The notes below the pieces were generated by a model, which was not told the DNA's origin, ran no database searches, and saw nothing but the letters and a program-made list of their open reading frames with translations. Below are positions 1 to 64,000 of a stretch of 64,000 nt of DNA, one piece after another (within the stretch, counting starts at the first letter, position 1; every line of letters begins with the position of its first letter). The position numbers and the translations under genes were made by a program. The DNA lies in assembly GCA_038060895.1 (NCBI GenBank), contig JBBTCT010000027.1:64001-128000 (forward strand). The letters run 5' to 3'. The stretch is from Planctomycetota bacterium. Its GTDB lineage: Bacteria; Planctomycetota; MHYJ01; WSZJ01.

Positions 1-1980
1 GCGCCACATCTCGGCGAAGACCTTCGACTTGTCCGGGCTCAGGTTGATCACGCAGTTCGACGTCACGCAGTCGACGCTCGCGTTGATGACGGGAAGAGTC
101 TCCAGGAACCCCTTTTTGAACTCCACGTTCGACCAGCCGAGGTTTTTCGCGACGACCGGCTTGCACTCGTGCGCGACCTTGAGCATCTCATCCGTCATGT
201 CCACGCCGATCGACTTGCCGGTCTTCCCGACGAACTTGCTCGCGATGAAGCAGTCGATGCCGGCGCCGCTTCCCAGGTCGAGGTGCGTCTCGCCTTCCTT
301 CAGGTCGGTCAGCGCGACCGGGGAGCCGCAGCCGTAGAACCGGTCGATGACGTCCTGCGGGATGTGGCCGACGTGATCCTTCGGATACGAGGTCGGGCAG
401 CAGAGTTCTTTCTGGGGTTCTTCGGCAGCCTTCCCGTAGTACTTCCGGACGCGCTGCCGCGCCTGGTCGATGTCGACGGAGAGCACGCAGTTCGAGTGGG
501 ACGTCGAGACGGTGACTTCGCCCGGAAGGGGCCGGTGTTCGCTGGCGCAGTGTTTTTCGCCCTGGCCCATCGCGCGCACCGCGTAAGGTGCGTCGAACCC
601 CGATTTCCGGTTCACCTTCGAGAGCGCTTCCTGGGCCATCGCCTCAAACTGGTCGGCGATGGTCGCCTTCCAGAGTTCGCAGTACGGGTCGGCGCCAAGG
701 ACAGAGCCGCCCGATGCCCAGTAGGAATGCTCGATGTCGCCGCCACCGCAGAGGAATTTGAGGGAGCAGTCGCGGCACAGGGCCTTTTCGCGGACGGAAG
801 CGTTCTGGAATGTGCGGCAGACCGGGGCGTCACGCAGGATCGCGTCGAGCCTCTGCGTTGCGACGTCGCCGCAGAGGAGCTCCGGGACGCCGCTGAATGA
901 GGCGCTCGGGTAGACCTTGCCGTCGTAATTCACGCAGAGCGATTCGACGCCCGCGTTCCCGAGATCGAGCTTGTCCCCGGCCGCGCGGTCGAGCCGCAGC
1001 TTGAATGCCTCGTCGTTGTCCACGCGGACGCCCGCCTCGGCCGAGGCCTTTCTCGTCGCGCGCATCTGCCGGATCAGCCGGTCGGTCGGGACGAAGAAGT
1101 CGCTCCCCGGTTCGACGGCGCGGCCGCGTTTGTGGAGCCACATGAAGTGCACCGACTCGATGCCGAGCTTTTTCGCGAGAGCGGGGAACGCCGGGAGTTC
1201 ATCGATGTTTTTATTTGTGACGACGCAGGACAATGTCAGGTGCGGCACCCCCGCCGCCACCAGCTCCTTCACGCCCTTCACGATCCGCTCGAACGTCCCT
1301 TCGCCGCGCACCGGGTCGTTCGTCGCCGGCGTCGCCCCGTCGCACGACACCTGGAGCCGCAGGCGGTCGCGGTGGGGAAGAGCCGCGAGCCGCTTCGCGT
1401 CGCAGCGGGTCCCGTTCGTGAGAATGGTGAGGCCGGCGGTCGCGGTGACCTTTGCGATGAAGTCGTAGATGTCCTCGCGCAGGAACGGCTCGCCGCCCGT
1501 GACGAAGAACTCCTTCACGCCGAGGGCGAGGGCCTGGTCCACGATCCCGAAAAGAACCTCCCGCGAAAACCCCTTCGCCCCCTCCGGCCCGCTCGACACG
1601 AGGCAGTGCGTGCACGTGAGATTGCAGAGGTTGTTGACCTGGATCCACAGTTCCCGGAGCTGCGGCTTCTTGTGGGCTGCGCGGCCGGCGTAGGCGCTGC
1701 GCGTGAAGGGCTTTTCGTCCAGCAGGTGGGTGCGCAGGCCGTCCTCGATCGCGGTGCGGACGTGGATCCACGCCTTTGCCGCTTCGACGGCGAACTCGTT
1801 CGCGTACCGTTCGGTGATGTCGCGCACCGTCCGGTGGCCGTCCACCCAGCCCAGGATCGCCGCACCGCGCGGGTCGGTCGCAACCCAGTTCGGCCCGTCC
1901 GGATCCACGAGCACGCGCGCTCCGTTCTCGCCGAACTGGAGAAGCGGTGGGGCGTGCAGGACGGACTTGTCGTGGAGCAT
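1..1980 (-). CDS. Radical SAM/SPASM protein with N-terminal RRE(PqqD)-like domain fused to an ArsM-like SAM-dependent methyltransferase; 3' end runs off the window
   Basis: Not in the ORF track (no stop in window). Hand translation from ATG 1980 (purine-rich AAGGGGAAGG upstream): MLHDKSVLHAPP..., CNLTCTHC, CRDCSLKFLCGGGD...DPYC, then VRKYYG..LCCP..FYGCGSP..LDLGSGAGIDC..GVDMTDEML..SNCVINLSPDK. Confidence 0.9.
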   Translation of the reverse strand, partial: MLHDKSVLHAPPLLQFGENGARVLVDPDGPNWVATDPRGAAILGWVDGHRTVRDITERYANEFAVEAAKAWIHVRTAIEDGLRTHLLDEKPFTRSAYAGRAAHKKPQLRELWIQVNNLCNLTCTHCLVSSGPEGAKGFSREVLFGIVDQALALGVKEFFVTGGEPFLREDIYDFIAKVTATAGLTILTNGTRCDAKRLAALPHRDRLRLQVSCDGATPATNDPVRGEGTFERIVKGVKELVAAGVPHLTLSCVVTNKNIDELPAFPALAKKLGIESVHFMWLHKRGRAVEPGSDFFVPTDRLIRQMRATRKASAEAGVRVDNDEAFKLRLDRAAGDKLDLGNAGVESLCVNYDGKVYPSASFSGVPELLCGDVATQRLDAILRDAPVCRTFQNASVREKALCRDCSLKFLCGGGDIEHSYWASGGSVLGADPYCELWKATIADQFEAMAQEALSKVNRKSGFDAPYAVRAMGQGEKHCASEHRPLPGEVTVSTSHSNCVLSVDIDQARQRVRKYYGKAAEEPQKELCCPTSYPKDHVGHIPQDVIDRFYGCGSPVALTDLKEGETHLDLGSGAGIDCFIASKFVGKTGKSIGVDMTDEMLKVAHECKPVVAKNLGWSNVEFKKGFLETLPVINASVDCVTSNCVINLSPDKSKVFAEMWR

Positions 1981-2171
1981 TGCGGACCTTCCCCTTTGCA
2001 ATGCGATGGCTTTACCAACTCCACTCGATGGTAAGAGTCCCGGGCGGAATCGGCAAGACGGGTCGGGCGCGCCTGAGCGTGAGAAAAATCCTCGCGGGTT
2101 TGGCTGCGTCGGCTTTTCCTTGTGGTTACTGCGCAGCTGATGGTTCTTGCGCCGACTCTGCCCAACCCACG

Positions 2172-2200
2172 AAAAAGTTTTCACTCTCAGGCGTGAAAAC
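2172..2200 (-). terminator. Palindrome GTTTTCAC-N8-GTGAAAAC followed by T5 on the minus strand; terminator of the FHA gene or an operator
   Basis: Perfect 8-bp inverted repeat 2177-2184/2193-2200; A5 at 2172-2176. Confidence 0.45.
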
Positions 2201-2284
2201 GACTTTCTTTGCCTGCGCTTTGGTTATTCGGATGCAGGAAGGGCATTCTGGATCCGGGAGGGGCAGGCTTCCGCTCGATGCGCC

Positions 2285-4120
2285 CTATTTCTTCGGTTCC
2301 GGCGCTGGCGCAGCGGCCGCGGCCTGGATCATCCAATTCGCAAGGAACTGGTACATCGAGTAGTGCGCCTTCGGGTCCGTCGAGACCTGCTGAAGGTGGC
2401 TCACAATATGGAGCACCCGCCCCTTCCCGTATCCAAACGTCGCCGCCACGCACCCCGTTCCCCATTTCTTCTTCATCTCGGCGCTCTCGACCAGCACCTT
2501 CACCTTGTCTTGCGCCTTGGGGTCCACCTTGAAGAGGTACGACCTCTCCTCCAGGTACCACTTGGTCGCGTCGCCTTTGAAATTGAAGACGTCCGTAAGA
2601 AGCGGGTCCCCGTTCGCCCCCTCCGCTGCTTCGATCCCGACCCAGGTCTCCGGCGACAGGGTCACGTTTCGCAGATACCCGGGAAACGCTTCCTTGATCG
2701 GCGACAGCGCCCAGTCGGTACTCACGACCCAGCCGCCCTTGTCGACGTAACTCCGCAGTTTCAGGATTCCCGAGCCGTCCAGCTCTCCGGGGCAATTGAT
2801 GATCAGCACCTTCACGCTGCTCAGTTTTGCGCCGCCAAATTTCCGCGGATCAATGGTTGTGTACCGCAGCTTCAGCTTGTCCAGCACCCGCTGTACCGTG
2901 TCGTACTCGCCCGTGACCACCGCGATTTCTCCCGCCTCCATCATCGCGACCGTCTTCCAGCCGCCGTGCTGCCCGTTCTCCAGGTTTCCACGCACCAGGT
3001 CCGCCGGATCGTCCCCCGGCTTGATTTCCACCGCGTCGTTCGGCTTGCCGCCGACTTTCTTGTCCACCGGCAGCCCCGGCGCCGGCTTCTGTCCCTTTTC
3101 CCACGACCCGTCGTCCGGCACCAGCTCCACCTTTACGAACTTTTTGAAAGCACCTCGCTTCGAGAGCGAGATCGCCGGGCGCGGGCTGGAAGCGGCGCGG
3201 GAAGAAGCGTCGGCAGCGGGAGTCGAGTCCGACATCGCGACCGAGTCCAGGTTCAGCTCCGGCTCCGCATTCTGTTCAGTAAGATCCGGTGTCGCAGGAC
3301 GCTTCGACACCTTCGGCGCGTCCGCCCCATCCGGCACGCCCTTTCCGTCTCCTTCCCGCACGTCGGCGGGCGGAATGAATATCGACTTCGGCGGCGCGAG
3401 GGTGACCGTGAGCGGCGAGGGCGGCGTCGCGATGTAGTGACGGTAGACGCAGACGGTGAGAACGAGCGCAATGAAGCCATGGATGCCGAGCGAAAGGGCG
3501 ATGGAGCCCGAAGCGGCGGCAGCGCTGACGAGGGAACGAACCGTGAATCGGCGGTCGTGGGCGCGCAGGCGGGCGCGGCGGGAAGGTGGAGCCAGTTTCG
3601 GTGCTATGGGGGAAGGCGCACGCGGAGGCGCGAGTTCGAGGGACATTGGAGGCGCTGCCGCGCCTTCGGCGCTTTGGCGTTGCTCGCTCAGGGGGGCCAG
3701 GGCCCCCGCGTCTGCTTCGCGGACGCGGGGGGTGGTTCCCAGGCCCGAGCCGGGGGCGGGAGGGGGGGAGATTCCCGACGCTCCGGGGTCCGGAAGCTGC
3801 AACCGCTGCAGACTTTCCGCTCGGGCCTGGCCACCGCCTGTTAAGAAGAGGAATCGGGCTGGACCGATCGTCACGGCCAGTCCGTCCGTCACGGCGACGC
3901 GGTCAACTTTTGCATCGTTGACCAGGAGGCCGTTCCTGCTTCCGGCATCGACCAGTTCCGCAGTTCCGTCGTCCGCGATCTGAATCCTTGCGTGACGACC
4001 TGAGACCTTCGGGTGATCGATCCGGATGTCCGCAGAGCGAGAGCGTCCGATCACGGTTGACTTGGCATCGAGTTGCCGGGTCGTTTTCCCGCCGTCCCAC
4101 TCGATGGTTACCGTGAGCAT
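2285..4120 (-). CDS. FHA-domain membrane protein (FHA, Pro-rich linker, TM helix, C-terminal class I GATase-like fold)
   Basis: IGRS..DIRI.HPKVSGRHA..D.GSRNG FHA motifs; hydrophobic segment SIALSLGIHGFIALVLTVCV; C-terminal VLIINCPG...YVDKGG. Confidence 0.8.
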   Translation of the reverse strand: MLTVTIEWDGGKTTRQLDAKSTVIGRSRSADIRIDHPKVSGRHARIQIADDGTAELVDAGSRNGLLVNDAKVDRVAVTDGLAVTIGPARFLFLTGGGQARAESLQRLQLPDPGASGISPPPAPGSGLGTTPRVREADAGALAPLSEQRQSAEGAAAPPMSLELAPPRAPSPIAPKLAPPSRRARLRAHDRRFTVRSLVSAAAASGSIALSLGIHGFIALVLTVCVYRHYIATPPSPLTVTLAPPKSIFIPPADVREGDGKGVPDGADAPKVSKRPATPDLTEQNAEPELNLDSVAMSDSTPAADASSRAASSPRPAISLSKRGAFKKFVKVELVPDDGSWEKGQKPAPGLPVDKKVGGKPNDAVEIKPGDDPADLVRGNLENGQHGGWKTVAMMEAGEIAVVTGEYDTVQRVLDKLKLRYTTIDPRKFGGAKLSSVKVLIINCPGELDGSGILKLRSYVDKGGWVVSTDWALSPIKEAFPGYLRNVTLSPETWVGIEAAEGANGDPLLTDVFNFKGDATKWYLEERSYLFKVDPKAQDKVKVLVESAEMKKKWGTGCVAATFGYGKGRVLHIVSHLQQVSTDPKAHYSMYQFLANWMIQAAAAAPAPEPKK

Positions 4121-4152
4121 TGGCTTTGTTTCCTTGGACGAGATGGGATTAA

Positions 4153-4168
4153 AGCAAGGGATGTGCCG
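4153..4168 (-). promoter_or_regulatory. Sigma-54 (-24/-12) promoter of the FHA gene
   Basis: Minus strand CGGCACatcccTTGCT = GG-N10-GC, near consensus, about 33 nt upstream of ATG 4120 in an AT-rich spacer. Confidence 0.65.
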
Positions 4169-4404
4169 TGGTGAACGAAAATTGTAACTCCTTGTGCCGC
4201 TATAAGATACGAGTTTTCAACAGCGGGCCATTCGTTGAAACTGTCAACCGCAGTTACAACTCGAGGCTGAAATGCAATGGAAGTGTTCAGGGTGCTGACA
4301 AGTTTCTTGCCTTTTTCAAATGCCGGGCCAGATGCGGAATCTATTCTTGCCCGTCGATACCGCTCGCGTCTCCCGCTGGTCTTGATCCCTATGTCCAGCT
4401 GGGC

Positions 4405-5469
4405 TCACACCTTTGGACGCATCTCACGATCATAGAGTTCCTCGTTGGCCCTCACCATTCCGGAAACGGTGTACTCACGTCCCGCCACCTCTCGCCCCTT
4501 CTCGCCCATTGATTTCGCCATTTCGCGATCCTCCAGAATCGACGAAAGCCGGTCCGCGAGCGACAGCGGATCTCCGGCCGCCACGACATACCCCGTCACT
4601 TTCTCGCGCACCAGTTCGACCGATCCGCCCACCGCCGTCGCCACGACCGGCAGCCCCCACGCCATCGCTTCCAGCACGACATTGGGCAGCCCTTCCCACT
4701 TGCTCGGCAGCACCAGTACCCGCGCGCTCCGCCAGAACGGTGCCACATCCGCCTGGAACCCGCACCACTCGACTCCCTCCACTCCCAGGCCGCGGAGTTC
4801 CGCTTCCTGCGGGCCTTTCCCGACGATGCGCAGCCTCGCCTCCGGGACTCGCTTGCGGACAAGCGGCCAGGCCGCGAGGAGACTCCTCACGTCCTTCTGC
4901 GGCTCGAGCCTCCCGACGAAAAGCGCTTCCGGCCTCGACCGGTCCACTCCTTCCAGCGACGGCAGCTCCACGCCATTGCGCACCACCACCAGCTTGCGAG
5001 GGTCGATCCCCGCTACCCGTTCCGTGTATTCGCGAACCGCTTCGCAGACGCACGTCTCGCAATCCATCTGGCCTTGCGTCAGCCGGTCCCACAGCAAGTG
5101 GTGCTTGCGCGTCTCGCACACGCGCACGCTCCCGATCACCCTCCGCACACCCGCCCGCCGTGCGACCATCCGGCCGAGCATGTTGGCGTGAAAAAGGAAT
5201 GAGTGGAGGATGTCCGGCTTCCACTCGGCCAGCTTGCGCTTGAGCCGGAAGGGCGCGCCGATGTCCCACTTGCGCTTCATGCCGAGCGATTCCGCAGGCA
5301 CGCCGGCCTGGATCAGTGCCTCGCCGACCGCGCCGAAGCCGCGCAGGCACAGAACGCGGGGTTCGAAGCGCGTGCGGTCGAGACCCGTGGCGAGATGGTA
5401 GAGCTGTTTTTCCGCGCCGCCGGGGTCGAGCTCGGTGATGAGGAAGAGGATGCGGAGGAGGGAAGGCAT
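4405..5469 (-). CDS. GT4 family glycosyltransferase
   Basis: ILFLITELDPGGAEKQL, FVGRLEPQKD, PSKWEGLPNVVLEAMAWGLPVVAT; start moved to ATG 5469. Confidence 0.9.
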   Translation of the reverse strand: MPSLLRILFLITELDPGGAEKQLYHLATGLDRTRFEPRVLCLRGFGAVGEALIQAGVPAESLGMKRKWDIGAPFRLKRKLAEWKPDILHSFLFHANMLGRMVARRAGVRRVIGSVRVCETRKHHLLWDRLTQGQMDCETCVCEAVREYTERVAGIDPRKLVVVRNGVELPSLEGVDRSRPEALFVGRLEPQKDVRSLLAAWPLVRKRVPEARLRIVGKGPQEAELRGLGVEGVEWCGFQADVAPFWRSARVLVLPSKWEGLPNVVLEAMAWGLPVVATAVGGSVELVREKVTGYVVAAGDPLSLADRLSSILEDREMAKSMGEKGREVAGREYTVSGMVRANEELYDREMRPKV

Positions 5470-5658
5470 GGCAGGCTGATGATGGCCGTCGTGTTGAGAA
5501 TACTCAACCTCGAATGAGGGCCGCATCCGCGGATAAATGCCGGATCTCGCGGAACCAGCCGCGGATAAAGACCAGCCGGTCGAACCTGCATGCAGGGGCG
5601 TCGTTGACTAGCAGTGGGGTCAGGCCCTACGCTTCCCCCACTCTAAGGAGATCGCCGC

Positions 5659-6357
5659 ATGACCCGCTTGATGTCCGTCGCACTTCTCGTGCTCCTTGCC
5701 GCCAGCTCTTCCACCAGTGCCGACGCCCTGTCTGACCGCTGGACGAAATTCAAGGCCGGGAGCTTCGTGAAAATAAAAACTACGGCGAAGCTCTCGGGCG
5801 AGGAGATGGTAGAAGAGTCGAAGTTCACGCTGACCGAGGTCACGGCCGATTTCTACGCGCTCAAGATCGAGACCTCCATGGGTGGGAACGCGCTTCCCGT
5901 CACCGACGTGAAGTTTCCGCTGACGCCGTCCGCGGCCCAGGACTGGACCTGGGAGGAGAAAGGCATCTCGGAGCTGGAACTCGACGGGCAGAAGATGAAG
6001 TGCTCGGTCCGCGTCGCGACGAGTTCGGACAAAAAGAGCCTGTGGACGGTGTGGATCACGGAGGTCGGCGGGGCGCCGCTGGAAGTGAAGTCGGAGAAGA
6101 AGCTGGTGGTGCCGGGAGGATCGCGGACGGAAACCAGCGCGGTGATCAAGCTGTCGGAGTCGGTGAAGATCGGCGAGAAGGAGGTCGCCTGCTGGGTGAA
6201 GACGGTGGTGCTGGAGATTGAAGGGCAGAAGGCGGAGAGCAAGGTGTGGGAGAGCCGGGACATGCCGGGGCTGGTGGTGAGGAGCGAGCAGAAGACGAGC
6301 TCGGGGGCGCTGGTGATGACGACGACGAGGGAAGTGGTCGAGTTTGAAGTGAAGTGA
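5659..6357 (+). CDS. Secreted hypothetical beta-strand-rich protein
   Basis: Signal peptide, AAGGAG SD, GC3-biased codons. Confidence 0.75.
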   Translation: MTRLMSVALLVLLAASSSTSADALSDRWTKFKAGSFVKIKTTAKLSGEEMVEESKFTLTEVTADFYALKIETSMGGNALPVTDVKFPLTPSAAQDWTWEEKGISELELDGQKMKCSVRVATSSDKKSLWTVWITEVGGAPLEVKSEKKLVVPGGSRTETSAVIKLSESVKIGEKEVACWVKTVVLEIEGQKAESKVWESRDMPGLVVRSEQKTSSGALVMTTTREVVEFEVK

Positions 6358-6363
6358 AGGGCG

Positions 6364-6448
6364 GTTTGGGGTTTGGAGTTCCGGAGGTTGAGTTCCGGGA
6401 TCCGGGTTCCGAGTTCCGGGTGGGGTTTGGGGTCGGGAGTTTGGAGTT
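6364..6448. repeat. Degenerate tandem heptamer tract G(G/A)GTT(C/T)(C/G)
   Basis: GGTTTG GGGTTTG GAGTTCC..GAGTTCC GGGATCC GGGTTCC GAGTTCC..GGGTTTG GGGTCGG GAGTTTG. Confidence 0.7.
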
Positions 6449-6481
6449 GATCCGGGGGTTGCTGTGGGGGGTGTGGCACTA

Positions 6482-7117
6482 GTGCGCGTCCTCATTTTCG
6501 ACCTGGACGGGACGCTGGCCGAAACGCGCCTCGATATCGCGGCGGCCGCGAATCACGCGCTTCGGACGGTCGGGCTCGCGGAGATGCCGGTTGCGCGGAT
6601 CACGACCTTCGTGGGCGAGGGCGCTGGAAAACTGATCGAACGATGTCTTGGCGCACGGCAGGACCTGTTCGCGCCGGCAATGGCGGCGTGGACCGCCCAC
6701 TATGAAATCCACCTGCTTGACACGAGCGTCCTTTACGAGGGCGTCGCCGCCACTCTCGCGCGACTTCCCGCGCCGCTCGCGGTCCTCTCGAACAAACCGG
6801 CGGGGATGACGAAAACGATTCTCGACGGCCTCGGCATCGCGCGGTATTTCGCCGAGGCCCTCGGCGGCGACTCGCTTCCGGTGAAAAAGCCCGATCCCGC
6901 GGGGATCATGCACCTCACCCGTTCGACCGGAGCGCAAACGGCGGTGCTGATTGGCGACACGCCGATCGACGTCGGGACGGCGCGGGCGGCAGGCATTCCG
7001 TGCTGGGGCGCCGCGTACGGCTTCGCAGGCAGGGCCGCCCTGGCGTACGCTGGGGCGGACGCCATTTTCGAGAGGTTCGAGGATGTGGCCGCGATGGCGG
7101 ATCTCTTGACCGATTGA
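6482..7117 (+). CDS. HAD-family hydrolase (phosphoglycolate phosphatase-like)
   Basis: FDLDGTL, SNK, KKPDP, IGDT..D motifs. Confidence 0.88.
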   Translation: MRVLIFDLDGTLAETRLDIAAAANHALRTVGLAEMPVARITTFVGEGAGKLIERCLGARQDLFAPAMAAWTAHYEIHLLDTSVLYEGVAATLARLPAPLAVLSNKPAGMTKTILDGLGIARYFAEALGGDSLPVKKPDPAGIMHLTRSTGAQTAVLIGDTPIDVGTARAAGIPCWGAAYGFAGRAALAYAGADAIFERFEDVAAMADLLTD

Positions 7118-7119
7118 GA

Positions 7120-7148
7120 ATCTATTGATATATATGCAATCAATAGAT
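7120..7148. promoter_or_regulatory. Palindromic operator ATCTATTGAT-N9-ATCAATAGAT
   Basis: Perfect 10-bp inverted repeat in an AT-rich patch 21 nt before a wHTH regulator. Confidence 0.7.
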
Positions 7149-7169
7149 CGACAATCAAAGGAGACTCAA

Positions 7170-7730
7170 ATGGAAAACGCCCCGCTCCTCGCCGGCGCCC
7201 TGTCCAGCCCCGCCCGCTCCCGCCTTCTCGCGCTCCTCCGCGAGCGGGGGCCTTCGACGCAGACGGAGCTCGCCCGCGAGATCGACGCCGCCCCGGCGAC
7301 CGCCGCGTACCACCTCCGGAGGCTCGAAGCGGCAGGGCTGGCACGCCAGGCCGGAACCCGGCCCGGCCCGCGGGGTACCGTCGAGAGGTTGTTCTCGATC
7401 TCGACCCGCGGGCGCCGGATGAGATTCGTGACCCGCCACGGAACGAAGGAGGACCAGATCATGCGCCGGTCCTCTCTGTCGGAGGTCCTCGACATCCACC
7501 GGGTGGCCACGCGCGCCATCCTCCGGGAGCCCGGCCGCTTCTTCGGGCTGTCCACGAGCCGCGTCTCGGCGACGCCGGCGCAGTTCCGCAGCCTTCATCG
7601 CCGCATCGGCGCGCTCCTGAAGACCTTCGCCAGGGGTCGCGAACGCGCGCCGAAGACCGGTGAAGAGCGTTGTGCAGCGCATTTCGGCCTGTACCCGGTC
7701 GGCCATCCGGCGCCTCGCAAGGCAAATTAG
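7170..7730 (+). CDS. Winged helix-turn-helix (ArsR-like) transcriptional regulator
   Basis: ALSSPARSRLLALL..TQTELAREI..AYHLRRLEAAGL; AAGGAG SD before ATG 7170. Confidence 0.85.
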   Translation: MENAPLLAGALSSPARSRLLALLRERGPSTQTELAREIDAAPATAAYHLRRLEAAGLARQAGTRPGPRGTVERLFSISTRGRRMRFVTRHGTKEDQIMRRSSLSEVLDIHRVATRAILREPGRFFGLSTSRVSATPAQFRSLHRRIGALLKTFARGRERAPKTGEERCAAHFGLYPVGHPAPRKAN

Positions 7731-7784
7731 CCTCGCGGGTCCGAATTGACCCCGCTTTCACCCCCCCATACACTCCGCCGCTCC

Positions 7785-8126
7785 ATGACTCCCGAACAAG
7801 CCGCTCGATCCCTTGGCGAAGAACTCGCTTCCAGCCCGGAACTCACCGAACTGATGCGCTGTGAGAAGGCCTACGCCGCGGACTCTGCCGCGCAGGCACT
7901 GGTGAAGTCGGCGCAGGACGCGGGCGCGAGAATCCAGGAGTTGCAGAAGGCCGGAAAGAAGCTGGAACTGGCCGAGGCAAAGCGCATCGCGGAAGTCCAG
8001 GCGAACCTGGACTCGTGCAGGGTTGTTCAACAGCTGGTCGCTTCGCAGAAAGCCTACGAAGCCATGGTGCAGCGGTTGAACGGGGTCGTGCAGTCCGTCG
8101 TCGAGGAGAAGCGAAAAAAGGGATGA
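7785..8126 (+). CDS. YlbF/YmcA-family regulator
   Basis: A..LGEEL..SPE helical pattern; ATGA overlap with lysS. Confidence 0.7.
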   Translation: MTPEQAARSLGEELASSPELTELMRCEKAYAADSAAQALVKSAQDAGARIQELQKAGKKLELAEAKRIAEVQANLDSCRVVQQLVASQKAYEAMVQRLNGVVQSVVEEKRKKG

Positions 8127-9589
8127 GCGAGCAAGAGAAGAAGGAAACGGGCGGGCCGCGGCCCGAGGAGAAGCTCCTCGCGGACCGGCGCGCCCACATG
8201 GAGGCGGTCAAGGCGAAGGGGATCGATCCGTGGGGCGGGCGGCACGACGGGACCTCGCCGATCGGGCCGATGGTGGTCGCGTACGAGGAGGGCCTCGAAG
8301 TTTCGGCGGCCGGGAGAATCACCGGACGCCGTCAGTTCGGAAAAGCCAACTTCCTCGACCTGCGCGACTGGACCGGAAAGATCCAGCTCTACGTGAAAAA
8401 GGACATCGTCGGCGACGCCGCGATGGAGCTGTTCAACCTGCTCGACCTCGGCGACCTGGTCGCGGTCAAGGGCAAGCTCTTCAAGACCAAGACCGGCGAA
8501 ACCACGGTCGAAGTGAAGGAATTCCGCGTCCTCACGAAGTCGCTCCGGCCGCTTCCCGAAAAGTGGCACGGCCTGCAGAACGTGGAAATCCGGTACCGGC
8601 AGCGGTACCTGGACATGATCTCGAATCCCGAGGTGATGGAGACGTTCCGGAAGCGGTCGCTGATCGTGTCGGAGTGGCGGCGGTGGCTGACGGAGCGCGG
8701 GTTCATCGAGGTGGAGACGCCGATGATGCAGCCCATTCCCGGCGGCGCGGCGGCGAAGCCGTTCGTCACGCACCACAATGCGCTCGACATGCAGCTGTAC
8801 ATGAGGATCGCGCCGGAGTTGTACCTGAAGCGGCTGCTGGTGGGCGGGATGGAGAAGGTGTTCGAGATCAACCGGAACTTCCGCAACGAGGGCATCAGCC
8901 CGCGCCACAATCCCGAGTTCACGATGTGCGAGCTGTACTGGGCGTACAGCGACTACAACGGAATGATGGAGCTGACCGAGGGGCTGCTGATGCACCTGTC
9001 GCGGCTCACGTCCACGACGGGCCGTGTCCCGTTCGACGGGCGCGAGTTCGACTTTACGCCGCCGTGGCCGCGGAAAAAGTACCTCGACCTGTTCCAGGAG
9101 AAGGCGGGCTTTGACTGGTTCGACCACGAAAAAGTGGTGGCGAAGGCGCGCGAACTGAAGCTGGAGGTGGGGAAGCGCCCGCACGAGGCGATCGCGAACG
9201 ACGTGTGGGAGCACCTTGTCGAAGCAGACCTCGCCGGTCCGGTGTTCGTGATCGATTTCCCGGTCGAGTTGAGCCCACTGACGAAGCGGTCGGCGGCGGA
9301 CAACCGGGTGGTGGAGCGCTTCGAGCTCTACATCGCGAACATGGAAATTGCGAACGCCTACACGGAGCTGAACGACCCGATCGAGCAGCGCGAACGGTTC
9401 GAAAGGCAGATCACGGCGAAGGAAGAAGGGATGGAGCGGATTGACGAGGATTTCCTGGTGGCGCAGGAGCATGGGATGCCGCCGGCGGGGGGGATCGGGA
9501 TCGGGGTGGATCGGGTGGCGATGCTGCTGACTGATTCGAAGTCGATCAGGGATGTGATCCTGTTCCCGCTCATGAGGAAGACGGAGTAG
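8123..9589 (+). CDS. lysS: Lysine--tRNA ligase (class II)
   Basis: RYRQRYLD, FIEVETPMM, RIAPELYLKRL, FRNEG, HNPEFT, GMPPAGGIGIGVDR. Confidence 0.98.
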   Translation: MSEQEKKETGGPRPEEKLLADRRAHMEAVKAKGIDPWGGRHDGTSPIGPMVVAYEEGLEVSAAGRITGRRQFGKANFLDLRDWTGKIQLYVKKDIVGDAAMELFNLLDLGDLVAVKGKLFKTKTGETTVEVKEFRVLTKSLRPLPEKWHGLQNVEIRYRQRYLDMISNPEVMETFRKRSLIVSEWRRWLTERGFIEVETPMMQPIPGGAAAKPFVTHHNALDMQLYMRIAPELYLKRLLVGGMEKVFEINRNFRNEGISPRHNPEFTMCELYWAYSDYNGMMELTEGLLMHLSRLTSTTGRVPFDGREFDFTPPWPRKKYLDLFQEKAGFDWFDHEKVVAKARELKLEVGKRPHEAIANDVWEHLVEADLAGPVFVIDFPVELSPLTKRSAADNRVVERFELYIANMEIANAYTELNDPIEQRERFERQITAKEEGMERIDEDFLVAQEHGMPPAGGIGIGVDRVAMLLTDSKSIRDVILFPLMRKTE

Positions 9590-9594
9590 GCATC

Positions 9595-9799
9595 GGGAAA
9601 AACGACAACAACGAAACGAAAAGAGAAAAACGAAAAACGAAAAGAGACGGGCCAGGGGCGGTAGAGAAGGTTGCTGATTTTCTGGAATCGGTGAAATGAT
9701 CGGGGAGTTCTCCACCTCCTTTCCTTTGGCCGCACGCTACGGACCTTTTCGTTTTTTGTTTTTCGTTTTCCCCTTTTCGTTTCCTTGTTGCCGTTCTCC
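9595..9799. repeat. Imperfect ~50-bp inverted arms built of AAAACGA-like heptamers around a ~90-nt core
   Basis: Left AACGACAACAACGAAACGAAAAGAGAAAAACGAAAAAC versus reverse complement of right AACGGCAACAAGGAAACGAAAAGGGGAAAACGAAAAAC. Confidence 0.85.
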
Positions 9800-9816
9800 A
9801 TCCAGGAGCCACACCT

Positions 9817-11637
9817 CTGTACAAACTCTTCCTCGCCCTTCGTTACCTCCGCAAACGCCCGATCTCCTTCCTCTCGGTGATCGGCGTCTGGTTCGGCGTC
9901 ATGACGCTTCTGATCGTCACGAGCATCATGGGAGGCTTCGCGCGGGACCTCCGCGCGCGCATCCGTGGGATGACGGCGCACATCACGGTGACCTCGTCGC
10001 CGATGTCGCGCCTCGGGTCGATGGAGAACTGGGAAGACCTGGCGGGCAAGGTCCGGGCCGCGGCGCCGGACGAGGTCATCGCGATTTCGCCGCAGCTCGA
10101 GTGGCCGATCATGATCAGCCACGGCCAGTCACCGCAGCCCGCGACGCTCGTCGGGATCATCCCGGAACTCGAAAAACAGGTCAGCGGGTTCGCCGACCAC
10201 ATGCTCGACGGCCACCCGCCGGACTTCACGAACTACTCGAAGCAGACGCTTCCGCCCGATTGGGGCCCCTGCATCATCGGCTCCGGCGTCCTTACGAATC
10301 ACCGTCACAAGGACATCATCTTCATCTGCGACGGCGCGGGATCCGTGGCGGCCGCTGCGAGCGCCCTGTCTGCTGTCAATCCCAAGGACAAGTTCGAAAT
10401 CCTGGCCGGCGATGCGGAGTGGTCGGGTGAACTCAACTCGGGCGGCGAAGAGCGCGAGTCGCACGCCGCGGCCGACTGGCTGAAGTCGCGCCAGGACGCG
10501 CCGGTCAAGGACTGGCCGGGCGCGCTGGAAAAGGCCTACCGGCTCCTCGCCTACGACCCCAAGGGCGAGACGCGCCCGTGCGTTATCGTCGTTTTCGGCC
10601 GGGAAATCGCGCCCGAGGTCGCCTACCGCGACGCGTGGCACCGGATGCCGTCCGACACGCGGCGCTGGCTGCGCGTCTTCACGCCCGGCGACACGCTCGT
10701 CGAGCCCGGCGGCGAACAGGCCCGCGCCGCGCAGTCCCTCACCATCGAACCCGGCCCCGGCGCCCGCCTCGCCCTCGTCTCGCGCGTCCAGGATCCGTTC
10801 ATCGGCCGGTCGATTTCCGTCACGACGATCACCCCTGAGGACGCTCGCGATCGCGGCGCCGATCCCCGCATCACCCCTACCAACACGAAGCTCGGCATCG
10901 TCGGTTCCTTTAATTCCGGGATGAACGAGTACGACACGCAGATCGTCTACGCCCCCCTCGAATTCGTGCAGCGCGCGCTTCGGGAATGCCTCGTGGATGC
11001 GAAGACAAAGGAACTCGTTCTCGACGCCCAAGGCCGCATCCAGGCCGGCCGCGTCAACCGGCTCCGCATCCGGATCAAGAACTACGACGACGCCGAGAAA
11101 ATCGCCGACCGGATCCGCAAGGGCCTCGGCGGGCGCCACGGCGTCATCACGTGGCAGGCCGAGAAAGCGATCCTCCTCCAGGCCGTCGCCGTCGAGCGCA
11201 CCCTCACCGGCGTCATCATGTTTTTCATTGTCATCATGGCCGCTTTCTCCATCCTCGCGATCCTCTCCATGCTCGTCACCGAGAAGACCCGCGACATCGG
11301 CATTCTCCGCGCCCAGGGCGCCACCGTCGGCGGCGTCATGTCGATCTTCCTCGCCGAAGGCATGGTCATCGGGGTCCTCGGTTGCGGGCTCGGGCTCGGA
11401 AGCGCCAAGTACGTCCTCGACCACCTCAACCCGCTCGCCGACTGGGTCTACGAACGGACCGGCTGGTACCCCTTCCCCAAGAACATCTACCTCCTCGACC
11501 GCATCCCCCACCAGATGGACCCGCCGGTCTGGGCGCTCGTCGTCGGCGCGACGCTTTTCGTCTGCCTCCTCGCCGCCCTCTGGCCGTCGTGGAAGGCCGC
11601 TCGCCTCAACCCCATCGAAGCGCTGAGGTACGAATGA
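9817..11637 (+). CDS. lolE: Lipoprotein-releasing ABC transporter permease (LolC/E family) with enlarged periplasmic domain
   Basis: (M)YKLFLALRYLRKR..SVIGVWFGV..LIVTSIMGGF; VTEKTRDIGILRA.GA; WPSWKAARLNPIEALRYE; probable CTG start at 9817 behind AGGAG. Confidence 0.88.
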   Translation: MYKLFLALRYLRKRPISFLSVIGVWFGVMTLLIVTSIMGGFARDLRARIRGMTAHITVTSSPMSRLGSMENWEDLAGKVRAAAPDEVIAISPQLEWPIMISHGQSPQPATLVGIIPELEKQVSGFADHMLDGHPPDFTNYSKQTLPPDWGPCIIGSGVLTNHRHKDIIFICDGAGSVAAAASALSAVNPKDKFEILAGDAEWSGELNSGGEERESHAAADWLKSRQDAPVKDWPGALEKAYRLLAYDPKGETRPCVIVVFGREIAPEVAYRDAWHRMPSDTRRWLRVFTPGDTLVEPGGEQARAAQSLTIEPGPGARLALVSRVQDPFIGRSISVTTITPEDARDRGADPRITPTNTKLGIVGSFNSGMNEYDTQIVYAPLEFVQRALRECLVDAKTKELVLDAQGRIQAGRVNRLRIRIKNYDDAEKIADRIRKGLGGRHGVITWQAEKAILLQAVAVERTLTGVIMFFIVIMAAFSILAILSMLVTEKTRDIGILRAQGATVGGVMSIFLAEGMVIGVLGCGLGLGSAKYVLDHLNPLADWVYERTGWYPFPKNIYLLDRIPHQMDPPVWALVVGATLFVCLLAALWPSWKAARLNPIEALRYE

Positions 11638-12419
11638 GCGGCTTCCTCGACGCCAGGGACATCCGCCGCGAATTCCAGATCGGCGACCGGACGCTCCCGG
11701 TCCTGCGCGGCATCGACCTCTCGGTCGAGCCCGGGGACGTCGTGGCGATCGTCGGGCCCAGCGGCGCGGGGAAGAGCACCTTCCTGCACATCCTGGGGCT
11801 GCTGGACAAGCCGACTTCCGGCAGCGTGCTCTTCAAGGGCAAGCCCTACAGCGACCTGAGCGACGGCGAGCGCGCCCGGATGCGCAACACCACCTTTTCG
11901 TTCGTCTTCCAGTTCTACCACCTGCTCCCCGAATTGACGGCGCTCGAAAACGCGATTATGCCGATCATGATCCAGTCGTCGATCCTCGCGTGGCCGATCG
12001 TCCGCGGGGATGCGCGCCGGCGCGCGAAGGAACTCCTCGACCGCATGGGCATGGGGAGCCGCCTCAACCACGTGCCAGGCGCCCTTTCCGGCGGCGAACG
12101 CCAGCGCGTCGCCATCGCGCGTGCGCTGATGACCAATCCAGAAGTCGTCTTCTGCGACGAGCCCACCGGCAACCTCGACACCGTGACTTCGCAGGAGATC
12201 CAGGACCTGCTATGGTCCCTCGCCGAAGAGCGCCGCACCTGCTTCGTCATGGTCACCCACGAGCCGAGCCTGGCGCGAAGGGCGCACCGCGTCGTTCGAA
12301 TGGTGGACGGACTGATCGTGGACGGGGAAGCCCAACCGGCGATCATCCCTGCACCCGTTACGCCGGGCCCGGCACTTCCACCGTCTGCCGCGGAAACCCA
12401 GGGACCTGACAAGCAGTAA
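11634..12419 (+). CDS. lolD: Lipoprotein-releasing ABC transporter ATP-binding protein
   Basis: GPSGAGKST, FVFQFYHLLPE, LSGGERQRVAIARAL, DEPTGNLD; ATGA overlap with lolE. Confidence 0.92.
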   Translation: MSGFLDARDIRREFQIGDRTLPVLRGIDLSVEPGDVVAIVGPSGAGKSTFLHILGLLDKPTSGSVLFKGKPYSDLSDGERARMRNTTFSFVFQFYHLLPELTALENAIMPIMIQSSILAWPIVRGDARRRAKELLDRMGMGSRLNHVPGALSGGERQRVAIARALMTNPEVVFCDEPTGNLDTVTSQEIQDLLWSLAEERRTCFVMVTHEPSLARRAHRVVRMVDGLIVDGEAQPAIIPAPVTPGPALPPSAAETQGPDKQ

Positions 12420-12445
12420 AAAGGCCAGGTCGCGAGGACCTGGCC
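12418..12445 (-). terminator. Intrinsic terminator between convergent genes
   Basis: GGCCAGGTC-gcgag-GACCTGGCC hairpin with T-run on the minus strand. Confidence 0.75.
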
Positions 12446-12474
12446 GTTCATGGTTCGAACCCCCCGCGCGGCGG

Positions 12475-12945
12475 CTACTTCAACTTCTGCACCACCGCCT
12501 TGATCGCGGCCACGTCCGGCTTCACTTTCGGATCGTCGCTCACCCACGCCATCGCGACTTTCCCTTCCTTGTCGATCACGAACGCGCTGCGCTTCGCGAC
12601 GCCGACCCAGTCGCCGAGTTTCTCGTGCTGGGCGTCGTAGGCCCTGGAGACGCCCTTGTTGAAGTCGGAGAGGAGTTCGAAGGGGAGCTTTTCCTTCTCC
12701 TTCCATGCCTTGAGCGCGTGGACCGAGTCGACGCTGAGGCCGTAGATCTTCGCATTGATTTTGCCGAGGTCGTTCCACTGGTCGCGGACGCTGCAGAACT
12801 CCTCGGTGCAGATGGACGAGAAAGCGAAGGGAATGAAGAGGAGGACGACGTTGTCCTTGCCCTTGTGGCCGGAGAGGGTGACAGCGTCTGCGGGAGTGCC
12901 CTTGAGGGTGAAGTCGGGCGCGGCGGCGCCGATGGCGAGAGGCAT
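12475..12945 (-). CDS. Peroxiredoxin (AhpE/redoxin type)
   Basis: APDFTL, F.PFAFSSICTEE, LSDFN, RSAFVIDKEG. Confidence 0.9.
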   Translation of the reverse strand: MPLAIGAAAPDFTLKGTPADAVTLSGHKGKDNVVLLFIPFAFSSICTEEFCSVRDQWNDLGKINAKIYGLSVDSVHALKAWKEKEKLPFELLSDFNKGVSRAYDAQHEKLGDWVGVAKRSAFVIDKEGKVAMAWVSDDPKVKPDVAAIKAVVQKLK

Positions 12946-13030
12946 GTGTGCAGCTCCTTTGGTAAAGCGGATGCTTGTGGAACGACGAGGGGCGGATCAT
13001 AGGAAGAGGCCGCAGCGGGGTCAACGATAG

Positions 13031-13192
13031 GCGGGCGAGCGGGCGAGCGGGCGAGCGGGCGAGCGGGCGAGCGGGCGAGCGGGCGAGAAACAACAACTTC
13101 CCGAACCCGGATGTCCTTTTGATGTTCGCCCGCCCGCCCGCCCGCCAGCCCGCCCGCCCGCGTTTTGAATCCCGCCAGCCCGCCTGCCCGCG
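13031..13192. repeat. (GCGGGCGA)x7 tract paired with a degenerate inverted (CCCGCCNG) tract
   Basis: Seven perfect octamers 13031-13086; complementary arm 13125-13192. Confidence 0.9.
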
Positions 13193-13205
13193 TATGATTT
13201 CCCGG

Positions 13206-14054
13206 ATGTCCAGCCCCACGAAGATCGCGGCCGGCGATGCGGCGTGCGAAAAACTCGCGCGCTCGCACTACGAGAACTTCACCGTCGGCTCCTGGTTCCT
13301 GCCGAAGGACATGCGCCGCGACTTTTTCGCCGTGTACGCGTTTTGCCGCGCGACCGACGACATCGGCGACGAAGCCCCCGGCGACCGCCTCGCGGCCCTC
13401 GACGCCTGGGAAAAGGACCTCCGCAAATGCTGGGGCGGAGAACCCGCCGAGATCATGCTCGTGGCCCTCGCACGCACCATCCGCGAACGCAAGCTCCGAC
13501 AGGATCCCTTCCTCCGACTCATCGAAGCCAACCGCATGGACCAGCGGCAGTCGCGCTGGGAATCGTGGGACGACCTCCGGCGATACTGCGCCCACTCCGC
13601 CGACCCCGTGGGCCGCATGGTTCTGGGACTTTTCGGGCAGGACGACGCGAAGCGCGGCCCGCTGTCGGACGCCATCTGCACCGGACTTCAGCTCGCGAAC
13701 CACTGGCAGGACGTGGGACGCGATGCCGCTGAGAAGGGCAGGATATACCTTCCCCTGGAGGATCTCGCACAGCACGGCGTGAAGGAAGCCGACGTCATCG
13801 CCCGGCGCTCTTCACCCGCGTTCGTCGCACTGATGAAGTCGCAGGTGGACCGTGCCCGCGCGCTTTTCGACGAGGGCGAACCGCTTCTGGACCTCGTCAG
13901 CGGCACGCTGAAACGTGACGTAAAGCTGTTTCTCGGCGGGGGCCGGGCGATCCTGGACGCGATCGAGAAACAGGGGTGGGACACACTGGTGAAGCGGCCG
14001 AAGGTGTCGAGGAAGACGAAGGTCTGGCTGGCGATGAAAGCGCTGGTAGGTTAG
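13206..14054 (+). CDS. hpnC: Hydroxysqualene synthase HpnC
   Basis: HYENFTVGS, YAFCRATDDIGDE, SADPVGR, LQLANHWQDV..D..GRIYLP. Confidence 0.92.
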   Translation: MSSPTKIAAGDAACEKLARSHYENFTVGSWFLPKDMRRDFFAVYAFCRATDDIGDEAPGDRLAALDAWEKDLRKCWGGEPAEIMLVALARTIRERKLRQDPFLRLIEANRMDQRQSRWESWDDLRRYCAHSADPVGRMVLGLFGQDDAKRGPLSDAICTGLQLANHWQDVGRDAAEKGRIYLPLEDLAQHGVKEADVIARRSSPAFVALMKSQVDRARALFDEGEPLLDLVSGTLKRDVKLFLGGGRAILDAIEKQGWDTLVKRPKVSRKTKVWLAMKALVG

Positions 14055-14065
14055 GGGCGTCGTTC

Positions 14066-14161
14066 CCTTAACCTTAACCTTTCCCTTATCCTTAACCGGT
14101 CGTTACCGAGGCTGAACATCGGCAGGGCAGGTTAAGGTTAAGGGAAAGGTTAAGGTTGAGG
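14066..14161. repeat. 32-bp inverted arms made of CCTTAA/TTAAGG hexamers (30/32 identical) with a 32-nt loop
   Basis: 14066-14097 versus 14130-14161. Confidence 0.9.
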
Positions 14162-14192
14162 GGCGCCGCTGGGCGGCGCGTCCTTGCCGCCA

Positions 14193-15098
14193 ATGACTCA
14201 GCCCATCATCGCCGCCGGAGTGGAAACTGTCCGGGCACCCGCGTCGACGGTGTCGGTCGATGCGGCGTATGCCTACTGCGAGGACCTCACGAGCCGCGAG
14301 GCCCGGAACTTCTACTACCCCATCCGCGGACTGACGCGCGACCGCCGCCGGGCGATGTGCGCGGTCTACGCGTTCTCGCGGGGCGCGGACGATATTGCCG
14401 ACGAACCGGGTATCGAGGACCGAGCCGGCCGATTCGCCGAGTTCCGCCGGCGGCTGGAAGCGGCCTTCGCGGGCGTGCCGGAGGGGGAGATCTTCGTGGC
14501 CCTCGCGGACGCGGGAAAACGGTTCAATCTTCCGAAGCGCAACCTGGCCGAGATCATTGACGGCGCGGAGCAGGACCTCTCGGTGACCCGGTACGCGACG
14601 TTCGCAGACCTCCGCTCCTATTGCTACAAAGTCGCTTCCGCCGTCGGCCTCGTCTGCGTTGAGATTTTCGGCTACCGCGACCCGGCGGCCCGGACGCACG
14701 CCGAGACGCTCGGGATCGGGATGCAGCTCACGAACATCCTGCGCGACGTTGCCGAGGACGCGCGTCGCGGGCGCATCTATCTGCCGGCGGAAGAACTGGC
14801 CCGCTTCGGCGTCCGCGAGGAAGACGTGCTGGCGCTCAAATTCACGCCGGCGTTCGTCGAGCTCATGAAGTTCCAGGTTGCGCGCGCGCGGGAGACCTTC
14901 GCAAATTCAGAAGGGCTGTTCCCGCTCCTCGAGCGAAAGGCGCGCTTCTGTCCGCTCGCGATCCGCGGGCTGTATGCGGGGATCCTCGACCGGATCGAGC
15001 GGCGGGGTTACGACGTCTTCGCGGGCCGGGTATCGCTTTCTGCGCCGTCGAAAGTCCTCTGCGTCATGGGGGCCTGGTTCCGCGCGTGGACGTATTGA
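14193..15098 (+). CDS. hpnD: Presqualene diphosphate synthase HpnD (squalene/phytoene synthase family)
   Basis: NFYY, YAFSRGADDIADE, YCYKVASAVG, MQLTNILRDVAEDARRGRIYLP. Confidence 0.9.
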   Translation: MTQPIIAAGVETVRAPASTVSVDAAYAYCEDLTSREARNFYYPIRGLTRDRRRAMCAVYAFSRGADDIADEPGIEDRAGRFAEFRRRLEAAFAGVPEGEIFVALADAGKRFNLPKRNLAEIIDGAEQDLSVTRYATFADLRSYCYKVASAVGLVCVEIFGYRDPAARTHAETLGIGMQLTNILRDVAEDARRGRIYLPAEELARFGVREEDVLALKFTPAFVELMKFQVARARETFANSEGLFPLLERKARFCPLAIRGLYAGILDRIERRGYDVFAGRVSLSAPSKVLCVMGAWFRAWTY

Positions 15099-15099
15099 A

Positions 15100-15291
15100 A
15101 TGAAGCCCGGGAAGGGAAGTCTTGCGGTGCTGGCGCTGACCCAGTGTGCCGTGGCGTGCGTCCTGGTGTTCCGGTTCTGGCATCCGCACCCGATCTGGCG
15201 AATCCCGGTGGCGTTCGGTCTGCTGGTCGGGTCGTTCCTGCTGGCGGCATTTGAGGTCGGGACTTTGCGGGGGTTGATGAAGAGGAAATGA
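15100..15291 (+). CDS. 63-aa two-TM membrane protein inside the hpn operon
   Basis: Starts 1 nt after the hpnD stop, ATGA overlap with hpnE, two hydrophobic segments. Confidence 0.65.
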   Translation: MKPGKGSLAVLALTQCAVACVLVFRFWHPHPIWRIPVAFGLLVGSFLLAAFEVGTLRGLMKRK

Positions 15292-16577
15292 GTCAATCCG
15301 CAATCGTTGCAGGCGGAGGCCTCGCGGGAATTGCGGCCGCATGCGACCTCGCAGACGCCGGATGGAAGGTCACGCTCCTCGAGCGCAGGAAACGGCTGGG
15401 CGGCATGGTCGCCTCTTTCCCGGATGCCGGGAGCGGCGGCGAAATCGACAACGGCGAGCACATCGCGATCGAGGCCTGCACGGAACTGCTCGCCCTGTTC
15501 GGACGCCTCGGCTGCCTGGACCGGATCAAGCGCCAGGCAAAACTCCGACTCCCGTTTGTCGGCCCTGACGGCCGGGTCGCGGAACTTACCGAGTCGTCGT
15601 GGTCTTTCCTGACCTTTCCGTTCCTTTCGCTCGGCGATCGCTGGCGCGTGGCGCGCGCGCTGCGGCGCATCGGGAAGCTGCGCGACGCCGAAATCGCCCC
15701 GCTCGACAATTTCACGTCGGCCGACTGGCTGGACGATCTCGGGCAGTCTCCGGCGTCGATCTCGCGCTTCTGGGATTTCTTCCTCGCCCCCGCGCTCAAC
15801 GAGCCCGCTTCCCGATCGTCCGCAGCCCTGGCCGCCCGCGTCCTCCGCGATGCCATGGGACTCGGGCCGAAGTACTCACGGTTCTGCCTGTTTCGCGCCC
15901 CGCTGGGGACCGTGTTTTCCGCGGCTGCGGAGGCTTATCTGAAAACCAGGGGCGGGGAAGTCCGCTCACTCAGCGCTGTGACAAAGGTGCTGCCGGAACC
16001 CGGCCGGATCGTTCTTGAGCTTTCCGACGGTGAAAGCGTCGCCGCAGATGCTTGCGTCCTCGCGCTTCCGCATGCCGACCTCGCCGAGGTCTTCCCGGAC
16101 TCAGCGCCGCCGCTGGAGCACTCGCCGATCCTGAACGCGCATCTCTGGTACGACAAACCGGTCACTTCGCTCGAAGTCTTCGCGATGATCGATTCCCGCG
16201 TCCAGTGGGTCTTCAACCGCAGCGTCATTTCCGGTCTCCCGGGACCCGGGCAGCACCTGTCGTGCTCGATCAGCGCCGCTCGCGACTGGGCCCACCGGCC
16301 CGGCGAGGAAATCGCCTCCGATTGCGACGCGGAACTGAAGCGCCGCTTCAAGGGCGAGGCGCGGCTCGTGAGATTCGTGGTTTCGCGGGAGCACCGGGCG
16401 ACCTTCAGCGCACGGCCCGGAACGGCGCCAATGAGGCCGGGGCCGCGGACAAAGCACCCGGGGCTGGTGCTGGCGGGGGCGTGGACGGACACCGGGTTGC
16501 CGGCGACGATGGAAGGGGCGGTTCGGAGTGGACGGGCCGCGGCGAAAGAGATCGTGGCTGAGGGCAAGCCGGGTTGA
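15288..16577 (+). CDS. hpnE: Hydroxysqualene dehydroxylase HpnE
   Basis: GGGLAG FAD motif, IDNGEH, LAGAWTDTGLPATMEGAVRSG; position after hpnCD. Confidence 0.88.
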   Translation: MSQSAIVAGGGLAGIAAACDLADAGWKVTLLERRKRLGGMVASFPDAGSGGEIDNGEHIAIEACTELLALFGRLGCLDRIKRQAKLRLPFVGPDGRVAELTESSWSFLTFPFLSLGDRWRVARALRRIGKLRDAEIAPLDNFTSADWLDDLGQSPASISRFWDFFLAPALNEPASRSSAALAARVLRDAMGLGPKYSRFCLFRAPLGTVFSAAAEAYLKTRGGEVRSLSAVTKVLPEPGRIVLELSDGESVAADACVLALPHADLAEVFPDSAPPLEHSPILNAHLWYDKPVTSLEVFAMIDSRVQWVFNRSVISGLPGPGQHLSCSISAARDWAHRPGEEIASDCDAELKRRFKGEARLVRFVVSREHRATFSARPGTAPMRPGPRTKHPGLVLAGAWTDTGLPATMEGAVRSGRAAAKEIVAEGKPG

Positions 16578-16593
16578 CGGGAAATCCTCGCGG

Positions 16594-17613
16594 CTACTTT
16601 TCCCCAAGCCCCAGCTTCTTTTCGAGCGCCTTCACGCGCTTCAGGAGCTCCGGCAGTTTCCGGCTTGCGACCCAGATTCTCTCGCGTTCCATTTTCGGGA
16701 GCGCTGGAGAACCGAACCAGGTTCCGCCGGCCGGGACGTCTCCGCTGAGGCCGCTCTGGGGCATGAGGATGGCGCGCTCGCCGACTTTCAGGTGCCCCGC
16801 GGCCCCGACCTGCCCGAGCAGGATGGCGTGGTCGCCGATTTCGCAGGAACCGGATATGCCGACCTGGGACGCCATGATGACGTGCTTCCCGACCCGGCAG
16901 TTGTGGCCGATCTGAACGAGGTTGTCGATCTTCGTCCCGTCGCCGATTGTCGTCGAGCCGAGCGTTGCGCGGTCGATCGTGGTATTCGCCCCGATCTCGA
17001 CGTCGTCGCCGACGACGACGTTGCCGACCTGCGGCACTTTAGTGTGCCGTCCCTGGGCATCCGGGGTGAAGCCGAACCCGTCGGCCCCGACGACGGCTCC
17101 GGCGTGAATCACGCATCTCGCCCCGATACGGCACTCGCGGGCAATGGTCACATGCGCCGCCAGGACCGTGTCTTCGCCGACCGAGCTCCTTACCCCTAAC
17201 GCGCACCCTGCGCCGATCACCGCACGATCCGCCACTTCGGCCCCGGCCTCGATCACCGCGAACGGCCCGACAGAAGCGGTTTTCGCCACGCGAGCGTCGC
17301 GCGCGACGATCGCGGAGGCATGGATTCCCGGCACGGGCGCCTCGACCGGGCGGAGACGTCCGACGAGTCTTGCGAAGGACAGCCGGGCGTCGTCGACCTT
17401 GAGTAGCGTCTTGTGGGAGCTGGAAAGGGCGCGTGGGACGACGACGACGGCCGCCGGTCCGCTTTCCGCCAGGGCCAGGTACTTCGCGTCGAGCGCAAAC
17501 ACCGCGTCTCCCGCCTTGGCCGCCTCGATGGCGCCGACGTCCCTCACCTCGATCTCGGGATCGCCGGTCAGGTCGGCCTGGAGGAAAGCCGCAAGTTCGC
17601 GCGCTGTGGACAT
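16594..17613 (-). CDS. lpxD: UDP-3-O-acylglucosamine N-acyltransferase
   Basis: Hexapeptide repeats, [30 protein letters not shown]. Confidence 0.95.
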
Positions 17614-17678
17614 GGCGGGGAAGTGTATGCGGCGGAACCGAAAACCGCGAGGGCGACCAGGCGCGCGCGGGCCCTGCG

Positions 17679-17794
17679 CTGAGCGCGTGAATGCCGGGGC
17701 GGGTCGGGCGGAGTCGGCCCGGAAAACCAAATCCGCACAAGCAACGCTGAAGCGGCCGACGCAGCGTGACCCGCCCCGGCATTCACGCGCTCAG
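17679..17794. repeat. REP/MITE-like palindrome with perfect 27-bp inverted arms
   Basis: CTGAGCGCGTGAATGCCGGGGCGGGTC at 17679-17705 and its exact reverse complement at 17768-17794. Confidence 0.9.
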
Positions 17795-17839
17795 ATTCAC
17801 GTTCCCTGACTCCGCCTTCATCCGCTACCTTACCCCCCG

Positions 17840-20074
17840 ATGCAAGACAACGATATCGCCCAGATTGCCGTGCAGGAGGGCTTGCTGTCCACCGTCGAGC
17901 TCGACCGGGTCCGCCGGGAAGTCTCGTCCGCGGGCGGCGGCGACCTCGTCTCGGCGCTTCTGTCGGCCGGGCTCCTGCGCACGACGGATGTCGACCGGAT
18001 CCGCCGCGACCGCGGAAACACGACGACGCGGATCCCCGGCGAAATCGTCTCGACCTCTCACAAGCGGATCGTGCCGGACGAGGTCACGGCGGCGGCGAAA
18101 GACCCGCGCAGCGAATTCGGGCGCTACACGCTTCTCGAAAAAATCGGCGCCGGCGGAATGGGAACCATCTGGAAAGCGTGGGACAACCTGCTCGGCCGCT
18201 GGGCGGCGATCAAGATGCTTCACGAAGAGCACGCCGTTCACGACGATCACCGCGAGCGCTTCCTGCGCGAGGCCCGCGCAGCGGCGCGGCTGGCGCACCC
18301 CAACATCGTGCAGGTGTACGAAGTCGGCGTTCAGGGAAACATCGTTTTTATCGCGCTCGAGTTCTGTCCCGGAGAGACGCTTCGACTCCGCATCGCCCAT
18401 CGCGCGACGGGCCCCGAGACGAGGCGCCGCATCGAGCTGGTGAGGCAGTCGGCGGAGGGGCTCGGCTCGGCGCACGCGGCGGGGATCACGCACCGCGACA
18501 TGAAGCCCGAGAACGTGCTTGTGCTGCCGACGCCGAAAGGCGGGCACGCGAAGGTCGTGGACTTCGGACTCGCCGTGGACAAGACCGCAGTCACGCGCCT
18601 GACCGTCGCCGGCGACGTCTTCGGCACGCCGGCTTACATGGCCCCGGAGCAGGCCCTCGGCCTGCAGGAAATCGTCGGCCCGCCCGCGGATGTCTTCGCC
18701 TGCGGATGCATCCTCTACGAGATCGTCACCGGGAAGCTGCCCTTCGAGGCCGACCAGGCCGCCGCCAGCGTCTACAACACGATCCACACGGATCCGCCGC
18801 CGATCTCCACGCTCGCGCCGAAAGTTCACCCGGATCTCGAGACGATCGTCTCGAAGTGCCTGGAGAAGGACCCGGAGCGCCGCTACCCGACGGCAAAGGA
18901 ACTCGCCGAGGACCTCGGGCACTACATGGCCGGCGAACCGATCGGCGCCCGCCCGGTCGGATTCGTCGGGCGCATGCGCCGACGCGCCGAGCGCAATCCC
19001 GCGCTGGCCGCCGCCCTTGCCGCCGCCGTCCTTCTCCCGGGCGCGCTCATCGGGATCTTCTGGTGGGAAACGAAGGCGCGTGACGAGAACATCTCCGTGT
19101 CTCTCGTGCAGGCGGCGCAGCTGGAAGAAGAGGCCGTCTCGAATCCCGCCCTGCTTCGCAGCGTCCGGGCTCTCTACGATTCCGTTCTTCGCGACGACCC
19201 CAGCAACGAAGACGCCCTCGCGGGTCTTGCGCGCGTCGCAAAGGCGCTTCAATCCCCCGAAGGCCGCGAGACGTCAGCGACCGCCGGGACCGGAGCGCGC
19301 CTGGCCGCGGAAGTCAGGTTGGCCATGCGGACGCGCGGCGGACTCGCCGCCGCCGAAGGAACCTGCAACACCCTGGTCTCGGGATTTCCCGACATTCCCT
19401 CGTCCTGGTATGCACGCGCCGAGCTCCGTTACCGGCTCGGACTGCCCGGCGCCGCCCTCGCGGATCTGGACTCGGCTCGCGACAATTGGGAAGAGGTGCC
19501 GGAAGCGCGGCACCTCCGGGTGATGTGCCTCATCGATCTCGTGCGAACCGAGGATGCCCGGCTGCTGGTTGCCCCTGAGGACGCCGAGGGCCCAGCGGCC
19601 GTCGAGCTCGCGGCGCTGCGGCTCCTGCAGGGACGCCGGGACGAAGCGCGTGCCGCCCTGGCGAAAGCCGGCGTCGCGACGGCGGAGTCGCTGTGGATCG
19701 AAGGGCGCCTGAAAGCACGCTCCGGCAGCTGGTCGGCCGGGGCGAAGGAGTTTGCGGCCGCCGCAGCCCTTGATCCGGGATTTGCCCCGGCCCACCTCGC
19801 GCTGGTTCTTGCAGCCCTTGAATCGGACGGCGCCGCGGCGGCTCTTCCGAAAGCCCGGCGTCTCGTCTCCGAAGCGCCCGGCCACGCGGTTGCCAGGGTC
19901 GTCCTGGCGAATCTCCTGCATGAGACCGGCGACCGCCCGGAGGCCGCGCATGAGGCGTGGCGGGCGGCGAGGATTCTTCCGTCGCCGCCGCTTCTGTCGC
20001 TGAGCGGAACCTACCGCCTGCTCGCCGGCGACGCGGAGGGAATTGCAGATCTGCTCGCCGCCGCGCCGCGCTGA
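17840..20074 (+). CDS. Ser/Thr protein kinase with TM helix and TPR-like C-terminus
   Basis: GAGGMG, AIK, HRDMKPEN, DFG, GTPAYMAPEQ. Confidence 0.93.
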   Translation: MQDNDIAQIAVQEGLLSTVELDRVRREVSSAGGGDLVSALLSAGLLRTTDVDRIRRDRGNTTTRIPGEIVSTSHKRIVPDEVTAAAKDPRSEFGRYTLLEKIGAGGMGTIWKAWDNLLGRWAAIKMLHEEHAVHDDHRERFLREARAAARLAHPNIVQVYEVGVQGNIVFIALEFCPGETLRLRIAHRATGPETRRRIELVRQSAEGLGSAHAAGITHRDMKPENVLVLPTPKGGHAKVVDFGLAVDKTAVTRLTVAGDVFGTPAYMAPEQALGLQEIVGPPADVFACGCILYEIVTGKLPFEADQAAASVYNTIHTDPPPISTLAPKVHPDLETIVSKCLEKDPERRYPTAKELAEDLGHYMAGEPIGARPVGFVGRMRRRAERNPALAAALAAAVLLPGALIGIFWWETKARDENISVSLVQAAQLEEEAVSNPALLRSVRALYDSVLRDDPSNEDALAGLARVAKALQSPEGRETSATAGTGARLAAEVRLAMRTRGGLAAAEGTCNTLVSGFPDIPSSWYARAELRYRLGLPGAALADLDSARDNWEEVPEARHLRVMCLIDLVRTEDARLLVAPEDAEGPAAVELAALRLLQGRRDEARAALAKAGVATAESLWIEGRLKARSGSWSAGAKEFAAAAALDPGFAPAHLALVLAALESDGAAAALPKARRLVSEAPGHAVARVVLANLLHETGDRPEAAHEAWRAARILPSPPLLSLSGTYRLLAGDAEGIADLLAAAPR

Positions 20075-20170
20075 GCACAAGCACCAGGCCGCCATTTGGC
20101 CGCTCGCTGGACATTCGGGTGAATCGCCAGTAGATTCGCGCGACGCCTTGCGCCGAGAGGAAACGCCACG

Positions 20171-21313
20171 ATGGTCGATCTTTCCCTGACAGAAGAGCAG
20201 AAGGAAATCCGCGAGCTGGCGAAGAAATTCGCACAGACCGAGATCCTGCCGGTCGCGCGCAAGTTCGACGAGTCACACGAGTTCCCGCATGAGATCTTTC
20301 GCAAGGCCCTCGAGGTCGGCCTCCTGAACGTCAATGTCCCGGCGGAATACGGCGGGACCGGGCTGGGGCTGATGGAAGAAGTGCTGATCAACGAGGAACT
20401 GGGCTGGGCCTGCAGCGGCGTGGCGGCGTCGATGGAAGTGAACAACCTGTCGAACTGGCCGATCCTGCTGAGCGGTTCCGAGGAGACGAAGAAACGATTT
20501 CTTCCGAAGGTCGTCGAGGGCTGGCGTGGAGCCTATGCGCTGACCGAGCCTGAGGCGGGCAGCGACGTCGCGGGGATCCAGACGACGGCCAAGCGCGACG
20601 GCGACTCGTACATCATCAACGGCTCGAAGCAGTTCATCACCAACGGCTCGGTTGCCGACTTCTACTGCGTCTTCGCCTACACGGACAAGGCCGCCCGGTA
20701 CGGCGGGATGTCCTGCTTCCTCGTCGAGCGCGGCATGGCAGGCGTGCGCGTCGGCAAGAAGGAAGACAAGATGGGCCAGCGCGCGAGCGACACCGTCTCG
20801 ATGCACTTCGAGGACGTCCGCATCCCGAAGGCCAACCTGCTCGGCAAGGAAGGCGACGGGTTCTCGATCGCCATGCACGTCTTCGACCGCTCGCGCCCTG
20901 CGATCTCCGCGATCGCCGTCGGGGTGGCGCGCCGCGCGATGGAGGAATCGATCAAGTACGCGACCGAGCGCAAGGCGTTCGGCAAGCCCCTTTACGAGCA
21001 GCAGGGGATCTCCTTCATGATCGCCGACATGGCGATCAACATTGAGGCCGCGCGCCTTCTCGTCTGGCACTCCGCCGTGATGCCCGAACGGGGTGAGAAG
21101 AGCGCGAAGGAAGCGGCAATTGCAAAAGCGTTCGCGGCGGACATGTGCATGAAGGTGACGACCGATGCCGTTCAGGTCTTCGGCGGCTACGGGTATTCGC
21201 GCGAGTATCCCGTCGAGAAGCTCATGCGCGACGCGAAGATCTTCCAGATCTACGAAGGCACGAGCCAGATTCAGCGCGTCATCATTGCAAGGGAACTGTT
21301 CAAGCCGCGCTAA
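20171..21313 (+). CDS. Acyl-CoA dehydrogenase
   Basis: ALTEPEAGSD, NGSKQFITN, QVFGGYGYSREYPVEKLMRDAKIFQIYEGT. Confidence 0.95.
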   Translation: MVDLSLTEEQKEIRELAKKFAQTEILPVARKFDESHEFPHEIFRKALEVGLLNVNVPAEYGGTGLGLMEEVLINEELGWACSGVAASMEVNNLSNWPILLSGSEETKKRFLPKVVEGWRGAYALTEPEAGSDVAGIQTTAKRDGDSYIINGSKQFITNGSVADFYCVFAYTDKAARYGGMSCFLVERGMAGVRVGKKEDKMGQRASDTVSMHFEDVRIPKANLLGKEGDGFSIAMHVFDRSRPAISAIAVGVARRAMEESIKYATERKAFGKPLYEQQGISFMIADMAINIEAARLLVWHSAVMPERGEKSAKEAAIAKAFAADMCMKVTTDAVQVFGGYGYSREYPVEKLMRDAKIFQIYEGTSQIQRVIIARELFKPR

Positions 21314-21323
21314 GGGGACCGCC

Positions 21324-21659
21324 ATGTTCGTCGCGATGAACGTCTTCACCTGCGAGGATGAGGCTTCCGCCCGGAACCTTGAAGCGATGTTCCTGAAGCG
21401 CTCCGGGTTGGTGGACCAGCAGCCGGGCTTCCTGTCGTTCGCATTCCTCAAGTGCGCCGAGAATCCGCTGCGCCTGATTTCCATGTCGCACTGGAATTCG
21501 AAGGAGGAGTTCGAGGCATGGACGAAGTCGCAGGCGTTTGAAAAGGGACACCAGAGGGCGAAAGAGTCCGGGAAGCCGTCGCCCCACGGTGCGATGAAAG
21601 TGGCGAATGCGCTGGAGACTTATGAAGTGGTCAGTCACTCCGTGAAGGGGAGAGAATAG
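21324..21659 (+). CDS. Antibiotic-biosynthesis-monooxygenase (IsdG/HmoA-like) family protein
   Basis: MFVAMN..F.KR..PGF..WNSKEEFEAWTKSQAF..GH. Confidence 0.85.
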   Translation: MFVAMNVFTCEDEASARNLEAMFLKRSGLVDQQPGFLSFAFLKCAENPLRLISMSHWNSKEEFEAWTKSQAFEKGHQRAKESGKPSPHGAMKVANALETYEVVSHSVKGRE

Positions 21660-21752
21660 TAGGTAGTGGGTAGGAGGCAGAAAAAGGCCCTAGGAGATCG
21701 GGCGGGGGTCGTTAGAATCGGGGACCGCCACTTAACGGGGTTACCTATTGCC

Positions 21753-22115
21753 ATGACGGACCTGATCTGGATCGTCGCGCTGACGGCTGCCTTCGAGGCG
21801 GTCACTTGCGCGTTTCGCTGGGGGTTCGACATGCAGTCGACCCGCGACACCGCCTTTCTTGCGCCGCTCACCTTGGGGGTGCGGATCCACCACGGCTACG
21901 TCGGCGCCGTTTCCTCCCTCGGGGCGGTCGCCATTCCTTCCGGCGGTCCGCTCGCGGCCTGGGCGCTGCGCATCGGAGTCGCGCTCCTCGTCTCGGACCT
22001 GATCCACCACTTCATCGTCCTTCACTGGACGACGGGAGACCCGCAGTTCGACCTGACCTACCCGCAACTGGCCGTCGTCGAGGCCGAGCGCGAGGCCCAG
22101 GAAGCGCGCGGTTGA
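21753..22115 (+). CDS. Small membrane protein
   Basis: Three hydrophobic segments with RIHHGY and SDLIHHF motifs. Confidence 0.7.
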   Translation: MTDLIWIVALTAAFEAVTCAFRWGFDMQSTRDTAFLAPLTLGVRIHHGYVGAVSSLGAVAIPSGGPLAAWALRIGVALLVSDLIHHFIVLHWTTGDPQFDLTYPQLAVVEAEREAQEARG

Positions 22116-22137
22116 CGGCCCGGCCGTTCCGGACCGC

Positions 22138-22446
22138 TCAACGCATCTCGTCAAGGTACGCGCGGTACATGTCCGGGTCCTCGTAGCCGCAGGCGTCGCA
22201 AACGACACCGACCGGGTTCTTCGCATCCGGCCGACGCAGCGCGGGCTTTCCGCAGCGCGGACATTTCGTGTCGCCCCATGAGGGATAGAGCGTGCATACG
22301 AGGATGTACACGAATGGCACCAGGACCGCCACCGTGCAGAGGATCGCCCCGGCCGCCATCGGCCACTTCGTCGCCAGCCACACCACACCGCCCGCGACGG
22401 CGATCCAGGTGACGGCCATCAGCAGGCCGCGCAGGTACATTTTCAC
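22138..22446 (-). CDS. Two-TM protein with C-terminal zinc ribbon
   Basis: Hydrophobic N-terminus; CPRC...CDAC. Confidence 0.7.
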   Translation of the reverse strand: MKMYLRGLLMAVTWIAVAGGVVWLATKWPMAAGAILCTVAVLVPFVYILVCTLYPSWGDTKCPRCGKPALRRPDAKNPVGVVCDACGYEDPDMYRAYLDEMR

Positions 22447-22455
22447 GCGGCGATT

Positions 22456-23472
22456 CTATGCCGGCCCGCCCAGACCCTCAACCGGGCGGCTGTTGCAGGT
22501 CAGCCAGAAGAGCACCCGCTTTCCCTGGAATTCCGGCGCCATTGCTTTGACCGCGCCGAGCGCCTTGGCCGTATACGTGCTCTCCGCTTTGAGTCCTTCC
22601 AGATCCGCCAGCTCGCGTGCGGCCTCATCTCCGGCCGGCGTCGCGATCCCGTACCCCTTCCCGATGAAGTCGTGCATGACACGGAAATCCCTGGCGCGGA
22701 CGCCGATTGCCGCCGAAGCGTCTCCGGAGCGGCGGGCGAGAAGTGCCGCGGCGCGGCGGGCCAGGCGCGCCGTGAACGTGGCGTTCGAAATAATGCGGTC
22801 GGCGACGCGCACCCCGACGACCTCCGAGTCCATCCCCGCAAGCCGCAGCCCGGCGTGAACGCCCGCCAGCGTGCCGCCCGTTCCTAGCGCCACGACCACG
22901 ACGTCCGGGCGCGGCATCTCCCCGCGCTTGACCTGCCCCGCGAGCTCCAGCCCCGCGTTGATGTACCCCAGCGTCGAAAGCGCCGAGGAACCGCCCGGCG
23001 GCATCACGTACGTCCGCCGGTTTGAAATGAGCCGCACGAGCCCGTGGAACGGAACCGTGACGACGCTGCGCGTCACTTTCGACGACCGTGCAAGTCCCCG
23101 CGCCAGGTCGAGGTTCTTCTTCAGATAAGCGTTCAGCGGGCGCTTGAAAAGCAGCAGGTCCACCGGGATGCCAAATCGCTTCCCGTAGTGCGCGACGGCA
23201 ACCGCCCAGTTCGACCCTGTCACGGCGTAGGCCCAGATGCCGGAAGCGCGCGCCTTCGCTTCCGCGAGCAGAAACTCGAGCTTGCGCACCTTGTTGCCGC
23301 CGAATTCCTCGCCCGTCACGTCGTCGCGCTTCACCCAGAGATCCATCCCCCAGGCCGCGCCGAGCGCCCTCAGCGGTGCAACCGGCGTCGGAAATGCCCC
23401 GATCTCGACAATCGGCGCCGCCTCCGCGAGCCGGGGATATCGCTCAAAGAGGGGACGGTTCACACGGGCCAT
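22456..23472 (-). CDS. PLP enzyme, ACC deaminase/D-cysteine desulfhydrase family
   Basis: PTP, WVKRDD, GGNKVRKLEFLL, GTGGTLAG, ESTYTAKA. Confidence 0.88.
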   Translation of the reverse strand: MARVNRPLFERYPRLAEAAPIVEIGAFPTPVAPLRALGAAWGMDLWVKRDDVTGEEFGGNKVRKLEFLLAEAKARASGIWAYAVTGSNWAVAVAHYGKRFGIPVDLLLFKRPLNAYLKKNLDLARGLARSSKVTRSVVTVPFHGLVRLISNRRTYVMPPGGSSALSTLGYINAGLELAGQVKRGEMPRPDVVVVALGTGGTLAGVHAGLRLAGMDSEVVGVRVADRIISNATFTARLARRAAALLARRSGDASAAIGVRARDFRVMHDFIGKGYGIATPAGDEAARELADLEGLKAESTYTAKALGAVKAMAPEFQGKRVLFWLTCNSRPVEGLGGPA

Positions 23473-24896
23473 TTCCCGGGGTTCAGCACTCCGGCCGGGT
23501 CGAGGGCCGCACGGACGCGTTTGAGCATCTCCTTGAAGCCGGCGTCGATTTTCGATCCGTGCTCACGGAAAACCCACTCGGGGGTCTTGTAGGGGATGAA
23601 GCCCATGGGGAGCAGCGCTTCGACGAGGGCAGCGTTGAGCTTTGCGACCGCCTCGACTTCGGCGGGCTTGTCGCGGTCAAACGTCTCGATGAGGCGGAGG
23701 ACGCCGAAATGGCCCTGGGCCATCGGGCGCGCGACCGCGAAGGGCGGAAAATGGTGTTCTTCCATGATGCGGACGCTGACTTCCGTGGCGTCGTCCCACT
23801 TGCTCGTCGGCCCGTAGGTCCCGACCCACGAAAGACCGCCTCCCGGGTGGTCGAGCATGAAGTCGAGGCGCGTCGGGAACTCCGCGAGCTTCTGGAAAGC
23901 GGGTTCGATCTTCACGAGGTCGCGCACGTCGAGCGGACCCTGCCACGGGTGGCCCGCCTTTCGTCCCGCATCGAGCGTCTCCTCGAGGATCGAGAGCCGC
24001 AGGTCCATTTCAGCCTGCCGGTTCGACGACACGTCGAGGTAGATCATTGCGAGCGGTTCGCCGGCGCCGCGCCACGTCGGCCTTCGCTCGCCGAACAGCA
24101 TCTTTGCGACGGGCCAGGTGAGCAGCCCGATGTCGTCGCAGATTTCCTCGCGCACGAGCGCACGGATCGTCGTGAAGCAGGCGCGCAGGTCGTAACCCAT
24201 CATGAAAAACCGCCGGCGCAGCCGCTTCCCGTGCTGCAACCGGATCGACGCCTTCGTCACGATTCCCGTCGTTCCGTGCATGTTGACGAACAGCCCCGTG
24301 AGGTCGGGCATCGGGGCGGAGGAACACCACTGCGTCGTGGACCACGCCGCCGCGCCGGTCCGCACCACCGTGCCGTCGGCGAGAACCGCTTCCACTCCGT
24401 TGAGCCAGTCGGACGATGTCCCGAAGCGAAGCGACAGGTTGAGCAGCCCGTCCATCAGGGCGTTTGCGAGGACCGAGGTGTCGGGCGGGGACAGGGAATA
24501 GGCGAAGCGCGTCTGCGGGTAGTTCCGGTCGAGGTGTTCCTTGACCTGCCGCCACGTCACGCCCGGCTCGACCACCATGTACAGGTCGTCCGGGTTGACC
24601 TCGAGGATGCGGTTCATGCCGGTCATGTCGAGAAGGATGCCGCCCTTCGACGGAAGCGCGAGCCCGCCGACGTTCGTGTTGAAGAGCACGGGGACCACAG
24701 GGACGCGCTCGGTGGTCGCGAAACGCAGGATGGACTGGACATGCTCGACCCCCGCGGGCCGGACGATCACGTCCGGCGGCGTCCCCCGGATTTCCGTCAG
24801 GTCGCGCGCCGCTTCCCGCAGTTTTGCCGCGTCCGTCGAGACGCGATCGGGGCCGACAAGCGCGGCGAGACGGGAGGCGAGGTCCGGATGTGGCAT
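23460..24896 (-). CDS. FAD-binding oxidoreductase (GlcD/VAO family)
   Basis: MNRILEVN, VEPGVT, GTTGIVTK, ALDPAGVLNPGK. Confidence 0.88.
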   Translation of the reverse strand: MPHPDLASRLAALVGPDRVSTDAAKLREAARDLTEIRGTPPDVIVRPAGVEHVQSILRFATTERVPVVPVLFNTNVGGLALPSKGGILLDMTGMNRILEVNPDDLYMVVEPGVTWRQVKEHLDRNYPQTRFAYSLSPPDTSVLANALMDGLLNLSLRFGTSSDWLNGVEAVLADGTVVRTGAAAWSTTQWCSSAPMPDLTGLFVNMHGTTGIVTKASIRLQHGKRLRRRFFMMGYDLRACFTTIRALVREEICDDIGLLTWPVAKMLFGERRPTWRGAGEPLAMIYLDVSSNRQAEMDLRLSILEETLDAGRKAGHPWQGPLDVRDLVKIEPAFQKLAEFPTRLDFMLDHPGGGLSWVGTYGPTSKWDDATEVSVRIMEEHHFPPFAVARPMAQGHFGVLRLIETFDRDKPAEVEAVAKLNAALVEALLPMGFIPYKTPEWVFREHGSKIDAGFKEMLKRVRAALDPAGVLNPGKWPV

Positions 24897-24964
24897 CGGC
24901 GGAGTATAGCCGCCTCCTGCGACTCAACCTGCGGGGCATCAAAAGTCGATTAACAGGCAGGAAC

Positions 24965-25336
24965 TTACCGCCGCTTCGCCCGTCCGGACCGGAGTTGCGC
25001 CAGTCCCTCCGCCATGAGCGCCGAAACCCAGGAAGAATCGATCGAGTACACGACCCGGAGGCCCTCCGAGCGTGCCGCGAGGACCCCCAGGATGGCCATG
25101 AGCCTCAGCTGGTTGGAGACGGCGGTCACTTTCATGCGAAGAGCGTCGGCGACGCCCTGCACGTGCAGTTCTCCGGCTCCGGCGAGGGCGTGGAGGATCC
25201 GCAGGCGCGTCGGGGAGCTCAGCAGTCCGAACATGTCGGCCAGTTTGCGGACGTGCGAGGCGTCGATCCGCGAGGGGAGCGTCGAGGATCCCTTAGAGGG
25301 AACAGGTGCGGGGGAAGGGCGGTGGTGGGGGTGCAT
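24965..25336 (-). CDS. ArsR/SmtB-family regulator (start uncertain)
   Basis: FGLLSSPTRLRIL..ELHV..AVSNQLR..G..V.Y. Confidence 0.8.
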   Translation of the reverse strand: MHPHHRPSPAPVPSKGSSTLPSRIDASHVRKLADMFGLLSSPTRLRILHALAGAGELHVQGVADALRMKVTAVSNQLRLMAILGVLAARSEGLRVVYSIDSSWVSALMAEGLAQLRSGRAKRR

Positions 25337-25410
25337 GAAGGGGTGCTTCTAATGATCCATGGAAGAGTGGAATAGGCAGAACGCGCAGCGGATTGGATGG
25401 CGCAGGAATT

Positions 25411-25773
25411 TCACTTCCGCGCGGCCGCCAGGACGGCGAGAAGCTTCAGGAGGGCGAACGGGTTTCCGCCCCAGGCGAGGCGTCCCTCGAGCCAGGGTCG
25501 CACGACGGCGCCGCGCAGGCAGACTTCAAGCAGGTCGCCCATGCCGCCGCCGACCCAGGCGCGGCAACCTTCGCGGCCGGGGGAGAGGGTGACGGCTGTG
25601 TCGCCGAATTCGGCGGTGATGGACATGCCGGCCATTTCGACCCCGATGCGGCCCAGTCCGGCGATCTTGCGGGCGACCCCGGAGTCGGCGAGGCCGCGGC
25701 GGAGGATGGAAGCGAAGATGTGGGAGAGGAGGCTGACCTGGTCGGGGTTGGCGAAGCGGACGTCCACGGTCAC
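25411..25773 (-). CDS. SCP2 (sterol carrier)-like small protein
   Basis: GTGA overlap with the upstream gene; C-terminal WLEGRLAWGGNPFALLKL resembles the SCP2 GxLxxxG motif. Confidence 0.6.
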   Translation of the reverse strand: MTVDVRFANPDQVSLLSHIFASILRRGLADSGVARKIAGLGRIGVEMAGMSITAEFGDTAVTLSPGREGCRAWVGGGMGDLLEVCLRGAVVRPWLEGRLAWGGNPFALLKLLAVLAAARK

Positions 25774-26738
25774 CTCGGCAGGAAGGAGCGGATCGCCTGC
25801 GCGACGGCGGCCTTCGCCATGGGAATTTTCCAGGCGTTCTGGGACATCGGCTTTGCGCCTTCGACGGCCGAGTTCGACGCCGGCTCGACCGCGTCGGCGA
25901 TCGTGTTTTTCAGGAGATTGGCCTCCGCAGAGGCGGATCGCCACGGAATTGGCGCCACGCCGCCGAGGACGACACGGGCTTCGGTGAAATGGTCTCCCTC
26001 GATTTTTCCTGCGATCGCGCATGCGGCGATGGCGAAGTCGAAGGAGTCCTTTTCCCGGAGTTTGACGAACGTGGAACGGGAAGGCGCCGCCGGCACTTCG
26101 ACGGCCTCGATGAACTCGCCGGGCTTCAGCGTGAACTCGCACAGCGCATTTTTCGAGGGCAAATCGTAGAAGTCCGCGATCGGGAGGTCGCGCGCGCCCG
26201 CGGGGCCGCGAAGGAAGAGGCGCGCGTCGAGCGCGACAAGCATCGGGGCGCAGTCGCTCGGGTGGACGATGTAACAGGGACCGCCGCCGAGAATCGCGAG
26301 GTATCGGTTCTCTCCCTTTTCCGCCGGGCAGCCTTTCCCGCCCTTCTTGACGCACCCGAAATCTGCCGAGCGGTAGTACCAGCACCGCGGCCGCTGCGCG
26401 AGATTGCCGCCGATGGTCCCCTGGTTGCGGATCTGCGGCGTCGCAACCGCCGCGGCCGCTTCGGCAAGTCCCGGCAGATCCTTCCGCAGGTCGGCGTGGT
26501 CGGCGATGTCGGTGAGAAGCGCTGTCGCGCCGATGCGCCAGCCACGCTCGGCCTTCTGGATCCTGTCGAGGCCCGGGATCGAGCGCAGGTTGACGACGTG
26601 CTCGGGGGAGCGGATCCCCTCCTTCATTTCTCCCAGGAGATCGACGCCGCCGCCCAGCGCCATCGCCCCCTTTTTCGAGAGCAGCGTCGCAGCTTCCTCG
26701 GCGGTACGGGCGTCCCAGAAGGTGAAGGGGCTTGTCAT
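25770..26738 (-). CDS. Xanthine dehydrogenase family FAD-binding subunit (PaoB/YagS-like)
   Basis: GGGVDL, ATPQIRNQGTIGGNL.QRPRCWYYR..C.KKGG..C..C..HPSD. Confidence 0.9.
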   Translation of the reverse strand: MTSPFTFWDARTAEEAATLLSKKGAMALGGGVDLLGEMKEGIRSPEHVVNLRSIPGLDRIQKAERGWRIGATALLTDIADHADLRKDLPGLAEAAAAVATPQIRNQGTIGGNLAQRPRCWYYRSADFGCVKKGGKGCPAEKGENRYLAILGGGPCYIVHPSDCAPMLVALDARLFLRGPAGARDLPIADFYDLPSKNALCEFTLKPGEFIEAVEVPAAPSRSTFVKLREKDSFDFAIAACAIAGKIEGDHFTEARVVLGGVAPIPWRSASAEANLLKNTIADAVEPASNSAVEGAKPMSQNAWKIPMAKAAVAQAIRSFLPR

Positions 26739-28942
26739 TTCTTCCCCAGGGCGGCGAGCACTTTGTCGGGGGTGATGGGGAGGTCGCTGATCCGCTTGCC
26801 GATGGCGTGCGCGACGGCGTTGGCGATCGCGGCCGGCGTCGGGATGATCGGCGGTTCCCCGATCCCCATGACTCCGGTGTTCGTCCGGCCGTTGGAGACG
26901 TCGAAGAGCACGACGGTGATTTCCGGGACTTCCTTCGGGCCCGCGATCCGGTAGTCGGAAAAGTTCGTGTTCAGCATGCGGCCCGAGGCGTCGTCAAGAA
27001 TTCGCTGCTCGAAAAGCGCGTAGGAGAGCCCCTGGATGATGCCTCCGTTGATCTGGCTTTCTGCGAGAAGCGGGTTGACGACGCGACCGCAGTCATGGAC
27101 GGCGACGACGCGGAGCACCTGCACGTGGCCGGTTTCGAGGTCGACTTCCACTTCCGCGAACTGACAGCCGGCGGTGCCGTCGCGGTAGCCCTTGAAGTTC
27201 TGGGCGCGCGTCGCCTGTTCGCTGACGTTGGCGCCGCTGATTTTCGCGCACGCTTCGGCCCACGAAATCGAGGTCCCGTCCTTCGCGACGACTTTTCCGT
27301 CCTTCGCGGTCAGGCTGTCCGCGTTTCCCTTCAGCGCCTTGGCGCACGCCTCGAACACGCGCCCCCTGGCCGCGGCCGCCGCGGCGCGCACCGCCGGCGT
27401 CACGGACGGGGCCGTCATCGAGCCGCCGCTTCCGTGCGAGTAGGGAAGCGTCGTATCGCCGAGTTTGACGCGGACCTGATCCGCTTTCAGCCCGAGTTCT
27501 TCGGCGGCGATCATCGCGATGATGGTGCGCGTGCCCGTCCCGATGTCCTGCGTGCCGCACTGGATTTCGACCGCGCCGTCGCGCGAGATGACGCAGCGGG
27601 CCTGCGCTCCAGGACCGCCGCCGCCGCCCCAGATTGAAGCGGCCACTCCGAGTCCGCGCGCCTTGCCTGGACCTCCCGCGTTCGGGAGCTGCGCGCGCCC
27701 CTCCCACCCCGCGACCTTGGCGCCCTCGCCGTATTCCGCGTGGCGCATTTCGTTGGAATCGTTCTTCTTCCGGAATTCGATCGGGTCCAGCCCGAGCTTC
27801 CCCGCAAGCTCGTCCATCGCTCCCTCGAGCGCGAACATCCCCTGCACGTGGCCGGGCGCGCGGAATGCGGCGGCGCCCCCGGCGTTCGTCATGACGTCCG
27901 CGTGCCAGACGCGCCGCACCGGGCAGTTGTACAGCGACATCAGGGGCGCCGCGCAGTTCGCCCCGCCGTTGATCCCGCCTGTCCCGTGGCTCACGAGCCA
28001 GAGACACGTCAGCTTGCCCTCCTTGTCCGCTCCCGCGCGCACACGCTGCACGCTCGACGGCCGGTTTCCTCCCGCCAGGTGCTCCTCTTTGCGCGTCAGC
28101 ATCAGCTTCACAGGCGCCTTCGCCTCGCGCGCCAGCCGCGCCGCAATCATCGAGTGCTGCCCCATGCCGAGCTTCGAGCCAAAGCCGCCTCCCATATGCT
28201 CCTTCAGGACGCGCACTTTTTCGGCCGGAAGCTGGAACCCGCGTGCCAGCCCATCGCGCACCGCGAAAATCCCCTGCGTCGAATCCCAGACGGTGAGCGA
28301 CCCATCGGACTCCCATTTCGCCACGCTCCCGTGACTCTCCAGGCACGAATGCGTCACCACCGGAGTCGTGAACGTGATGTCCACCGTGGCGTGCGATTTC
28401 TTGAGGGCGGAAGAGCAGGCTTCTTCCGCGGCCGTGTTCTGCGCTTCGCCACCGCGCTCGTTCGGGTTCTTGCCGCCCTGCACGCGCGGCGCGTTCGGCT
28501 TGCGGGCCTCTTCAAGGTCGACCACGTGCTCCTCGACCGCCCAGTCCACCTCGATCGCCCGCACTGCGTCCTCGGCCTGCGCTTCGGTCTCCGCCGCGAC
28601 CGCCGCGATCGGGTCGCCCTGGAACCTGGCCGCCTTCGCGATCTCAATCGCCGCTTTCACTCCCGGCATCTTCAGCGCCTTCGCAAACCCGATCGACCGC
28701 ACCGTCGCGCGCGCGTACGGCGACCGCAATACCCTCGCGATCAGCATCCCTTCCAACTTAACGTCCGCCGTGTACTTCGCCTTCCCCGTGACCTTGTCTG
28801 CTCCTTCGAGGCGCGGCGAACGCTTCCCGACCACCGCCAGCTTCGAGTCCGCATCCCAGGGAGCGGGCTCTGCGTCCGGCGAATCGACCTCGACCTCGCG
28901 GTAGTTGCCGGGATAGCCAACCCGAAGAGTCCGCTTGGCCAT
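26735..28942 (-). CDS. Xanthine dehydrogenase family molybdopterin-binding subunit (PaoC/YagR-like)
   Basis: KVTGKAKY, GGGFGSK, FRAPG, QDIGTG, SGGS, GIGEPP. Confidence 0.92.
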   Translation of the reverse strand: MAKRTLRVGYPGNYREVEVDSPDAEPAPWDADSKLAVVGKRSPRLEGADKVTGKAKYTADVKLEGMLIARVLRSPYARATVRSIGFAKALKMPGVKAAIEIAKAARFQGDPIAAVAAETEAQAEDAVRAIEVDWAVEEHVVDLEEARKPNAPRVQGGKNPNERGGEAQNTAAEEACSSALKKSHATVDITFTTPVVTHSCLESHGSVAKWESDGSLTVWDSTQGIFAVRDGLARGFQLPAEKVRVLKEHMGGGFGSKLGMGQHSMIAARLAREAKAPVKLMLTRKEEHLAGGNRPSSVQRVRAGADKEGKLTCLWLVSHGTGGINGGANCAAPLMSLYNCPVRRVWHADVMTNAGGAAAFRAPGHVQGMFALEGAMDELAGKLGLDPIEFRKKNDSNEMRHAEYGEGAKVAGWEGRAQLPNAGGPGKARGLGVAASIWGGGGGPGAQARCVISRDGAVEIQCGTQDIGTGTRTIIAMIAAEELGLKADQVRVKLGDTTLPYSHGSGGSMTAPSVTPAVRAAAAAARGRVFEACAKALKGNADSLTAKDGKVVAKDGTSISWAEACAKISGANVSEQATRAQNFKGYRDGTAGCQFAEVEVDLETGHVQVLRVVAVHDCGRVVNPLLAESQINGGIIQGLSYALFEQRILDDASGRMLNTNFSDYRIAGPKEVPEITVVLFDVSNGRTNTGVMGIGEPPIIPTPAAIANAVAHAIGKRISDLPITPDKVLAALGKK

Positions 28943-28943
28943 G

Positions 28944-29549
28944 TTATTTCGCCTTCGCGGCGGAGGCGGCCGCTTCAAAGATCCGGTTATACGCCGCGCA
29001 CCGGCAGAGGTTGCCGCAAAGTCCCGCGCGGATCTGGTCGCCGGACGGGGAAGGGGTTTTCTCGAGGAGGGCGACGGTCGCCATGACCTGCCCGGGCGTG
29101 CAGTAGCCGCACTGGTAGCCGTCTTTCTCGATGAAGGCCGCCTGGACGGGATGCAGGTCCTCGCCCTTTGCGAGCCCCTCGATGGTCCTGATTTCGCGGC
29201 CGCGGGCCTGCAGGGCCAGCATCATGCAGGCGTAGACGGCCTTTCCGTCGACGATCACCGTACAGGCGCCGCACTCACCGCGATCGCAGGCATTCTTTGC
29301 TCCCGTGAGGTCGAGCGAATCCCGGAGGACGTCGAGAAGCGTCGCCCGGGGTTCAGCGGTGACCTCGTGGTCGTTGCCGTTGACCCGCAGGCCGAACTTT
29401 ACGGGAGCGGGGCCGAGCCCGCCGCCGGCCTTGCGGAGGTCCTCGTCTTCCGCCGACGACTTGCCGGCAAGCATCCCTGCGCCTGCCAGCGCGCCAGTGA
29501 CGCTTAGGAAATCGCGGCGGGAAAGGCCTTCCGGTCGGTCTGCGGGCAT
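28944..29549 (-). CDS. [2Fe-2S] subunit with Tat signal (PaoA/YagT-like)
   Basis: SRRDFL Tat motif; CDRGECGAC, QCGYCTPG, NLCRC. Confidence 0.92.
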   Translation of the reverse strand: MPADRPEGLSRRDFLSVTGALAGAGMLAGKSSAEDEDLRKAGGGLGPAPVKFGLRVNGNDHEVTAEPRATLLDVLRDSLDLTGAKNACDRGECGACTVIVDGKAVYACMMLALQARGREIRTIEGLAKGEDLHPVQAAFIEKDGYQCGYCTPGQVMATVALLEKTPSPSGDQIRAGLCGNLCRCAAYNRIFEAAASAAKAK

Positions 29550-29641
29550 CGGGGAACTGTACGGGTGCGCGGGGGGCGTGTCAAAGCGGGGATGAACAGC
29601 TTCTGCAAACCCGGTGACCGGGCTAGAATTCACCTTCACCC

Positions 29642-30454
29642 ATGCGACGCCTCATCATCAACGCGGACGACCTCGGCGCGGACCCCGCCCGCAACCGAGG
29701 CATCTTCGAAGCCGCCCAGCGCGGCGTCGTCACCGACGGATCGCTTCTCGTGAACGCGCAGGGTTTTGAAGATGCCGTGAAGGACAAGCGGATGAAGGAC
29801 CTTCCGTGCGGCCTGCACCTGAACATCAGCGAGGGGAAACCGATCGGCGGTCCGTACAAGACGCTCACCGCAGCCAACGGAGACTTCTTCGGCAAGGACG
29901 AAACGTGGAGGCTCGCGCTCTGCGGCATGTTCGACCCGGCGGAAATCCGCATTGAAGCGGAAGCGCAGGTTTCGCTGATGCGCCGGGCGGGCGTCGATCC
30001 CACGCACCTCGACGGGCACCAGCACCTTCACCTTGTCCCGCGCGTCGCGGCCGGCCTGCTCGCCCTCTCGGTGCCGCGACGGGTCCGCCTCGTATTCGAA
30101 CATCCCGACGGCACGATCATGGCCGGGCCCGACAAGGCGGCGTACCTCAACCGCTTCCGCGAAATGTCCGCCGCTTCCCGCCCGCTGTGGGAAGCGGCCG
30201 GCTGGCGCTGGCCGGAACGGCACCTCGGCGCGGGCTTGATCGGAGCCGTGCACCCCGGGACGCTCCTGCGCCTCCTCGATCTCGTCGGGGATGGCATTTC
30301 CGAAGTCCTCGTCCACCCCGGCTACCCGCAGGCCGGCTCGCTTCCGTTCTCGACGTCGGAGCGCGAAATCGAGCTCGAGGCCCTTCTCGACCCGCGCATC
30401 CGCGAAGGGATCGGTGCGCGCGGCCTGACGCTCTCGAACTGGAGCGCCGTGTAG
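29642..30454 (+). CDS. YdjC/ChbG/HpnK-family carbohydrate deacetylase
   Basis: IINADDLG, GLHLNISEG, THLDGHQHLH, EVLVHPG. Confidence 0.9.
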   Translation: MRRLIINADDLGADPARNRGIFEAAQRGVVTDGSLLVNAQGFEDAVKDKRMKDLPCGLHLNISEGKPIGGPYKTLTAANGDFFGKDETWRLALCGMFDPAEIRIEAEAQVSLMRRAGVDPTHLDGHQHLHLVPRVAAGLLALSVPRRVRLVFEHPDGTIMAGPDKAAYLNRFREMSAASRPLWEAAGWRWPERHLGAGLIGAVHPGTLLRLLDLVGDGISEVLVHPGYPQAGSLPFSTSEREIELEALLDPRIREGIGARGLTLSNWSAV

Positions 30455-30457
30455 CCC

Positions 30458-31486
30458 TTGGAAATCGCGCTCGTCGTACCGGCGTATGGCACGGTCACGG
30501 GGAACTCGATTTCCGCGCGGCGCATCCTGCAGGGGATCGTCGCCTCGGGCTCACTCGCAAAGGTCCTCGACGTTGAAGCGCTGGGCGTCTACATCCCGAA
30601 CGTGATTGCGGCGTACGAGCCCGACGTTGTCCACGCGTTCCACGCCCGCAAAACCGGCTTCCTCGTCCGCGACTCTCGTCCCCTCGTCATTTCCCTCACG
30701 GGGACTGACGTAGGGCGCGACCTGGCGGTGCCGGACCACAAAGCAGAGGTCCTGGCCGCATGCCGCGCGGCTTTCGCGCTGGTCGTTCACCATCGCGAAA
30801 CCGCCGCGCCGCTCCTGGAAGCGGATCCCTCGCTCGCGGCGAAGATACGAATCGTTCCGAAAGGAATGGGACTGCTCGAGGAAGCGCCCTTCCCGATGCG
30901 GGAGACGTTTTCGATTCCGTCCGACCGACCGGTTTTCCTGATGCCGGGCGGGATCCGGCCCGTCAAAGGTCAACTGCGGGCGATTCATGCGCTGGACAAT
31001 CTCGGGATTGAGCTTGTGATCGCCGGCCCGCGGCTGGACGAGGAGTACGGGAAGCGGGTTGTCGAGGCGGCGCGGGAACGGCCGTGGGTTCGCCTCATTG
31101 AGATCCGTCCGCACGCACGGATGGCGGGCGCCTACCGCGAGGCCGACGTCGTCCTGAACGCCTCGGATGTCGAAGGGATGTCGAACGCAATCCTGGAAGC
31201 GATGTACTTCGCCCGCCCCGTGCTGGCTGCGGACATCCCCGGCAACCGCAGCCTGGTTGAGCCGGGCGTGACCGGGTTGATGTTCAGCAGCGACGCCGAG
31301 TTGCGCGAAGCCGCCCGCCGGCTCGCAACGGATGCCGCTCTTCGCTCCACCCTCGGCACGGGCGGCGCGATCCGCGCCAGGGCCCGGCATTCCGCGGAAG
31401 CCGAGGCGAAGGCGATGATGGAGATCTACCGGGAGGCGGCAGCCTCGATGGCCGGCGTCAAACGGACGCCAACCGTGCTGCCGTAA
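30458..31486 (+). CDS. GT4 glycosyltransferase, SenB/GLT1D1-like subgroup
   Basis: TGNSISARR, HAFHARK, LTGTD, GIRPVKG, EGMSNAILEAM. Confidence 0.8.
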   Translation: MEIALVVPAYGTVTGNSISARRILQGIVASGSLAKVLDVEALGVYIPNVIAAYEPDVVHAFHARKTGFLVRDSRPLVISLTGTDVGRDLAVPDHKAEVLAACRAAFALVVHHRETAAPLLEADPSLAAKIRIVPKGMGLLEEAPFPMRETFSIPSDRPVFLMPGGIRPVKGQLRAIHALDNLGIELVIAGPRLDEEYGKRVVEAARERPWVRLIEIRPHARMAGAYREADVVLNASDVEGMSNAILEAMYFARPVLAADIPGNRSLVEPGVTGLMFSSDAELREAARRLATDAALRSTLGTGGAIRARARHSAEAEAKAMMEIYREAAASMAGVKRTPTVLP

Positions 31487-32691
31487 TGCGTCGCAATTTC
31501 ATCCTCCTCTGGCTCGGGCAGTTCATTTCGCAGGCGGGCGACGCGTTGCTCTCCGCCGTTCTCGTTTTTCTCGTGCTGGCGCTGAGCCCGGAAGGAGTCG
31601 GCGGCGGACGCGCCGGGCTCGTTCGTTTTGCCGGGACCGTTCCATTCCTGCTCCTGAGCCCGCTCGCGGGGATGCTCGCCGACCGCGTCGATCGCCGGCG
31701 GCTGATGATCGTTTCCGACGTCGCGCGCGCCGCGGTCCTGCTTGCCATCCCGTTCCTCTGGCAGGCAGGGGAGTTGACCTGGCTCACGCTCGCCGTCGCG
31801 GCGTTCCTCGTCTCCACCTTCTCCAGCGCCTTCTCCCCGGCGATGAGCGCGTTCGTCCCGGACATCGCCGAAGGCCTGGCGCTCGTCCGCGCCAACGCTC
31901 TTCTCCAGACCTCCACCCAGCTGGCTATGATCGGAGGCATGCTGGTCGCCGCCGTGGCCCTCGGGGCCGCCGGTCCGGAGAGTGCGAAGCGGCCCGGCAC
32001 CATGGTCGTCCTCATCGCCGCAAACGGCGCCACCTTCCTCTTCTCGGCCGCCTGCCTCCGCTTCATCCGCACAGCCCCACGCCCCCCGCGCCCGGCAACC
32101 CGCCCCGCCGCCGGGCTCACCCTCGCCCTCCGATCCCCACTCTTCCGCGCCCTCCTCTTCCTCACCGCCGTCGATAATTTCTTCATCATGGGACCGGCCA
32201 TGGTCGGAAGCGCCATTCTGCTGAAGACGACTTTCGGGCTCGGAGTGAAGGAACTCGCGATCTTCGAGGCGTGCCTTGCGGGGGGATGGTTCTGCGGGAG
32301 CATCTGGCTCGCTAGAAGAGCGACGTTTTTCCTGCCGAAAGGGAAGCTGCTGCTCCTCGGGATGTTCCTGGACGGGGTGACGTACATCCCGTTCTTCTGG
32401 ATCCGGTCGTTTCCCCTGCTGTGCCTCGCGGTGTTCGTCCATGGCCTCACCATCCCGCTCATCACCGTCCCGCGCACCGTCCTCGTCCAGGAGCGGATCC
32501 CCCGCGAGATGCAGGCCCAGGCGTTCTCCCTCGTGCAGCTCACGGTCATCGGATTCACCTCGCTGTCCGTTCTCGCCACCGGCTGGCTAGGCGACCGGAT
32601 CGGCGCCCCGGCGCTCTTCCTCGGAGCCGGAATCGGGGCGATGGTGGGGCTCGCGGGCGCGTTCTCCCGGGCGCTTCGGCAGGCCACATGA
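31486..32691 (+). CDS. MFS transporter
   Basis: NFILLWLGQFISQAGD, GMLADRVDRRRLM, multiple TM segments. Confidence 0.9.
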   Translation: MRRNFILLWLGQFISQAGDALLSAVLVFLVLALSPEGVGGGRAGLVRFAGTVPFLLLSPLAGMLADRVDRRRLMIVSDVARAAVLLAIPFLWQAGELTWLTLAVAAFLVSTFSSAFSPAMSAFVPDIAEGLALVRANALLQTSTQLAMIGGMLVAAVALGAAGPESAKRPGTMVVLIAANGATFLFSAACLRFIRTAPRPPRPATRPAAGLTLALRSPLFRALLFLTAVDNFFIMGPAMVGSAILLKTTFGLGVKELAIFEACLAGGWFCGSIWLARRATFFLPKGKLLLLGMFLDGVTYIPFFWIRSFPLLCLAVFVHGLTIPLITVPRTVLVQERIPREMQAQAFSLVQLTVIGFTSLSVLATGWLGDRIGAPALFLGAGIGAMVGLAGAFSRALRQAT

Positions 32692-32728
32692 AGTGCGTGT
32701 AGCGCCTCATTATTATCAAACGCCCCTA

Positions 32729-32756
32729 TTGACATAGAGGCATCTCATCATATAAT
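32729..32756 (+). promoter_or_regulatory. Consensus sigma-70 promoter of recQ
   Basis: TTGACA (32729-32734), 16-nt spacer, TATAAT (32751-32756), 6 nt before ATG. Confidence 0.8.
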
Positions 32757-32762
32757 GGAGGC

Positions 32763-34697
32763 ATGAACCTCGAATCCGACTTGAAGCGGCTCTTCGGCCA
32801 CGAACGCTTCCTTCCCGGCCAGAAACCCCTCGTCGAGGCCCTGCTCGGCGGGCGCGACGCCCTCGGAATCCTCCCCACGGGCGGCGGCAAGTCCCTCTGT
32901 TACCAGCTTCCGGCCTTTCTCAGGCCCGGCCTCACCGTCGTGGTCTCACCTCTCATTGCCCTCATGAAGGACCAGGTGGATGGGCTGAGGCGAAGAGGCA
33001 TCCCGGGATCTGCGGAGATTCACTCACACCTCCCGGCCGGTGAAGGAATGCGGCGGATCCGAGAAGCGGCGGCCGGCCGGCTGCGGCTGCTTTACCTCTC
33101 GCCGGAGCGCCTGTCGATCCCCGGCACCGTGACGGCCCTTCGGCGTGCGGGAGTGGCGCGCTTCGTCGTCGACGAAGCCCACTGCATTTCTCACTGGGGG
33201 CACGACTTCCGCCCCGACTACCTTGGGCTGTCGCCGCACGCAGCGGCGCTCGGGGCAGGAGCAACTCTCGCGCTGACGGCGACCGCGACCCCGCGTGTCC
33301 GTGCGGAAATCGTGGCTCGGCTCGGGCTGCGATCGCCCTGCGTCATCGTGAACCCGTTCGACCGGCCCAATCTGTTTCTCGGGGCCCGCAGGGTCGCCGA
33401 GGAGAAGAAGGTGGATGCCGCGGCGGGCGTGCTGGGCCGGGAAGGATCGGCGATCGCCTACGTTGGCCGCCAGAAGGACGCCGTGGAAGTCGCCGCGGCT
33501 CTCGTCGAACGCGGCATTTCCGCCGTTCCGTACCACGGCGGAATGGACAGCAAGCAGCGCGCCAGCAACCAGGACGCCTGGATCCGGGGACGCGCCCGCG
33601 TCGTCGTGGGAACCGTCGCCTTCGGGATGGGAATCGACAAGCCCGACGTCCGCGCCGTGGTCCATCTCCACCTCCCAGGATCGCTGGAGGCCTATTACCA
33701 GGAAATCGGCCGTGCCGGGCGCGACGGAGAGCCGGCGAACTGCTGGCTTCTGCACAGCCCGCGCAATTCGTCGCTTCACCACTTCTTCATCGAGCGCCGC
33801 TATCCCACCGAGGCCGAGATTCGCGTCGTACACGAGCGACTCCTCCTGGGAGAAGGGCCCCCGCCACCGCGGGAATTCCCTCCCGAGAAGTGGCAGTCCG
33901 CCCGCGCCTGGCTCATGGAGAAGGGGCTCATGGCTCCCGGCCGCCCCCTTGCGCCTCTTCCGTTGACGCTGGACCTCGCTTCTCTTCAAGCCCGCAAAGC
34001 CGCCGACCTCGCGCGCCTCGCGGCCGTCGAATCGTGGGCCGATGGCGACCGGTGCCGCAGGGCGGCGCTTCTGAGGTACTTCGGCGAGCGCCCTTCGCCG
34101 GACCTGGACTGCCGCAACTGCGACGCGTGTCGCCGATCTCCCGGCGATCATGCGCAGGCACGGGAGATGGGCGTCTATACGGGGCGGAGGGATCCCGACG
34201 AAGAAGCGGTGCGTTCCGCGGTTCTGGCGGCGGCCACTGAGCTCGGTCCGCGAGGGATTTCCAGGCGCGTGCTCGACCAGATCCTCGCCGGGCGGGCGGA
34301 ACCCGCGGCCCGAAAGGGGCTCCACCGGTCCGCCCACCTGGGTTCGCTGGAGGGACTCGCGGCGCAGCGGCTGATAGAGACGAAGAAGGCCCTGGTCGAG
34401 GAGGGGACCTTCGACGAGGTGCCCGGACCGGCCGCAACCTGGCTCCCGGGAAGTCCGCGGCCCGTTGTGCCGCACGCGGAAGCGGTCCGGATTCTACGGC
34501 TGGTGGCGGGGGATCTGGCGAGGCTCACACGGACGCAAGCGGCGCGCCGGCTGGGCGGGGATGCGGCGTTCTGGGCGGAGCGGATTGAGCTTCTCGCGCG
34601 GTCGGGGTATGTCGATTCGGACGGGGAAGCGCGGCTGGTGCTGACGCCGAAGGGGATGGAGGCGGTGGCGACGGCGGAGAGGCGGGGGGCTGTTTAG
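32763..34697 (+). CDS. recQ: RecQ-family ATP-dependent DNA helicase
   Basis: PTGGGKSLCYQ, DEAHCISHWGHDFRP, AFGMGIDK, QEIGRAGRDG, CRR..CRNCDAC. Confidence 0.92.
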   Translation: MNLESDLKRLFGHERFLPGQKPLVEALLGGRDALGILPTGGGKSLCYQLPAFLRPGLTVVVSPLIALMKDQVDGLRRRGIPGSAEIHSHLPAGEGMRRIREAAAGRLRLLYLSPERLSIPGTVTALRRAGVARFVVDEAHCISHWGHDFRPDYLGLSPHAAALGAGATLALTATATPRVRAEIVARLGLRSPCVIVNPFDRPNLFLGARRVAEEKKVDAAAGVLGREGSAIAYVGRQKDAVEVAAALVERGISAVPYHGGMDSKQRASNQDAWIRGRARVVVGTVAFGMGIDKPDVRAVVHLHLPGSLEAYYQEIGRAGRDGEPANCWLLHSPRNSSLHHFFIERRYPTEAEIRVVHERLLLGEGPPPPREFPPEKWQSARAWLMEKGLMAPGRPLAPLPLTLDLASLQARKAADLARLAAVESWADGDRCRRAALLRYFGERPSPDLDCRNCDACRRSPGDHAQAREMGVYTGRRDPDEEAVRSAVLAAATELGPRGISRRVLDQILAGRAEPAARKGLHRSAHLGSLEGLAAQRLIETKKALVEEGTFDEVPGPAATWLPGSPRPVVPHAEAVRILRLVAGDLARLTRTQAARRLGGDAAFWAERIELLARSGYVDSDGEARLVLTPKGMEAVATAERRGAV

Positions 34698-34721
34698 ACC
34701 ACGGCTTACATCGTCGCAGGT

Positions 34722-34888
34722 ACACGGAGTTCACGAAGGACACGGAAGACACAGAAAAATGAACTTGAACGAGTTGACCTACGCCGTGATTGGCGGCGCG
34801 ATAGAAGTTCACGGGGTGTCGGGGGCCTGGGTTGCTCGAAGGAACATACTAGGTCTGCCTGCCTCTGTGCTCTGCGTGAACTCCGTGT
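34722..34888 (+). pseudogene. Truncated GxxExxY-family gene remnant between inverted 9-bp-periodic arms
   Basis: MNLNELTYAVIGGAIEVH from 34759, frameshift in G5 run, then GPGLLEGTY*VCL; perfect 14-bp IR ACACGGAGTTCACG at 34722-34735/34875-34888. Confidence 0.8.
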
Positions 34889-34918
34889 CAGACAGTAAGC
34901 GAGCGTCGCTCCCTGCCG

Positions 34919-35623
34919 TCACTGAACGCTCTTCCACGCGCTCCCCTCCGGCACATTGAGCGCCCATCCCCCGGGCGCTCCCGGCCACGACAACTGTCCC
35001 CCTCTCGAGTTTTCCATCATCGTTGCTCCCGGCGGCGGAGCGCCCCCTGGTCCGGGACCTTCGAGGTCGCGTGCCCAGATCGCGCCCGATTCGAGCAAAA
35101 TAAAAACATGGTGGCCCGTCGATTCCGGCTCCGCAGGCCAGGCCGTGAAACCGAACTTCGAGGGGTTGGAAGGGCCTCCCGCCTGGTACGGCCGCGCGGG
35201 ATCCGAGTTGTCGGTGGTCATCGCGCGGAACAGGTAGCCGGCGTGCGGGACGGCGTAACCGGAGACCAGCATCGCCGTCACCTGCGGACGAGTCCCGCCC
35301 GAAGTCGCCAGCGCCGGCGCGCCGTCCGCCTTCGCCAGATCCGCGGAGATCAGTCCCCAGGGCGCCCCGTCATGGTTGGCGACCCGGTACAAACCGGACC
35401 AGTCCTGGGTCCAGAAGTCCGCTTCACCATTGCCGTCCGCATCATTCTGCCGCCAGGCGGTCTCGGTGATCGCGACGTGCCGGAGAGCCGCGACCGCCTG
35501 GGACTCGTTGGAGGCGAGCCTGGCTCGCGAGAGGCTGGTCAACGCGATGGAGAAGAGCATGATCGAGATGGCGAGCACGATCAGCAGCTCGATCAACGTG
35601 AAGGCGGCGGCGCGACGTCTCAT
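34919..35623 (-). CDS. Prepilin-type N-terminal cleavage/methylation domain protein
   Basis: AFTLIELLIVLAI, ARLASNESQAVAALR, GYLFR..FGFTAWP. Confidence 0.85.
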   Translation of the reverse strand: MRRRAAAFTLIELLIVLAISIMLFSIALTSLSRARLASNESQAVAALRHVAITETAWRQNDADGNGEADFWTQDWSGLYRVANHDGAPWGLISADLAKADGAPALATSGGTRPQVTAMLVSGYAVPHAGYLFRAMTTDNSDPARPYQAGGPSNPSKFGFTAWPAEPESTGHHVFILLESGAIWARDLEGPGPGGAPPPGATMMENSRGGQLSWPGAPGGWALNVPEGSAWKSVQ

Positions 35624-35658
35624 GGATCCATTCTAAGCGACGTGAGCCGGATGCGCCT

Positions 35659-37188
35659 TTATCGCCTCGTCACGAAAGTGACCCTTCCGGGCTCCGGCGG
35701 CGGGACGATGGCTCCGCCCTCGAAGCGGCGGAGGAGCGCGGCCTGAAGCGTCGTGGGCAGGGCCTTGCGCGGGACGCGAGGCTCGTCGGGCGAGCCCAGA
35801 ACTTTCTTCCCGGCAGAATCAGACGCGAGTCGATTGGCGGCGAAGAGCGTGGAGGCGAGAGTGTAGGTCTTCGCGGGGTCAAGCGGCTGGCCGCCAACCT
35901 TGAGGCCGAGGATGCGCTGGCCGGCGGGCTTTTTCGCGTCGACGGCGAATTCAAGCCCGGAGACCGGGTAGTCGAGGCGCCCTTCGCGAAACGCCCCATC
36001 CAGAAGTGTCCTGAGGTCCGCGCCGGTGATCGAGAAGACGACGAGGGTGTCTTCAAACGGGGCGGCCATGTACAGATCCCGACCCGTCACGGGGCCGCCG
36101 GGCAGGTCGTTGCGGATGCCGCCGCTGTTGATGAACGCTGCGTCCGCGTTTGCCGCGATGCGGATTCCGTCGGCGACGAGAAGCCCGAGGGGGCTCTCCG
36201 CCCCGCGGCCGATGAAGGCGGCGGTTGCGCCGGCGGGCTTATCAAGCTCGGTCCGGACGTACTTCTTCACGAGCTCGGCGGCTGCGGGGTCCTCCTTGAC
36301 CGAAGCGTCGATTGCGATCAGGCGCGCCTCCCGCGACGTCACCTTGCGGGATTCCATGTCGTACTTGAGATCGACGCGCCCGAGCGAGGCGCCGTCGCAT
36401 CCCGCCTGGACGATGAGCGTGCCACCGCGTTCAAACCCCTTTGGAAACTCGCGGTGATCGTGGCCGCCGACGATCAGGTCCCAGCCAGGCGCTTTTTCCG
36501 CGAGACGCGCGTCGGACTGGCTGCCGAGGTGCGTCAACGCAATGACGATGTCCGCTTCCGTGCGGGCGCGCTTCATGTAGAACGCCCCCTGGGGGGCGTA
36601 ATCGGGCCCGAAATCGAGGTCAAGGACGTGCTCCGGGAGATTCATATTCGGAGTGCCGGACGTCGTGAACCCGATGACGGCGATCTTCAATTCCCCGGCC
36701 CGGAGGACCACGTAGGCCTTGGCGTATTCGACGATCGCCGCGACGGTGGCCGCCGGATCGACGCGCGTGACGGTGCAGGTCAGGAAGGGGAACTTTGCCA
36801 ACCCGGCCAGCGCGGCGACGTTCTTGTCCCCGTAGGCCCATTCGTGATTCCCCAGCGCCATGGCGTCGTACTTTGCAAAGTTCATCCAGGCGGTCACCGC
36901 TTCGCCTTTGGTCACGTTTCCTTCCGGTGTTCCGTGAAAGAAGTCGCCGGCGTCGAGCAGCAGGACGGCGCGGCCCTCCTTCAATGCAGCCTCGCGCTCG
37001 GCCGCGATCGCCGTCGCGAGCCGAGCGACGCCTCCCCGGTCCGGCTTGCGCGCCCCTGAGGTCTCAAACTCGGACTGCGGCAGCATCGCCCCGTGGAGGT
37101 CATTGGTGTGGAGGATCGTGACGGTGCGCGTTTCCGCGGCCGCCGCGAGGGCGAAGAGGAGGGGGAGCCAGCGGAGGAAGCGAAGCAT
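35659..37188 (-). CDS. Secreted 5'-nucleotidase/UDP-sugar hydrolase
   Basis: ILHTNDLHG, LDAGD, LGNHE, THLG, GGHDH, NSGGIR. Confidence 0.92.
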   Translation of the reverse strand: MLRFLRWLPLLFALAAAAETRTVTILHTNDLHGAMLPQSEFETSGARKPDRGGVARLATAIAAEREAALKEGRAVLLLDAGDFFHGTPEGNVTKGEAVTAWMNFAKYDAMALGNHEWAYGDKNVAALAGLAKFPFLTCTVTRVDPAATVAAIVEYAKAYVVLRAGELKIAVIGFTTSGTPNMNLPEHVLDLDFGPDYAPQGAFYMKRARTEADIVIALTHLGSQSDARLAEKAPGWDLIVGGHDHREFPKGFERGGTLIVQAGCDGASLGRVDLKYDMESRKVTSREARLIAIDASVKEDPAAAELVKKYVRTELDKPAGATAAFIGRGAESPLGLLVADGIRIAANADAAFINSGGIRNDLPGGPVTGRDLYMAAPFEDTLVVFSITGADLRTLLDGAFREGRLDYPVSGLEFAVDAKKPAGQRILGLKVGGQPLDPAKTYTLASTLFAANRLASDSAGKKVLGSPDEPRVPRKALPTTLQAALLRRFEGGAIVPPPEPGRVTFVTRR

Positions 37189-37352
37189 GAGTTTGAGGGG
37201 AGTAGTTTATCGCGAATTCGTGGGAGCGGGTGAACCGTCGCGCATCATCCAGCGTCCATAACGTGTGCCGTCGGGTGGCCGTACCGGGCCGCGCGGCGTG
37301 ATGCTACGATTCCCCAGGAAGCTGTTGCCCACGACTCCGGAGGCTCGCCCTC

Positions 37353-38267
37353 ATGCTTCGTCTTTTCGCCCTCGTTGCGCTCTGCCTCGCCGCGCCGGTT
37401 GCGGCGCTGGCCGATGCCGGCGTGGAAGAAAAATTTCAGGCGCTTCTCGCGAAACTCGCCGACGACGCGTGGGCGGTCAGGGAACAGGCGGAGCAGGACA
37501 TGGTCGCGCTGGGTCCGGAAGCGCGCCCCCTGATCGAGCGCGAGATCGGGCAGGTGAAGGATGCGGAAGTGAAAATGCGCCTGAAGAACGCTCTCGCCGA
37601 AATCGGAAAACCGCGCTGGGCGACGGGGATGAAGGCCGCCATGGAACAGTCGGCGCGCGCCGGGAAACCCATTCTCCTTGTCTGCGCGGATGGCCCACTT
37701 GACGCTCCTCGCTCCCGGGCGGGAGAAGCGCTTCGGCGCGAGCTCGCCTCGCCCATCCTCGCCAACGAGCTGAACTCGCGCTTCATCCTCCTCTGGTGGA
37801 GCGCGGAAGTCGCCGGAGCACCCGACGACCGCGATCCGAAGGCGGCGCCGTCCGAAGAGGGAGACACCGGGCCGACCGGGATGATCGGGCTCTATTTCTG
37901 CACGGCGAAGGGCGTCGTCCGGCACTACCTGCCGGGCTGGTGGTCGGGAGAGATGATTCGTGAAGACCTCGACCGGCTCAAACCGGTCTTCGCGGCTTCC
38001 GACTCCGGCGAGTGCGTCCGGGCGCGGACCGCGCAGGTGCGGTTGCTGGAAGCTGCCAACGAGAAAAAGGCCGCGGAAAACCCGGCGGAGATGGCCAAAC
38101 CTCCCCGGGAGTCCGGGATCGCGCGCGAGGTCGAGCGCACCCGGAGATTCATCGCAGCCTATCGCGCTGGCAGCGACGTCGTGGGGGAGGGAAGCGTCGA
38201 AGGCTACCTGAACCAGAGGATGCGGGACCTGAAGAGCCGCTGGCCCGACGCGCAGAAAGAACGATAG
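37353..38267 (+). CDS. Secreted hypothetical protein (HEAT-like N-terminus, thioredoxin-like domain)
   Basis: Signal peptide; [12 protein letters not shown]; W...A.....KPILL pattern. Confidence 0.7.
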
Positions 38268-38346
38268 CAGCCCGGGTTTCTCCCGCGCGTTGACTTGCCG
38301 GACGCCGCGCGTACCATTCGCCCTCAATTCTTCAGCAGGAGCGGTC

Positions 38347-39299
<953 letters not shown>

Positions 39300-39303
<4 letters not shown>

Positions 39304-40277
39304 AGGTCCTGGTCACCGGCGGCGCGGGGTTCATCGGCAGCGTTACGGGCCGGGCGCTCGAAGTCGCCGGGCACGAAGTCGCGGTCTTCGACGACTTCTC
39401 GGCGGGCCACGAGTGGGCTTGCCGGGGAAAGCGGGTTTACCGCGGGGACATCCGGGACCGCGCCGCGCTCAACAAGGCATTCGGGGAGTTCCGGCCGGAT
39501 GCGGCGGTGCACTTCGCAGCCAAGGCGATCGTGCCTGAGTCGGTCTCGAACCCCGGCCTGTACTACGACGTCAACGTCGTCGGGAGCCTGCGGCTCCTCG
39601 AAGCGATGCGGGCTTCGGAATGCCGGAAGATCGTCTTCAGCTCGAGCGCGGCCGTCTACGGCATGCCGGAGCGGACGCCGATCGAAGAGGAGGCGCCGCA
39701 GAATCCGATCAATCCCTACGGGAGGACGAAGAAGCAATTCGAGGAAGCGCTTGAGGACGCGCGCCCGGCGGATGGGCTCGCCTTTGCGTGCCTGAGGTAC
39801 TTCAACGCGTGCGGGGCGGCCCCGGAATGGGGGCTTGGGGAGGTCCGGGAGCACGAAACGCACCTCGTTCCGCTCGTGATTCGCGCGGCGGTGACCGGGA
39901 AGCCCTTCACGGTCTGCGGCACCGACTACGCGACCCGCGACGGCACTTGCGTGAGGGACTACGTGGATGTTCGCGACCTGGCGGACGCCCATGTCCGCGC
40001 GCTCGAGCGCCTCCGTCCGGGGGAGGGAAGCGCGTACAATCTTGGGAGCGAGCGTGGAGTGACGATCCGGGAAGTTGTCACGGCCGCGGGTCGCGTCCTG
40101 GAAAAGCGGGTGCCCTTCGTTGATGGACCGCGGCGACCGGGGGACCCCGCGTCCCTCGTCGCGTCCTGCGCGAAGGCCCGGAAAGTCCTCGGCTGGACTC
40201 CGTGCCGCTCGCTGGACGACTCGATCCGCGCGGTGGCGGAATTTCTCCAATCCCGGGGGGATAGGAGCCTTCCATGA
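39300..40277 (+). CDS. galE: UDP-glucose 4-epimerase
   Basis: [40 protein letters not shown]. Confidence 0.9.
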
Positions 40278-41284
40278 AAACGGTGATCGTGGCGGCGCTG
40301 GCCGCGGTTCTCACGGGGTGCGCGACGCAGGAGAGAGCGCAGGAGGTGGAAACTAACAAGCCCGCCGCGCCGCCGGCCGAGACCGAAGTCCGCGCGGGGA
40401 GGGAACCCGATCCCCCGCCTGCGGCTGCCGCGGGAGGCAACGCCGCGGGCGACCCAGGTCCCGGCGAACAGCCTTTACTTGGACTGCCGGAAGTGGTCGC
40501 CGAGATGGACGGTCACAAAATCACCCGGGAGGAGTTCCTCCGCCGGTCGGTCGAATGGTATGGCCGCGAAGTCCTCGAAGAGATGATCCTGCGCTACGTG
40601 TTCGAGTGCGCGATCAAGGACAGCGGAGCGTCGTTCACGCCGAAGGAACTCACCGCCCGGGTCGACATGGAAATCCAGGCGAGGGAGCGTGAGACACAGC
40701 AGAAGTACAAAATCTCGCTGAATGAGTACCTCGAGAAGCTGGGAAAAACGGTGGATCAGCTCCGAACTGAGATGGAGAAGAACGAGGACCTGCAGCGGCA
40801 GATCCTGCTGGAGTACATGCTCGGATACGCCTACCTCACCGAGCCCCGGGTTTCGCTTTCGCACATCGTCGTCGGGGACGCAGGCAAGGCCGAGGCCCTT
40901 CGCAAGAAGGTGAAAGACGGGGCCGATTTCGCAAAGCTGGCCCAGACAGAATCCGACGACGCCGCTTCAGCGCCGAACGGGGGAAAACTCTCCGAATTCA
41001 TCCGCGGCATGACGCGGCTGGACCCGAAATTCGAGGACGCCGCCTTCGCCCTTCAGAATCCCGGCGAGCTGTCTCCGGTCGTGAAGACCGACATGGGATA
41101 CCACATCCTGAGGCTGAACCAGCGGTTCCCGGCCAATCCCCAGACGTTCGAGAAGCTGCGGGAGCAGATCAGGGCCATGCAAAAGGAGCGAACGGCGCTC
41201 GATTCGTTCATGAGGCGCCTGCGGAAACAGTACGTGAAGGGGCTGCGGTACGCAGTTCCGGACCTCGCACCAAAGGCCAAGTAG
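40274..41284 (+). CDS. Parvulin-type peptidyl-prolyl isomerase lipoprotein
   Basis: Lipobox LTGC; SHIVV, DFAKLA..SDD..GGKL, FEDAAF, VKT.MGYHIL. Confidence 0.88.
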   Translation: MKTVIVAALAAVLTGCATQERAQEVETNKPAAPPAETEVRAGREPDPPPAAAAGGNAAGDPGPGEQPLLGLPEVVAEMDGHKITREEFLRRSVEWYGREVLEEMILRYVFECAIKDSGASFTPKELTARVDMEIQARERETQQKYKISLNEYLEKLGKTVDQLRTEMEKNEDLQRQILLEYMLGYAYLTEPRVSLSHIVVGDAGKAEALRKKVKDGADFAKLAQTESDDAASAPNGGKLSEFIRGMTRLDPKFEDAAFALQNPGELSPVVKTDMGYHILRLNQRFPANPQTFEKLREQIRAMQKERTALDSFMRRLRKQYVKGLRYAVPDLAPKAK

Positions 41285-41401
41285 AGGGGGCCGTCCGGAT
41301 GCAAAGATTCAATTTGTATGCGTTGCGAATTCTTTAAGTTCCTTATTTGTTCTAGTCGAAAGACTGGTGGCTGATATAGTCACTCTGCTGAAAGGAACCC
41401 C

Positions 41402-41827
41402 ATGCCGGCCAAGACTCACCAGAAAGAACTGACGTTTGCCTGCGACCCGCGCCACCTCGTCGATATCCGTGCGGCCGTCCAGTCGATGTGGTCCGATCGC
41501 GGCCTTGCCGAACGTGACGGACGCCTCGTCACCCTGGCCGTGGACGAAGCCCTCGCTTCCATCATCGACCACGCCCGCGGGACCAACCGCCAGGGCGACA
41601 TCAAGATCTCGATCGACCTCGACGAAACCCGCTTCAGGGCCGTCATCGACGACTTCACCAACCACTGCGATTCCTCCGGCATGATGGAGAACGAGCTGAG
41701 GGCGCACCTGGAGAACGAGCGGAAGCACCAGATGGGGATTTTCCTGATGCGCGAAGTCATGGACGAAGTGAACTACACGTACCGGAAGGGGTTCCAGAAC
41801 GAGCTGACCCTGGTGAAGTTCGTATAA
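41402..41827 (+). CDS. RsbW-like anti-sigma factor / HATPase_c protein
   Basis: LAVDEALASIIDH, GIFLMREVMDEVNY, NELTLVK. Confidence 0.85.
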   Translation: MPAKTHQKELTFACDPRHLVDIRAAVQSMWSDRGLAERDGRLVTLAVDEALASIIDHARGTNRQGDIKISIDLDETRFRAVIDDFTNHCDSSGMMENELRAHLENERKHQMGIFLMREVMDEVNYTYRKGFQNELTLVKFV

Positions 41828-41845
41828 AGCTCCCGTTGCACCTTC

Positions 41846-41878
41846 AAACGCCGGCCAAATGGCCGGCGTTTTTGTTTT
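41846..41878 (+). terminator. Intrinsic terminator
   Basis: AAACGCCGGCCA-aa-TGGCCGGCGTTT followed by TTGTTTT. Confidence 0.85.
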
Positions 41879-41932
41879 GGCGGGACCCATTGGATTGCTT
41901 CTGGCACCCCGCCCGGTAGAATTCGCGCCCCC

Positions 41933-42802
41933 ATGACGATCCGAAGCGAAGCCTACCTGCGCGCCATCCTCGAGCACTCCGGGGACGCGATCGTCACGAC
42001 CGACGCCGCGGGGAATGTCGCGGAGTGGAATCCCGCCGCGGAGAACCTGTTCGGCTGGAAGCGCGACGAAATCATGGGGCAGCCGGCGGAGGCGATCTGG
42101 GAGGAGCCGGAGGAAAGGCGCAAGCTGCTCCGGCTGATCGAAAAGAAGGGACGCGTGGTCGATTACGAGACTCGGGCCAAGTCCCGGGACGGCCGGTCGA
42201 TCGACGTCTCGGTCACGATGTCGCAGCTGCGCGACGAGGCCGGCAAGCTTCTGGGGACCATCGGAATCTCCAAGGACATCCGCCGGCGGAAGCGGCTGGA
42301 GCGCGAGCTCAAGCGGCTGGCGATTACCGATTCCCTGACCGGGCTCTATAACCGCGCGCACTTCAATGAGCGCGTCGTCGAAGAGGTCGAGCGCGCCAGG
42401 CGCATGAAGCACCCGCTGTCCATGGCTCTCGCGGACCTGGACGGATTCAAGGAGTACAACGATTCCCAGGGGCACCAGGCGGGAGACGGGGCGCTCCGGA
42501 AGGTCGGGCGCGCTGCGCTGACCACCCTGCGCCGCCACGTCGACCTCGCGTTCCGCTACGGGGGGGACGAGTTCGTTTTCATCTTCCCGGAAGTGGACAT
42601 CGAAGCGGGACGCACCGCAGCCGAGCGGCTGCGCGTCCGGGTCGAACAGGAGGTCGGGCCCGCCATCACGGCCTCAATCGGCGTCTCGGCCATGAAGGAC
42701 GGCATGTCCTCACGCGAACTTGTCCGCGCGGCCGACCTTGCGATGTACCGCGCGAAGGCGAGCGGAGGCAACCGCGTCAGCGCCGGCGGCGCGAAGGCGT
42801 AG
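41933..42802 (+). CDS. PAS-GGDEF diguanylate cyclase
   Basis: PAS WNPAAENLFG; DSLTGLYNR, DLDGFK, RYGGDEF. Confidence 0.93.
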   Translation: MTIRSEAYLRAILEHSGDAIVTTDAAGNVAEWNPAAENLFGWKRDEIMGQPAEAIWEEPEERRKLLRLIEKKGRVVDYETRAKSRDGRSIDVSVTMSQLRDEAGKLLGTIGISKDIRRRKRLERELKRLAITDSLTGLYNRAHFNERVVEEVERARRMKHPLSMALADLDGFKEYNDSQGHQAGDGALRKVGRAALTTLRRHVDLAFRYGGDEFVFIFPEVDIEAGRTAAERLRVRVEQEVGPAITASIGVSAMKDGMSSRELVRAADLAMYRAKASGGNRVSAGGAKA

Positions 42803-44521
42803 TTACTCGCCCGGCGGTTTCGGCGGGACCGGCGGGGCCTGCGGCCAGTGCTTCAGTTTCTCGACCGCCTCGTCGATCCTCGTCTTTTCATCGCCTGAAG
42901 CGCTCGCCGACTTTCGCTTCAGATCGCGGATCGCCGCTTCCCGGATCGAATTGGCCTCGGCCTTCGCAGATCGCTCGGCGAGGGTCCATTTGTGGCTGGC
43001 GTAGAACGTCTGAAGCGCGTTGAGGGCGTCCACGTAATCGCCTCCGACCATACTGAGGTGGACGTCGTGCAGGACGGCGTCGTACCGGATCCTCGCCTTG
43101 ATCTCCCAGAAGGCCGCGAATCCGACCGCAGAGATGATCAACCCGAAAAATGTCGCCCAGACCAGGCGGCGGAACAGCGCCTTCCGGCGGGTCAGTCGCC
43201 CGCTCCGGATGTCCGAAATGCGCTGTTTCAGGTCGGTCCTGGCCGGATCGAGCTTGTTCGCACGCTCGAGAATCACCACTTTCTCGTCGTCGCCGGACAC
43301 CCGGTCCGCCATCGCCTCAAGCTGCCGGACCGCTTCCGTTTTGCGACCGAGAGCGAGAAGGGTCTCGAGCCGGAGCTCCTGCGCCGGCTTGCTCGCGGGG
43401 TCGAGCTCGACCGCGATGTTGAGCGCGGACAGCGCCCGGTCGTGGAGGAGCATTTTCCTCGCCTGCATCGCCAGGCCGAGGGCTGCGGAAGCGGCGTCGG
43501 CGCGCTGGCCGGTGTCCCGGAGGAGCTGCACCAGTTTTTCGCGTGCTGCGGCGTCGTCCGGCGCGCAGGCGACCGCCTTCTTGTAGAGGGACACCGCGAC
43601 CAGCGCTTCTCCCTTTTCCTGGGCCCGGTGAGCCAGCTGCTTGTACTCGCCTGCCGCTTTTGCCGGCTCGCCGTGGCGGATGTAGGCCTCCGCCAGCTTT
43701 TCGCGGACGCCAACGTTTGCATGCTCCGTGTCGAGGGCACGCTGGAAAAGACGGATCGCTTCGGCCGTGCGCGACGCCCGGGAATGTTCTTCGCCCAGGC
43801 GGACCATTTCGTCGCCCGACAGGGCGCGGAGGTGCCCTCCCCGCACCAGTTCCGAAACGGCGTCGTAGGTCGAGAACCGCGTGGACCGAGTCGCCTTTTC
43901 GAGCATGCGCACGGTGTTCGCCCCGTTGCACTGGTCCCAGACGGCCTGCATCAGGGGCGAAAGGCCCTGTGGAGGCTCAGGACGGCGGCGAATGAAAATG
44001 TCCTCGGGCGAAGCGATGACCTTGTGGATCATCTCCCAATGGTCGCGCCGGCGCGCCGCTTCCATGATCAGGCTGTTGACATCGAGCACGACGCCGAATT
44101 CCTCGCCGAAGAGCTCTGCGGAGGGGGGGCCCGGGACGAAGTCGAATTTTGCGGGAGACCAGAAGAAGATCTCGACGGAGTTCTCCGTGAGCTCGGCGGA
44201 AAGCAGCCCGCGGAACTGGTCCGCACCCATGGCGCCCTGCGCCTCGGCAAACTCGGCCCACGATTTCTTCGTGCGGCGCTTCTTTTTCACCAGCGACTCG
44301 ACGTCCTCCGCGCCCGGGGGAACCCGATTCCGGAAGACCTCTTCCGCGGTCAGCGCCTTGTTGACTCCCCGCGAAAACGACTTCACGGCTCCGCCTTCGA
44401 ACGCGAGCCAGGCTTCCCCTCGCTCGCTGGACACATGAAGCGTGCCTGCGAGCTGGTTGGCGGCGATGGAACCGAGGACATCGGCGAGGCCGATCTGGCC
44501 GACGTCACCCTGGAAAGCCAT
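42803..44521 (-). CDS. DUF4388-domain TPR membrane protein
   Basis: MAFQGDVGQIGLADVL..GTL, SLIMEAARRRDHW, TPR helices, C-terminal TM. Confidence 0.8.
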   Translation of the reverse strand: MAFQGDVGQIGLADVLGSIAANQLAGTLHVSSERGEAWLAFEGGAVKSFSRGVNKALTAEEVFRNRVPPGAEDVESLVKKKRRTKKSWAEFAEAQGAMGADQFRGLLSAELTENSVEIFFWSPAKFDFVPGPPSAELFGEEFGVVLDVNSLIMEAARRRDHWEMIHKVIASPEDIFIRRRPEPPQGLSPLMQAVWDQCNGANTVRMLEKATRSTRFSTYDAVSELVRGGHLRALSGDEMVRLGEEHSRASRTAEAIRLFQRALDTEHANVGVREKLAEAYIRHGEPAKAAGEYKQLAHRAQEKGEALVAVSLYKKAVACAPDDAAAREKLVQLLRDTGQRADAASAALGLAMQARKMLLHDRALSALNIAVELDPASKPAQELRLETLLALGRKTEAVRQLEAMADRVSGDDEKVVILERANKLDPARTDLKQRISDIRSGRLTRRKALFRRLVWATFFGLIISAVGFAAFWEIKARIRYDAVLHDVHLSMVGGDYVDALNALQTFYASHKWTLAERSAKAEANSIREAAIRDLKRKSASASGDEKTRIDEAVEKLKHWPQAPPVPPKPPGE

Positions 44522-44686
44522 GCGAGGGGGCCCTGAGAAGAGGAGGGTGCATTCTCGCGGGAGTGGCGGCGGCGGGGAAGTGAAAGGGGGCACCCCCGAC
44601 TGGCGCCGCTTGCATTCTCGCCGCCAATTTCCGAACATTTCCGCATGAACCGCATCGCTGCCGTCCCTCTCCGGCCGGAAACGAAC

Positions 44687-45970
44687 ATGACACGCAAAGC
44701 CGCACCGACGATTTCGTCGCGCGCCCCTGCCGTTCTCGCGCCCGTCCTCGGATGGGCGACTTCGCTCGGAGCCGTGCGGGCGTCGGGCTGCCAGGTCGAA
44801 TGCGACGACGGCCGGACGTACCTGGACTTTGCCTGCGGCACGGCGACGCTGGCACTGGGCCACTGCCACCCGGCCGTCGTCGAGGCCGTCGAAAAACAGG
44901 TCCGCACGCTGATGCATACCGGCGGAGTTTTTTACCACGAGCCCATGGTGAAGCTTGGGGAGGCCCTGCTTTCCATCATGCCCGAGGGGCTCGACCGGTT
45001 CTTCTTCTCGAATTCAGGAACCGAAGCGATCGAGGGCGCATTCAAGCTTGCGCGCTATGCCACGGGCCGCCAGGCCGTGATCGCGTTCTCCGGAGGCTTC
45101 CACGGCCGCACCATGGGCGCGCTGTCGCTCACTTCGAGCGCCGCCAAGTACCGCCGCAAATACCGCCCGCTCGTCCCCGAGGTTGTTCACGTTCCGTTCC
45201 CGTCGGCATTCCGGGCCGGGAGCGAAGAAGCGGCGACGCGTGCGACGCTCGCGGAAATCCAGGACATGTTCGAGTCGCGCCTTTCGCCCGACGAAGTCGC
45301 GGCGATCGTTCTTGAGCCCATCCAGGGCGAAGGCGGCTACACCCCGGCTCCGAAGCGCTTCCTGCAGGAGATCCGCAAGCTCTGCGACAAGCATGGCATC
45401 CTGCTGGTTTTCGACGAGGTCCAGTCCGGTTTTGGCCGCACCGGCGAGTGGTTTGCGGCGCAACATTTTGATGTCTCCCCCGACATCATGGCGGTCGCGA
45501 AGGCCATAGGCGGCGGACTCCCGCTCGGGGCGGTGTGCGCGAAGGCCTCCATCATGGAGAAATGGGAAAAGGGAGCGCACGGAACGACCTTCGGAGGGAA
45601 TCCGGTGGCATGCGCCGCGGCGCTGGCGGTCATCGAGACGATGAAGAAGGAAAAGATCCTCGAGAAGGCGCGCGTTGCCGGAAAGCATTCGACCGAGCGC
45701 CTGCTAACGCTCAAGGCAGAGTGCGCGGTCATCGGCGACGTGCGGGGCCCGGGGCTTATGATCGGGATCGAGTTCGTGAAGAACGGCCGCGAGCCGAATG
45801 CGGAGCTTGTCGAGGTAGTGCGCAAGAAGTGCCAGGACGCGGGGCTCGTGCTCCTCTACTGCGGTCAGGCGCACAACGTCATCCGGTTCATTCCGCCGCT
45901 GAACGTGAAAAAGACCGATCTTGACCGGGGTCTCGACATTCTCAGGGATTCGCTGAAGTCGAGCCTCTGA
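44687..45970 (+). CDS. Class III PLP aminotransferase (GabT-like)
   Basis: NSGTEAIE, FHGRT, EPIQGEGG, DEVQSGFGRTG, AKAIGGG, HGTTFGGNP. Confidence 0.92.
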   Translation: MTRKAAPTISSRAPAVLAPVLGWATSLGAVRASGCQVECDDGRTYLDFACGTATLALGHCHPAVVEAVEKQVRTLMHTGGVFYHEPMVKLGEALLSIMPEGLDRFFFSNSGTEAIEGAFKLARYATGRQAVIAFSGGFHGRTMGALSLTSSAAKYRRKYRPLVPEVVHVPFPSAFRAGSEEAATRATLAEIQDMFESRLSPDEVAAIVLEPIQGEGGYTPAPKRFLQEIRKLCDKHGILLVFDEVQSGFGRTGEWFAAQHFDVSPDIMAVAKAIGGGLPLGAVCAKASIMEKWEKGAHGTTFGGNPVACAAALAVIETMKKEKILEKARVAGKHSTERLLTLKAECAVIGDVRGPGLMIGIEFVKNGREPNAELVEVVRKKCQDAGLVLLYCGQAHNVIRFIPPLNVKKTDLDRGLDILRDSLKSSL

Positions 45971-46335
45971 TGCCGAAAGCCGGCGAATCGTTCAAGATCT
46001 TCGTCCTGGACCAGCTGGCCGGATTTCGCGGCGTCGAGGCCCGCCCTATGTTCGGCGGATGGGGGCTGTACGCCGGGGGAGTTTTCTTCGGAATGGTCTG
46101 GAAGGGCGGCGCGTTTCTCCGTGTCGATGAGGAATCCGTGGCGGAGTTCAGGGCTCGGGGAGCCAAGCCGTTCGATCCCCTCAAGGGTCGCCCGATGAAG
46201 AACTACTTCGCGGTCCCCGTGGACGTCCTCGAGGACGCGGACCAGTTCACCGTGTGGTCGCGGCGCGCGCTGGCCGCTTCAAAAGTCGCGCGGACTCCGC
46301 GAACAAGGAAGGCATCGAAACGCTCCGCGAGATAG
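45970..46335 (+). CDS. TfoX/Sxy N-terminal domain protein
   Basis: RPMFGGWGLY..FFG..F.RVD..PF..MKNY.VP. Confidence 0.85.
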   Translation: MPKAGESFKIFVLDQLAGFRGVEARPMFGGWGLYAGGVFFGMVWKGGAFLRVDEESVAEFRARGAKPFDPLKGRPMKNYFAVPVDVLEDADQFTVWSRRALAASKVARTPRTRKASKRSAR

Positions 46336-46343
46336 CGAGTCGT

Positions 46344-46769
46344 TCAAGCCGGAACGGATGAGAGACAGTGCCCGCATTTTTTCGCCTTGACCGGGATTAC
46401 CATCGCGCACTCGGCGCACGCCTTGGTCGCTGCGGGTGGTGCCGGGGCTTCTTCCTTGTTGCGCATGTTCTGAAGCGTGTTGGCTGCCTTGACCAGCAGA
46501 AAGACTGCCAGCGCCACGATCAGAAAATCGAACACGCTCTGCAGGAAGCTCCCGTACTTCACCAGTACCGGTTTCCCGTCCTTGCCGTCGGCCAGTTTGA
46601 TGGCCAGGTCGACAAAGTTCACCTTCCCGATGGCCATGCCGACCGGCGGCATGACGATGTCCGTCACAAACGAAGTCACAATTTTCCCGAACGCAGCGCC
46701 GACGATGATCCCGACGGCGAGGTCGAGCACGCTTCCGCGCAGGACGAACTGACGGAATTCTTTCAACAT
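46344..46769 (-). CDS. mscL: Large-conductance mechanosensitive channel with C-terminal zinc ribbon
   Basis: EFRQFVLRGSVLDLAVGIIVGAAFGKIVTS, YGSFLQ..DFLIVA; CAEC..CGHC. Confidence 0.95.
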   Translation of the reverse strand: MLKEFRQFVLRGSVLDLAVGIIVGAAFGKIVTSFVTDIVMPPVGMAIGKVNFVDLAIKLADGKDGKPVLVKYGSFLQSVFDFLIVALAVFLLVKAANTLQNMRNKEEAPAPPAATKACAECAMVIPVKAKKCGHCLSSVPA

Positions 46770-46800
46770 TGGCTGATCTCCGTTGTGGTGTGTCCGGGCT

Positions 46801-47802
46801 TCAAAATTTGTATCCGAGGGTGGCGAAGTAAAGGACGTCGTGCCTGAAGTTGTGCGCGGGCGCCTCGTGATCGTAGTCCCAGATCGCCCCGATCCTCATC
46901 GTCCATCCCTTCCCCAAACCTGCAGAAATCGACGCTTCATCGCGTGCCTGCCAGTTCTTGCCACGCTCGAAGTTCGGGTAGAAGGTCAGGTCGTTGACGA
47001 AGACGAGGCCGAGGAACAGGTCCTGGCGGAAGTGAACGAAGATGCGCGCGCCCAGGTGTCCTTCGTCCGGCGAATTCCTGTAGTCATTGGTCATGTAGGC
47101 AGGACCGACTTCGGCCGAGAGATCGGTGTGGTCGGCCTTGATGAAGTCGTACCCGACGCCGACGCTCGTGACGGTCCCGACGCGGAGGTCCTTTGAGAAG
47201 TCGTGGAGGACCTCCTCGCTGATGTACCCGTAAAACCTCTCCGTGAACTTGTACGCGTACTTGATAAGTCCGTAGGCTTTCCGGTCGGTCGTGACTCCCC
47301 GCTCGCGCCCGTAACGGAAATCGGCCCGGATCTGGAACTTGTCATGCTCCGTTTCGCGCAGCAGGTTGATCGCCCCGAGCCCGCTGATCTTGCGTGAGTT
47401 TCCCCCTGTCTGGTAGTAGCCGAGATCAATCGACCCGTGCCAGGTGGTCGGCGTCTCGTTGATATTCGCGACCTTCGCAGGATCCACTTCAACGGGCCCC
47501 TTCAGCGTTTCTCCTTCGACCTTCAGCGCCCCGGCATCGGTCGTGGACACTTTTCCCTCGATCAGCTGCCCGTCGGCAAGCTTCAGCCTGACCGCGTCTC
47601 CTGTGGACAGCGACTGCACCTGCGCCCAGTCGATCAGCACTTCACCCGCATACGCCGTTTTGAATTTCAGCTTTCCGCCGTTCATGTCCACGACGGTGCC
47701 GCTGAGACGGTCTCCGTTTTTCAGGGTGACGATGTCTTCGGCGGAAGCGGCGACGCCGAGCAGCAGGAGCAGGGCTAGAGTAAACCGCGCGTTCATGGGC
47801 AT
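46801..47802 (-). CDS. DUF481-family outer membrane beta-barrel protein
   Basis: Signal peptide, D.VTLKNGDRLSG, amphipathic strands, terminal LGYKF. Confidence 0.85.
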   Translation of the reverse strand: MPMNARFTLALLLLLGVAASAEDIVTLKNGDRLSGTVVDMNGGKLKFKTAYAGEVLIDWAQVQSLSTGDAVRLKLADGQLIEGKVSTTDAGALKVEGETLKGPVEVDPAKVANINETPTTWHGSIDLGYYQTGGNSRKISGLGAINLLRETEHDKFQIRADFRYGRERGVTTDRKAYGLIKYAYKFTERFYGYISEEVLHDFSKDLRVGTVTSVGVGYDFIKADHTDLSAEVGPAYMTNDYRNSPDEGHLGARIFVHFRQDLFLGLVFVNDLTFYPNFERGKNWQARDEASISAGLGKGWTMRIGAIWDYDHEAPAHNFRHDVLYFATLGYKF

Positions 47803-47860
47803 CTCTCTCCGGGATCGGGTTCGGAAAGGAAGACTATTGCGGTATGCATCCCATTCAATG

Positions 47861-47884
47861 AAAAAGGCCGCCCCGAGGGCGGCC
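47861..47884 (-). terminator. Intrinsic terminator of thiC-thi4
   Basis: GGCCGCCC-3nt-GGGCGGCC followed by T5 on the minus strand. Confidence 0.8.
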
Positions 47885-47905
47885 CGTGGAATCCCGGAGA
47901 TCAAA

Positions 47906-49174
47906 TCAGGGTTTCTTTTTGAAGAAGCGGCTGGTGCTGCCGCGCATCCAGCGATTTGTCTCGGGATTGACCGTCGGAATTCCCGGGTCCGGCGGGGCCA
48001 CTGGCGGAGCATTCAGCGACTGGCTCGGCGGATTCGACGGCGAGCCGCTCTGGGCCTGCGCAACGGGAACGGCGGGGAGGCCGCCGCTGCTGGGCGTCTG
48101 GCTCGGCCGGGCCGGCACCTGCGCCGTGACCGCAGGCTGAAACCCGCTCGGCGTGCGCGTGCCGGAAGCCGGTGTTCCCGGGGCCGGGATGCTGGAGCCA
48201 GGGAATCGACCGGTGGTGACGGGGGCGGCAGGAAGCGACGCCACGCTGCCGAACGACTTGGTCGGCGCAACCGGCGTCGGAGCGCCGGGCGGCGGCGGGA
48301 GCTTGACCTGGACGATGCCGGCGGCCGCGGCCGCGCTGGCCGCCGCCGTCTTGTAACTCTGCGTCGCCGAAGGCGCGGCGGGACGCCGGAGCTTCAGCAC
48401 GATCTGCTCCGCGGCCCTTTCGCCCGAAAGCAGCATCGCGCCGAACGCCGGTCCCATGCGCGGCGTGCCGTGCACCGCAGCGACCGCCAGCCCGCAGACC
48501 CAGAGATTCGGGAGATACTCGCCCGTCCGCTTCACGACCTCCTCCTCCGACTCCTCGATCCACATCGCCCCGTTTCCGGGCGGCTTCGCACAGATGTTCC
48601 GCTTCGCCAGGATGTTTACGACGGAAGCGTCGTGCCCGGTCGCATCCACGACGATGTGCGCTTCGAGCGGGATCGGGTCCACGTGCGCCGTGCCGCTGGG
48701 CATGCTGTAGAGAGGTGCGTAATTGACGACGAGCCCGTCGAGACGGTTCTCGCGCCAGACCACGTCGCGCACCACCGTCAGGTTCAGGAACTTCGCTCCC
48801 GCCGCGTAGCACGCCGCGATCAGCGCCGCCGTCGCGTGCGGCGGGTCGCACAGGATGATGCCGCTGCCGGCGTCCTGAAGCGGAACCCGGAGCTCTTCCA
48901 GAATCCGGTCGGCCGGCTTGCGGATGGCGGCCTTGTTCGACATGTACCCGCCGTTCCAGAAGCCGCCGCCGAGGTGGTTGCACTGTTCGACGACGACGAC
49001 CTTGAGTCCCTGGCGCGCGAGATTCAGCGCGCAGCACAGCCCGCTCGGCCCGGCGCCGACGACCAGCACTTCGGACTGGATCATCTGGTCAAAATGGTCG
49101 GCCCACGACCGCGTAATTGCCCGGGTGACGTCTGCTTCGCGCCCCTCGGATTGAAAGAATTTGCCGGTTGCCAT
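47906..49174 (-). CDS. thi4: Thi4-type thiazole synthase (His variant) with long Pro-rich C-terminal tail
   Basis: VGAGPSG, GGGFWNGG, HVDPI, DATGHDA, GTPRMGPAFGAMLLSG. Confidence 0.92.
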   Translation of the reverse strand: MATGKFFQSEGREADVTRAITRSWADHFDQMIQSEVLVVGAGPSGLCCALNLARQGLKVVVVEQCNHLGGGFWNGGYMSNKAAIRKPADRILEELRVPLQDAGSGIILCDPPHATAALIAACYAAGAKFLNLTVVRDVVWRENRLDGLVVNYAPLYSMPSGTAHVDPIPLEAHIVVDATGHDASVVNILAKRNICAKPPGNGAMWIEESEEEVVKRTGEYLPNLWVCGLAVAAVHGTPRMGPAFGAMLLSGERAAEQIVLKLRRPAAPSATQSYKTAAASAAAAAGIVQVKLPPPPGAPTPVAPTKSFGSVASLPAAPVTTGRFPGSSIPAPGTPASGTRTPSGFQPAVTAQVPARPSQTPSSGGLPAVPVAQAQSGSPSNPPSQSLNAPPVAPPDPGIPTVNPETNRWMRGSTSRFFKKKP

Positions 49175-49176
49175 GA

Positions 49177-52087
<2,911 letters not shown>

Positions 52088-52091
52088 CCGC

Positions 52092-52268
52092 GTGGACTAC
52101 GTGATTATGGCGGTGTGGGCCGGTGCACTCGTTGCAGCGATGCTCATATTCCTGAAGTGGCCGGCGACGTCCGGGGATTCGCGACGTGATCCCAATTGCG
52201 GCCAGGAAGATCCCGACTACGGGGATTCGCCAGGTGATCCGAATTCCGGCCAGGAAGATCCCGACTGA
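52092..52268 (+). CDS. Putative 58-aa single-TM microprotein with duplicated acidic 16-aa unit
   Basis: GTG start, hydrophobic helix, 48-bp direct repeat encoding GDSxxDPNxGQEDPD twice. Confidence 0.5.
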   Translation: MDYVIMAVWAGALVAAMLIFLKWPATSGDSRRDPNCGQEDPDYGDSPGDPNSGQEDPD

Positions 52269-52574
52269 GGTTGGCCCGACATGGGGAGACCGATGCGAAG
52301 GCCTGCTGGGCCGGAGGGTGCGTCCTTGCATGCGCTGGTTCTGCCTGCGCGAGACGAGCCGCTGGCCGGGGTCCTGAAACTCCGGACGACGGGGCGGGAC
52401 AGAGAACTCGCCGCCCCGGAGACCGTTGAGCTGAAGTCAACGGTGTACGGACGCTGAGCCGCGACAATTTCACGGGGAATTAGCGCGACCTTCACCGGTC
52501 GCTAGCGCCCGTCGAGTCTCATCTGTCGAAGCCCGACGGGCGCTCCGCGGGCACCCACAAACGAGGAGGCTCCC

Positions 52575-53087
52575 ATGAAGGTTCAGGATCTATGCCGCCG
52601 GAAGCCGAACACCTGCCTTGCGGAAGCGAACCTGGCCGTGGCCGTGGCAAAGCTGTGGGAAGGGGACAGCGGCGCCCTGATCGTCGTGGACGCTTCCGAC
52701 CGGCCGGTCGCCGTGCTGACGGACCGGGACATCGCGATTGCGCTTGGGACGCGGGACGTACCGGCGAGCGCAATTCGAGTGTCGGAGGTGATGTCGAAGC
52801 GGCTCTACACGTGTCTCGTGAATGACGATGTTCGGACGGCCATCCGGATCATGGTCCGAAACGGGGTGCGGCGGCTGCCGGTGATCGACCAGGAAGCGCA
52901 CGTCGCGGGGATGCTGTCCGTGAACGACCTCGTGCTGGAGGCGCGGCCGGCGCGGACCGGAAAGAGCGAGGATCTGACCTGGGCGGACCTGGTGCCGGCT
53001 CTCGACGTCCTGTTCCGGCCATCGAGATCCAGGATTCCGGACAACATGATGGGAGAGGCGGCCATTTTCGCGACGGTCCGGGCCTAG
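52575..53087 (+). CDS. CBS-domain pair protein
   Basis: GAGGAGG SD; LWEGDSGAL, LTDRDI, VRRLPV..GMLSVND. Confidence 0.9.
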   Translation: MKVQDLCRRKPNTCLAEANLAVAVAKLWEGDSGALIVVDASDRPVAVLTDRDIAIALGTRDVPASAIRVSEVMSKRLYTCLVNDDVRTAIRIMVRNGVRRLPVIDQEAHVAGMLSVNDLVLEARPARTGKSEDLTWADLVPALDVLFRPSRSRIPDNMMGEAAIFATVRA

Positions 53088-53097
53088 CCAAACTCGC

Positions 53098-54096
53098 TCA
53101 GTACGCCGCGAAGGCGCCCTTTTCAGCCGCCGTCAGTCCGCAATCCTCGAGAAGCTGGAGGTCCATCTCCGAGTTTCTGCCGGAGGTCGTCAGGTAATTG
53201 CCGAGCATCGTGGAGCTCGCGCCCGCGAAGAACATCATTCCCTGGAGGTCGCGCAGGCAGACTTCCCGCCCGCCGGCGGTCTTGATGTCCGATTCCGGGA
53301 GGATGAAGCGCGCGACCGCGAGGCAGCGGAGGCACTCGAGCGGCGGCATCTTCGGGATGTCGCCCATGGGAGTCCCCGCCGTCGGGTTGAGGAAGTTGAC
53401 CGGCACCGTGTCGGCGCCCACCTCGCGCAGGTCGAGCAGCATGTCCACGCGGTCTTCCACGGTCTCGCCCATTCCAAAGATTCCGCCGGAACAGATGTGG
53501 ATTCCCTCGACCTTCAGAAACCGGATCGTCTGCAGCCGGTCGTCGTACGAATGCGTCGTGCAGATCCGCGGGAAAAACCGGCGGCTCGTTTCCAGGTTGT
53601 GGTTGTACTCGTGCAGTCCGGCTTCCGCGAGCGCCCTCGCGATCGAAGCGTCCTCGATGATGCCGAGGCTCGCGTCCGGGTGAATGATCCCCTCGGCCTT
53701 GATGCGGCGAAGCGACTCGCACACGTTGTCGAGGATCGCTCCCTTCGTCAGGCCGCGCCACGCCGCCACCAGCCCGAAACAGCCGCTGCCGCGCTTCGCC
53801 GCCTCACGCGCTTCCGCCACGATCGCGTCCACGTCCAGCAACTGGTACTCCTGCACTCCCGTCTTGTAGCGCACGCTTTGCGCGCAGAACACGCAGTCCT
53901 CCGCGCACTTCCCGCTCTTCACGTTCATGATCGAACAGAACGTGATCCGGTCCCCGCGGAACTGGTGCCTGATCCGGTTCGCGGCGGCGAAGAGGTCCAG
54001 GAGGTCCGGCCCTTCGTAGGTGAAGAGCTCGAGCGCTTCTTCGCGCGTGACTTTGCCGCCTTTGAGGATCCGGTCGCGGAGTTGGAAGACGTCCAT
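53098..54096 (-). CDS. bioB: Biotin synthase
   Basis: KSGKCAEDCVFCAQS, YNHNLETS, ICSGGIFGMGE, VPVNFL, AGGRE, GNYLTT. Confidence 0.93.
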   Translation of the reverse strand: MDVFQLRDRILKGGKVTREEALELFTYEGPDLLDLFAAANRIRHQFRGDRITFCSIMNVKSGKCAEDCVFCAQSVRYKTGVQEYQLLDVDAIVAEAREAAKRGSGCFGLVAAWRGLTKGAILDNVCESLRRIKAEGIIHPDASLGIIEDASIARALAEAGLHEYNHNLETSRRFFPRICTTHSYDDRLQTIRFLKVEGIHICSGGIFGMGETVEDRVDMLLDLREVGADTVPVNFLNPTAGTPMGDIPKMPPLECLRCLAVARFILPESDIKTAGGREVCLRDLQGMMFFAGASSTMLGNYLTTSGRNSEMDLQLLEDCGLTAAEKGAFAAY

Positions 54097-54168
54097 GGTG
54101 GCCTCGAGGTGGTGAAGGGAGGGAGCCACAATCGGGGAAGGAGGGAACGCGGTCAAGAGTTGCGGATT

Positions 54169-57100
54169 TCACTTCTTCGATTCGGCGGCCTCAATCAACG
54201 TCAGCAGCGCCAGCGCCGTGCCGACGCTTTTCCCCTGCATCTGCCCATCGACGAATCCGCCGTCGATCTCCTGCGTCGGGAGGACCTGCTCGACCAGTTT
54301 CGCGGCGAGGCCGCGCTGGTCGTTCGCGGGGAGGAGGCGGATGGTGCGGGCGGCGTACCAGCAGCCGAAGTAATAGTGATAGGCGTCGTGGACGACGCTG
54401 GCGTCGAAGTGGGACTCCCAGACTTTCGACGTTCCGCGCACTTCTTCCAGGTGCTTGAAAAAGAGGTCGATCGATTCCCGGACGCGGCCGGCCGTCTTTT
54501 CGAAACCGGCCTTCGTGAGGGCCAACTCGATGAGGGGCGACCGCATGGCGGATCCCTCCGGTTGGGAATCTGAAGTCAGCTGTTCCATCCGGGTGCCGTA
54601 ATGAAAAACCGCCTTCTTCCCCAGGCGGCACTTCTCGAGCCAGGCGCCCGCGCGCTCCATCATCTTCGGATCGACGGCGACACCCAGCGCCTTGAGCTCG
54701 GCGAGCGACAGCAGGATCGGCGCCGTGTTGAACGTGTGTAGCCGGGGCGCAGGCATGTACGACCACGCGCCTCCCGACTCCATCCGGGCCACCGACTCCA
54801 GCAGCTTCTTCACGCGCTTCGCCGCTGTTTCCTTCTCCGCCCCTTTCGACTCCGCCAGCAGGCGCGTTTCGAGGTGCAGCACGTACGTCACCTGCCAGAT
54901 CCAGTCGCCGGGCCGGTCTTCCCACTCGCGCACGAACTGAATCCCGCGAGCGGCGCCTTCCTTTGCTTTCGCTGCGCGGGCGGCGTCCAGGCGGGGAAGC
55001 GCCGCGCGCAGGGCGCAGACCGCGAGCGCGGAGCGCGCCGGCGCGTAATCAAACTGGGATCCTGTGCCGTCAGCGGGGGAGTCCCCGAGCTTCGGATTCC
55101 GCCACGAGCCGTCGGGGCGCTGCTGCGCGAGCAGGTAGTCCACCCCGGCGTCGATCGCGTCCTCAAGCGACCGCTTCCGTTCCGTTCCGCGCGCCAGCGG
55201 GTCCGCGGCGACCGGCTCGGTCGTCGCCCACTCTTCGAGGAAGGGGCCCGAGCGTGAATACCGAAGCGCGGCCAGTGCGGCCCAGGGGCCGGCGGGCGCC
55301 CTCTCGACGATGCCGCGCCAGGCGTCTTCCGCTTCCGCTCGCTTCCCTGCAGCGTCCTGCAGCAGTCCCTTCACGTATTCCGCCCGGTCGCGTCCCGGGT
55401 CGCCGTCCGGCGCTGGAAATCCCGGGTCGAGTGCCTTGCGCGCTTCGTCGAATCGCCGCTGGCGGGTGAGCAGGTCGGCGAGGAGTGCGGCTCGGGAAAC
55501 GCGAAGACTCTCCGGCGTCCGCATCGCCCTGAGGAGTTTTTCGGCGGCATCCAGGTCCCCCGTCAGCATCGCGATCTCTCCGCGCGCGAGCCCGTGCCAG
55601 TCGTCATTCGCCTGCGAAACGGCGTCCAGTTCGGCTTTCGCCTCGCGGAACGCGCCGCAAGCGAGCAATTCTTCAACGAGCTTGCGCCGAAGGGTCGAAT
55701 CCGCGGGCTGCTTTCTTGCCGCGTCGCGCGCAGCCCCGACCGCGTCGTCGAGTGGCGCCTGCTTCGGATTTACCGCCAGGACTGCCATGCAGGCCTGGTG
55801 AAATCGGGCCGGACTGAAGACGCCCATGTGCGTGACCGCGTGGACGAGTTTTCCGTCAGGAGTCGTCCAGAGGACAGCAGGGGGAACAGAGTCCGCGCAC
55901 CGGGTCCCGAGTTTCTGAAGCGGGTCGACCATGCGGCTCGTTCCCCTGGAAGGGAAGTGCTCCGTGCAAAGACGCAGGCGAAGGAGGACGAACCGCCGCC
56001 CGGCCAGTGAAGCGTTGCGCGGGTCGCCGAGAAGAGCCGTGAGAATCGCCCGCTCCTTGGTGAATCCAGTCTCGAAGCTTCGCACGAATTCCTCTGTCTG
56101 GTTCGGACCAGGCGGGTTGGCCTTGCGAACGTCGTCGGCCCCGTCGTAGCCGTCCTCGAAGTGCCCGTTCTCGTACGGGAGCACGAACGCGACGATCATC
56201 CGGCCGCTTTTTGCCGCAGTGGAGATTGCTTCCTCCAGGGACTTCGCCCAGGGCAGCCGGTCGATAGAGTTTTCGGCCTGCGGAAGCGGTTTTGCGGGAG
56301 GCGGTGAGGCGAGGACAAGAAGAGCCGCGGCGGCGGCTTCCCGGACGGGGAACGCATTTTTCCCGGTCCGGGGATCGGGAGCGGTGTAGCCGTCCTTCTC
56401 CGACATTTCTCTCAGCCTGGCTTCGACCGCCTTGTTGCCGTGGCCTGTTTTCCCGAGACCTTCGGCGGTGTAGAGGCGGACCGCCCAGACATCGTCGCGA
56501 CTCGCAGCCAGAAGCGCGGGGACGCACTTCGGGGATCCGATTGCGCCCAGGCACCAGGCGGCCATGAAGCGCTGCTGCAGGTCATGGCTCGTGTCCTCGA
56601 GAGCGAGAACGACCTCCGCGATGGCGGCTTCGCCGAACTTCTCGGCGATTGCCTTCCACGCGGCACCGGCCTCGGCGTCCCTTTTCTCCAGCGCGAGATC
56701 GACCGCGTCCTTGATTTCCTTCGGATCCGCGGGGGCCGGTTTTTCGCCGGCGACGGTGCCGCCGAGTTTTTTCACCAGCGCCTTGAACCGGGCGGGGTCG
56801 GCGCCGAGTGCGCCGGCCAGCATGTCGAGGTCATACAGCCCCTCGAGAAATGCGGTGTCGTACGTCCAGAATACGAACGGGAGCTTTGCGTCCTTCGCGA
56901 GCTTCAGGAACTCGGAGAGCTTCGCGTCGGGCATCCGGTCCGTAGCGCCCCAGGTGATCTTTGCGAGCGCCGGCCCCCCCGCGCGCGCTTCGGCCCGGAC
57001 CTTCGTCGCGGAGGCAATGTCCTCCCTGAAGTCCGCGTCCTCCCGCAGGAAGACGTAAGGCCTCGCGACGTCGACGACCTCTTTCATCGCGGCGAACCAC

Positions 57101-57735
57101 GCGGAGTCCGGCGGATAGACGACGGCGAGCCGGGAGTCCTTCTTCACCTGCGTCATCGCCGCCTTCACTTCCTGCAGGAAGCGCCGGGTCCCGGCGTTGG
57201 CTGCGTCGGCGTCCTTTGCCTTCGCGGCTGCGCAGCCGGCGCACGCGCACCAGTTTCGCGGGTTGTACACGGTGACCTCCTCCAGCGACGGACACCGGCG
57301 GAGAATGTCCGCTGCCCACTTCACGCCCCACGCGCGGGCTTTCTCGCTCGAGAAGCAGATTTCCCGGTGTGACTCGTCCGCGGGCTTTCCGTCCGCGTCC
57401 GCCTGCGTCTCGACTCCGATCTCTTCCGCTTCATGCGCGAAGAACCTCGGCCGGTACATCGCTGCAACTTCGACGCCATCCGCTTTCAGGGCCTTGACGA
57501 GATCATCCACCTTCGCGAAATCCGTCCGGTCCCAGTGAGCCGTGATCCACGCCCAGTCCACGACGACGTGGCGAAAATGTCCTTCGGCCACGAACGCCCG
57601 GATGTCGGCGACGGATTGGTCTTTTCCAATCGACGACGCGAGGACGGCAATTCCCGCTTCATGGGGAGGAGGCTCTGCAATCGAGCCGGACACCAGGAAG
57701 ATCAGGAACGCGGTCGCGGCAAGGGCTCGAAGCAT
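54169..57735 (-). CDS. Large secreted multidomain protein (GH-like barrel, HEAT, thioredoxin-like, TPR, prenyltransferase/terpene-cyclase-like toroid)
   Basis: Signal peptide; ICFS..WCACAGC; HEAT RDDVWAVR; LPWAKSLEEA; YLLAQQRPDGSW and TQEIDGGF QW-like motifs. Confidence 0.75.
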   Translation of the reverse strand: MLRALAATAFLIFLVSGSIAEPPPHEAGIAVLASSIGKDQSVADIRAFVAEGHFRHVVVDWAWITAHWDRTDFAKVDDLVKALKADGVEVAAMYRPRFFAHEAEEIGVETQADADGKPADESHREICFSSEKARAWGVKWAADILRRCPSLEEVTVYNPRNWCACAGCAAAKAKDADAANAGTRRFLQEVKAAMTQVKKDSRLAVVYPPDSAWFAAMKEVVDVARPYVFLREDADFREDIASATKVRAEARAGGPALAKITWGATDRMPDAKLSEFLKLAKDAKLPFVFWTYDTAFLEGLYDLDMLAGALGADPARFKALVKKLGGTVAGEKPAPADPKEIKDAVDLALEKRDAEAGAAWKAIAEKFGEAAIAEVVLALEDTSHDLQQRFMAAWCLGAIGSPKCVPALLAASRDDVWAVRLYTAEGLGKTGHGNKAVEARLREMSEKDGYTAPDPRTGKNAFPVREAAAAALLVLASPPPAKPLPQAENSIDRLPWAKSLEEAISTAAKSGRMIVAFVLPYENGHFEDGYDGADDVRKANPPGPNQTEEFVRSFETGFTKERAILTALLGDPRNASLAGRRFVLLRLRLCTEHFPSRGTSRMVDPLQKLGTRCADSVPPAVLWTTPDGKLVHAVTHMGVFSPARFHQACMAVLAVNPKQAPLDDAVGAARDAARKQPADSTLRRKLVEELLACGAFREAKAELDAVSQANDDWHGLARGEIAMLTGDLDAAEKLLRAMRTPESLRVSRAALLADLLTRQRRFDEARKALDPGFPAPDGDPGRDRAEYVKGLLQDAAGKRAEAEDAWRGIVERAPAGPWAALAALRYSRSGPFLEEWATTEPVAADPLARGTERKRSLEDAIDAGVDYLLAQQRPDGSWRNPKLGDSPADGTGSQFDYAPARSALAVCALRAALPRLDAARAAKAKEGAARGIQFVREWEDRPGDWIWQVTYVLHLETRLLAESKGAEKETAAKRVKKLLESVARMESGGAWSYMPAPRLHTFNTAPILLSLAELKALGVAVDPKMMERAGAWLEKCRLGKKAVFHYGTRMEQLTSDSQPEGSAMRSPLIELALTKAGFEKTAGRVRESIDLFFKHLEEVRGTSKVWESHFDASVVHDAYHYYFGCWYAARTIRLLPANDQRGLAAKLVEQVLPTQEIDGGFVDGQMQGKSVGTALALLTLIEAAESKK

Positions 57736-57768
57736 GAGATCACCCGGAATGCGATTCCCAGCATGGTA

Positions 57769-58917
57769 TCAGCGGCGGCGCTTCCACTCCGTCATCGCAT
57801 CGAGCAGCCCGTCGATCTGCGCGGGTGCGTGCGCGGCCGTCACGGTGATCCTGAGCCTCGCGGTCCCGGTCGGAACCGCCGGGGGACGGATCGGGTGGAC
57901 GAAGAATCCTTTTTCGAGAAGGAATTCGCTCGTCGCGACCGCCGCTTTGTTTTCACCGACGACGACCGGGAGAATCGGGACCCGCGGGTCGCCGTGCGTG
58001 TCGTAGCCGACCTGGGTGAGCCCGGAGCGCAACCTCCTGGCGTTGGCCGCGAGCCGCTCACGGTCTTCCGGCCTTTTCTGGACCAGCACCAGGGCCGCCA
58101 GGGCGGCTGCCGCCGCGGCCGCAGGGAGCCCGGTCGTGAACATCAGCGAGCGGGCGAAATTGCGCAGCAGGCCGCACGCGTCCCTCGATCCAGCGACAAG
58201 GGCCCCTACTCCCCCAAGAGCTTTCGAAAGTGTCAGCATCCGAAAGTCCGGCCGAATTCCCGCTTCAGCGCATACCCCCCGCCCGCCCGGCCCGATCACC
58301 CCCGTCGCATGCGCTTCGTCCACCGCGAAAAGCGCTCCTCGCGCCGCCTGCGCCATCTCCGCAACCGGTGCGACGTCGCCGTCCATGCTGAAGACCGTGT
58401 CGGTGACGAAGAGCCTGCGCCCCGCGGCGGTAACCAGGGCTCGCTGAAGCGCTTCGGGATCTGAGTGGGGGAGAACGATGACGGCGGCCCCGGAAGTCCG
58501 GCACGCGTCGATCAGCGATGCATGGTTCATTTCGTCGCTCAGGACGGCATCGCCGCGACCCACCGTCGCGCCGATCATTCCTGCATTGGCGGAAGCGCCG
58601 CTGGGGAACAGCACCGAGTCCTCTTCGCCCAGCCATTCCGCGACGGCGCGCTCCAGCGCGGCGTGCGGCCGTTGCGTCCCGCAGACGAGCCGGCTGGCGC
58701 CCGTCCCCCATCCCCATTCGTCGATGGCCCGTTTCGCGGCATCCCGCACCTCGGGATGATTCGCGTAGCCGAGGTAATCATTCGAAGAGAAATTCGCCAC
58801 TTCCCGCCCGTCGAGCCGCAAGACGGGCCCCTGGGGCGCATCGAAGACGCGGATCGAACGCAGTCCGTCCTGACGCACTGCGTCATCCAGTCTGTCGCGA
58901 AAGGGGGAGTCGGACAT
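57769..58917 (-). CDS. bioF: 8-amino-7-oxononanoate synthase
   Basis: NFSSNDYLG, GASRLV.G, NHASLID, VFSMDGD, DEAH, TLSKALG, IRPPAVP. Confidence 0.92.
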   Translation of the reverse strand: MSDSPFRDRLDDAVRQDGLRSIRVFDAPQGPVLRLDGREVANFSSNDYLGYANHPEVRDAAKRAIDEWGWGTGASRLVCGTQRPHAALERAVAEWLGEEDSVLFPSGASANAGMIGATVGRGDAVLSDEMNHASLIDACRTSGAAVIVLPHSDPEALQRALVTAAGRRLFVTDTVFSMDGDVAPVAEMAQAARGALFAVDEAHATGVIGPGGRGVCAEAGIRPDFRMLTLSKALGGVGALVAGSRDACGLLRNFARSLMFTTGLPAAAAAAALAALVLVQKRPEDRERLAANARRLRSGLTQVGYDTHGDPRVPILPVVVGENKAAVATSEFLLEKGFFVHPIRPPAVPTGTARLRITVTAAHAPAQIDGLLDAMTEWKRRR

Positions 58918-59029
58918 GGGGGCGTGACAATAGCGGGGGTTCGCCGGGCATGGAAGCGAGATGAGTGCGGGAATTCCCGCGTGAGCGCGCTTCACGCTGC
59001 GGGCTTCCTGTGACAGAATCCCGCCCCCC

Positions 59030-60061
59030 ATGAAAAAACTCCCGTGGTTGCTCGCGATCGCAGGCTGCTCCGCCGCGCTGGACCCTCTGCCGCCGAATCC
59101 TCGCGCTGACGAAAAGCGCCTGCCCGGCCTGCAGCAGCTCACTTTCAGCGGCGAGAACGCGGAGGCTTACTTTTCGGCCGACGGCCGGCGGCTCATCCTG
59201 CAGTCCACCCACGGCGACATGGAGGCGGACCAGATTTTCATTCTGCCGGTTACCGGTGGAGAGATGACGCGGGTCTCGACAGGCAAAGGTAAGTGCACGT
59301 GCGCGTGGTTCTTTCCCGACGGGAAGAGAATTCTCTTCGCCTCGACTCACCTTGCGGGTGACGAGCCGCCGCCGAAGCCGGACTACTCGAAAGGGTACGT
59401 GTGGGCGGTGCACGACGAGTACGACATCTACACGGCCAACGAGGACGGCACCGGACTGAAGCGCGTGACGGAGAATCCCCGCTACGACGCCGAGGGGACG
59501 ATGAACCATGACGGGAGCCGGATCGTCTTCACGAGCCACCGCGACGGGGATCTCGACATCTATTCGATGAAGCCCGACGGGACGGACGTGAAGCGACTGA
59601 CGGACGAGCCGGGGTATGACGGAGGCGCGGTTTACTCGCCCGACGGCGCGAAAATCGTGTACCGCTCGTTCCATCCAACCGGGTTGGCGCTCGAGGAATT
59701 CCGGGCCCTGCTCTCTGAGGCCAGGGTCCGCCCGACCACGATGGAACTCTGGGTCATGGACGCCGACGGCTCGCGCCGCCGCCAGATCACGAAGCTCGGC
59801 GGCGCGAATTTCGCCCCGGCCTGGCACCCCGACGGCGAACGCATCATTTTTGCCTCCAATCACCTCGATCCGAAATCCCGCAATTTCGACCTCTTCCTCG
59901 TGAACGAAGACGGCTCCGGCCTTGTACGCGTGACTACCAGCGACACGTTCGACGGCTTCCCGATGTTCAGCAGCGACGGGAAGCGCCTGGTGTTTGCTTC
60001 GAACCGGGACAGCGCGGTGAAAGGCGAGACGAACATCTTTCTCGCCGATTGGGAGGAGTAG
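59030..60061 (+). CDS. TolB-like PD40 beta-propeller lipoprotein
   Basis: Lipobox IAGC; ENAEAYFS, repeated SPDG..IVF units. Confidence 0.88.
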   Translation: MKKLPWLLAIAGCSAALDPLPPNPRADEKRLPGLQQLTFSGENAEAYFSADGRRLILQSTHGDMEADQIFILPVTGGEMTRVSTGKGKCTCAWFFPDGKRILFASTHLAGDEPPPKPDYSKGYVWAVHDEYDIYTANEDGTGLKRVTENPRYDAEGTMNHDGSRIVFTSHRDGDLDIYSMKPDGTDVKRLTDEPGYDGGAVYSPDGAKIVYRSFHPTGLALEEFRALLSEARVRPTTMELWVMDADGSRRRQITKLGGANFAPAWHPDGERIIFASNHLDPKSRNFDLFLVNEDGSGLVRVTTSDTFDGFPMFSSDGKRLVFASNRDSAVKGETNIFLADWEE

Positions 60062-60116
60062 GGCCCGGCGCGGTTCCCCTTCATTCGTCGCGCCGGCTGG
60101 CGCATAATCCGACCCC

Positions 60117-63100
60117 GTGTTGACCCCGGAAGACCTCGCCCTCGCCCAATCCCTGCTGAAGAGCGGCCGCATTCCGGCTGAGGCGCTTCAGCACCAGATT
60201 TCCCTCATCGCCGCCGCCCCCGGGAAAAGCCTGGGGGCCTCGCTCGAGGAAGCGGGACTGTTGCCGCGCGGCGAACTCGCGCGCCTGACGGAGACGTTCG
60301 CCTCCAAGGGGACCCGGGTACCCGCGATCGCCGTTGGGGCAGGCGGGCGGAAGAAACTGGGCCGGTACGAGCTGGTCCGGGAACTCGGAAGAGGCGGAAT
60401 GGGCGTCGTCTACGAGGGATTCGAGCCGGGATTGAAACGGCGCGTCGCGATCAAGACGATCATCGCCGGCGAAGGAGCCCCGGAGGACATGGTCGAGAGG
60501 TTCGTGCGCGAGTCGCGCGCCGCCGCGGCACTTCAGCATCCGAACATCGTGCAGGTCTACGAAGTCGGCGAGGCGGACGGCGTGAAATACTTCGCCATGG
60601 AATACGTCGAGGGTACTTCCCTCGACAAGGTCATCAAGCAAGACGGCGCCCTTCCGCCGCGCCGCGCGCTCCGGATTGCCGCCGAGGCGGCCCGGGCGCT
60701 TCAGCATGCGCATGAAAAGGGGATCATTCACCGCGACGTGAAGCCGGGAAACATCCTGCTCGCGGAGGTTCCCGACGCTTCGCTCGTGCGCTCCATGGAT
60801 GGCGGGGAGCGCCCCGAGCGGATCCTGCTGACGGACTTCGGGCTCGCGAAAGAAATGGGCGGGTCTTCTTCGCTGACCCTGAGCGGAAACCTGATCGGCA
60901 CCCCGGCGTACATGAGCCCCGAGCAGGCCGCAGGCAAGATCCGGGAAATCGATGCCCGCAGCGACGTCTACTCCCTCGGCGCCGTCCTCTACGAATTGCT
61001 GGCCGGAAAACCCCCGTTCGGCGGCGACACGCTCGCTTCCGTCCTCTCTGACATCCGGTCCATCGACGCCAGGCCGCTGCGCGGAGTGCGCCAGGGCGTC
61101 CATCGCGACGTGGAGTTGATCGTCCAGAAGGCGATGGCGAAGGACAAGGACCGCCGATACGGTTCCGCCGCCGAATTCGCCGACGACATCGAACGATGGC
61201 TGGGCGGGGAAGCGGTCGTCGCCGCTCCGCCCACGCTCATTTACCGGGTTGCCCGCTTCGCGCGCCGCCGCCGCGCCGCCCTTCTCTCCGCCGCGGCCTG
61301 TCTCGTCGCCGTTGGTTCCCTCGGCGGCTGGCTCGGCTGGCGCCATGTGAGGGACCGTGCAGAAGCGGCCCAGCGCGCCGCGAGCGAAGCACAAGGCAGG
61401 GAGACGCGGGCAAAAGATCATGTGATCGCGGCGTACCGCCTCATCGACCGGGCGGAATTCGACGGCGCGATGGTGGAGCTGAAACTGGCGGAAGCGGAGG
61501 TTCCGGGGTTTGCCGCGGCCGTCACATCCGCCCGCGAATGCCGCCGGAAACGGTCGATCCACGCGATGTCGGAAGCCCTGTCGCGCGAGAACTGGAAGGG
61601 AGCGCTGGCGATCGCGGAGGTGTCCGCCGAGTTTCGCTCGGATCCTGAGATCGTGGTGCTCACGCGTCGCGCGCACGGCACGTGCTCGATCGAGGTGACC
61701 TCGGCCGAACCGGGAATCGAAGCGGACATGGGAGCGCCCGAGCCGGGAGTGCCCTGGGAGGAAGGTTCTTTTCCCGCGATGGAACTCGCGCGGCGGGTCG
61801 GCCTGTGCCGGCCGCTGGGTTCAGCACCCGTGGCAAAATTCGACGCGGGCTTTGGAGATCATCTCGTCGTCCTGAGCCGCGCGGGCAAAGCCGTGCGAGT
61901 CATCCCGCTCCGGCTTTCCCGCAGCACGGACCTTCGAATCGATTACCGAGTGCTGCGGCCTGGATCGGTCCCCGGCGCGACCCACGAGACCCTCTCCGCT
62001 GCGCTCAAGGATGCACTTCCCGGCAACATCGTGGAACTTCACGGCGGCTCTCACTCCCTGCTGGAGACCAGAATTCCGGCCGGGGTCATGATCCGGGCCG
62101 TCGAGGGAACCGAGCCTCACATCGTTTCTCCCGAGGGACACACGAGTTTTGACGGAATCCGGGCGCACGGGGCGGTTCTCGAAGGCCTTACCTTTGAGCC
62201 CTCAATAGGATCGGGACTGGTGTTCAACGGCGCCTTCAGGCCGGTCATCCGGCGATGCCAATTCGACAAGGTCGGCGCACGCACGCTCGACTTCACCAAC
62301 TCCGACGATTGGCTCGTGCGCGATTGCCGGATAGCCGGGCCCCGCCGCTACGGCGTGGCTGCTGAAAACAGCCTCGGAGGAACCGTGTTTCGGGTCGATT
62401 GCCGCAACTCTTCCGACGCGGGTTTCGAACTCTCCGGCCGCCGCCAGCGCGTGATCCAGTGCGTGGTGGAAGATTGCGCCAAACTCGGCGTCGGCATCGA
62501 AGGCCAGGACGCCGTCGTCACCGGCTGCCGGATTGCCCGAAGCGGCGTCCAGGGACTCGTGGTCGTGAAGGCGTTCGGCGCCCGCCTCGAAGACAACCTC
62601 CTGCTCGGCAATTGCCATCGCCCCGCCGGCGACGAACCATCCTCGGTCGTCATCTATGACAGCGGCCGCGTCCGCTTCCGCTTCAACACGATCGTCGGCG
62701 GCAAGGGCGTTGGCCTGGGCATCAAGATGTGCGGCGGCTATTTCGAATCCTGGATCGCTTCGGGAATCGAGGGAAGAGCCTTCCATCTCCACGGAATGCC
62801 GGGGCCCGGAATTGACGTCGAGGACGCCACGACGCTCGACTGGTTCGTCACCTGGAACTGCCGGCTCTGGGGGCGCTTCGATACCGTCGAGTTTCCGAAG
62901 ATCACGGATGCGACGAACAGCCCGCGGATTGACGGGACGCAGGGATGGAAAGCCGCGCGCGAGGTCGTCGAGTGCGATCCCGGATTTGTCGATCCGGAAC
63001 ACGGCGACTACCGCCTGTCGCGCGAGAGCACGGCGCGCGGAAAGGGGCGGGATGGCGCCGACCCCGGCGTCCGGTGGGAAGCGCTTTCGGCCGACCTGAA

Positions 63101-63269
63101 GGACGGCCACGAGTGGCTTCGGCGCGAAAACGGACGGACGCTGGCTCGCGAGGGGATCCGGGCCTTCGTCGGCAACGACCCGACCCGCGCCCGTCGCCTC
63201 GCCGCGCAGGCCGCCGCCCTGGCGCCGGGAGATCCCGCAGTGATGGAACTGGAGGGGCGCCTGAAGTGA
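60117..63269 (+). CDS. Ser/Thr protein kinase with TM, TPR-like and right-handed beta-helix extracytoplasmic domains
   Basis: GRGGMG, HRDVKPGN, DFG, GTPAYMSPEQ; beta-helix repeats; DPGFVD..GDYRL. Confidence 0.92.
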   Translation: MLTPEDLALAQSLLKSGRIPAEALQHQISLIAAAPGKSLGASLEEAGLLPRGELARLTETFASKGTRVPAIAVGAGGRKKLGRYELVRELGRGGMGVVYEGFEPGLKRRVAIKTIIAGEGAPEDMVERFVRESRAAAALQHPNIVQVYEVGEADGVKYFAMEYVEGTSLDKVIKQDGALPPRRALRIAAEAARALQHAHEKGIIHRDVKPGNILLAEVPDASLVRSMDGGERPERILLTDFGLAKEMGGSSSLTLSGNLIGTPAYMSPEQAAGKIREIDARSDVYSLGAVLYELLAGKPPFGGDTLASVLSDIRSIDARPLRGVRQGVHRDVELIVQKAMAKDKDRRYGSAAEFADDIERWLGGEAVVAAPPTLIYRVARFARRRRAALLSAAACLVAVGSLGGWLGWRHVRDRAEAAQRAASEAQGRETRAKDHVIAAYRLIDRAEFDGAMVELKLAEAEVPGFAAAVTSARECRRKRSIHAMSEALSRENWKGALAIAEVSAEFRSDPEIVVLTRRAHGTCSIEVTSAEPGIEADMGAPEPGVPWEEGSFPAMELARRVGLCRPLGSAPVAKFDAGFGDHLVVLSRAGKAVRVIPLRLSRSTDLRIDYRVLRPGSVPGATHETLSAALKDALPGNIVELHGGSHSLLETRIPAGVMIRAVEGTEPHIVSPEGHTSFDGIRAHGAVLEGLTFEPSIGSGLVFNGAFRPVIRRCQFDKVGARTLDFTNSDDWLVRDCRIAGPRRYGVAAENSLGGTVFRVDCRNSSDAGFELSGRRQRVIQCVVEDCAKLGVGIEGQDAVVTGCRIARSGVQGLVVVKAFGARLEDNLLLGNCHRPAGDEPSSVVIYDSGRVRFRFNTIVGGKGVGLGIKMCGGYFESWIASGIEGRAFHLHGMPGPGIDVEDATTLDWFVTWNCRLWGRFDTVEFPKITDATNSPRIDGTQGWKAAREVVECDPGFVDPEHGDYRLSRESTARGKGRDGADPGVRWEALSADLKDGHEWLRRENGRTLAREGIRAFVGNDPTRARRLAAQAAALAPGDPAVMELEGRLK

Positions 63270-64000
63270 TAACGGCCGAAGATCTCGCCCTCGCGCAGTC
63301 GCTCCTCGCCTCGGGACGGGTCGATGCGACAGAGATCGAGAAGGCCCTCGCATCGCTGGGCGCGGAGAACTCTGGAAAGCGGCTGAAAGAGGTGCTGGCC
63401 GCGAGAGGGCTTCTTCAATCGGACGGCGCGGCGAAATACGGCGCAACCATCGTTCCCGGCTCGCTGGTGGGAGAGCCGCAGTCCGCGGACGGCTCCCGCA
63501 AACCCGTTGCCGTTCCCGAGACGTTCGACCGGACCATCATGGCGTCGGGATCCGGGAAATCGCTTCCCTCTCCACAACCCGACCCCGCGGTTCGCCCCGC
63601 TCGACGCATCGGCCGATTCGAACTGATGGACGAAATCGCACGAGGCGGAATGGGAATCGTTTACCGCGCCTTCGAGCCGGCGTTGAACAGGCACGTCGCG
63701 CTCAAGGTCCTCATCGCAGGTCAGAACGCGTCCGACGACCAGGTCCAGCGCTTCATTCGCGAAGCTCGAGCCGCAGCGGGCCTCCACCATCCGAACATCG
63801 TGCAGGTCTTCGAAGTCGGCGAAGAAACCGGCTCGCACTGGTTCGCAATGGAACTCGTGGACGGCGCGTCGCTCGACAAGATCATGAAGCAGCAGGGCTC
63901 CTTCCCGCCAAGAACCGCGCTTCGAATCGCACGCGATATCGCCCGCGCCCTTCACTTCGCGCACCAGAAGGGAATCGTCCACCGCGATGTGAAGCCGGGG
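63266..64000 (+). CDS. Second Ser/Thr protein kinase (truncated by window end)
   Basis: GTGA overlap; MITAEDLALAQSLL..., IARGGMG, VALK, HPNIVQV, HRDVKPG. Confidence 0.9.
   Translation, partial: MITAEDLALAQSLLASGRVDATEIEKALASLGAENSGKRLKEVLAARGLLQSDGAAKYGATIVPGSLVGEPQSADGSRKPVAVPETFDRTIMASGSGKSLPSPQPDPAVRPARRIGRFELMDEIARGGMGIVYRAFEPALNRHVALKVLIAGQNASDDQVQRFIREARAAAGLHHPNIVQVFEVGEETGSHWFAMELVDGASLDKIMKQQGSFPPRTALRIARDIARALHFAHQKGIVHRDVKPG

What the first reader, a model, noticed from the sequence alone, without database searches (positions are those of the whole stretch)
1..1980. Hidden fusion: RRE + radical SAM + degenerate SPASM + ArsM-type arsenite methyltransferase
Seen: one open frame of at least 660 codons, absent from the ORF track. 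It carries a PqqD/RRE-like N-terminus, CNLTCTHC, and a SPASM region whose first-cluster Cys positions appear replaced (GNAG, VYPSA) while CxxCxxxxxC..D..C is kept. A methyltransferase follows with ArsM/AS3MT Cys motifs (LCCP, YGCG, SNCVINL). Known: radical SAM plus ArsM pairs make organoarsenicals as separate proteins (ArsS for arsenosugars, ArsL for arsinothricin), and RRE-rSAM-SPASM proteins normally modify RiPP peptides. Inference: a single-chain enzyme making a new organo-arsenic or other metalloid product, or a dual peptide maturase.
Basis: partly seen in the sequence, partly recalled or inferred. Interest (0 to 1): 0.85.

Follow-up and report, generated by a model that had tools for sequence, protein, structure and literature searches.

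The report
Radical SAM fused to arsenic methyltransferase
The left end of the window encodes a real single-chain enzyme that joins a peptide-maturase-type radical SAM module to an arsenite-methyltransferase module; it belongs to a widespread but unstudied family that most likely makes carbon-arsenic compounds by a route not yet described.

Summary
Window 1-1980 on the minus strand is one open frame of 660 codons (ATG at 1980). It carries PqqD/RRE, radical SAM, a SPASM domain lacking its first-cluster cysteines, and an ArsM-type methyltransferase. The window edge removes the C-terminus (about 160 residues), not the N-terminus.

The junction is not an artefact. All 120 listed database homologues are full-length fusions of 786-877 aa, and 26 public genomes from four phyla carry it. 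All names are generic, and seven literature searches found no description.

Evidence points to organoarsenical biosynthesis.
- The methyltransferase half matches solved ArsM/AS3MT structures and keeps the ArsM cysteines.
- In a tree it groups with methyltransferases that are fused or adjacent to ArsS, the arsenosugar radical SAM enzyme.
- In 18 of 26 fusion loci, against 4 of 54 stand-alone ArsM loci, it sits beside accessory genes that accompany ArsS on an annotated plasmid record or are found fused to ArsS. No ArsS is present in those loci.
- The radical SAM half is not ArsS: TIGR04167 scores 56 bits against a cutoff of 300.

No precursor peptide was found. My reading is a non-orthologous replacement of ArsS, fused to ArsM. 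The chemistry is inferred, the conserved RRE is unexplained, and the window itself shows no arsenic context.

The parts
1..1980 (-). Coding sequence of the fusion protein, residues 1-660. It is cut by the window edge, so the C-terminal ~160 residues are missing (rest of the ArsM core with the fourth Cys, the ArsM C-terminal domain and the Cys-rich tail).
   Evidence: Open frame without stops. All 120 listed homologues are 786-877 aa and cover 98-100% of the query.
1732..1941 (-). N-terminal PqqD-like RRE domain (residues ~14-83).
   Evidence: Pfam PF05402, residues 23-75, 25.5 bits against a cutoff of 23.4. The AF2 model of the 91%-identical P0003 shows three strands then three helices (E14-16, E22-26, E31-35, H37-45, H52-63, H67-83). 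tblastn lines residues 12-90 up with pqqD and the following residues with pqqE in plasmid records. D26, P30, W32 and G39 are invariant in 35 sequences.
1192..1638 (-). Radical SAM core (residues 115-263), with CX3CX2C at nt 1603-1626 (C119, C123, C126) and TGGEP at nt 1486-1500.
   Evidence: Pfam PF04055, E 1.2e-20. CNLxCxHC is present in 120 of 120 homologues and GGEP in 119 of 120.
679..948 (-). Degenerate SPASM domain (residues 345-434). C349 is kept. The canonical second Cys is Ser359 (YPSA). CxxCx5C is present (C402, C405, C411). The canonical next Cys is Asp415 (GGGDIEH). DPYC434 is present.
   Evidence: Pfam PF13186, E 3.7e-5; alignments A1 and A2. Motif counts in 120 homologues: YPSA 118, YPC 0, GGGDxEH 119, CxxCx5C-GGGD 114. 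The canonical SPASM motif used for comparison is recalled, not taken from a call.
466..618 (-). Family-specific linker (residues 455-505) with conserved SGF, MG, C478 and HSNC498VLS.
   Evidence: G461, M471, G472, S496 and C498 are invariant and C478 is at least 90% conserved in 35 sequences. pLDDT is below 50 at residues 477-483. The region has no counterpart in the CmArsM alignment, which begins at residue 506.
1..465 (-). ArsM/AS3MT-type methyltransferase, N-terminal part (residues 506-660): CC527/528, YGC551GSP, SAM motif LDLGSGAG, SNC643VINL.
   Evidence: NF008823, E 1.8e-47. phmmer to CmArsM 4kw7/4fr0, E 5e-37, using P0003. Foldseek to ArsM/AS3MT structures, 32-35% identity. Motif counts in 120 homologues: CCP 118, YGCGxP 120, SNCVxNL 119.
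1987..1996 (-). Shine-Dalgarno-like AAGGGGAAGG, 6 nt upstream of the ATG.
   Evidence: Read directly from the sequence.
2177..2200 (-). Terminator-like hairpin plus T-run between the upstream FHA gene (2285-4120, minus strand) and the fusion gene. It suggests the fusion gene starts its own transcript.
   Evidence: Consensus scan: 3 terminator-like sites found against 0.7 expected from shuffles. This is a pattern match only.

Best explanation
The gene encodes a bifunctional enzyme of an arsenosugar-type organoarsenical pathway.

Shown: it is a conserved single chain made of RRE, radical SAM, a SPASM domain without first-cluster ligands, a Cys-bearing linker, and an ArsM-type methyltransferase. 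Full-length relatives continue into the ArsM C-terminal domain and a flexible tail ending in CC.

Inferred mechanism:
1. The ArsM half binds As(III) on its conserved cysteines and methylates it with SAM.
2. The methylated As(III) is passed within the same polypeptide to the radical SAM active site. The carriers may be the invariant orphan cysteines C349 and C498 and/or the C-terminal Cys tail, much as the Cys tail of ArsL presents arsenite.
3. Reductive cleavage of a second SAM gives a carbon radical that attacks arsenic and makes an As-C bond. This is the step done by ArsS in cyanobacteria. The remaining auxiliary cluster may handle the electron.
4. Where present, neighbouring genes supply and finish the product: a PiT/PHO4 transporter, the TIGR04283 and TIGR04282 transferases, DUF547, a MerA-like flavoprotein disulfide reductase, and a VTT/DedA membrane protein.

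The radical SAM module is therefore a non-orthologous replacement of ArsS. The role of its RRE is unknown.
For: (1) Real and conserved. All 120 listed homologues are full-length fusions with 46-91% identity. 26 of the 80 genome loci kept carry the fusion, in Nitrospirota, Planctomycetota, Gemmatimonadota and Acidobacteriota.

(2) Both catalytic halves look intact (counts out of 120): CNLxCxHC 120, GGEP 119, YGCGxP 120, SNCVxNL 119, WGEC 119, CCP 118.

(3) The methyltransferase half is ArsM-like.
- The top NCBIfam hits are all ArsM models.
- phmmer to CmArsM gives E 5e-37 over residues 506-788, with the Cys motifs aligned.
- Foldseek's top hits are ArsM/AS3MT.

(4) Tree of methyltransferase domains (quick IQ-TREE, SH-aLRT support only).
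- The 32 fusion rows fall on one side of a branch (support 94).
- They lie inside a clade (support 99) with 16 methyltransferase domains taken from ArsS fusions plus 6 stand-alone proteins.
- That clade is apart from the 44 other stand-alone ArsM-like proteins.
- One of the 6 stand-alone proteins (L055) has a true ArsS next to it (49% identity).

(5) Neighbourhood.
- TIGR04283 scores above its cutoff in L001, L003, L015, L020, L024 and L026. TIGR04282 does so in L003, L015, L024 and L026.
- By tblastn, at least one of GT2, DUF2064, DUF547, PHO4 or VTT is present in 18 of 26 fusion loci, against 4 of 54 stand-alone ArsM loci.
- L015 and L026 are compact same-strand arrays. L026 reads PyrRedox-DUF547-GT2-fusion-DUF2064. 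L015 adds VTT upstream and PHO4 downstream.

(6) The same accessory set accompanies ArsS.
- The Burkholderia glumae plasmid NZ_CP100267 is annotated with arsS, thioredoxin, MTA phosphorylase, TIGR04283, TIGR04282, an FAD oxidoreductase and a TVP38(VTT)/FAD-oxidoreductase fusion.
- ArsS is itself found fused to ArsM-type methyltransferases: 45 of 120 by motif count, or 54 of 120 by my hand count of the PF13847 column.
- ArsS is also found fused to GT2, DUF2064, VTT plus Pyr_redox, and PHO4.

(7) No true ArsS occurs in any fusion locus. The only ArsS-like hits are 24-34% matches to the fusion's own radical SAM core.

(8) Literature, passages read.
- arsS is co-transcribed with arsM and uses ArsM's methylarsenite products (10.1101/2022.09.23.509062).
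- ArsS cleaves the adenosyl C-S bond of SAM, and the Cys tail of ArsL binds arsenite (10.1101/2024.02.01.577332).
Against: - The window itself shows no arsenic-linked gene in 64 kb. Upstream lie an FHA protein, a GT4, a HAD phosphatase and LysRS, and the downstream side is cut off.
- 8 of 26 fusion loci show none of the five accessory families.
- The radical SAM half is not related to ArsS beyond the common core: TIGR04167 scores 56 bits against a cutoff of 300, and identity to B. glumae ArsS is 24% over 196 aa.
- Its nearest named families and folds are peptide and cofactor maturases: MftC, StsB, CteB, TigE, anSME, PqqE.
- A conserved RRE normally means a peptide substrate, and this reading does not explain it.
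- ArsM model scores stay below the curated cutoffs even for the full-length homologue (231 against 263 bits).
- To my knowledge the 'arsenosugar' names of TIGR04282/TIGR04283 rest on association, not on assay.
- The neighbourhood control used query proteins taken from fusion loci, which favours finding them in related phyla.
- I could not search whole genomes for an ArsS elsewhere.
- There are no biochemical data.
Confidence: 0.55

Rival explanations
1. The protein works in an organoarsenical pathway, but the radical SAM half does a different radical step. Examples are tailoring the carbon skeleton of an arsenical, or transferring a group other than 5'-deoxyadenosyl. A separate ArsS elsewhere in the genome, or no ArsS-type step at all, completes the pathway.
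For: - The radical SAM half resembles SPASM/twitch enzymes that abstract hydrogen from carbon (anSME, BlsE, DesII, MftC), not ArsS.
- 8 of 26 loci lack the ArsS-type accessory genes.
- Whole genomes were not searched for ArsS.
Against: - The fusion occupies the position, and the fusion order (radical SAM first, then ArsM), that ArsS has in ArsS-ArsM fusions. 42 of the 45 motif-positive ArsS fusions have the radical SAM module first.
- No ArsS lies within about 10 kb in any fusion locus, even in the compact L015 and L026 arrays.
Confidence: 0.2
2. The protein is a RiPP or protein maturase. The RRE recruits a peptide, or a segment of a protein, which the radical SAM half cross-links or otherwise modifies. 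The methyltransferase half then methylates it, for instance on a thiol. The arsenic-type cysteines would be inherited features put to another use.
For: - The RRE is present and conserved.
- The best fold and HMM matches of the N-terminal half are RiPP maturases: CteB, TigE, SuiB, SkfB, StsB, MftC.
Against: - No conserved small ORF lies within 1.5 kb in the 25 loci searched (24 genome loci plus the window). The only multi-locus clusters were Arg-rich out-of-frame junk and antisense PHO4.
- No RiPP peptidase domain appeared among the neighbours scanned. The only transport genes seen were an HlyD/MacB-type pair 1.4 kb and more downstream in one locus, L005.
- All ArsM arsenic-binding cysteine motifs are kept in 118-120 of 120 homologues.
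- The methyltransferase groups with ArsS-linked ArsM proteins.
- The first auxiliary cluster site is lost in all members, and 6 of 120 lack every auxiliary-cluster Cys.
Confidence: 0.12
3. The same architecture acts on another soft element or substrate, such as selenium, tellurium, antimony or a thiol compound. Alternatively, the radical SAM/SPASM half is a redox or chaperone accessory to an ordinary detoxifying arsenite methylase and is not a radical catalyst.
For: - ArsM model scores are below the curated cutoffs.
- The accessory families were first named 'rSAM/selenodomain-associated' (JGI name of P0266).
- The PHO4 neighbour scores best, though weakly, against a sulfate permease model.
Against: - CX3CX2C and GGEP are essentially invariant, which argues for an active SAM-cleaving site.
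- The closest solved relatives of the methyltransferase half are arsenic enzymes with arsenic bound at the same cysteines.
- No selenium genes were seen among the neighbours.
Confidence: 0.1

Closest known systems
ArsM + ArsS of arsenosugar biosynthesis (Synechocystis type), and the uncharacterised single-chain ArsS-ArsM fusions in databases
   Same: - A radical SAM module is combined with an ArsM-type methyltransferase. The domain order is the same (radical SAM first, then methyltransferase) as in 42 of the 45 motif-positive ArsS fusions.
- The methyltransferase domains share a clade.
- The accessory genes are the same: TIGR04283, TIGR04282, VTT, an FAD disulfide reductase and PHO4.
   Different: - The radical SAM module is not ArsS: TIGR04167 scores 56 bits against a cutoff of 300, and there is no DUF3641 Cys-rich domain.
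- Instead it has an RRE and a SPASM-derived domain.
- The methyltransferase identity to an ArsS-ArsM fusion is only 35%.
ArsL + ArsM of arsinothricin biosynthesis
   Same: A radical SAM enzyme works with an ArsM to build an As-C compound. ArsL uses a Cys-rich tail to hold arsenite (passages of 10.1101/2024.02.01.577332). Fusion homologues end in a flexible Cys-rich tail: 111 of 120 end in CC, and pLDDT is below 50 at residues 809-819.
   Different: No RCCLKC motif occurs in 0 of 120 homologues. The arsinothricin ArsM model scores 217 bits against a cutoff of 500. The architecture differs (RRE plus SPASM).
RRE-radical SAM-SPASM peptide and cofactor maturases (CteB, TigE, SuiB, PqqD-PqqE, MftC)
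   Same: The N-terminal 450 residues share their domain order and fold: Foldseek TM 0.72 to CteB and TigE and 0.75 to anSME. They line up with pqqD-pqqE. The best NCBIfam hit is MftC at 129 bits.
   Different: - Scores are below every family cutoff (MftC 129 against 265).
- The first auxiliary cluster ligands are replaced by Ser and Asp in nearly all members. 6 of 120 lack all auxiliary-cluster Cys.
- No precursor peptide gene was found.
- The module is fused to ArsM.
CmArsM / human AS3MT (solved arsenite methyltransferases)
   Same: 32-35% identity and the same three-part fold, including the C-terminal domain. The Cys motifs align.
   Different: Here it is the C-terminal half of an ~820 aa protein, preceded by a family-specific Cys-bearing linker. 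It sits on a separate branch from 44 of the 50 stand-alone ArsM-like proteins in the tree.

Membership tests
ArsM/AS3MT arsenite S-adenosylmethionine methyltransferase (methyltransferase half) | Class I SAM methyltransferase core with the glycine-rich SAM motif | tested here: met
   Methyltransf_31, E 6.4e-19. LDLGSGAG at residues 567-574. DLGSGxG in 113 of 120 homologues.
ArsM/AS3MT arsenite S-adenosylmethionine methyltransferase (methyltransferase half) | Conserved arsenic-binding cysteines (CmArsM C44, C72, C174 and C224; the numbering is recalled, though C72 and C224 are named in PDB titles) | tested here: met
   CC527/528, C551 and C643 are in the window. The fourth cysteine (WGEC) lies beyond the window edge but is present in 119 of 120 homologues. 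All four motifs align to 4kw7.
ArsM/AS3MT arsenite S-adenosylmethionine methyltransferase (methyltransferase half) | Score above a curated NCBIfam ArsM cutoff | tested here: not met
   NF008823 scores 162 bits (window, truncated) and 231 bits (full-length P0003) against a cutoff of 263. NF040538 scores 217 against 500. NF038099 scores 176 against 400. ArsM models are nonetheless the top hits.
ArsM/AS3MT arsenite S-adenosylmethionine methyltransferase (methyltransferase half) | Methylation of As(III) in vitro | not testable with these tools
   Needs an enzyme assay.
ArsS (TIGR04167), arsenosugar radical SAM enzyme | Family HMM above its cutoff and a C-terminal DUF3641 Cys/Sec-rich domain | tested here: not met
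   TIGR04167 scores 56.3 bits against a cutoff of 300, matching model positions 4-149 of 303 only. No PF12345 hit. 24% identity over 196 aa to B. glumae ArsS, which itself scores 450 bits.
ArsL (RCCLKC-tail radical SAM, arsinothricin) | C-terminal RCCLKC motif (from the passages) | tested here: not met
   0 of 120 full-length homologues carry RCCLKC. The window's own C-terminus is missing.
RRE-dependent radical SAM/SPASM RiPP maturases | PqqD-like RRE domain and a CX3CX2C radical SAM core | tested here: met
   PF05402 is above its cutoff and PF04055 is present. The model shows three strands then three helices. Foldseek matches CteB, TigE and SuiB.
RRE-dependent radical SAM/SPASM RiPP maturases | Full seven-Cys SPASM motif for two auxiliary [4Fe-4S] clusters (motif recalled) | tested here: not met
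   The second Cys is Ser (YPSA in 118 of 120, YPC in 0 of 120). The Cys after CxxCx5C is Asp (GGGDxEH in 119 of 120). 6 of 120 lack CxxCx5C and DPYC altogether.
RRE-dependent radical SAM/SPASM RiPP maturases | Co-located precursor peptide gene | tested here: inconclusive
   No conserved ORF of 18-110 aa lies within 1.5 kb in the 25 loci searched (24 genome loci plus the window). Divergent or distant peptides would be missed, and the window's downstream side is absent.

The most novel reading that the evidence does not exclude
This is a third, independently evolved kind of carbon-arsenic bond-forming radical SAM enzyme. It was built from a RiPP-maturase scaffold. Its RRE and its SPASM domain, emptied of the first cluster, would have been repurposed to hold arsenic on a cysteine of the enzyme's own linker or tail, or of a small partner peptide. 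The product would be an organoarsenical not yet described, made by many uncultured soil, sediment and groundwater phyla.
Probability: 0.3. Interest if true: 0.85.

Novelty: new variant of a known kind. Interest (0 to 1): 0.68.

Why it matters
Only two radical SAM routes to As-C bonds are known to me: ArsS (adenosyl transfer) and ArsL (aminocarboxypropyl transfer) (passages read). A widespread third scaffold fused to ArsM would have several consequences.
- It would widen the enzymology of organoarsenical formation.
- It would give a marker gene for arsenic biotransformation in Acidobacteriota, Gemmatimonadota, Nitrospirota and Planctomycetota. These phyla are common in soils and aquifers, where arsenic speciation matters for food and water safety.
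- It would offer a single polypeptide in which methyl transfer and radical chemistry on a metalloid can be studied together.
- It would be a rare case of an RRE domain in a pathway with no evident peptide substrate.

Tried and rejected
- Precursor peptide search. All ORFs of 18-110 aa within 1.5 kb of the gene in 25 loci (24 genome loci plus the window) were compared all-against-all with blastp-short. Only low-complexity out-of-frame clusters and antisense PHO4 turned up.
- Split forms. tblastn with the N-terminal 495 residues found no separate RRE-radical SAM gene beside any of the 54 stand-alone ArsM loci, apart from one weak hit in L059. A search limited to 253-805 aa returned mostly contig-end fragments of the same fusion. 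A few 466-556 aa proteins on long contigs could be true split forms or frameshifts, and this was not resolved.
- Plasmid collection. No record holds the fusion (0 of 569 matching records cover at least 80% of the query).
- Window-wide scan for ArsS, TIGR04282/TIGR04283, DUF547, PHO4 and VTT found none.
- Rfam on window 1-8000 gave no match.
- Promoter scan of 1900-2400 found none; there is only a terminator-like hairpin.
- Literature. Seven searches returned no paper on a radical SAM-ArsM fusion. The library lacks most subscription journals, and supplements were not consulted.
- The first methyltransferase tree did not finish its careful search, so only quick trees are reported.
- The AF2 model could not be inspected for contacts. 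Whether the RRE pairs with the linker strands is therefore unknown.
The contigs of the closest relatives (P0003-P0005) stayed unchecked.
Full report
**Observation.** The open frame is real but lies on the minus strand. With open ends allowed, the ORF listing gives 1..2184(-), which runs off the left edge. From the ATG at 1980 it is 660 codons without a stop and is preceded by an AAGGGGAAGG ribosome-binding-like run. GC at codon positions 1/2/3 is 0.65/0.45/0.89. The window edge removes the C-terminus, not the N-terminus. The frame was probably missing from an ORF track because frames running off the source are not listed by default. Shadow ORFs with high GC3 overlie it on the + strand.

**Domains.** Pfam finds PqqD (residues 23-75, just above its cutoff), Radical_SAM (115-263), SPASM (345-405) and Methyltransf_31 (561-658). 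NCBIfam's best hit is arsenite methyltransferase NF008823 (E 1.8e-47). The radical SAM part hits MftC, StsB, Rv1681, ScmF, WgkB, AhbD and NirJ-type models, all below their cutoffs. No curated full-length model matches.

**Not an artefact, and not rare.** A search of the 5.8-billion-protein collection returned 1417 hits among 8000 scored candidates. The 120 listed are all 786-877 aa, cover 98-100% of the query and are 46-91% identical. Their names are only 'methyltransferase domain-containing protein' or 'radical SAM protein with SPASM domain'. Of the 80 loci kept, 24 hold the full fusion and 2 more hold it cut by contig ends. They come from Nitrospirota, Planctomycetota, Gemmatimonadota and Acidobacteriota. 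The other 54 loci are stand-alone ArsM-like genes. Fragments and further members appear in anammox bacteria, Omnitrophota, Elusimicrobiota and others. The ESM Atlas holds two look-alike clusters of 160 and 97 members.

**Conservation among the 120 homologues** ('missing' = motif absent in all 120).

| Motif | Present |
|---|---|
| CNLxCxHC | 120 |
| GGEP | 119 |
| YPSA | 118 |
| YPC | 0 (missing) |
| GGGDxEH | 119 |
| CxxCx5C-GGGD | 114 |
| CCP | 118 |
| YGCGxP | 120 |
| SNCVxNL | 119 |
| WGEC | 119 |
| ends in CC | 111 |
| RCCLKC | 0 (missing) |

- The six members without CxxCx5C-GGGD also lack DPYC.
- I compared these motifs with the canonical SPASM motif, which is recalled and not taken from a call. 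The ligands of the first auxiliary cluster are replaced by Ser359 and Asp415, leaving an invariant orphan C349. The four ligands of the second cluster are usually kept.
- The 50-residue linker has invariant G461, M471, G472, S496 and C498, and a nearly invariant C478.

**Structure.** I modelled the 91%-identical full-length homologue P0003 with a 35-sequence alignment, not the window protein itself.
- The AF2 model has mean pLDDT 87.3 and pTM 0.83.
- Its N-terminal domain is three strands followed by three helices, the RRE topology.
- Confidence is low only at residues 477-483 and 809-819, the C478 loop and the Cys tail.
- Foldseek against the PDB matches the C-terminal half to ArsM and human AS3MT (32-35% identity, target TM 0.61-0.66). 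It matches the N-terminal half to CteB, TigE, anSME, ChlB, SuiB, SkfB, BlsE and PqqE (target TM up to 0.75).
- By sequence, phmmer gives E 5e-37 to CmArsM over residues 506-788 with the cysteine motifs aligned, and E 6e-7 to CteB over residues 20-420.
- In plasmid records the N-terminal half lines up with the adjacent pqqD and pqqE genes.

**Surroundings in the window.**
- Upstream on the same strand lie an FHA-domain protein (2285-4120), a GT4 glycosyltransferase (4405-5526) and an unassigned ORF.
- On the other strand follow a HAD phosphatase, an ArsR-type HTH protein, LysRS, Lol-type ABC genes and HpnC/D/E-like squalene genes.
- A terminator-like hairpin at 2177-2200 separates the FHA gene from the fusion gene.
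- Nothing arsenic-related was found in the remaining 62 kb.
- Any operon partners would lie downstream, beyond the edge.

**Surroundings of relatives.** Clustering the ORFs around the fusion in 24 loci plus the window gave recurrent neighbours:
- a GT2 that scores above the cutoff of 'TIGR04283 family arsenosugar biosynthesis glycosyltransferase' (L001, L003, L015, L020, L024, L026);
- DUF2064, that is TIGR04282, above its cutoff in L003, L015, L024 and L026;
- DUF547;
- a PHO4/PiT transporter directly downstream, often with overlapping stop and start codons;
- a MerA-like flavoprotein disulfide reductase;
- a VTT/DedA membrane protein.

A tblastn count found at least one of GT2, DUF2064, DUF547, PHO4 or VTT in 18 of 26 fusion loci, against 4 of 54 stand-alone ArsM loci. 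The queries came from fusion loci, which biases the control somewhat. L026 is a compact same-strand array: PyrRedox-DUF547-GT2-fusion-DUF2064. L015 has the same core with VTT upstream and PHO4 downstream. Eight fusion loci show none of these families.

**Link to ArsS.**
- An annotated Burkholderia glumae plasmid carries arsS together with thioredoxin, an MTA phosphorylase, TIGR04283, TIGR04282, an FAD oxidoreductase and a TVP38(VTT)/FAD-oxidoreductase fusion. This is largely the same accessory set.
- A search for longer forms of that ArsS listed 120 proteins. By motif count 45 are ArsS fused to an ArsM-type methyltransferase; by my hand count of the PF13847 column the number is 54. In 42 of the 45 the radical SAM module comes first.
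- Other listed proteins are ArsS fused to GT2, DUF2064, VTT plus Pyr_redox, PHO4 or a metallophosphoesterase.
- One ArsS-ArsM fusion (P0260) aligns to P0003 with 35% identity over the whole methyltransferase half, with the same cysteine motifs.
- A quick maximum-likelihood tree used 98 methyltransferase domains (SH-aLRT support only, midpoint drawing root, 7 near-duplicate or long-branch rows dropped). The 32 fusion rows fall on one side of a branch (support 94). They lie inside a clade (support 99) with the 16 ArsS-fused methyltransferase domains and 6 stand-alone proteins, apart from 44 other stand-alone ArsM-like proteins.
- One of the six stand-alone proteins, L055, has a true ArsS beside it.
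- No fusion locus contains a true ArsS. The only hits are 24-34% matches to the fusion's own radical SAM core.
- The window's radical SAM half scores 56 bits on TIGR04167 against a cutoff of 300, whereas B. glumae ArsS scores 450 bits.

**Interpretation.** The methyltransferase half belongs to the ArsM lineage that works with ArsS. The RRE-radical SAM-SPASM half stands where ArsS stands, both in the fused chain and in the gene neighbourhood, yet it is not ArsS. The simplest reading is a non-orthologous replacement.
- ArsM chemistry would make methylated As(III), and the radical SAM site would then act on it, most likely forming an As-C bond.
- Passages I read state that arsS is co-transcribed with arsM and uses its methylarsenite products (10.1101/2022.09.23.509062).
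- Passages I read also state that ArsS uses the adenosyl C-S bond of SAM, and that ArsL presents arsenite on a Cys-rich tail (10.1101/2024.02.01.577332).
- The hand-over through C349, C478, C498 or the CC tail, and the electron role of the remaining auxiliary cluster, are my inferences.
- That PiT-type transporters carry arsenate is recalled knowledge.

**What does not fit.**
- The conserved RRE has no explanation in a small-molecule pathway.
- The nearest folds are peptide maturases.
- ArsM model scores stay under the curated cutoffs even for a full-length homologue (231 against 263 bits).
- A third of the loci, and the window itself, lack the accessory genes.
- The peptide-maturase rival lacks a precursor gene and leaves the strict retention of the arsenic-binding cysteines unexplained, but it is not excluded.

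**Novelty.** Seven full-text searches found no paper on a radical SAM-ArsM fusion or on this family. The library omits most subscription journals, and supplements were closed. I rate the finding a new variant of a known kind. It belongs to the radical SAM plus ArsM logic of organoarsenical biosynthesis but uses a different radical SAM scaffold. It is ordinary in being widespread and already deposited, and unusual in its architecture.

Noticed in passing
window 29-337, 971-1468, 1469-1693, 1703-2140 (+): Shadow ORFs with GC3 of 0.77-0.92 lie antisense to the fusion gene. A GC3-based gene caller that ignores open-ended frames picks these instead of the real gene.
   Followed up: partly
window 49177-52017 (-): A 946-aa ThiC. 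The ThiC radical SAM domain covers only residues 505-924, leaving a ~500-residue N-terminal extension with no Pfam hit at E 1e-6. The start codon was not checked.
   Followed up: no
window 54169-57735 (-): A 1188-aa ORF with GC3 of 0.81 and no Pfam family at E 1e-6. It lies next to a BioB-like radical SAM gene (53098-54156) and an aminotransferase (57769-59142).
   Followed up: no
window 7125-7730 (+) and 24965-25336 (-): Two ArsR-family HTH proteins. The first is 5 kb upstream of the fusion gene but co-directional with a HAD phosphatase and LysRS. No link to the fusion was shown.
   Followed up: no
window 12975-16577 (+): Two squalene/phytoene synthase genes followed by an amine-oxidase-type flavoprotein. 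The arrangement is HpnC/HpnD/HpnE-like, which suggests squalene or hopanoid synthesis. The Hpn names are recalled.
   Followed up: no
window 17840-20074 (+), 60117-63269 (+), 2285-4120 (-): Two Ser/Thr protein kinases (one with TPR repeats, one with a beta-helix region) and a 611-aa FHA-domain protein directly upstream of the fusion gene.
   Followed up: no
proteins P0017, P0074, P0076, P0095, P0110, P0116: Six of the 120 fusion homologues have lost all four second-cluster cysteines (CxxCx5C and DPYC) yet keep GGGDxEH and everything else. In these members the SPASM-derived domain cannot bind any auxiliary cluster through its usual ligands.
   Followed up: partly
proteins P0245, P0247, P0257, P0266, P0268, P0290, P0292, P0351, P0352, P0356: ArsS occurs fused to GT2, DUF2064, VTT, Pyr_redox, PHO4 and a metallophosphoesterase. 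These are Rosetta-stone links that tie the whole accessory set to ArsS (precomputed Pfam column).
   Followed up: partly
L027, L028, L029, L030: Four stand-alone ArsM-like genes from Nitrospirota, Nitrospinota and Leptospirillia are the closest stand-alone relatives of the fusion's methyltransferase domain (52-59% identity). No radical SAM partner lies within the sequence held.
   Followed up: partly
L081 8072-8953 (+): In the Burkholderia glumae plasmid the arsenosugar-type cassette includes an S-methyl-5'-thioadenosine phosphorylase. Such an enzyme could remove adenine from an adenosyl-arsenical. No such gene was seen beside the fusions.
   Followed up: no
L012 12493-13326 (-); L021 12457-13608 (+): Directly downstream of the fusion gene lie a calcineurin-like phosphoesterase (L012) and a CobW/HypB/UreG-type GTPase with weak similarity to a CobW-related selenoprotein model (L021). 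Both loci lack the usual accessory set.
   Followed up: no

Follow-up and report, generated by a model that had tools for sequence, protein, structure and literature searches.

Intergenic hairpin loci of a Planctomycetia-like genome belong to dispersed repeat-arm families, some copies of which carry small genes

The intergenic hairpin loci found in the 64-kb window (the whole stretch of DNA that was analysed) are members of genome-wide repeat-arm families, and the locus at 34722-34888 is a deleted copy of a gene-carrying cassette. Taken together, the loci of the window probably form one class of small hairpin cassettes, in which gene-less and decayed members are included. The genome is that of a groundwater Planctomycetia-like bacterium (5.4 Mb, 86.5% complete). 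A full cassette measures 430-850 bp. Its left arm is built of degenerate tandem units and is followed by a sigma-70-like promoter and a single small gene; an inverted copy of the left arm closes the cassette on the right. The gene product belongs to one of two kinds, the four-helix-bundle proteins of the 23S-rRNA-IVS/Avd type and the PD-(D/E)XK-like GxxExxY proteins.

The original prediction had described four loci with the layout tandem unit, core, inverted unit, and all four were recovered at the predicted coordinates using repeat and inverted-repeat tools and folding against shuffled sequences (Table 1). In the AAAACGA element, Tandem Repeats Finder and the inverted-repeat tool delimited 7-mer tracts at 9597-9643 and 9746-9799, within which arms of 43 nt (9601-9643 and 9753-9795, 88% complementary) enclose a loop of 109 nt. 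The left arm of the GCGGGCGA element (13031-13087) contains 7.1 copies of an 8-mer with 100% matches according to Tandem Repeats Finder, and C-rich tracts at 13127-13197 form the opposite arm. The 6-mer arms of the CCTTAA element (14065-14097 and 14130-14162, 33 nt, 94% complementary) surround a loop of 32 nt, and the 9-mer-like arms of the 34722 locus (34722-34746 and 34864-34888, 25 nt, 84% complementary) are 117 nt apart. The arms paired by the inverted-repeat tool in the window are 25-43 nt long and 84-94% complementary and form a long stem around the insert. Folding of the four two-armed loci gave z values from -4.5 to -9.8 as RNA and from -3.3 to -9.3 as DNA (100 shuffles); the fold z was -4.6 for the AAAACGA element, -8.9 for the GCGGGCGA element and -9.8 for the CCTTAA element. 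A stricter inverted-repeat scan of the window, which does not recover the 13031 and 34722 loci, yielded three loci, whereas 30 dinucleotide shuffles averaged 0.13. The predicted one-armed tracts are also real and belong to the GTTCCGG and GGTAG families. The first is a complete single arm, for which no partner arm was seen, and it matches the four-helix-bundle cassettes L059, L080 and L064 at 83-94% identity; the second, whose family has 16 loci in the genome, weakly matches the arms of cassette L063 (13 nt, E 0.001). Two elements lie inside operons; lysS and the LolC/E-type permease gene are on a common strand, and so are hpnC and hpnD.

Table 1. Repeat-arm features of the 64-kb window
Feature	Position	Strand	Context
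GTTCCGG-family one-armed array	6364..6448	.	upstream of a phosphoglycolate-phosphatase-like gene
AAAACGA-family gene-less hairpin element	9595..9799	.	between lysS and a LolC/E-type permease gene
GCGGGCGA-family gene-less hairpin element	13031..13197	.	peroxiredoxin gene (divergent) on one side, hpnC on the other
CCTTAA-family gene-less hairpin element	14063..14162	.	intergenic, hpnC / hpnD
GGTAG-type heptamer one-armed tract	21657..21680	.	about 3 units
Decayed GxxExxY cassette	34722..34888	+	9-mer-type arms around a truncated gene
GxxExxY gene remnant (PF13366 / TIGR04256)	34759..34852	+	identified by translation and tblastn

An inverted-repeat census of the genome detected 419 loci, at least 174 of which fall in 13 microsatellite-arm families; the assignment was made with a unit dictionary, which leaves 209 loci unclassified and misses two of the four window loci. 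Clustering of the arms by single linkage on shared 8-mers was dropped, because it chained 332 loci into one cluster. Just one of the 174 microsatellite-arm loci is located within a continuous open frame, as against 39 of the 209 unclassified loci. Per genome, each arm type is represented by some 5-25 scattered loci, of which as a rule one carries the gene and the others are gene-less, and conserved non-periodic detail of the arms is common to up to 21 loci per family. The idea that the architecture is conserved but the sequence is not describes the window correctly and fails genome-wide, where each unit is a multi-copy family with a conserved arm sequence. The AAAACGA family comprises 18 loci, and the arms of its window copy match those of cargo cassette L098; at 97%, the GCGGGCGA element matches arms that surround a four-helix-bundle gene in the related genome G002, and the CCTTAA element matches those of cargo cassettes L071 and L065 equally well. 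In total, all six unit types of the window match the arms of cargo cassettes at 83-100% identity. The genes around the family elements are arranged in tandem in 99 cases, convergently in 28 and divergently in 22 (background 2295, 586 and 582), that is, the elements occupy every kind of intergenic space in proportion to its availability.

As the original prediction had supposed, cargo-bearing copies exist elsewhere in the genome: 8 of the 10 PF05635 (four-helix-bundle) and PF13366 (GxxExxY) genes lie between inverted repeat-built arms, and the four-helix-bundle cassettes number six. Across the eight genomes of the genus, arms flank 50 of the 56 genes for four-helix-bundle proteins and 25 of the 29 for GxxExxY proteins, and three of the six four-helix-bundle genes without arms are at contig ends. 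The two cargo families correspond to TIGR02436 and TIGR04256, with matches above their cut-offs; full GxxExxY copies scored 124.5 bits against TIGR04256 (cut-off 35) and 92-124 bits in another search. To our knowledge, no catalytic activity is known for the four-helix-bundle protein. A promoter-like site was found in all three cassettes tested (scores 12/12, 10/12 and 9/12; 0.1-0.3 expected), and no terminator-like site in the three cassettes scanned. Apart from an FtsL-like host gene and an unknown ORF of 134 aa, the large loops of the families contain genes of the two cargo kinds only. DUF559 genes, which had been proposed as a third kind of cargo beside these two, were discarded, the sole PF04480 match in the genome being situated within a frame of 1693 aa.

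The window locus at 34722 is the one in which the decay of a cassette can be followed. Its GxxExxY remnant retains the first ~30 codons, followed by a frameshift and then by an internal deletion that reaches the right arm. The GxxExxY gene of G002 matches it with a tblastn E value of 3e-8; the remnant (~30 residues) is recognised by tblastn only, and the profile scores given above belong to full copies. At the orthologous site, which is flanked by a gene for a RecQ-family helicase and by an unnamed convergent gene, G002 has a near-full GxxExxY gene in a cassette of 547 nt, and the site is empty in G003, G004 and G005. This agrees with the claim that a dead GxxExxY gene is the only cargo in the window, all other loops of which are gene-less. 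It is important to mention that no remnant of a cargo protein was detected in any of the 93 other gene-less microsatellite-arm loops tested, nor among all 226 loops of 30-330 nt (E <= 0.01 in both cases). Where a gene is missing, the central loops are related neither to one another nor to the cargo genes, and 12 of the 93 match solely the arm-proximal ends of their own family's cassette. Simple copy-and-paste does not account for such interiors. Owing to the fact that 34722 alone is demonstrably decayed, "empty" may mean born gene-less; the description of the window loci as empty or decayed copies of a selfish cassette is therefore supported by the 34722 locus and by the arm matches to cargo cassettes, whereas the other loci perhaps never held a gene.

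Comparison of orthologous sites revealed presence/absence polymorphism among congeners at all four two-armed window sites; between species of the genus, fixed intergenic sites have acquired elements, lost them or exchanged one for another. The lysS-lolCE site bears AAAACGA arms in four species, in which the arms are kept and the loop has diverged, other arm families in three (G002, G005 and G006, each with a different family), and nothing in G007, G009 and G022. At the 13031 site, a 10-mer family is present in G004, and G006 and G007 have no element. The hpnC-hpnD site has the right arm alone in G001, G003 and G004 and has no arm in G002, G006 and G007. At a cargo site, locus Y, three cassette families are found between flanks that are 80-92% identical. 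Most cargo cassettes are syntenic between species, which indicates that those with a gene have seldom moved over this span of time. In gene-less form, copies of a family remain in genomes whose cassette at the shared site belongs to another family. The nearest empty alleles are ~20% diverged, so that an insertion event, a target-site duplication or an excision footprint is not definable from them. DNA contigs of two other samples spanning 9481-9841 and 8845-12118 displayed no population variation.

The arm unit and the cargo protein vary together, both at one site and across phyla. In a tree of 56 four-helix-bundle proteins, the grouping follows the arm unit. At syntenic sites, the proteins of same-unit pairs are 79-94% identical in four of the five groups of this kind and 67-76% identical in the fifth, GTTCCGG; for different-unit pairs the identity falls to 45-68%, with the exception of GGGGAT vs GGGGC (76-78%); the similarity of the flanks is alike for both kinds of pairs. 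Starting from one four-helix-bundle gene, periodic inverted arms were found around 59 of 75 relatives in at least 17 phyla, with a period of 7 in 53 of the 59, and identical arm units cluster on the protein tree across phyla. The arms of GxxExxY cassettes have periods of 8-10 or are aperiodic.

These observations suggest a model in which the elements would be selfish or neutral DNA rather than host regulators, and in which arms, gene and promoter would be inherited, exchanged and horizontally transferred as a unit. The arms may act as cis-acting sites of cassette exchange, probably recognised by a cargo protein of the same lineage, in which case gene-less copies would behave as non-autonomous derivatives. 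The long stem may also allow RNase III to cut the insert out of the host transcript, as in 23S IVS, and insertion inside operons could then be harmless. The latter idea is weakened for gene-less copies by the absence of a G-U excess in host-sense RNA (63 sense vs 80 antisense G-U pairs among the mismatches of the microsatellite families). Against the model as a whole stand the synteny of most cargo cassettes, the persistence of gene-less copies beside a cassette of another family, the unrelated loops, the lack of a definable insertion event, arms that are no closer to their own partners than to others, and a four-helix-bundle protein with no known catalytic activity. No transposase was present inside any cassette read, and no Y1 (PF01797) transposase gene was matched in the 86.5%-complete genome; spread without a classical transposase, as originally proposed, can be inferred from this. 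A reverse-transcriptase route via the Avd-like protein was rejected, since the two RVT_1 genes (contigs C17 and C26) are retron-like or group-II-like and lie away from all six four-helix-bundle genes. A more far-reaching reading, which we regard as doubtful when taken as a whole, holds that these are autonomous mobile elements without a transposase, each cargo protein acting specifically with the repeat-built arms of its own cassette. The arm register would follow from the protein (7 nt with a pentameric Avd-like bundle, 8-10 nt with the GxxExxY nuclease), and fixed intergenic docking sites would allow the exchange of whole cassettes, as in an integron whose parts are dispersed. Copies without a gene would ride along as non-autonomous elements, and the 23S rRNA IVS would be a special case.

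Several other explanations have to be weighed. MITEs and REPIN/RAYT elements are short, non-coding, hairpin-forming, multi-copy and intergenic, and vary in presence between relatives. The families described here (174 loci, 13 families) are likewise dispersed, short, non-coding and intergenic, with conserved arms as terminal inverted repeats, and they could have been moved by an unlinked conventional transposase or by host recombination with the small genes as passengers. An outer end motif of the GGGAAAACGGC type in ~20 of the 174 elements, from 5-7 families (0.6 expected), would fit such an origin. So would the arms of the GTTCCGG and ATCCGCGG families, which resemble independent decay from one consensus, as after a burst: an arm is as similar to its own partner (0.823 and 0.773, respectively) as to the partners of other copies (0.829 and 0.782), and by these comparisons there is no sign that pairing was kept up after insertion. 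On the other hand, the arms are tandem repeats and interiors are not copied between sites: a single pair of microsatellite-arm elements shares a loop, whereas matched copies of a true MITE family in the same genome have loops 94-100% identical. Moreover, the gene-carrying relatives encode four-helix-bundle or GxxExxY proteins only, the large loops are devoid of transposases, no PF01797 gene, as expected of a REP/REPIN-RAYT system, was found in the genome at its present completeness, and the arm unit tracks the cargo clade across phyla. We consider a MITE-like origin unlikely.

It is quite improbable that the loci are host-selected structures (mRNA processing or stabilising hairpins, attenuators or G-quadruplex switches) that regulate the flanking genes. 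The persistence of AAAACGA arms at lysS-lolCE in four species despite loop divergence, the position of two elements inside operons and the discussion of Xanthomonas heptamer pairs as possible regulators in the available text of PMC4692102 speak for regulation; the empty and replaced alleles at lysS-lolCE, hpnC-hpnD sites with two arms, one or none, a gene context like the background and cassettes scanned without terminator-like sites speak against it, together with the lack of a sense-strand G-U bias and of co-maintained partner arms in two large families. Independent products of replication slippage that form inverted pairs by chance would explain the one-armed tracts and would be in line with the over-representation of heptamer repeats in many bacteria (literature cited in the available parts of PMC4692102 and PMC4679880). 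This explanation is hardly credible, being already contradicted by the conserved non-periodic arm detail, by the matches to cargo-cassette arms and by the recurrence of the same units around related genes in other phyla; the excess of inverted pairs over shuffles (3 vs 0.13) also opposes it.

Among the closest known systems are the ORF-bearing 23S rRNA IVS of Coxiella burnetii, Leptospira, Brucella and Xanthomonas (PMC4990558, as far as its available text goes). According to the same text, the ends of the Coxiella IVS form a stem of 28 bp, heptamers (GACAGAT x2-3) are repeated in tandem beside an S23p ORF, and RNase III cleaves the insert. The likeness lies in a small S23p/PF05635 ORF within long-stem terminal inverted repeats, adjoining tandem heptamers, an ORF prone to decay and an element suspected to be selfish or mobile. 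A PF05635 ORF is inside 6 cassettes here and flanked by arms in 50 of 56 cases in the genus; the window loci are gene-less or hold the GxxExxY remnant. The IVS occupy helix 25 or 45 of the 23S rRNA gene, whereas the present elements lie between protein genes, have long repeat arrays of many unit families as arms, include a second cargo family (GxxExxY) of the same design and are mostly gene-less. No IVS was found in the 23S genes detected in five of the eight genomes of the genus (no 23S match in the other three), which span 2991-2993 nt vs 2925 model positions and thus have no large insert.

The GGGAATC arrays of Xanthomonas, treated by Rehm et al. (2015) as G-quadruplex motifs of unknown function, are likewise G-rich intergenic heptamer arrays in convergent inverted pairs (70-75 pairs per genome), with positions kept between two species and variable length; the available text links them neither to enclosed genes nor to other unit families (PMC4692102). 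Avd of diversity-generating retroelements is homologous to the four-helix-bundle cargo (available text of PMC10053308), with weak matches below cut-off (PF22296, 24.5 bits; NF033474, 26.9 bits), but the cargo gene has no adjacent reverse transcriptase or template/variable repeat. Integron cassettes differ in anatomy: there, an ORF is followed by one attC hairpin in arrays beside an integrase gene; here, the hairpin encloses the ORF, and each cassette stands alone and apart from the others. In the literature covered (subscription journals were outside coverage), no gene cassettes with repeat-built arms were found outside rRNA.

The cassettes bear on the origin and mobility of ORF-bearing 23S rRNA IVS, a question since the 1990s, and on the function of two very widespread small families, "four helix bundle protein" and "GxxExxY protein". 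With dozens of cassettes per genome and filled, decayed, empty and replaced alleles, the genus offers a tractable comparative system, and the correspondence between protein and arm lends itself to binding assays. Should the arms prove to be read by the proteins, a new mode of selfish DNA and a source of programmable repeat-binding proteins would be at hand.

The RNA data, two aquifer metatranscriptome runs assembled into contigs that cover 7-11% of sampled words and in which RNA ends are not visible, were uninformative. A joint of 9643 to 9747 was rejected as an RNA signal because a DNA run contains it as well and it fits a different copy of the family. An RNA-library contig that matches exactly stops at 14126, beside the right arm at 14130; nothing is concluded from this, since assembly by itself is expected to end contigs at an inverted repeat of 33 nt. 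Contigs terminate at these elements, which are thus assembly breaks and can pass for regulatory hairpins.

The window was analyzed with Tandem Repeats Finder and an inverted-repeat search, and all four two-armed loci were recovered at the positions claimed in the original prediction; the two one-armed tracts also proved to be real. In our own, stricter scan, three inverted-repeat loci were detected in the window, whereas 30 dinucleotide shuffles averaged 0.13, and RNA folding of the four two-armed loci gave z values of -4.5 to -9.8. The dead GxxExxY gene reported at 34722 was confirmed, as the loop contains the start of such a gene, after which come a frameshift and an internal deletion. LysS of the genome holding the window (G000; 5.42 Mb, 47 contigs) is 86% identical to that of its nearest named relative, a Planctomycetia MAG, and DNA of G000 was seen again in groundwater and aquifer sequencing runs.

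Coordinates of the features discussed (bare positions, the window; C, contigs of G000; L, extracted loci)
Feature	Position	Neighbours
Two-armed element	near 9595	lysS; LolC/E-type permease gene
Two-armed element	13031	peroxiredoxin gene (divergent); hpnC
Two-armed element	near 14066	hpnC; hpnD
Two-armed element	34722	RecQ-family helicase gene; convergent unnamed gene
Loop of the 34722 element	34759-34852	
One-armed tract	6364-6448	
One-armed tract	21657-21680	
LolC/E permease gene start (L001-L005)	9817-9822	
Motifs flanking the 13031 element (L021-L028)	13000-13210	
REP-like hairpin	17679-17794	
L059	C6:52010-53157	
L291	C9:84945-85377	
L292	C36:102464-103118	
L293	C17:32941-33999	
48-nt inverted repeat	C17:34030-34150	L293
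MITE-like copy	C18:21969-22138	
MITE-like copy	C24:210416-210583	
MITE-like copy	C19:81400-81572	
MITE-like copy	C22:127215-127388	
MITE-like copy	C1:358582-358779	

A genome-wide repeat scan with tabulation of cargo genes had been proposed together with the original prediction. Scanning G000 for inverted repeats (20 or more matched bases, loops no longer than 1100 nt), we obtained 419 loci, which were assigned to families using a unit dictionary compiled from the scan output: 174 belong to 13 microsatellite-arm families (1 to 23 loci each), 36 to two REP-like families, and 209 were left unclassified. The scan was conservative, and the loci at 13031 and 34722 were both missed by it. Only one of the 174 microsatellite-arm loci lies within a continuous open frame, versus 39 of the 209 unclassified loci, and the gene context of the gene-less copies (arms and loop only) resembles the genomic background. 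The claim that arm sequence is not conserved held between the loci inside the window but not genome-wide, where the arms of one family have non-periodic detail in common; the window's units were thus not invented separately at each locus.

Six PF05635 (four-helix-bundle) and four PF13366 (GxxExxY) genes were found in G000, exceeding the cut-offs of TIGR02436 and TIGR04256, and eight of the ten lie between inverted arms, each with another arm family. Across the eight genomes of the genus, where arms were counted as flanking if they had at least 15 matches, 50 of 56 PF05635 genes (three of the other six are at contig ends) and 25 of 29 PF13366 genes are flanked by inverted arms. All six unit types of the original prediction match arms of gene-carrying cassettes (83-100% identity, 13-53 nt), and a sigma-70-like promoter was predicted in the stretch from the left arm to the gene in all three cassettes scanned.

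No transposase was found in the other large loops of the microsatellite-arm families, which contain an FtsL-like gene of the host and an uncharacterized 134-aa ORF. The former (L291), whose FtsL matches are sub-threshold (E 1e-8), is bracketed by inverted GGTAG-type arms (31 matches) with no cassette gene between them, and may represent two one-armed tracts or two adjoining elements. The latter (L292), which has hydrophobic stretches and lies inside TTGAAG-type arms, had no match in Pfam or NCBIfam, and could be either a third cargo type or a gene of the host. In the GTTCCGG four-helix-bundle cassette L059, one more arm lies outside the pair, about 480 nt upstream, and the additional 130-aa ORF that it encloses had no match in Pfam; because a small unrelated hairpin interrupts the inner left arm of the cassette, this locus suggests nesting of elements.

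When orthologous sites were compared among the congeners, as had also been proposed, filled, decayed, replaced and empty alleles were found. Between lysS and lolCE, AAAACGA arms are present in four species and three other arm families in three species; the interval is element-free (13-45 nt) in three relatives and contains 744 nt of unrelated ORFs in one. At the 34722 site, the closest congener carries a 547-nt cassette of matching arm type, whose gene is broken by a single frameshift only; G000 retains the deleted remnant, and three species are empty. The hpnC-hpnD alleles have both arms, the right arm alone, or no arm. At the 13031 site, the 8-mer family occurs in two species, a 10-mer family, a non-periodic hairpin and a one-arm remnant in one species each, and two are empty. 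Cassettes with genes are mostly syntenic between species, and at one cargo site three cassette families were found among species, with flanks 80-92% identical.

Two motifs kept in every congener flank the 13031 element, with GGTCAACG to its left and GCGTATSAT to its right. In relatives without the element they are spaced by about 17 nt, resembling a -35/-10 pair for hpnC, and the element may split a promoter. The LolC/E permease gene has an apparent CTG start in five congeners with an element upstream, and ATG or GTG at the matching codon in element-free or differently filled relatives.

In a tree of the 56 four-helix-bundle proteins of the genus, the grouping follows the arm unit. Protein identity between same-unit pairs at syntenic sites is 79-94% in four of five groups and lower in the fifth (GTTCCGG, 67-76%), versus 45-68% for different-unit syntenic pairs (the exception being GGGGAT versus GGGGC, 76-78%), and flank identity is alike for both kinds of pairs. 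Relatives of one four-helix-bundle protein were found at 80 loci in at least 17 phyla, two of the loci being archaeal; 59 of the 75 with sufficient flank have periodic inverted arms, with period 7 in 53 of the 59. Here too, identical units group together on the protein tree, as with the AGGAGTC type, which is shared by Nitrospirota, Cyanobacteriota and Acidobacteriota. Arms of GxxExxY cassettes have a period of 8-10 or are aperiodic, both in the genus and at 16 loci of other phyla. The whole cassette may be the unit of inheritance and transfer, or the protein may read its own arms; the arm-protein coupling fits both.

The proposal that the window holds empty or decayed copies of a selfish cassette found support in its main lines, with cargo-carrying copies and the remnant at 34722, but no cargo remnant was found in any of 93 other gene-less loops tested. 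Twelve of these match the cassette of their own family, at the arm-proximal ends only. Apart from one loop-sharing pair, the loops are mutually unrelated, in contrast to those of an ordinary MITE-like family of G000 (about seven copies, inverted ends of about 40 nt), whose interiors are 94-100% identical. Arms in two large families are no nearer to their own partners than to those of other copies, and among the mismatches of the microsatellite families G-U is not in excess in the sense RNA (63 sense versus 80 antisense). Owing to the unrelated loops, the lack of cargo remnants, the lack of special likeness between partner arms and the missing G-U excess, the gene-less copies look like decaying relics rather than maintained RNA structures.

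The closest described counterpart of the cassettes is the ORF-bearing intervening sequence of 23S rRNA. That of Coxiella is described as having a 28-bp terminal stem with tandem heptamers adjoining a decaying S23p ORF; it is cleaved by RNase III, and its origin is termed unclear (PMC4990558). No such insert was found in the 23S rRNA genes located in five of the eight genomes of the genus. Xanthomonas is reported to carry heptamer arrays as 70-75 inverted pairs, with function not known (PMC4692102), and PF05635 is described as a relative of Avd, a DGR protein (PMC10053308). In the open-access literature searched, the general cassette design was not found described. These elements form a genuine and widespread class that has scarcely been described; the window adds that arm families replace one another at fixed sites between congeners, that arms and proteins change in a coupled way, and that the two cargo families differ in arm period, together with evidence against the gene-less copies being maintained as hairpins.

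The hairpin at 17679-17794 (41 nt, 90% complementary, with non-periodic arms ending in a GTCGGCC-type motif) is one of about 24 loci that make up a separate REP-like family in G000; the second REP-like family has about 12 loci with 8-nt loops. In G000 (86.5% complete), no gene for a Y1 transposase was found. The two reverse transcriptases of G000 were rejected as cassette partners, being retron-like and group-II-like and unlinked to cassettes. One of the genes, L293, is of the retron type (Ec67/St85-like, below cut-offs), and a 48-nt inverted repeat lies directly upstream of it, which is the usual place of msr/msd.
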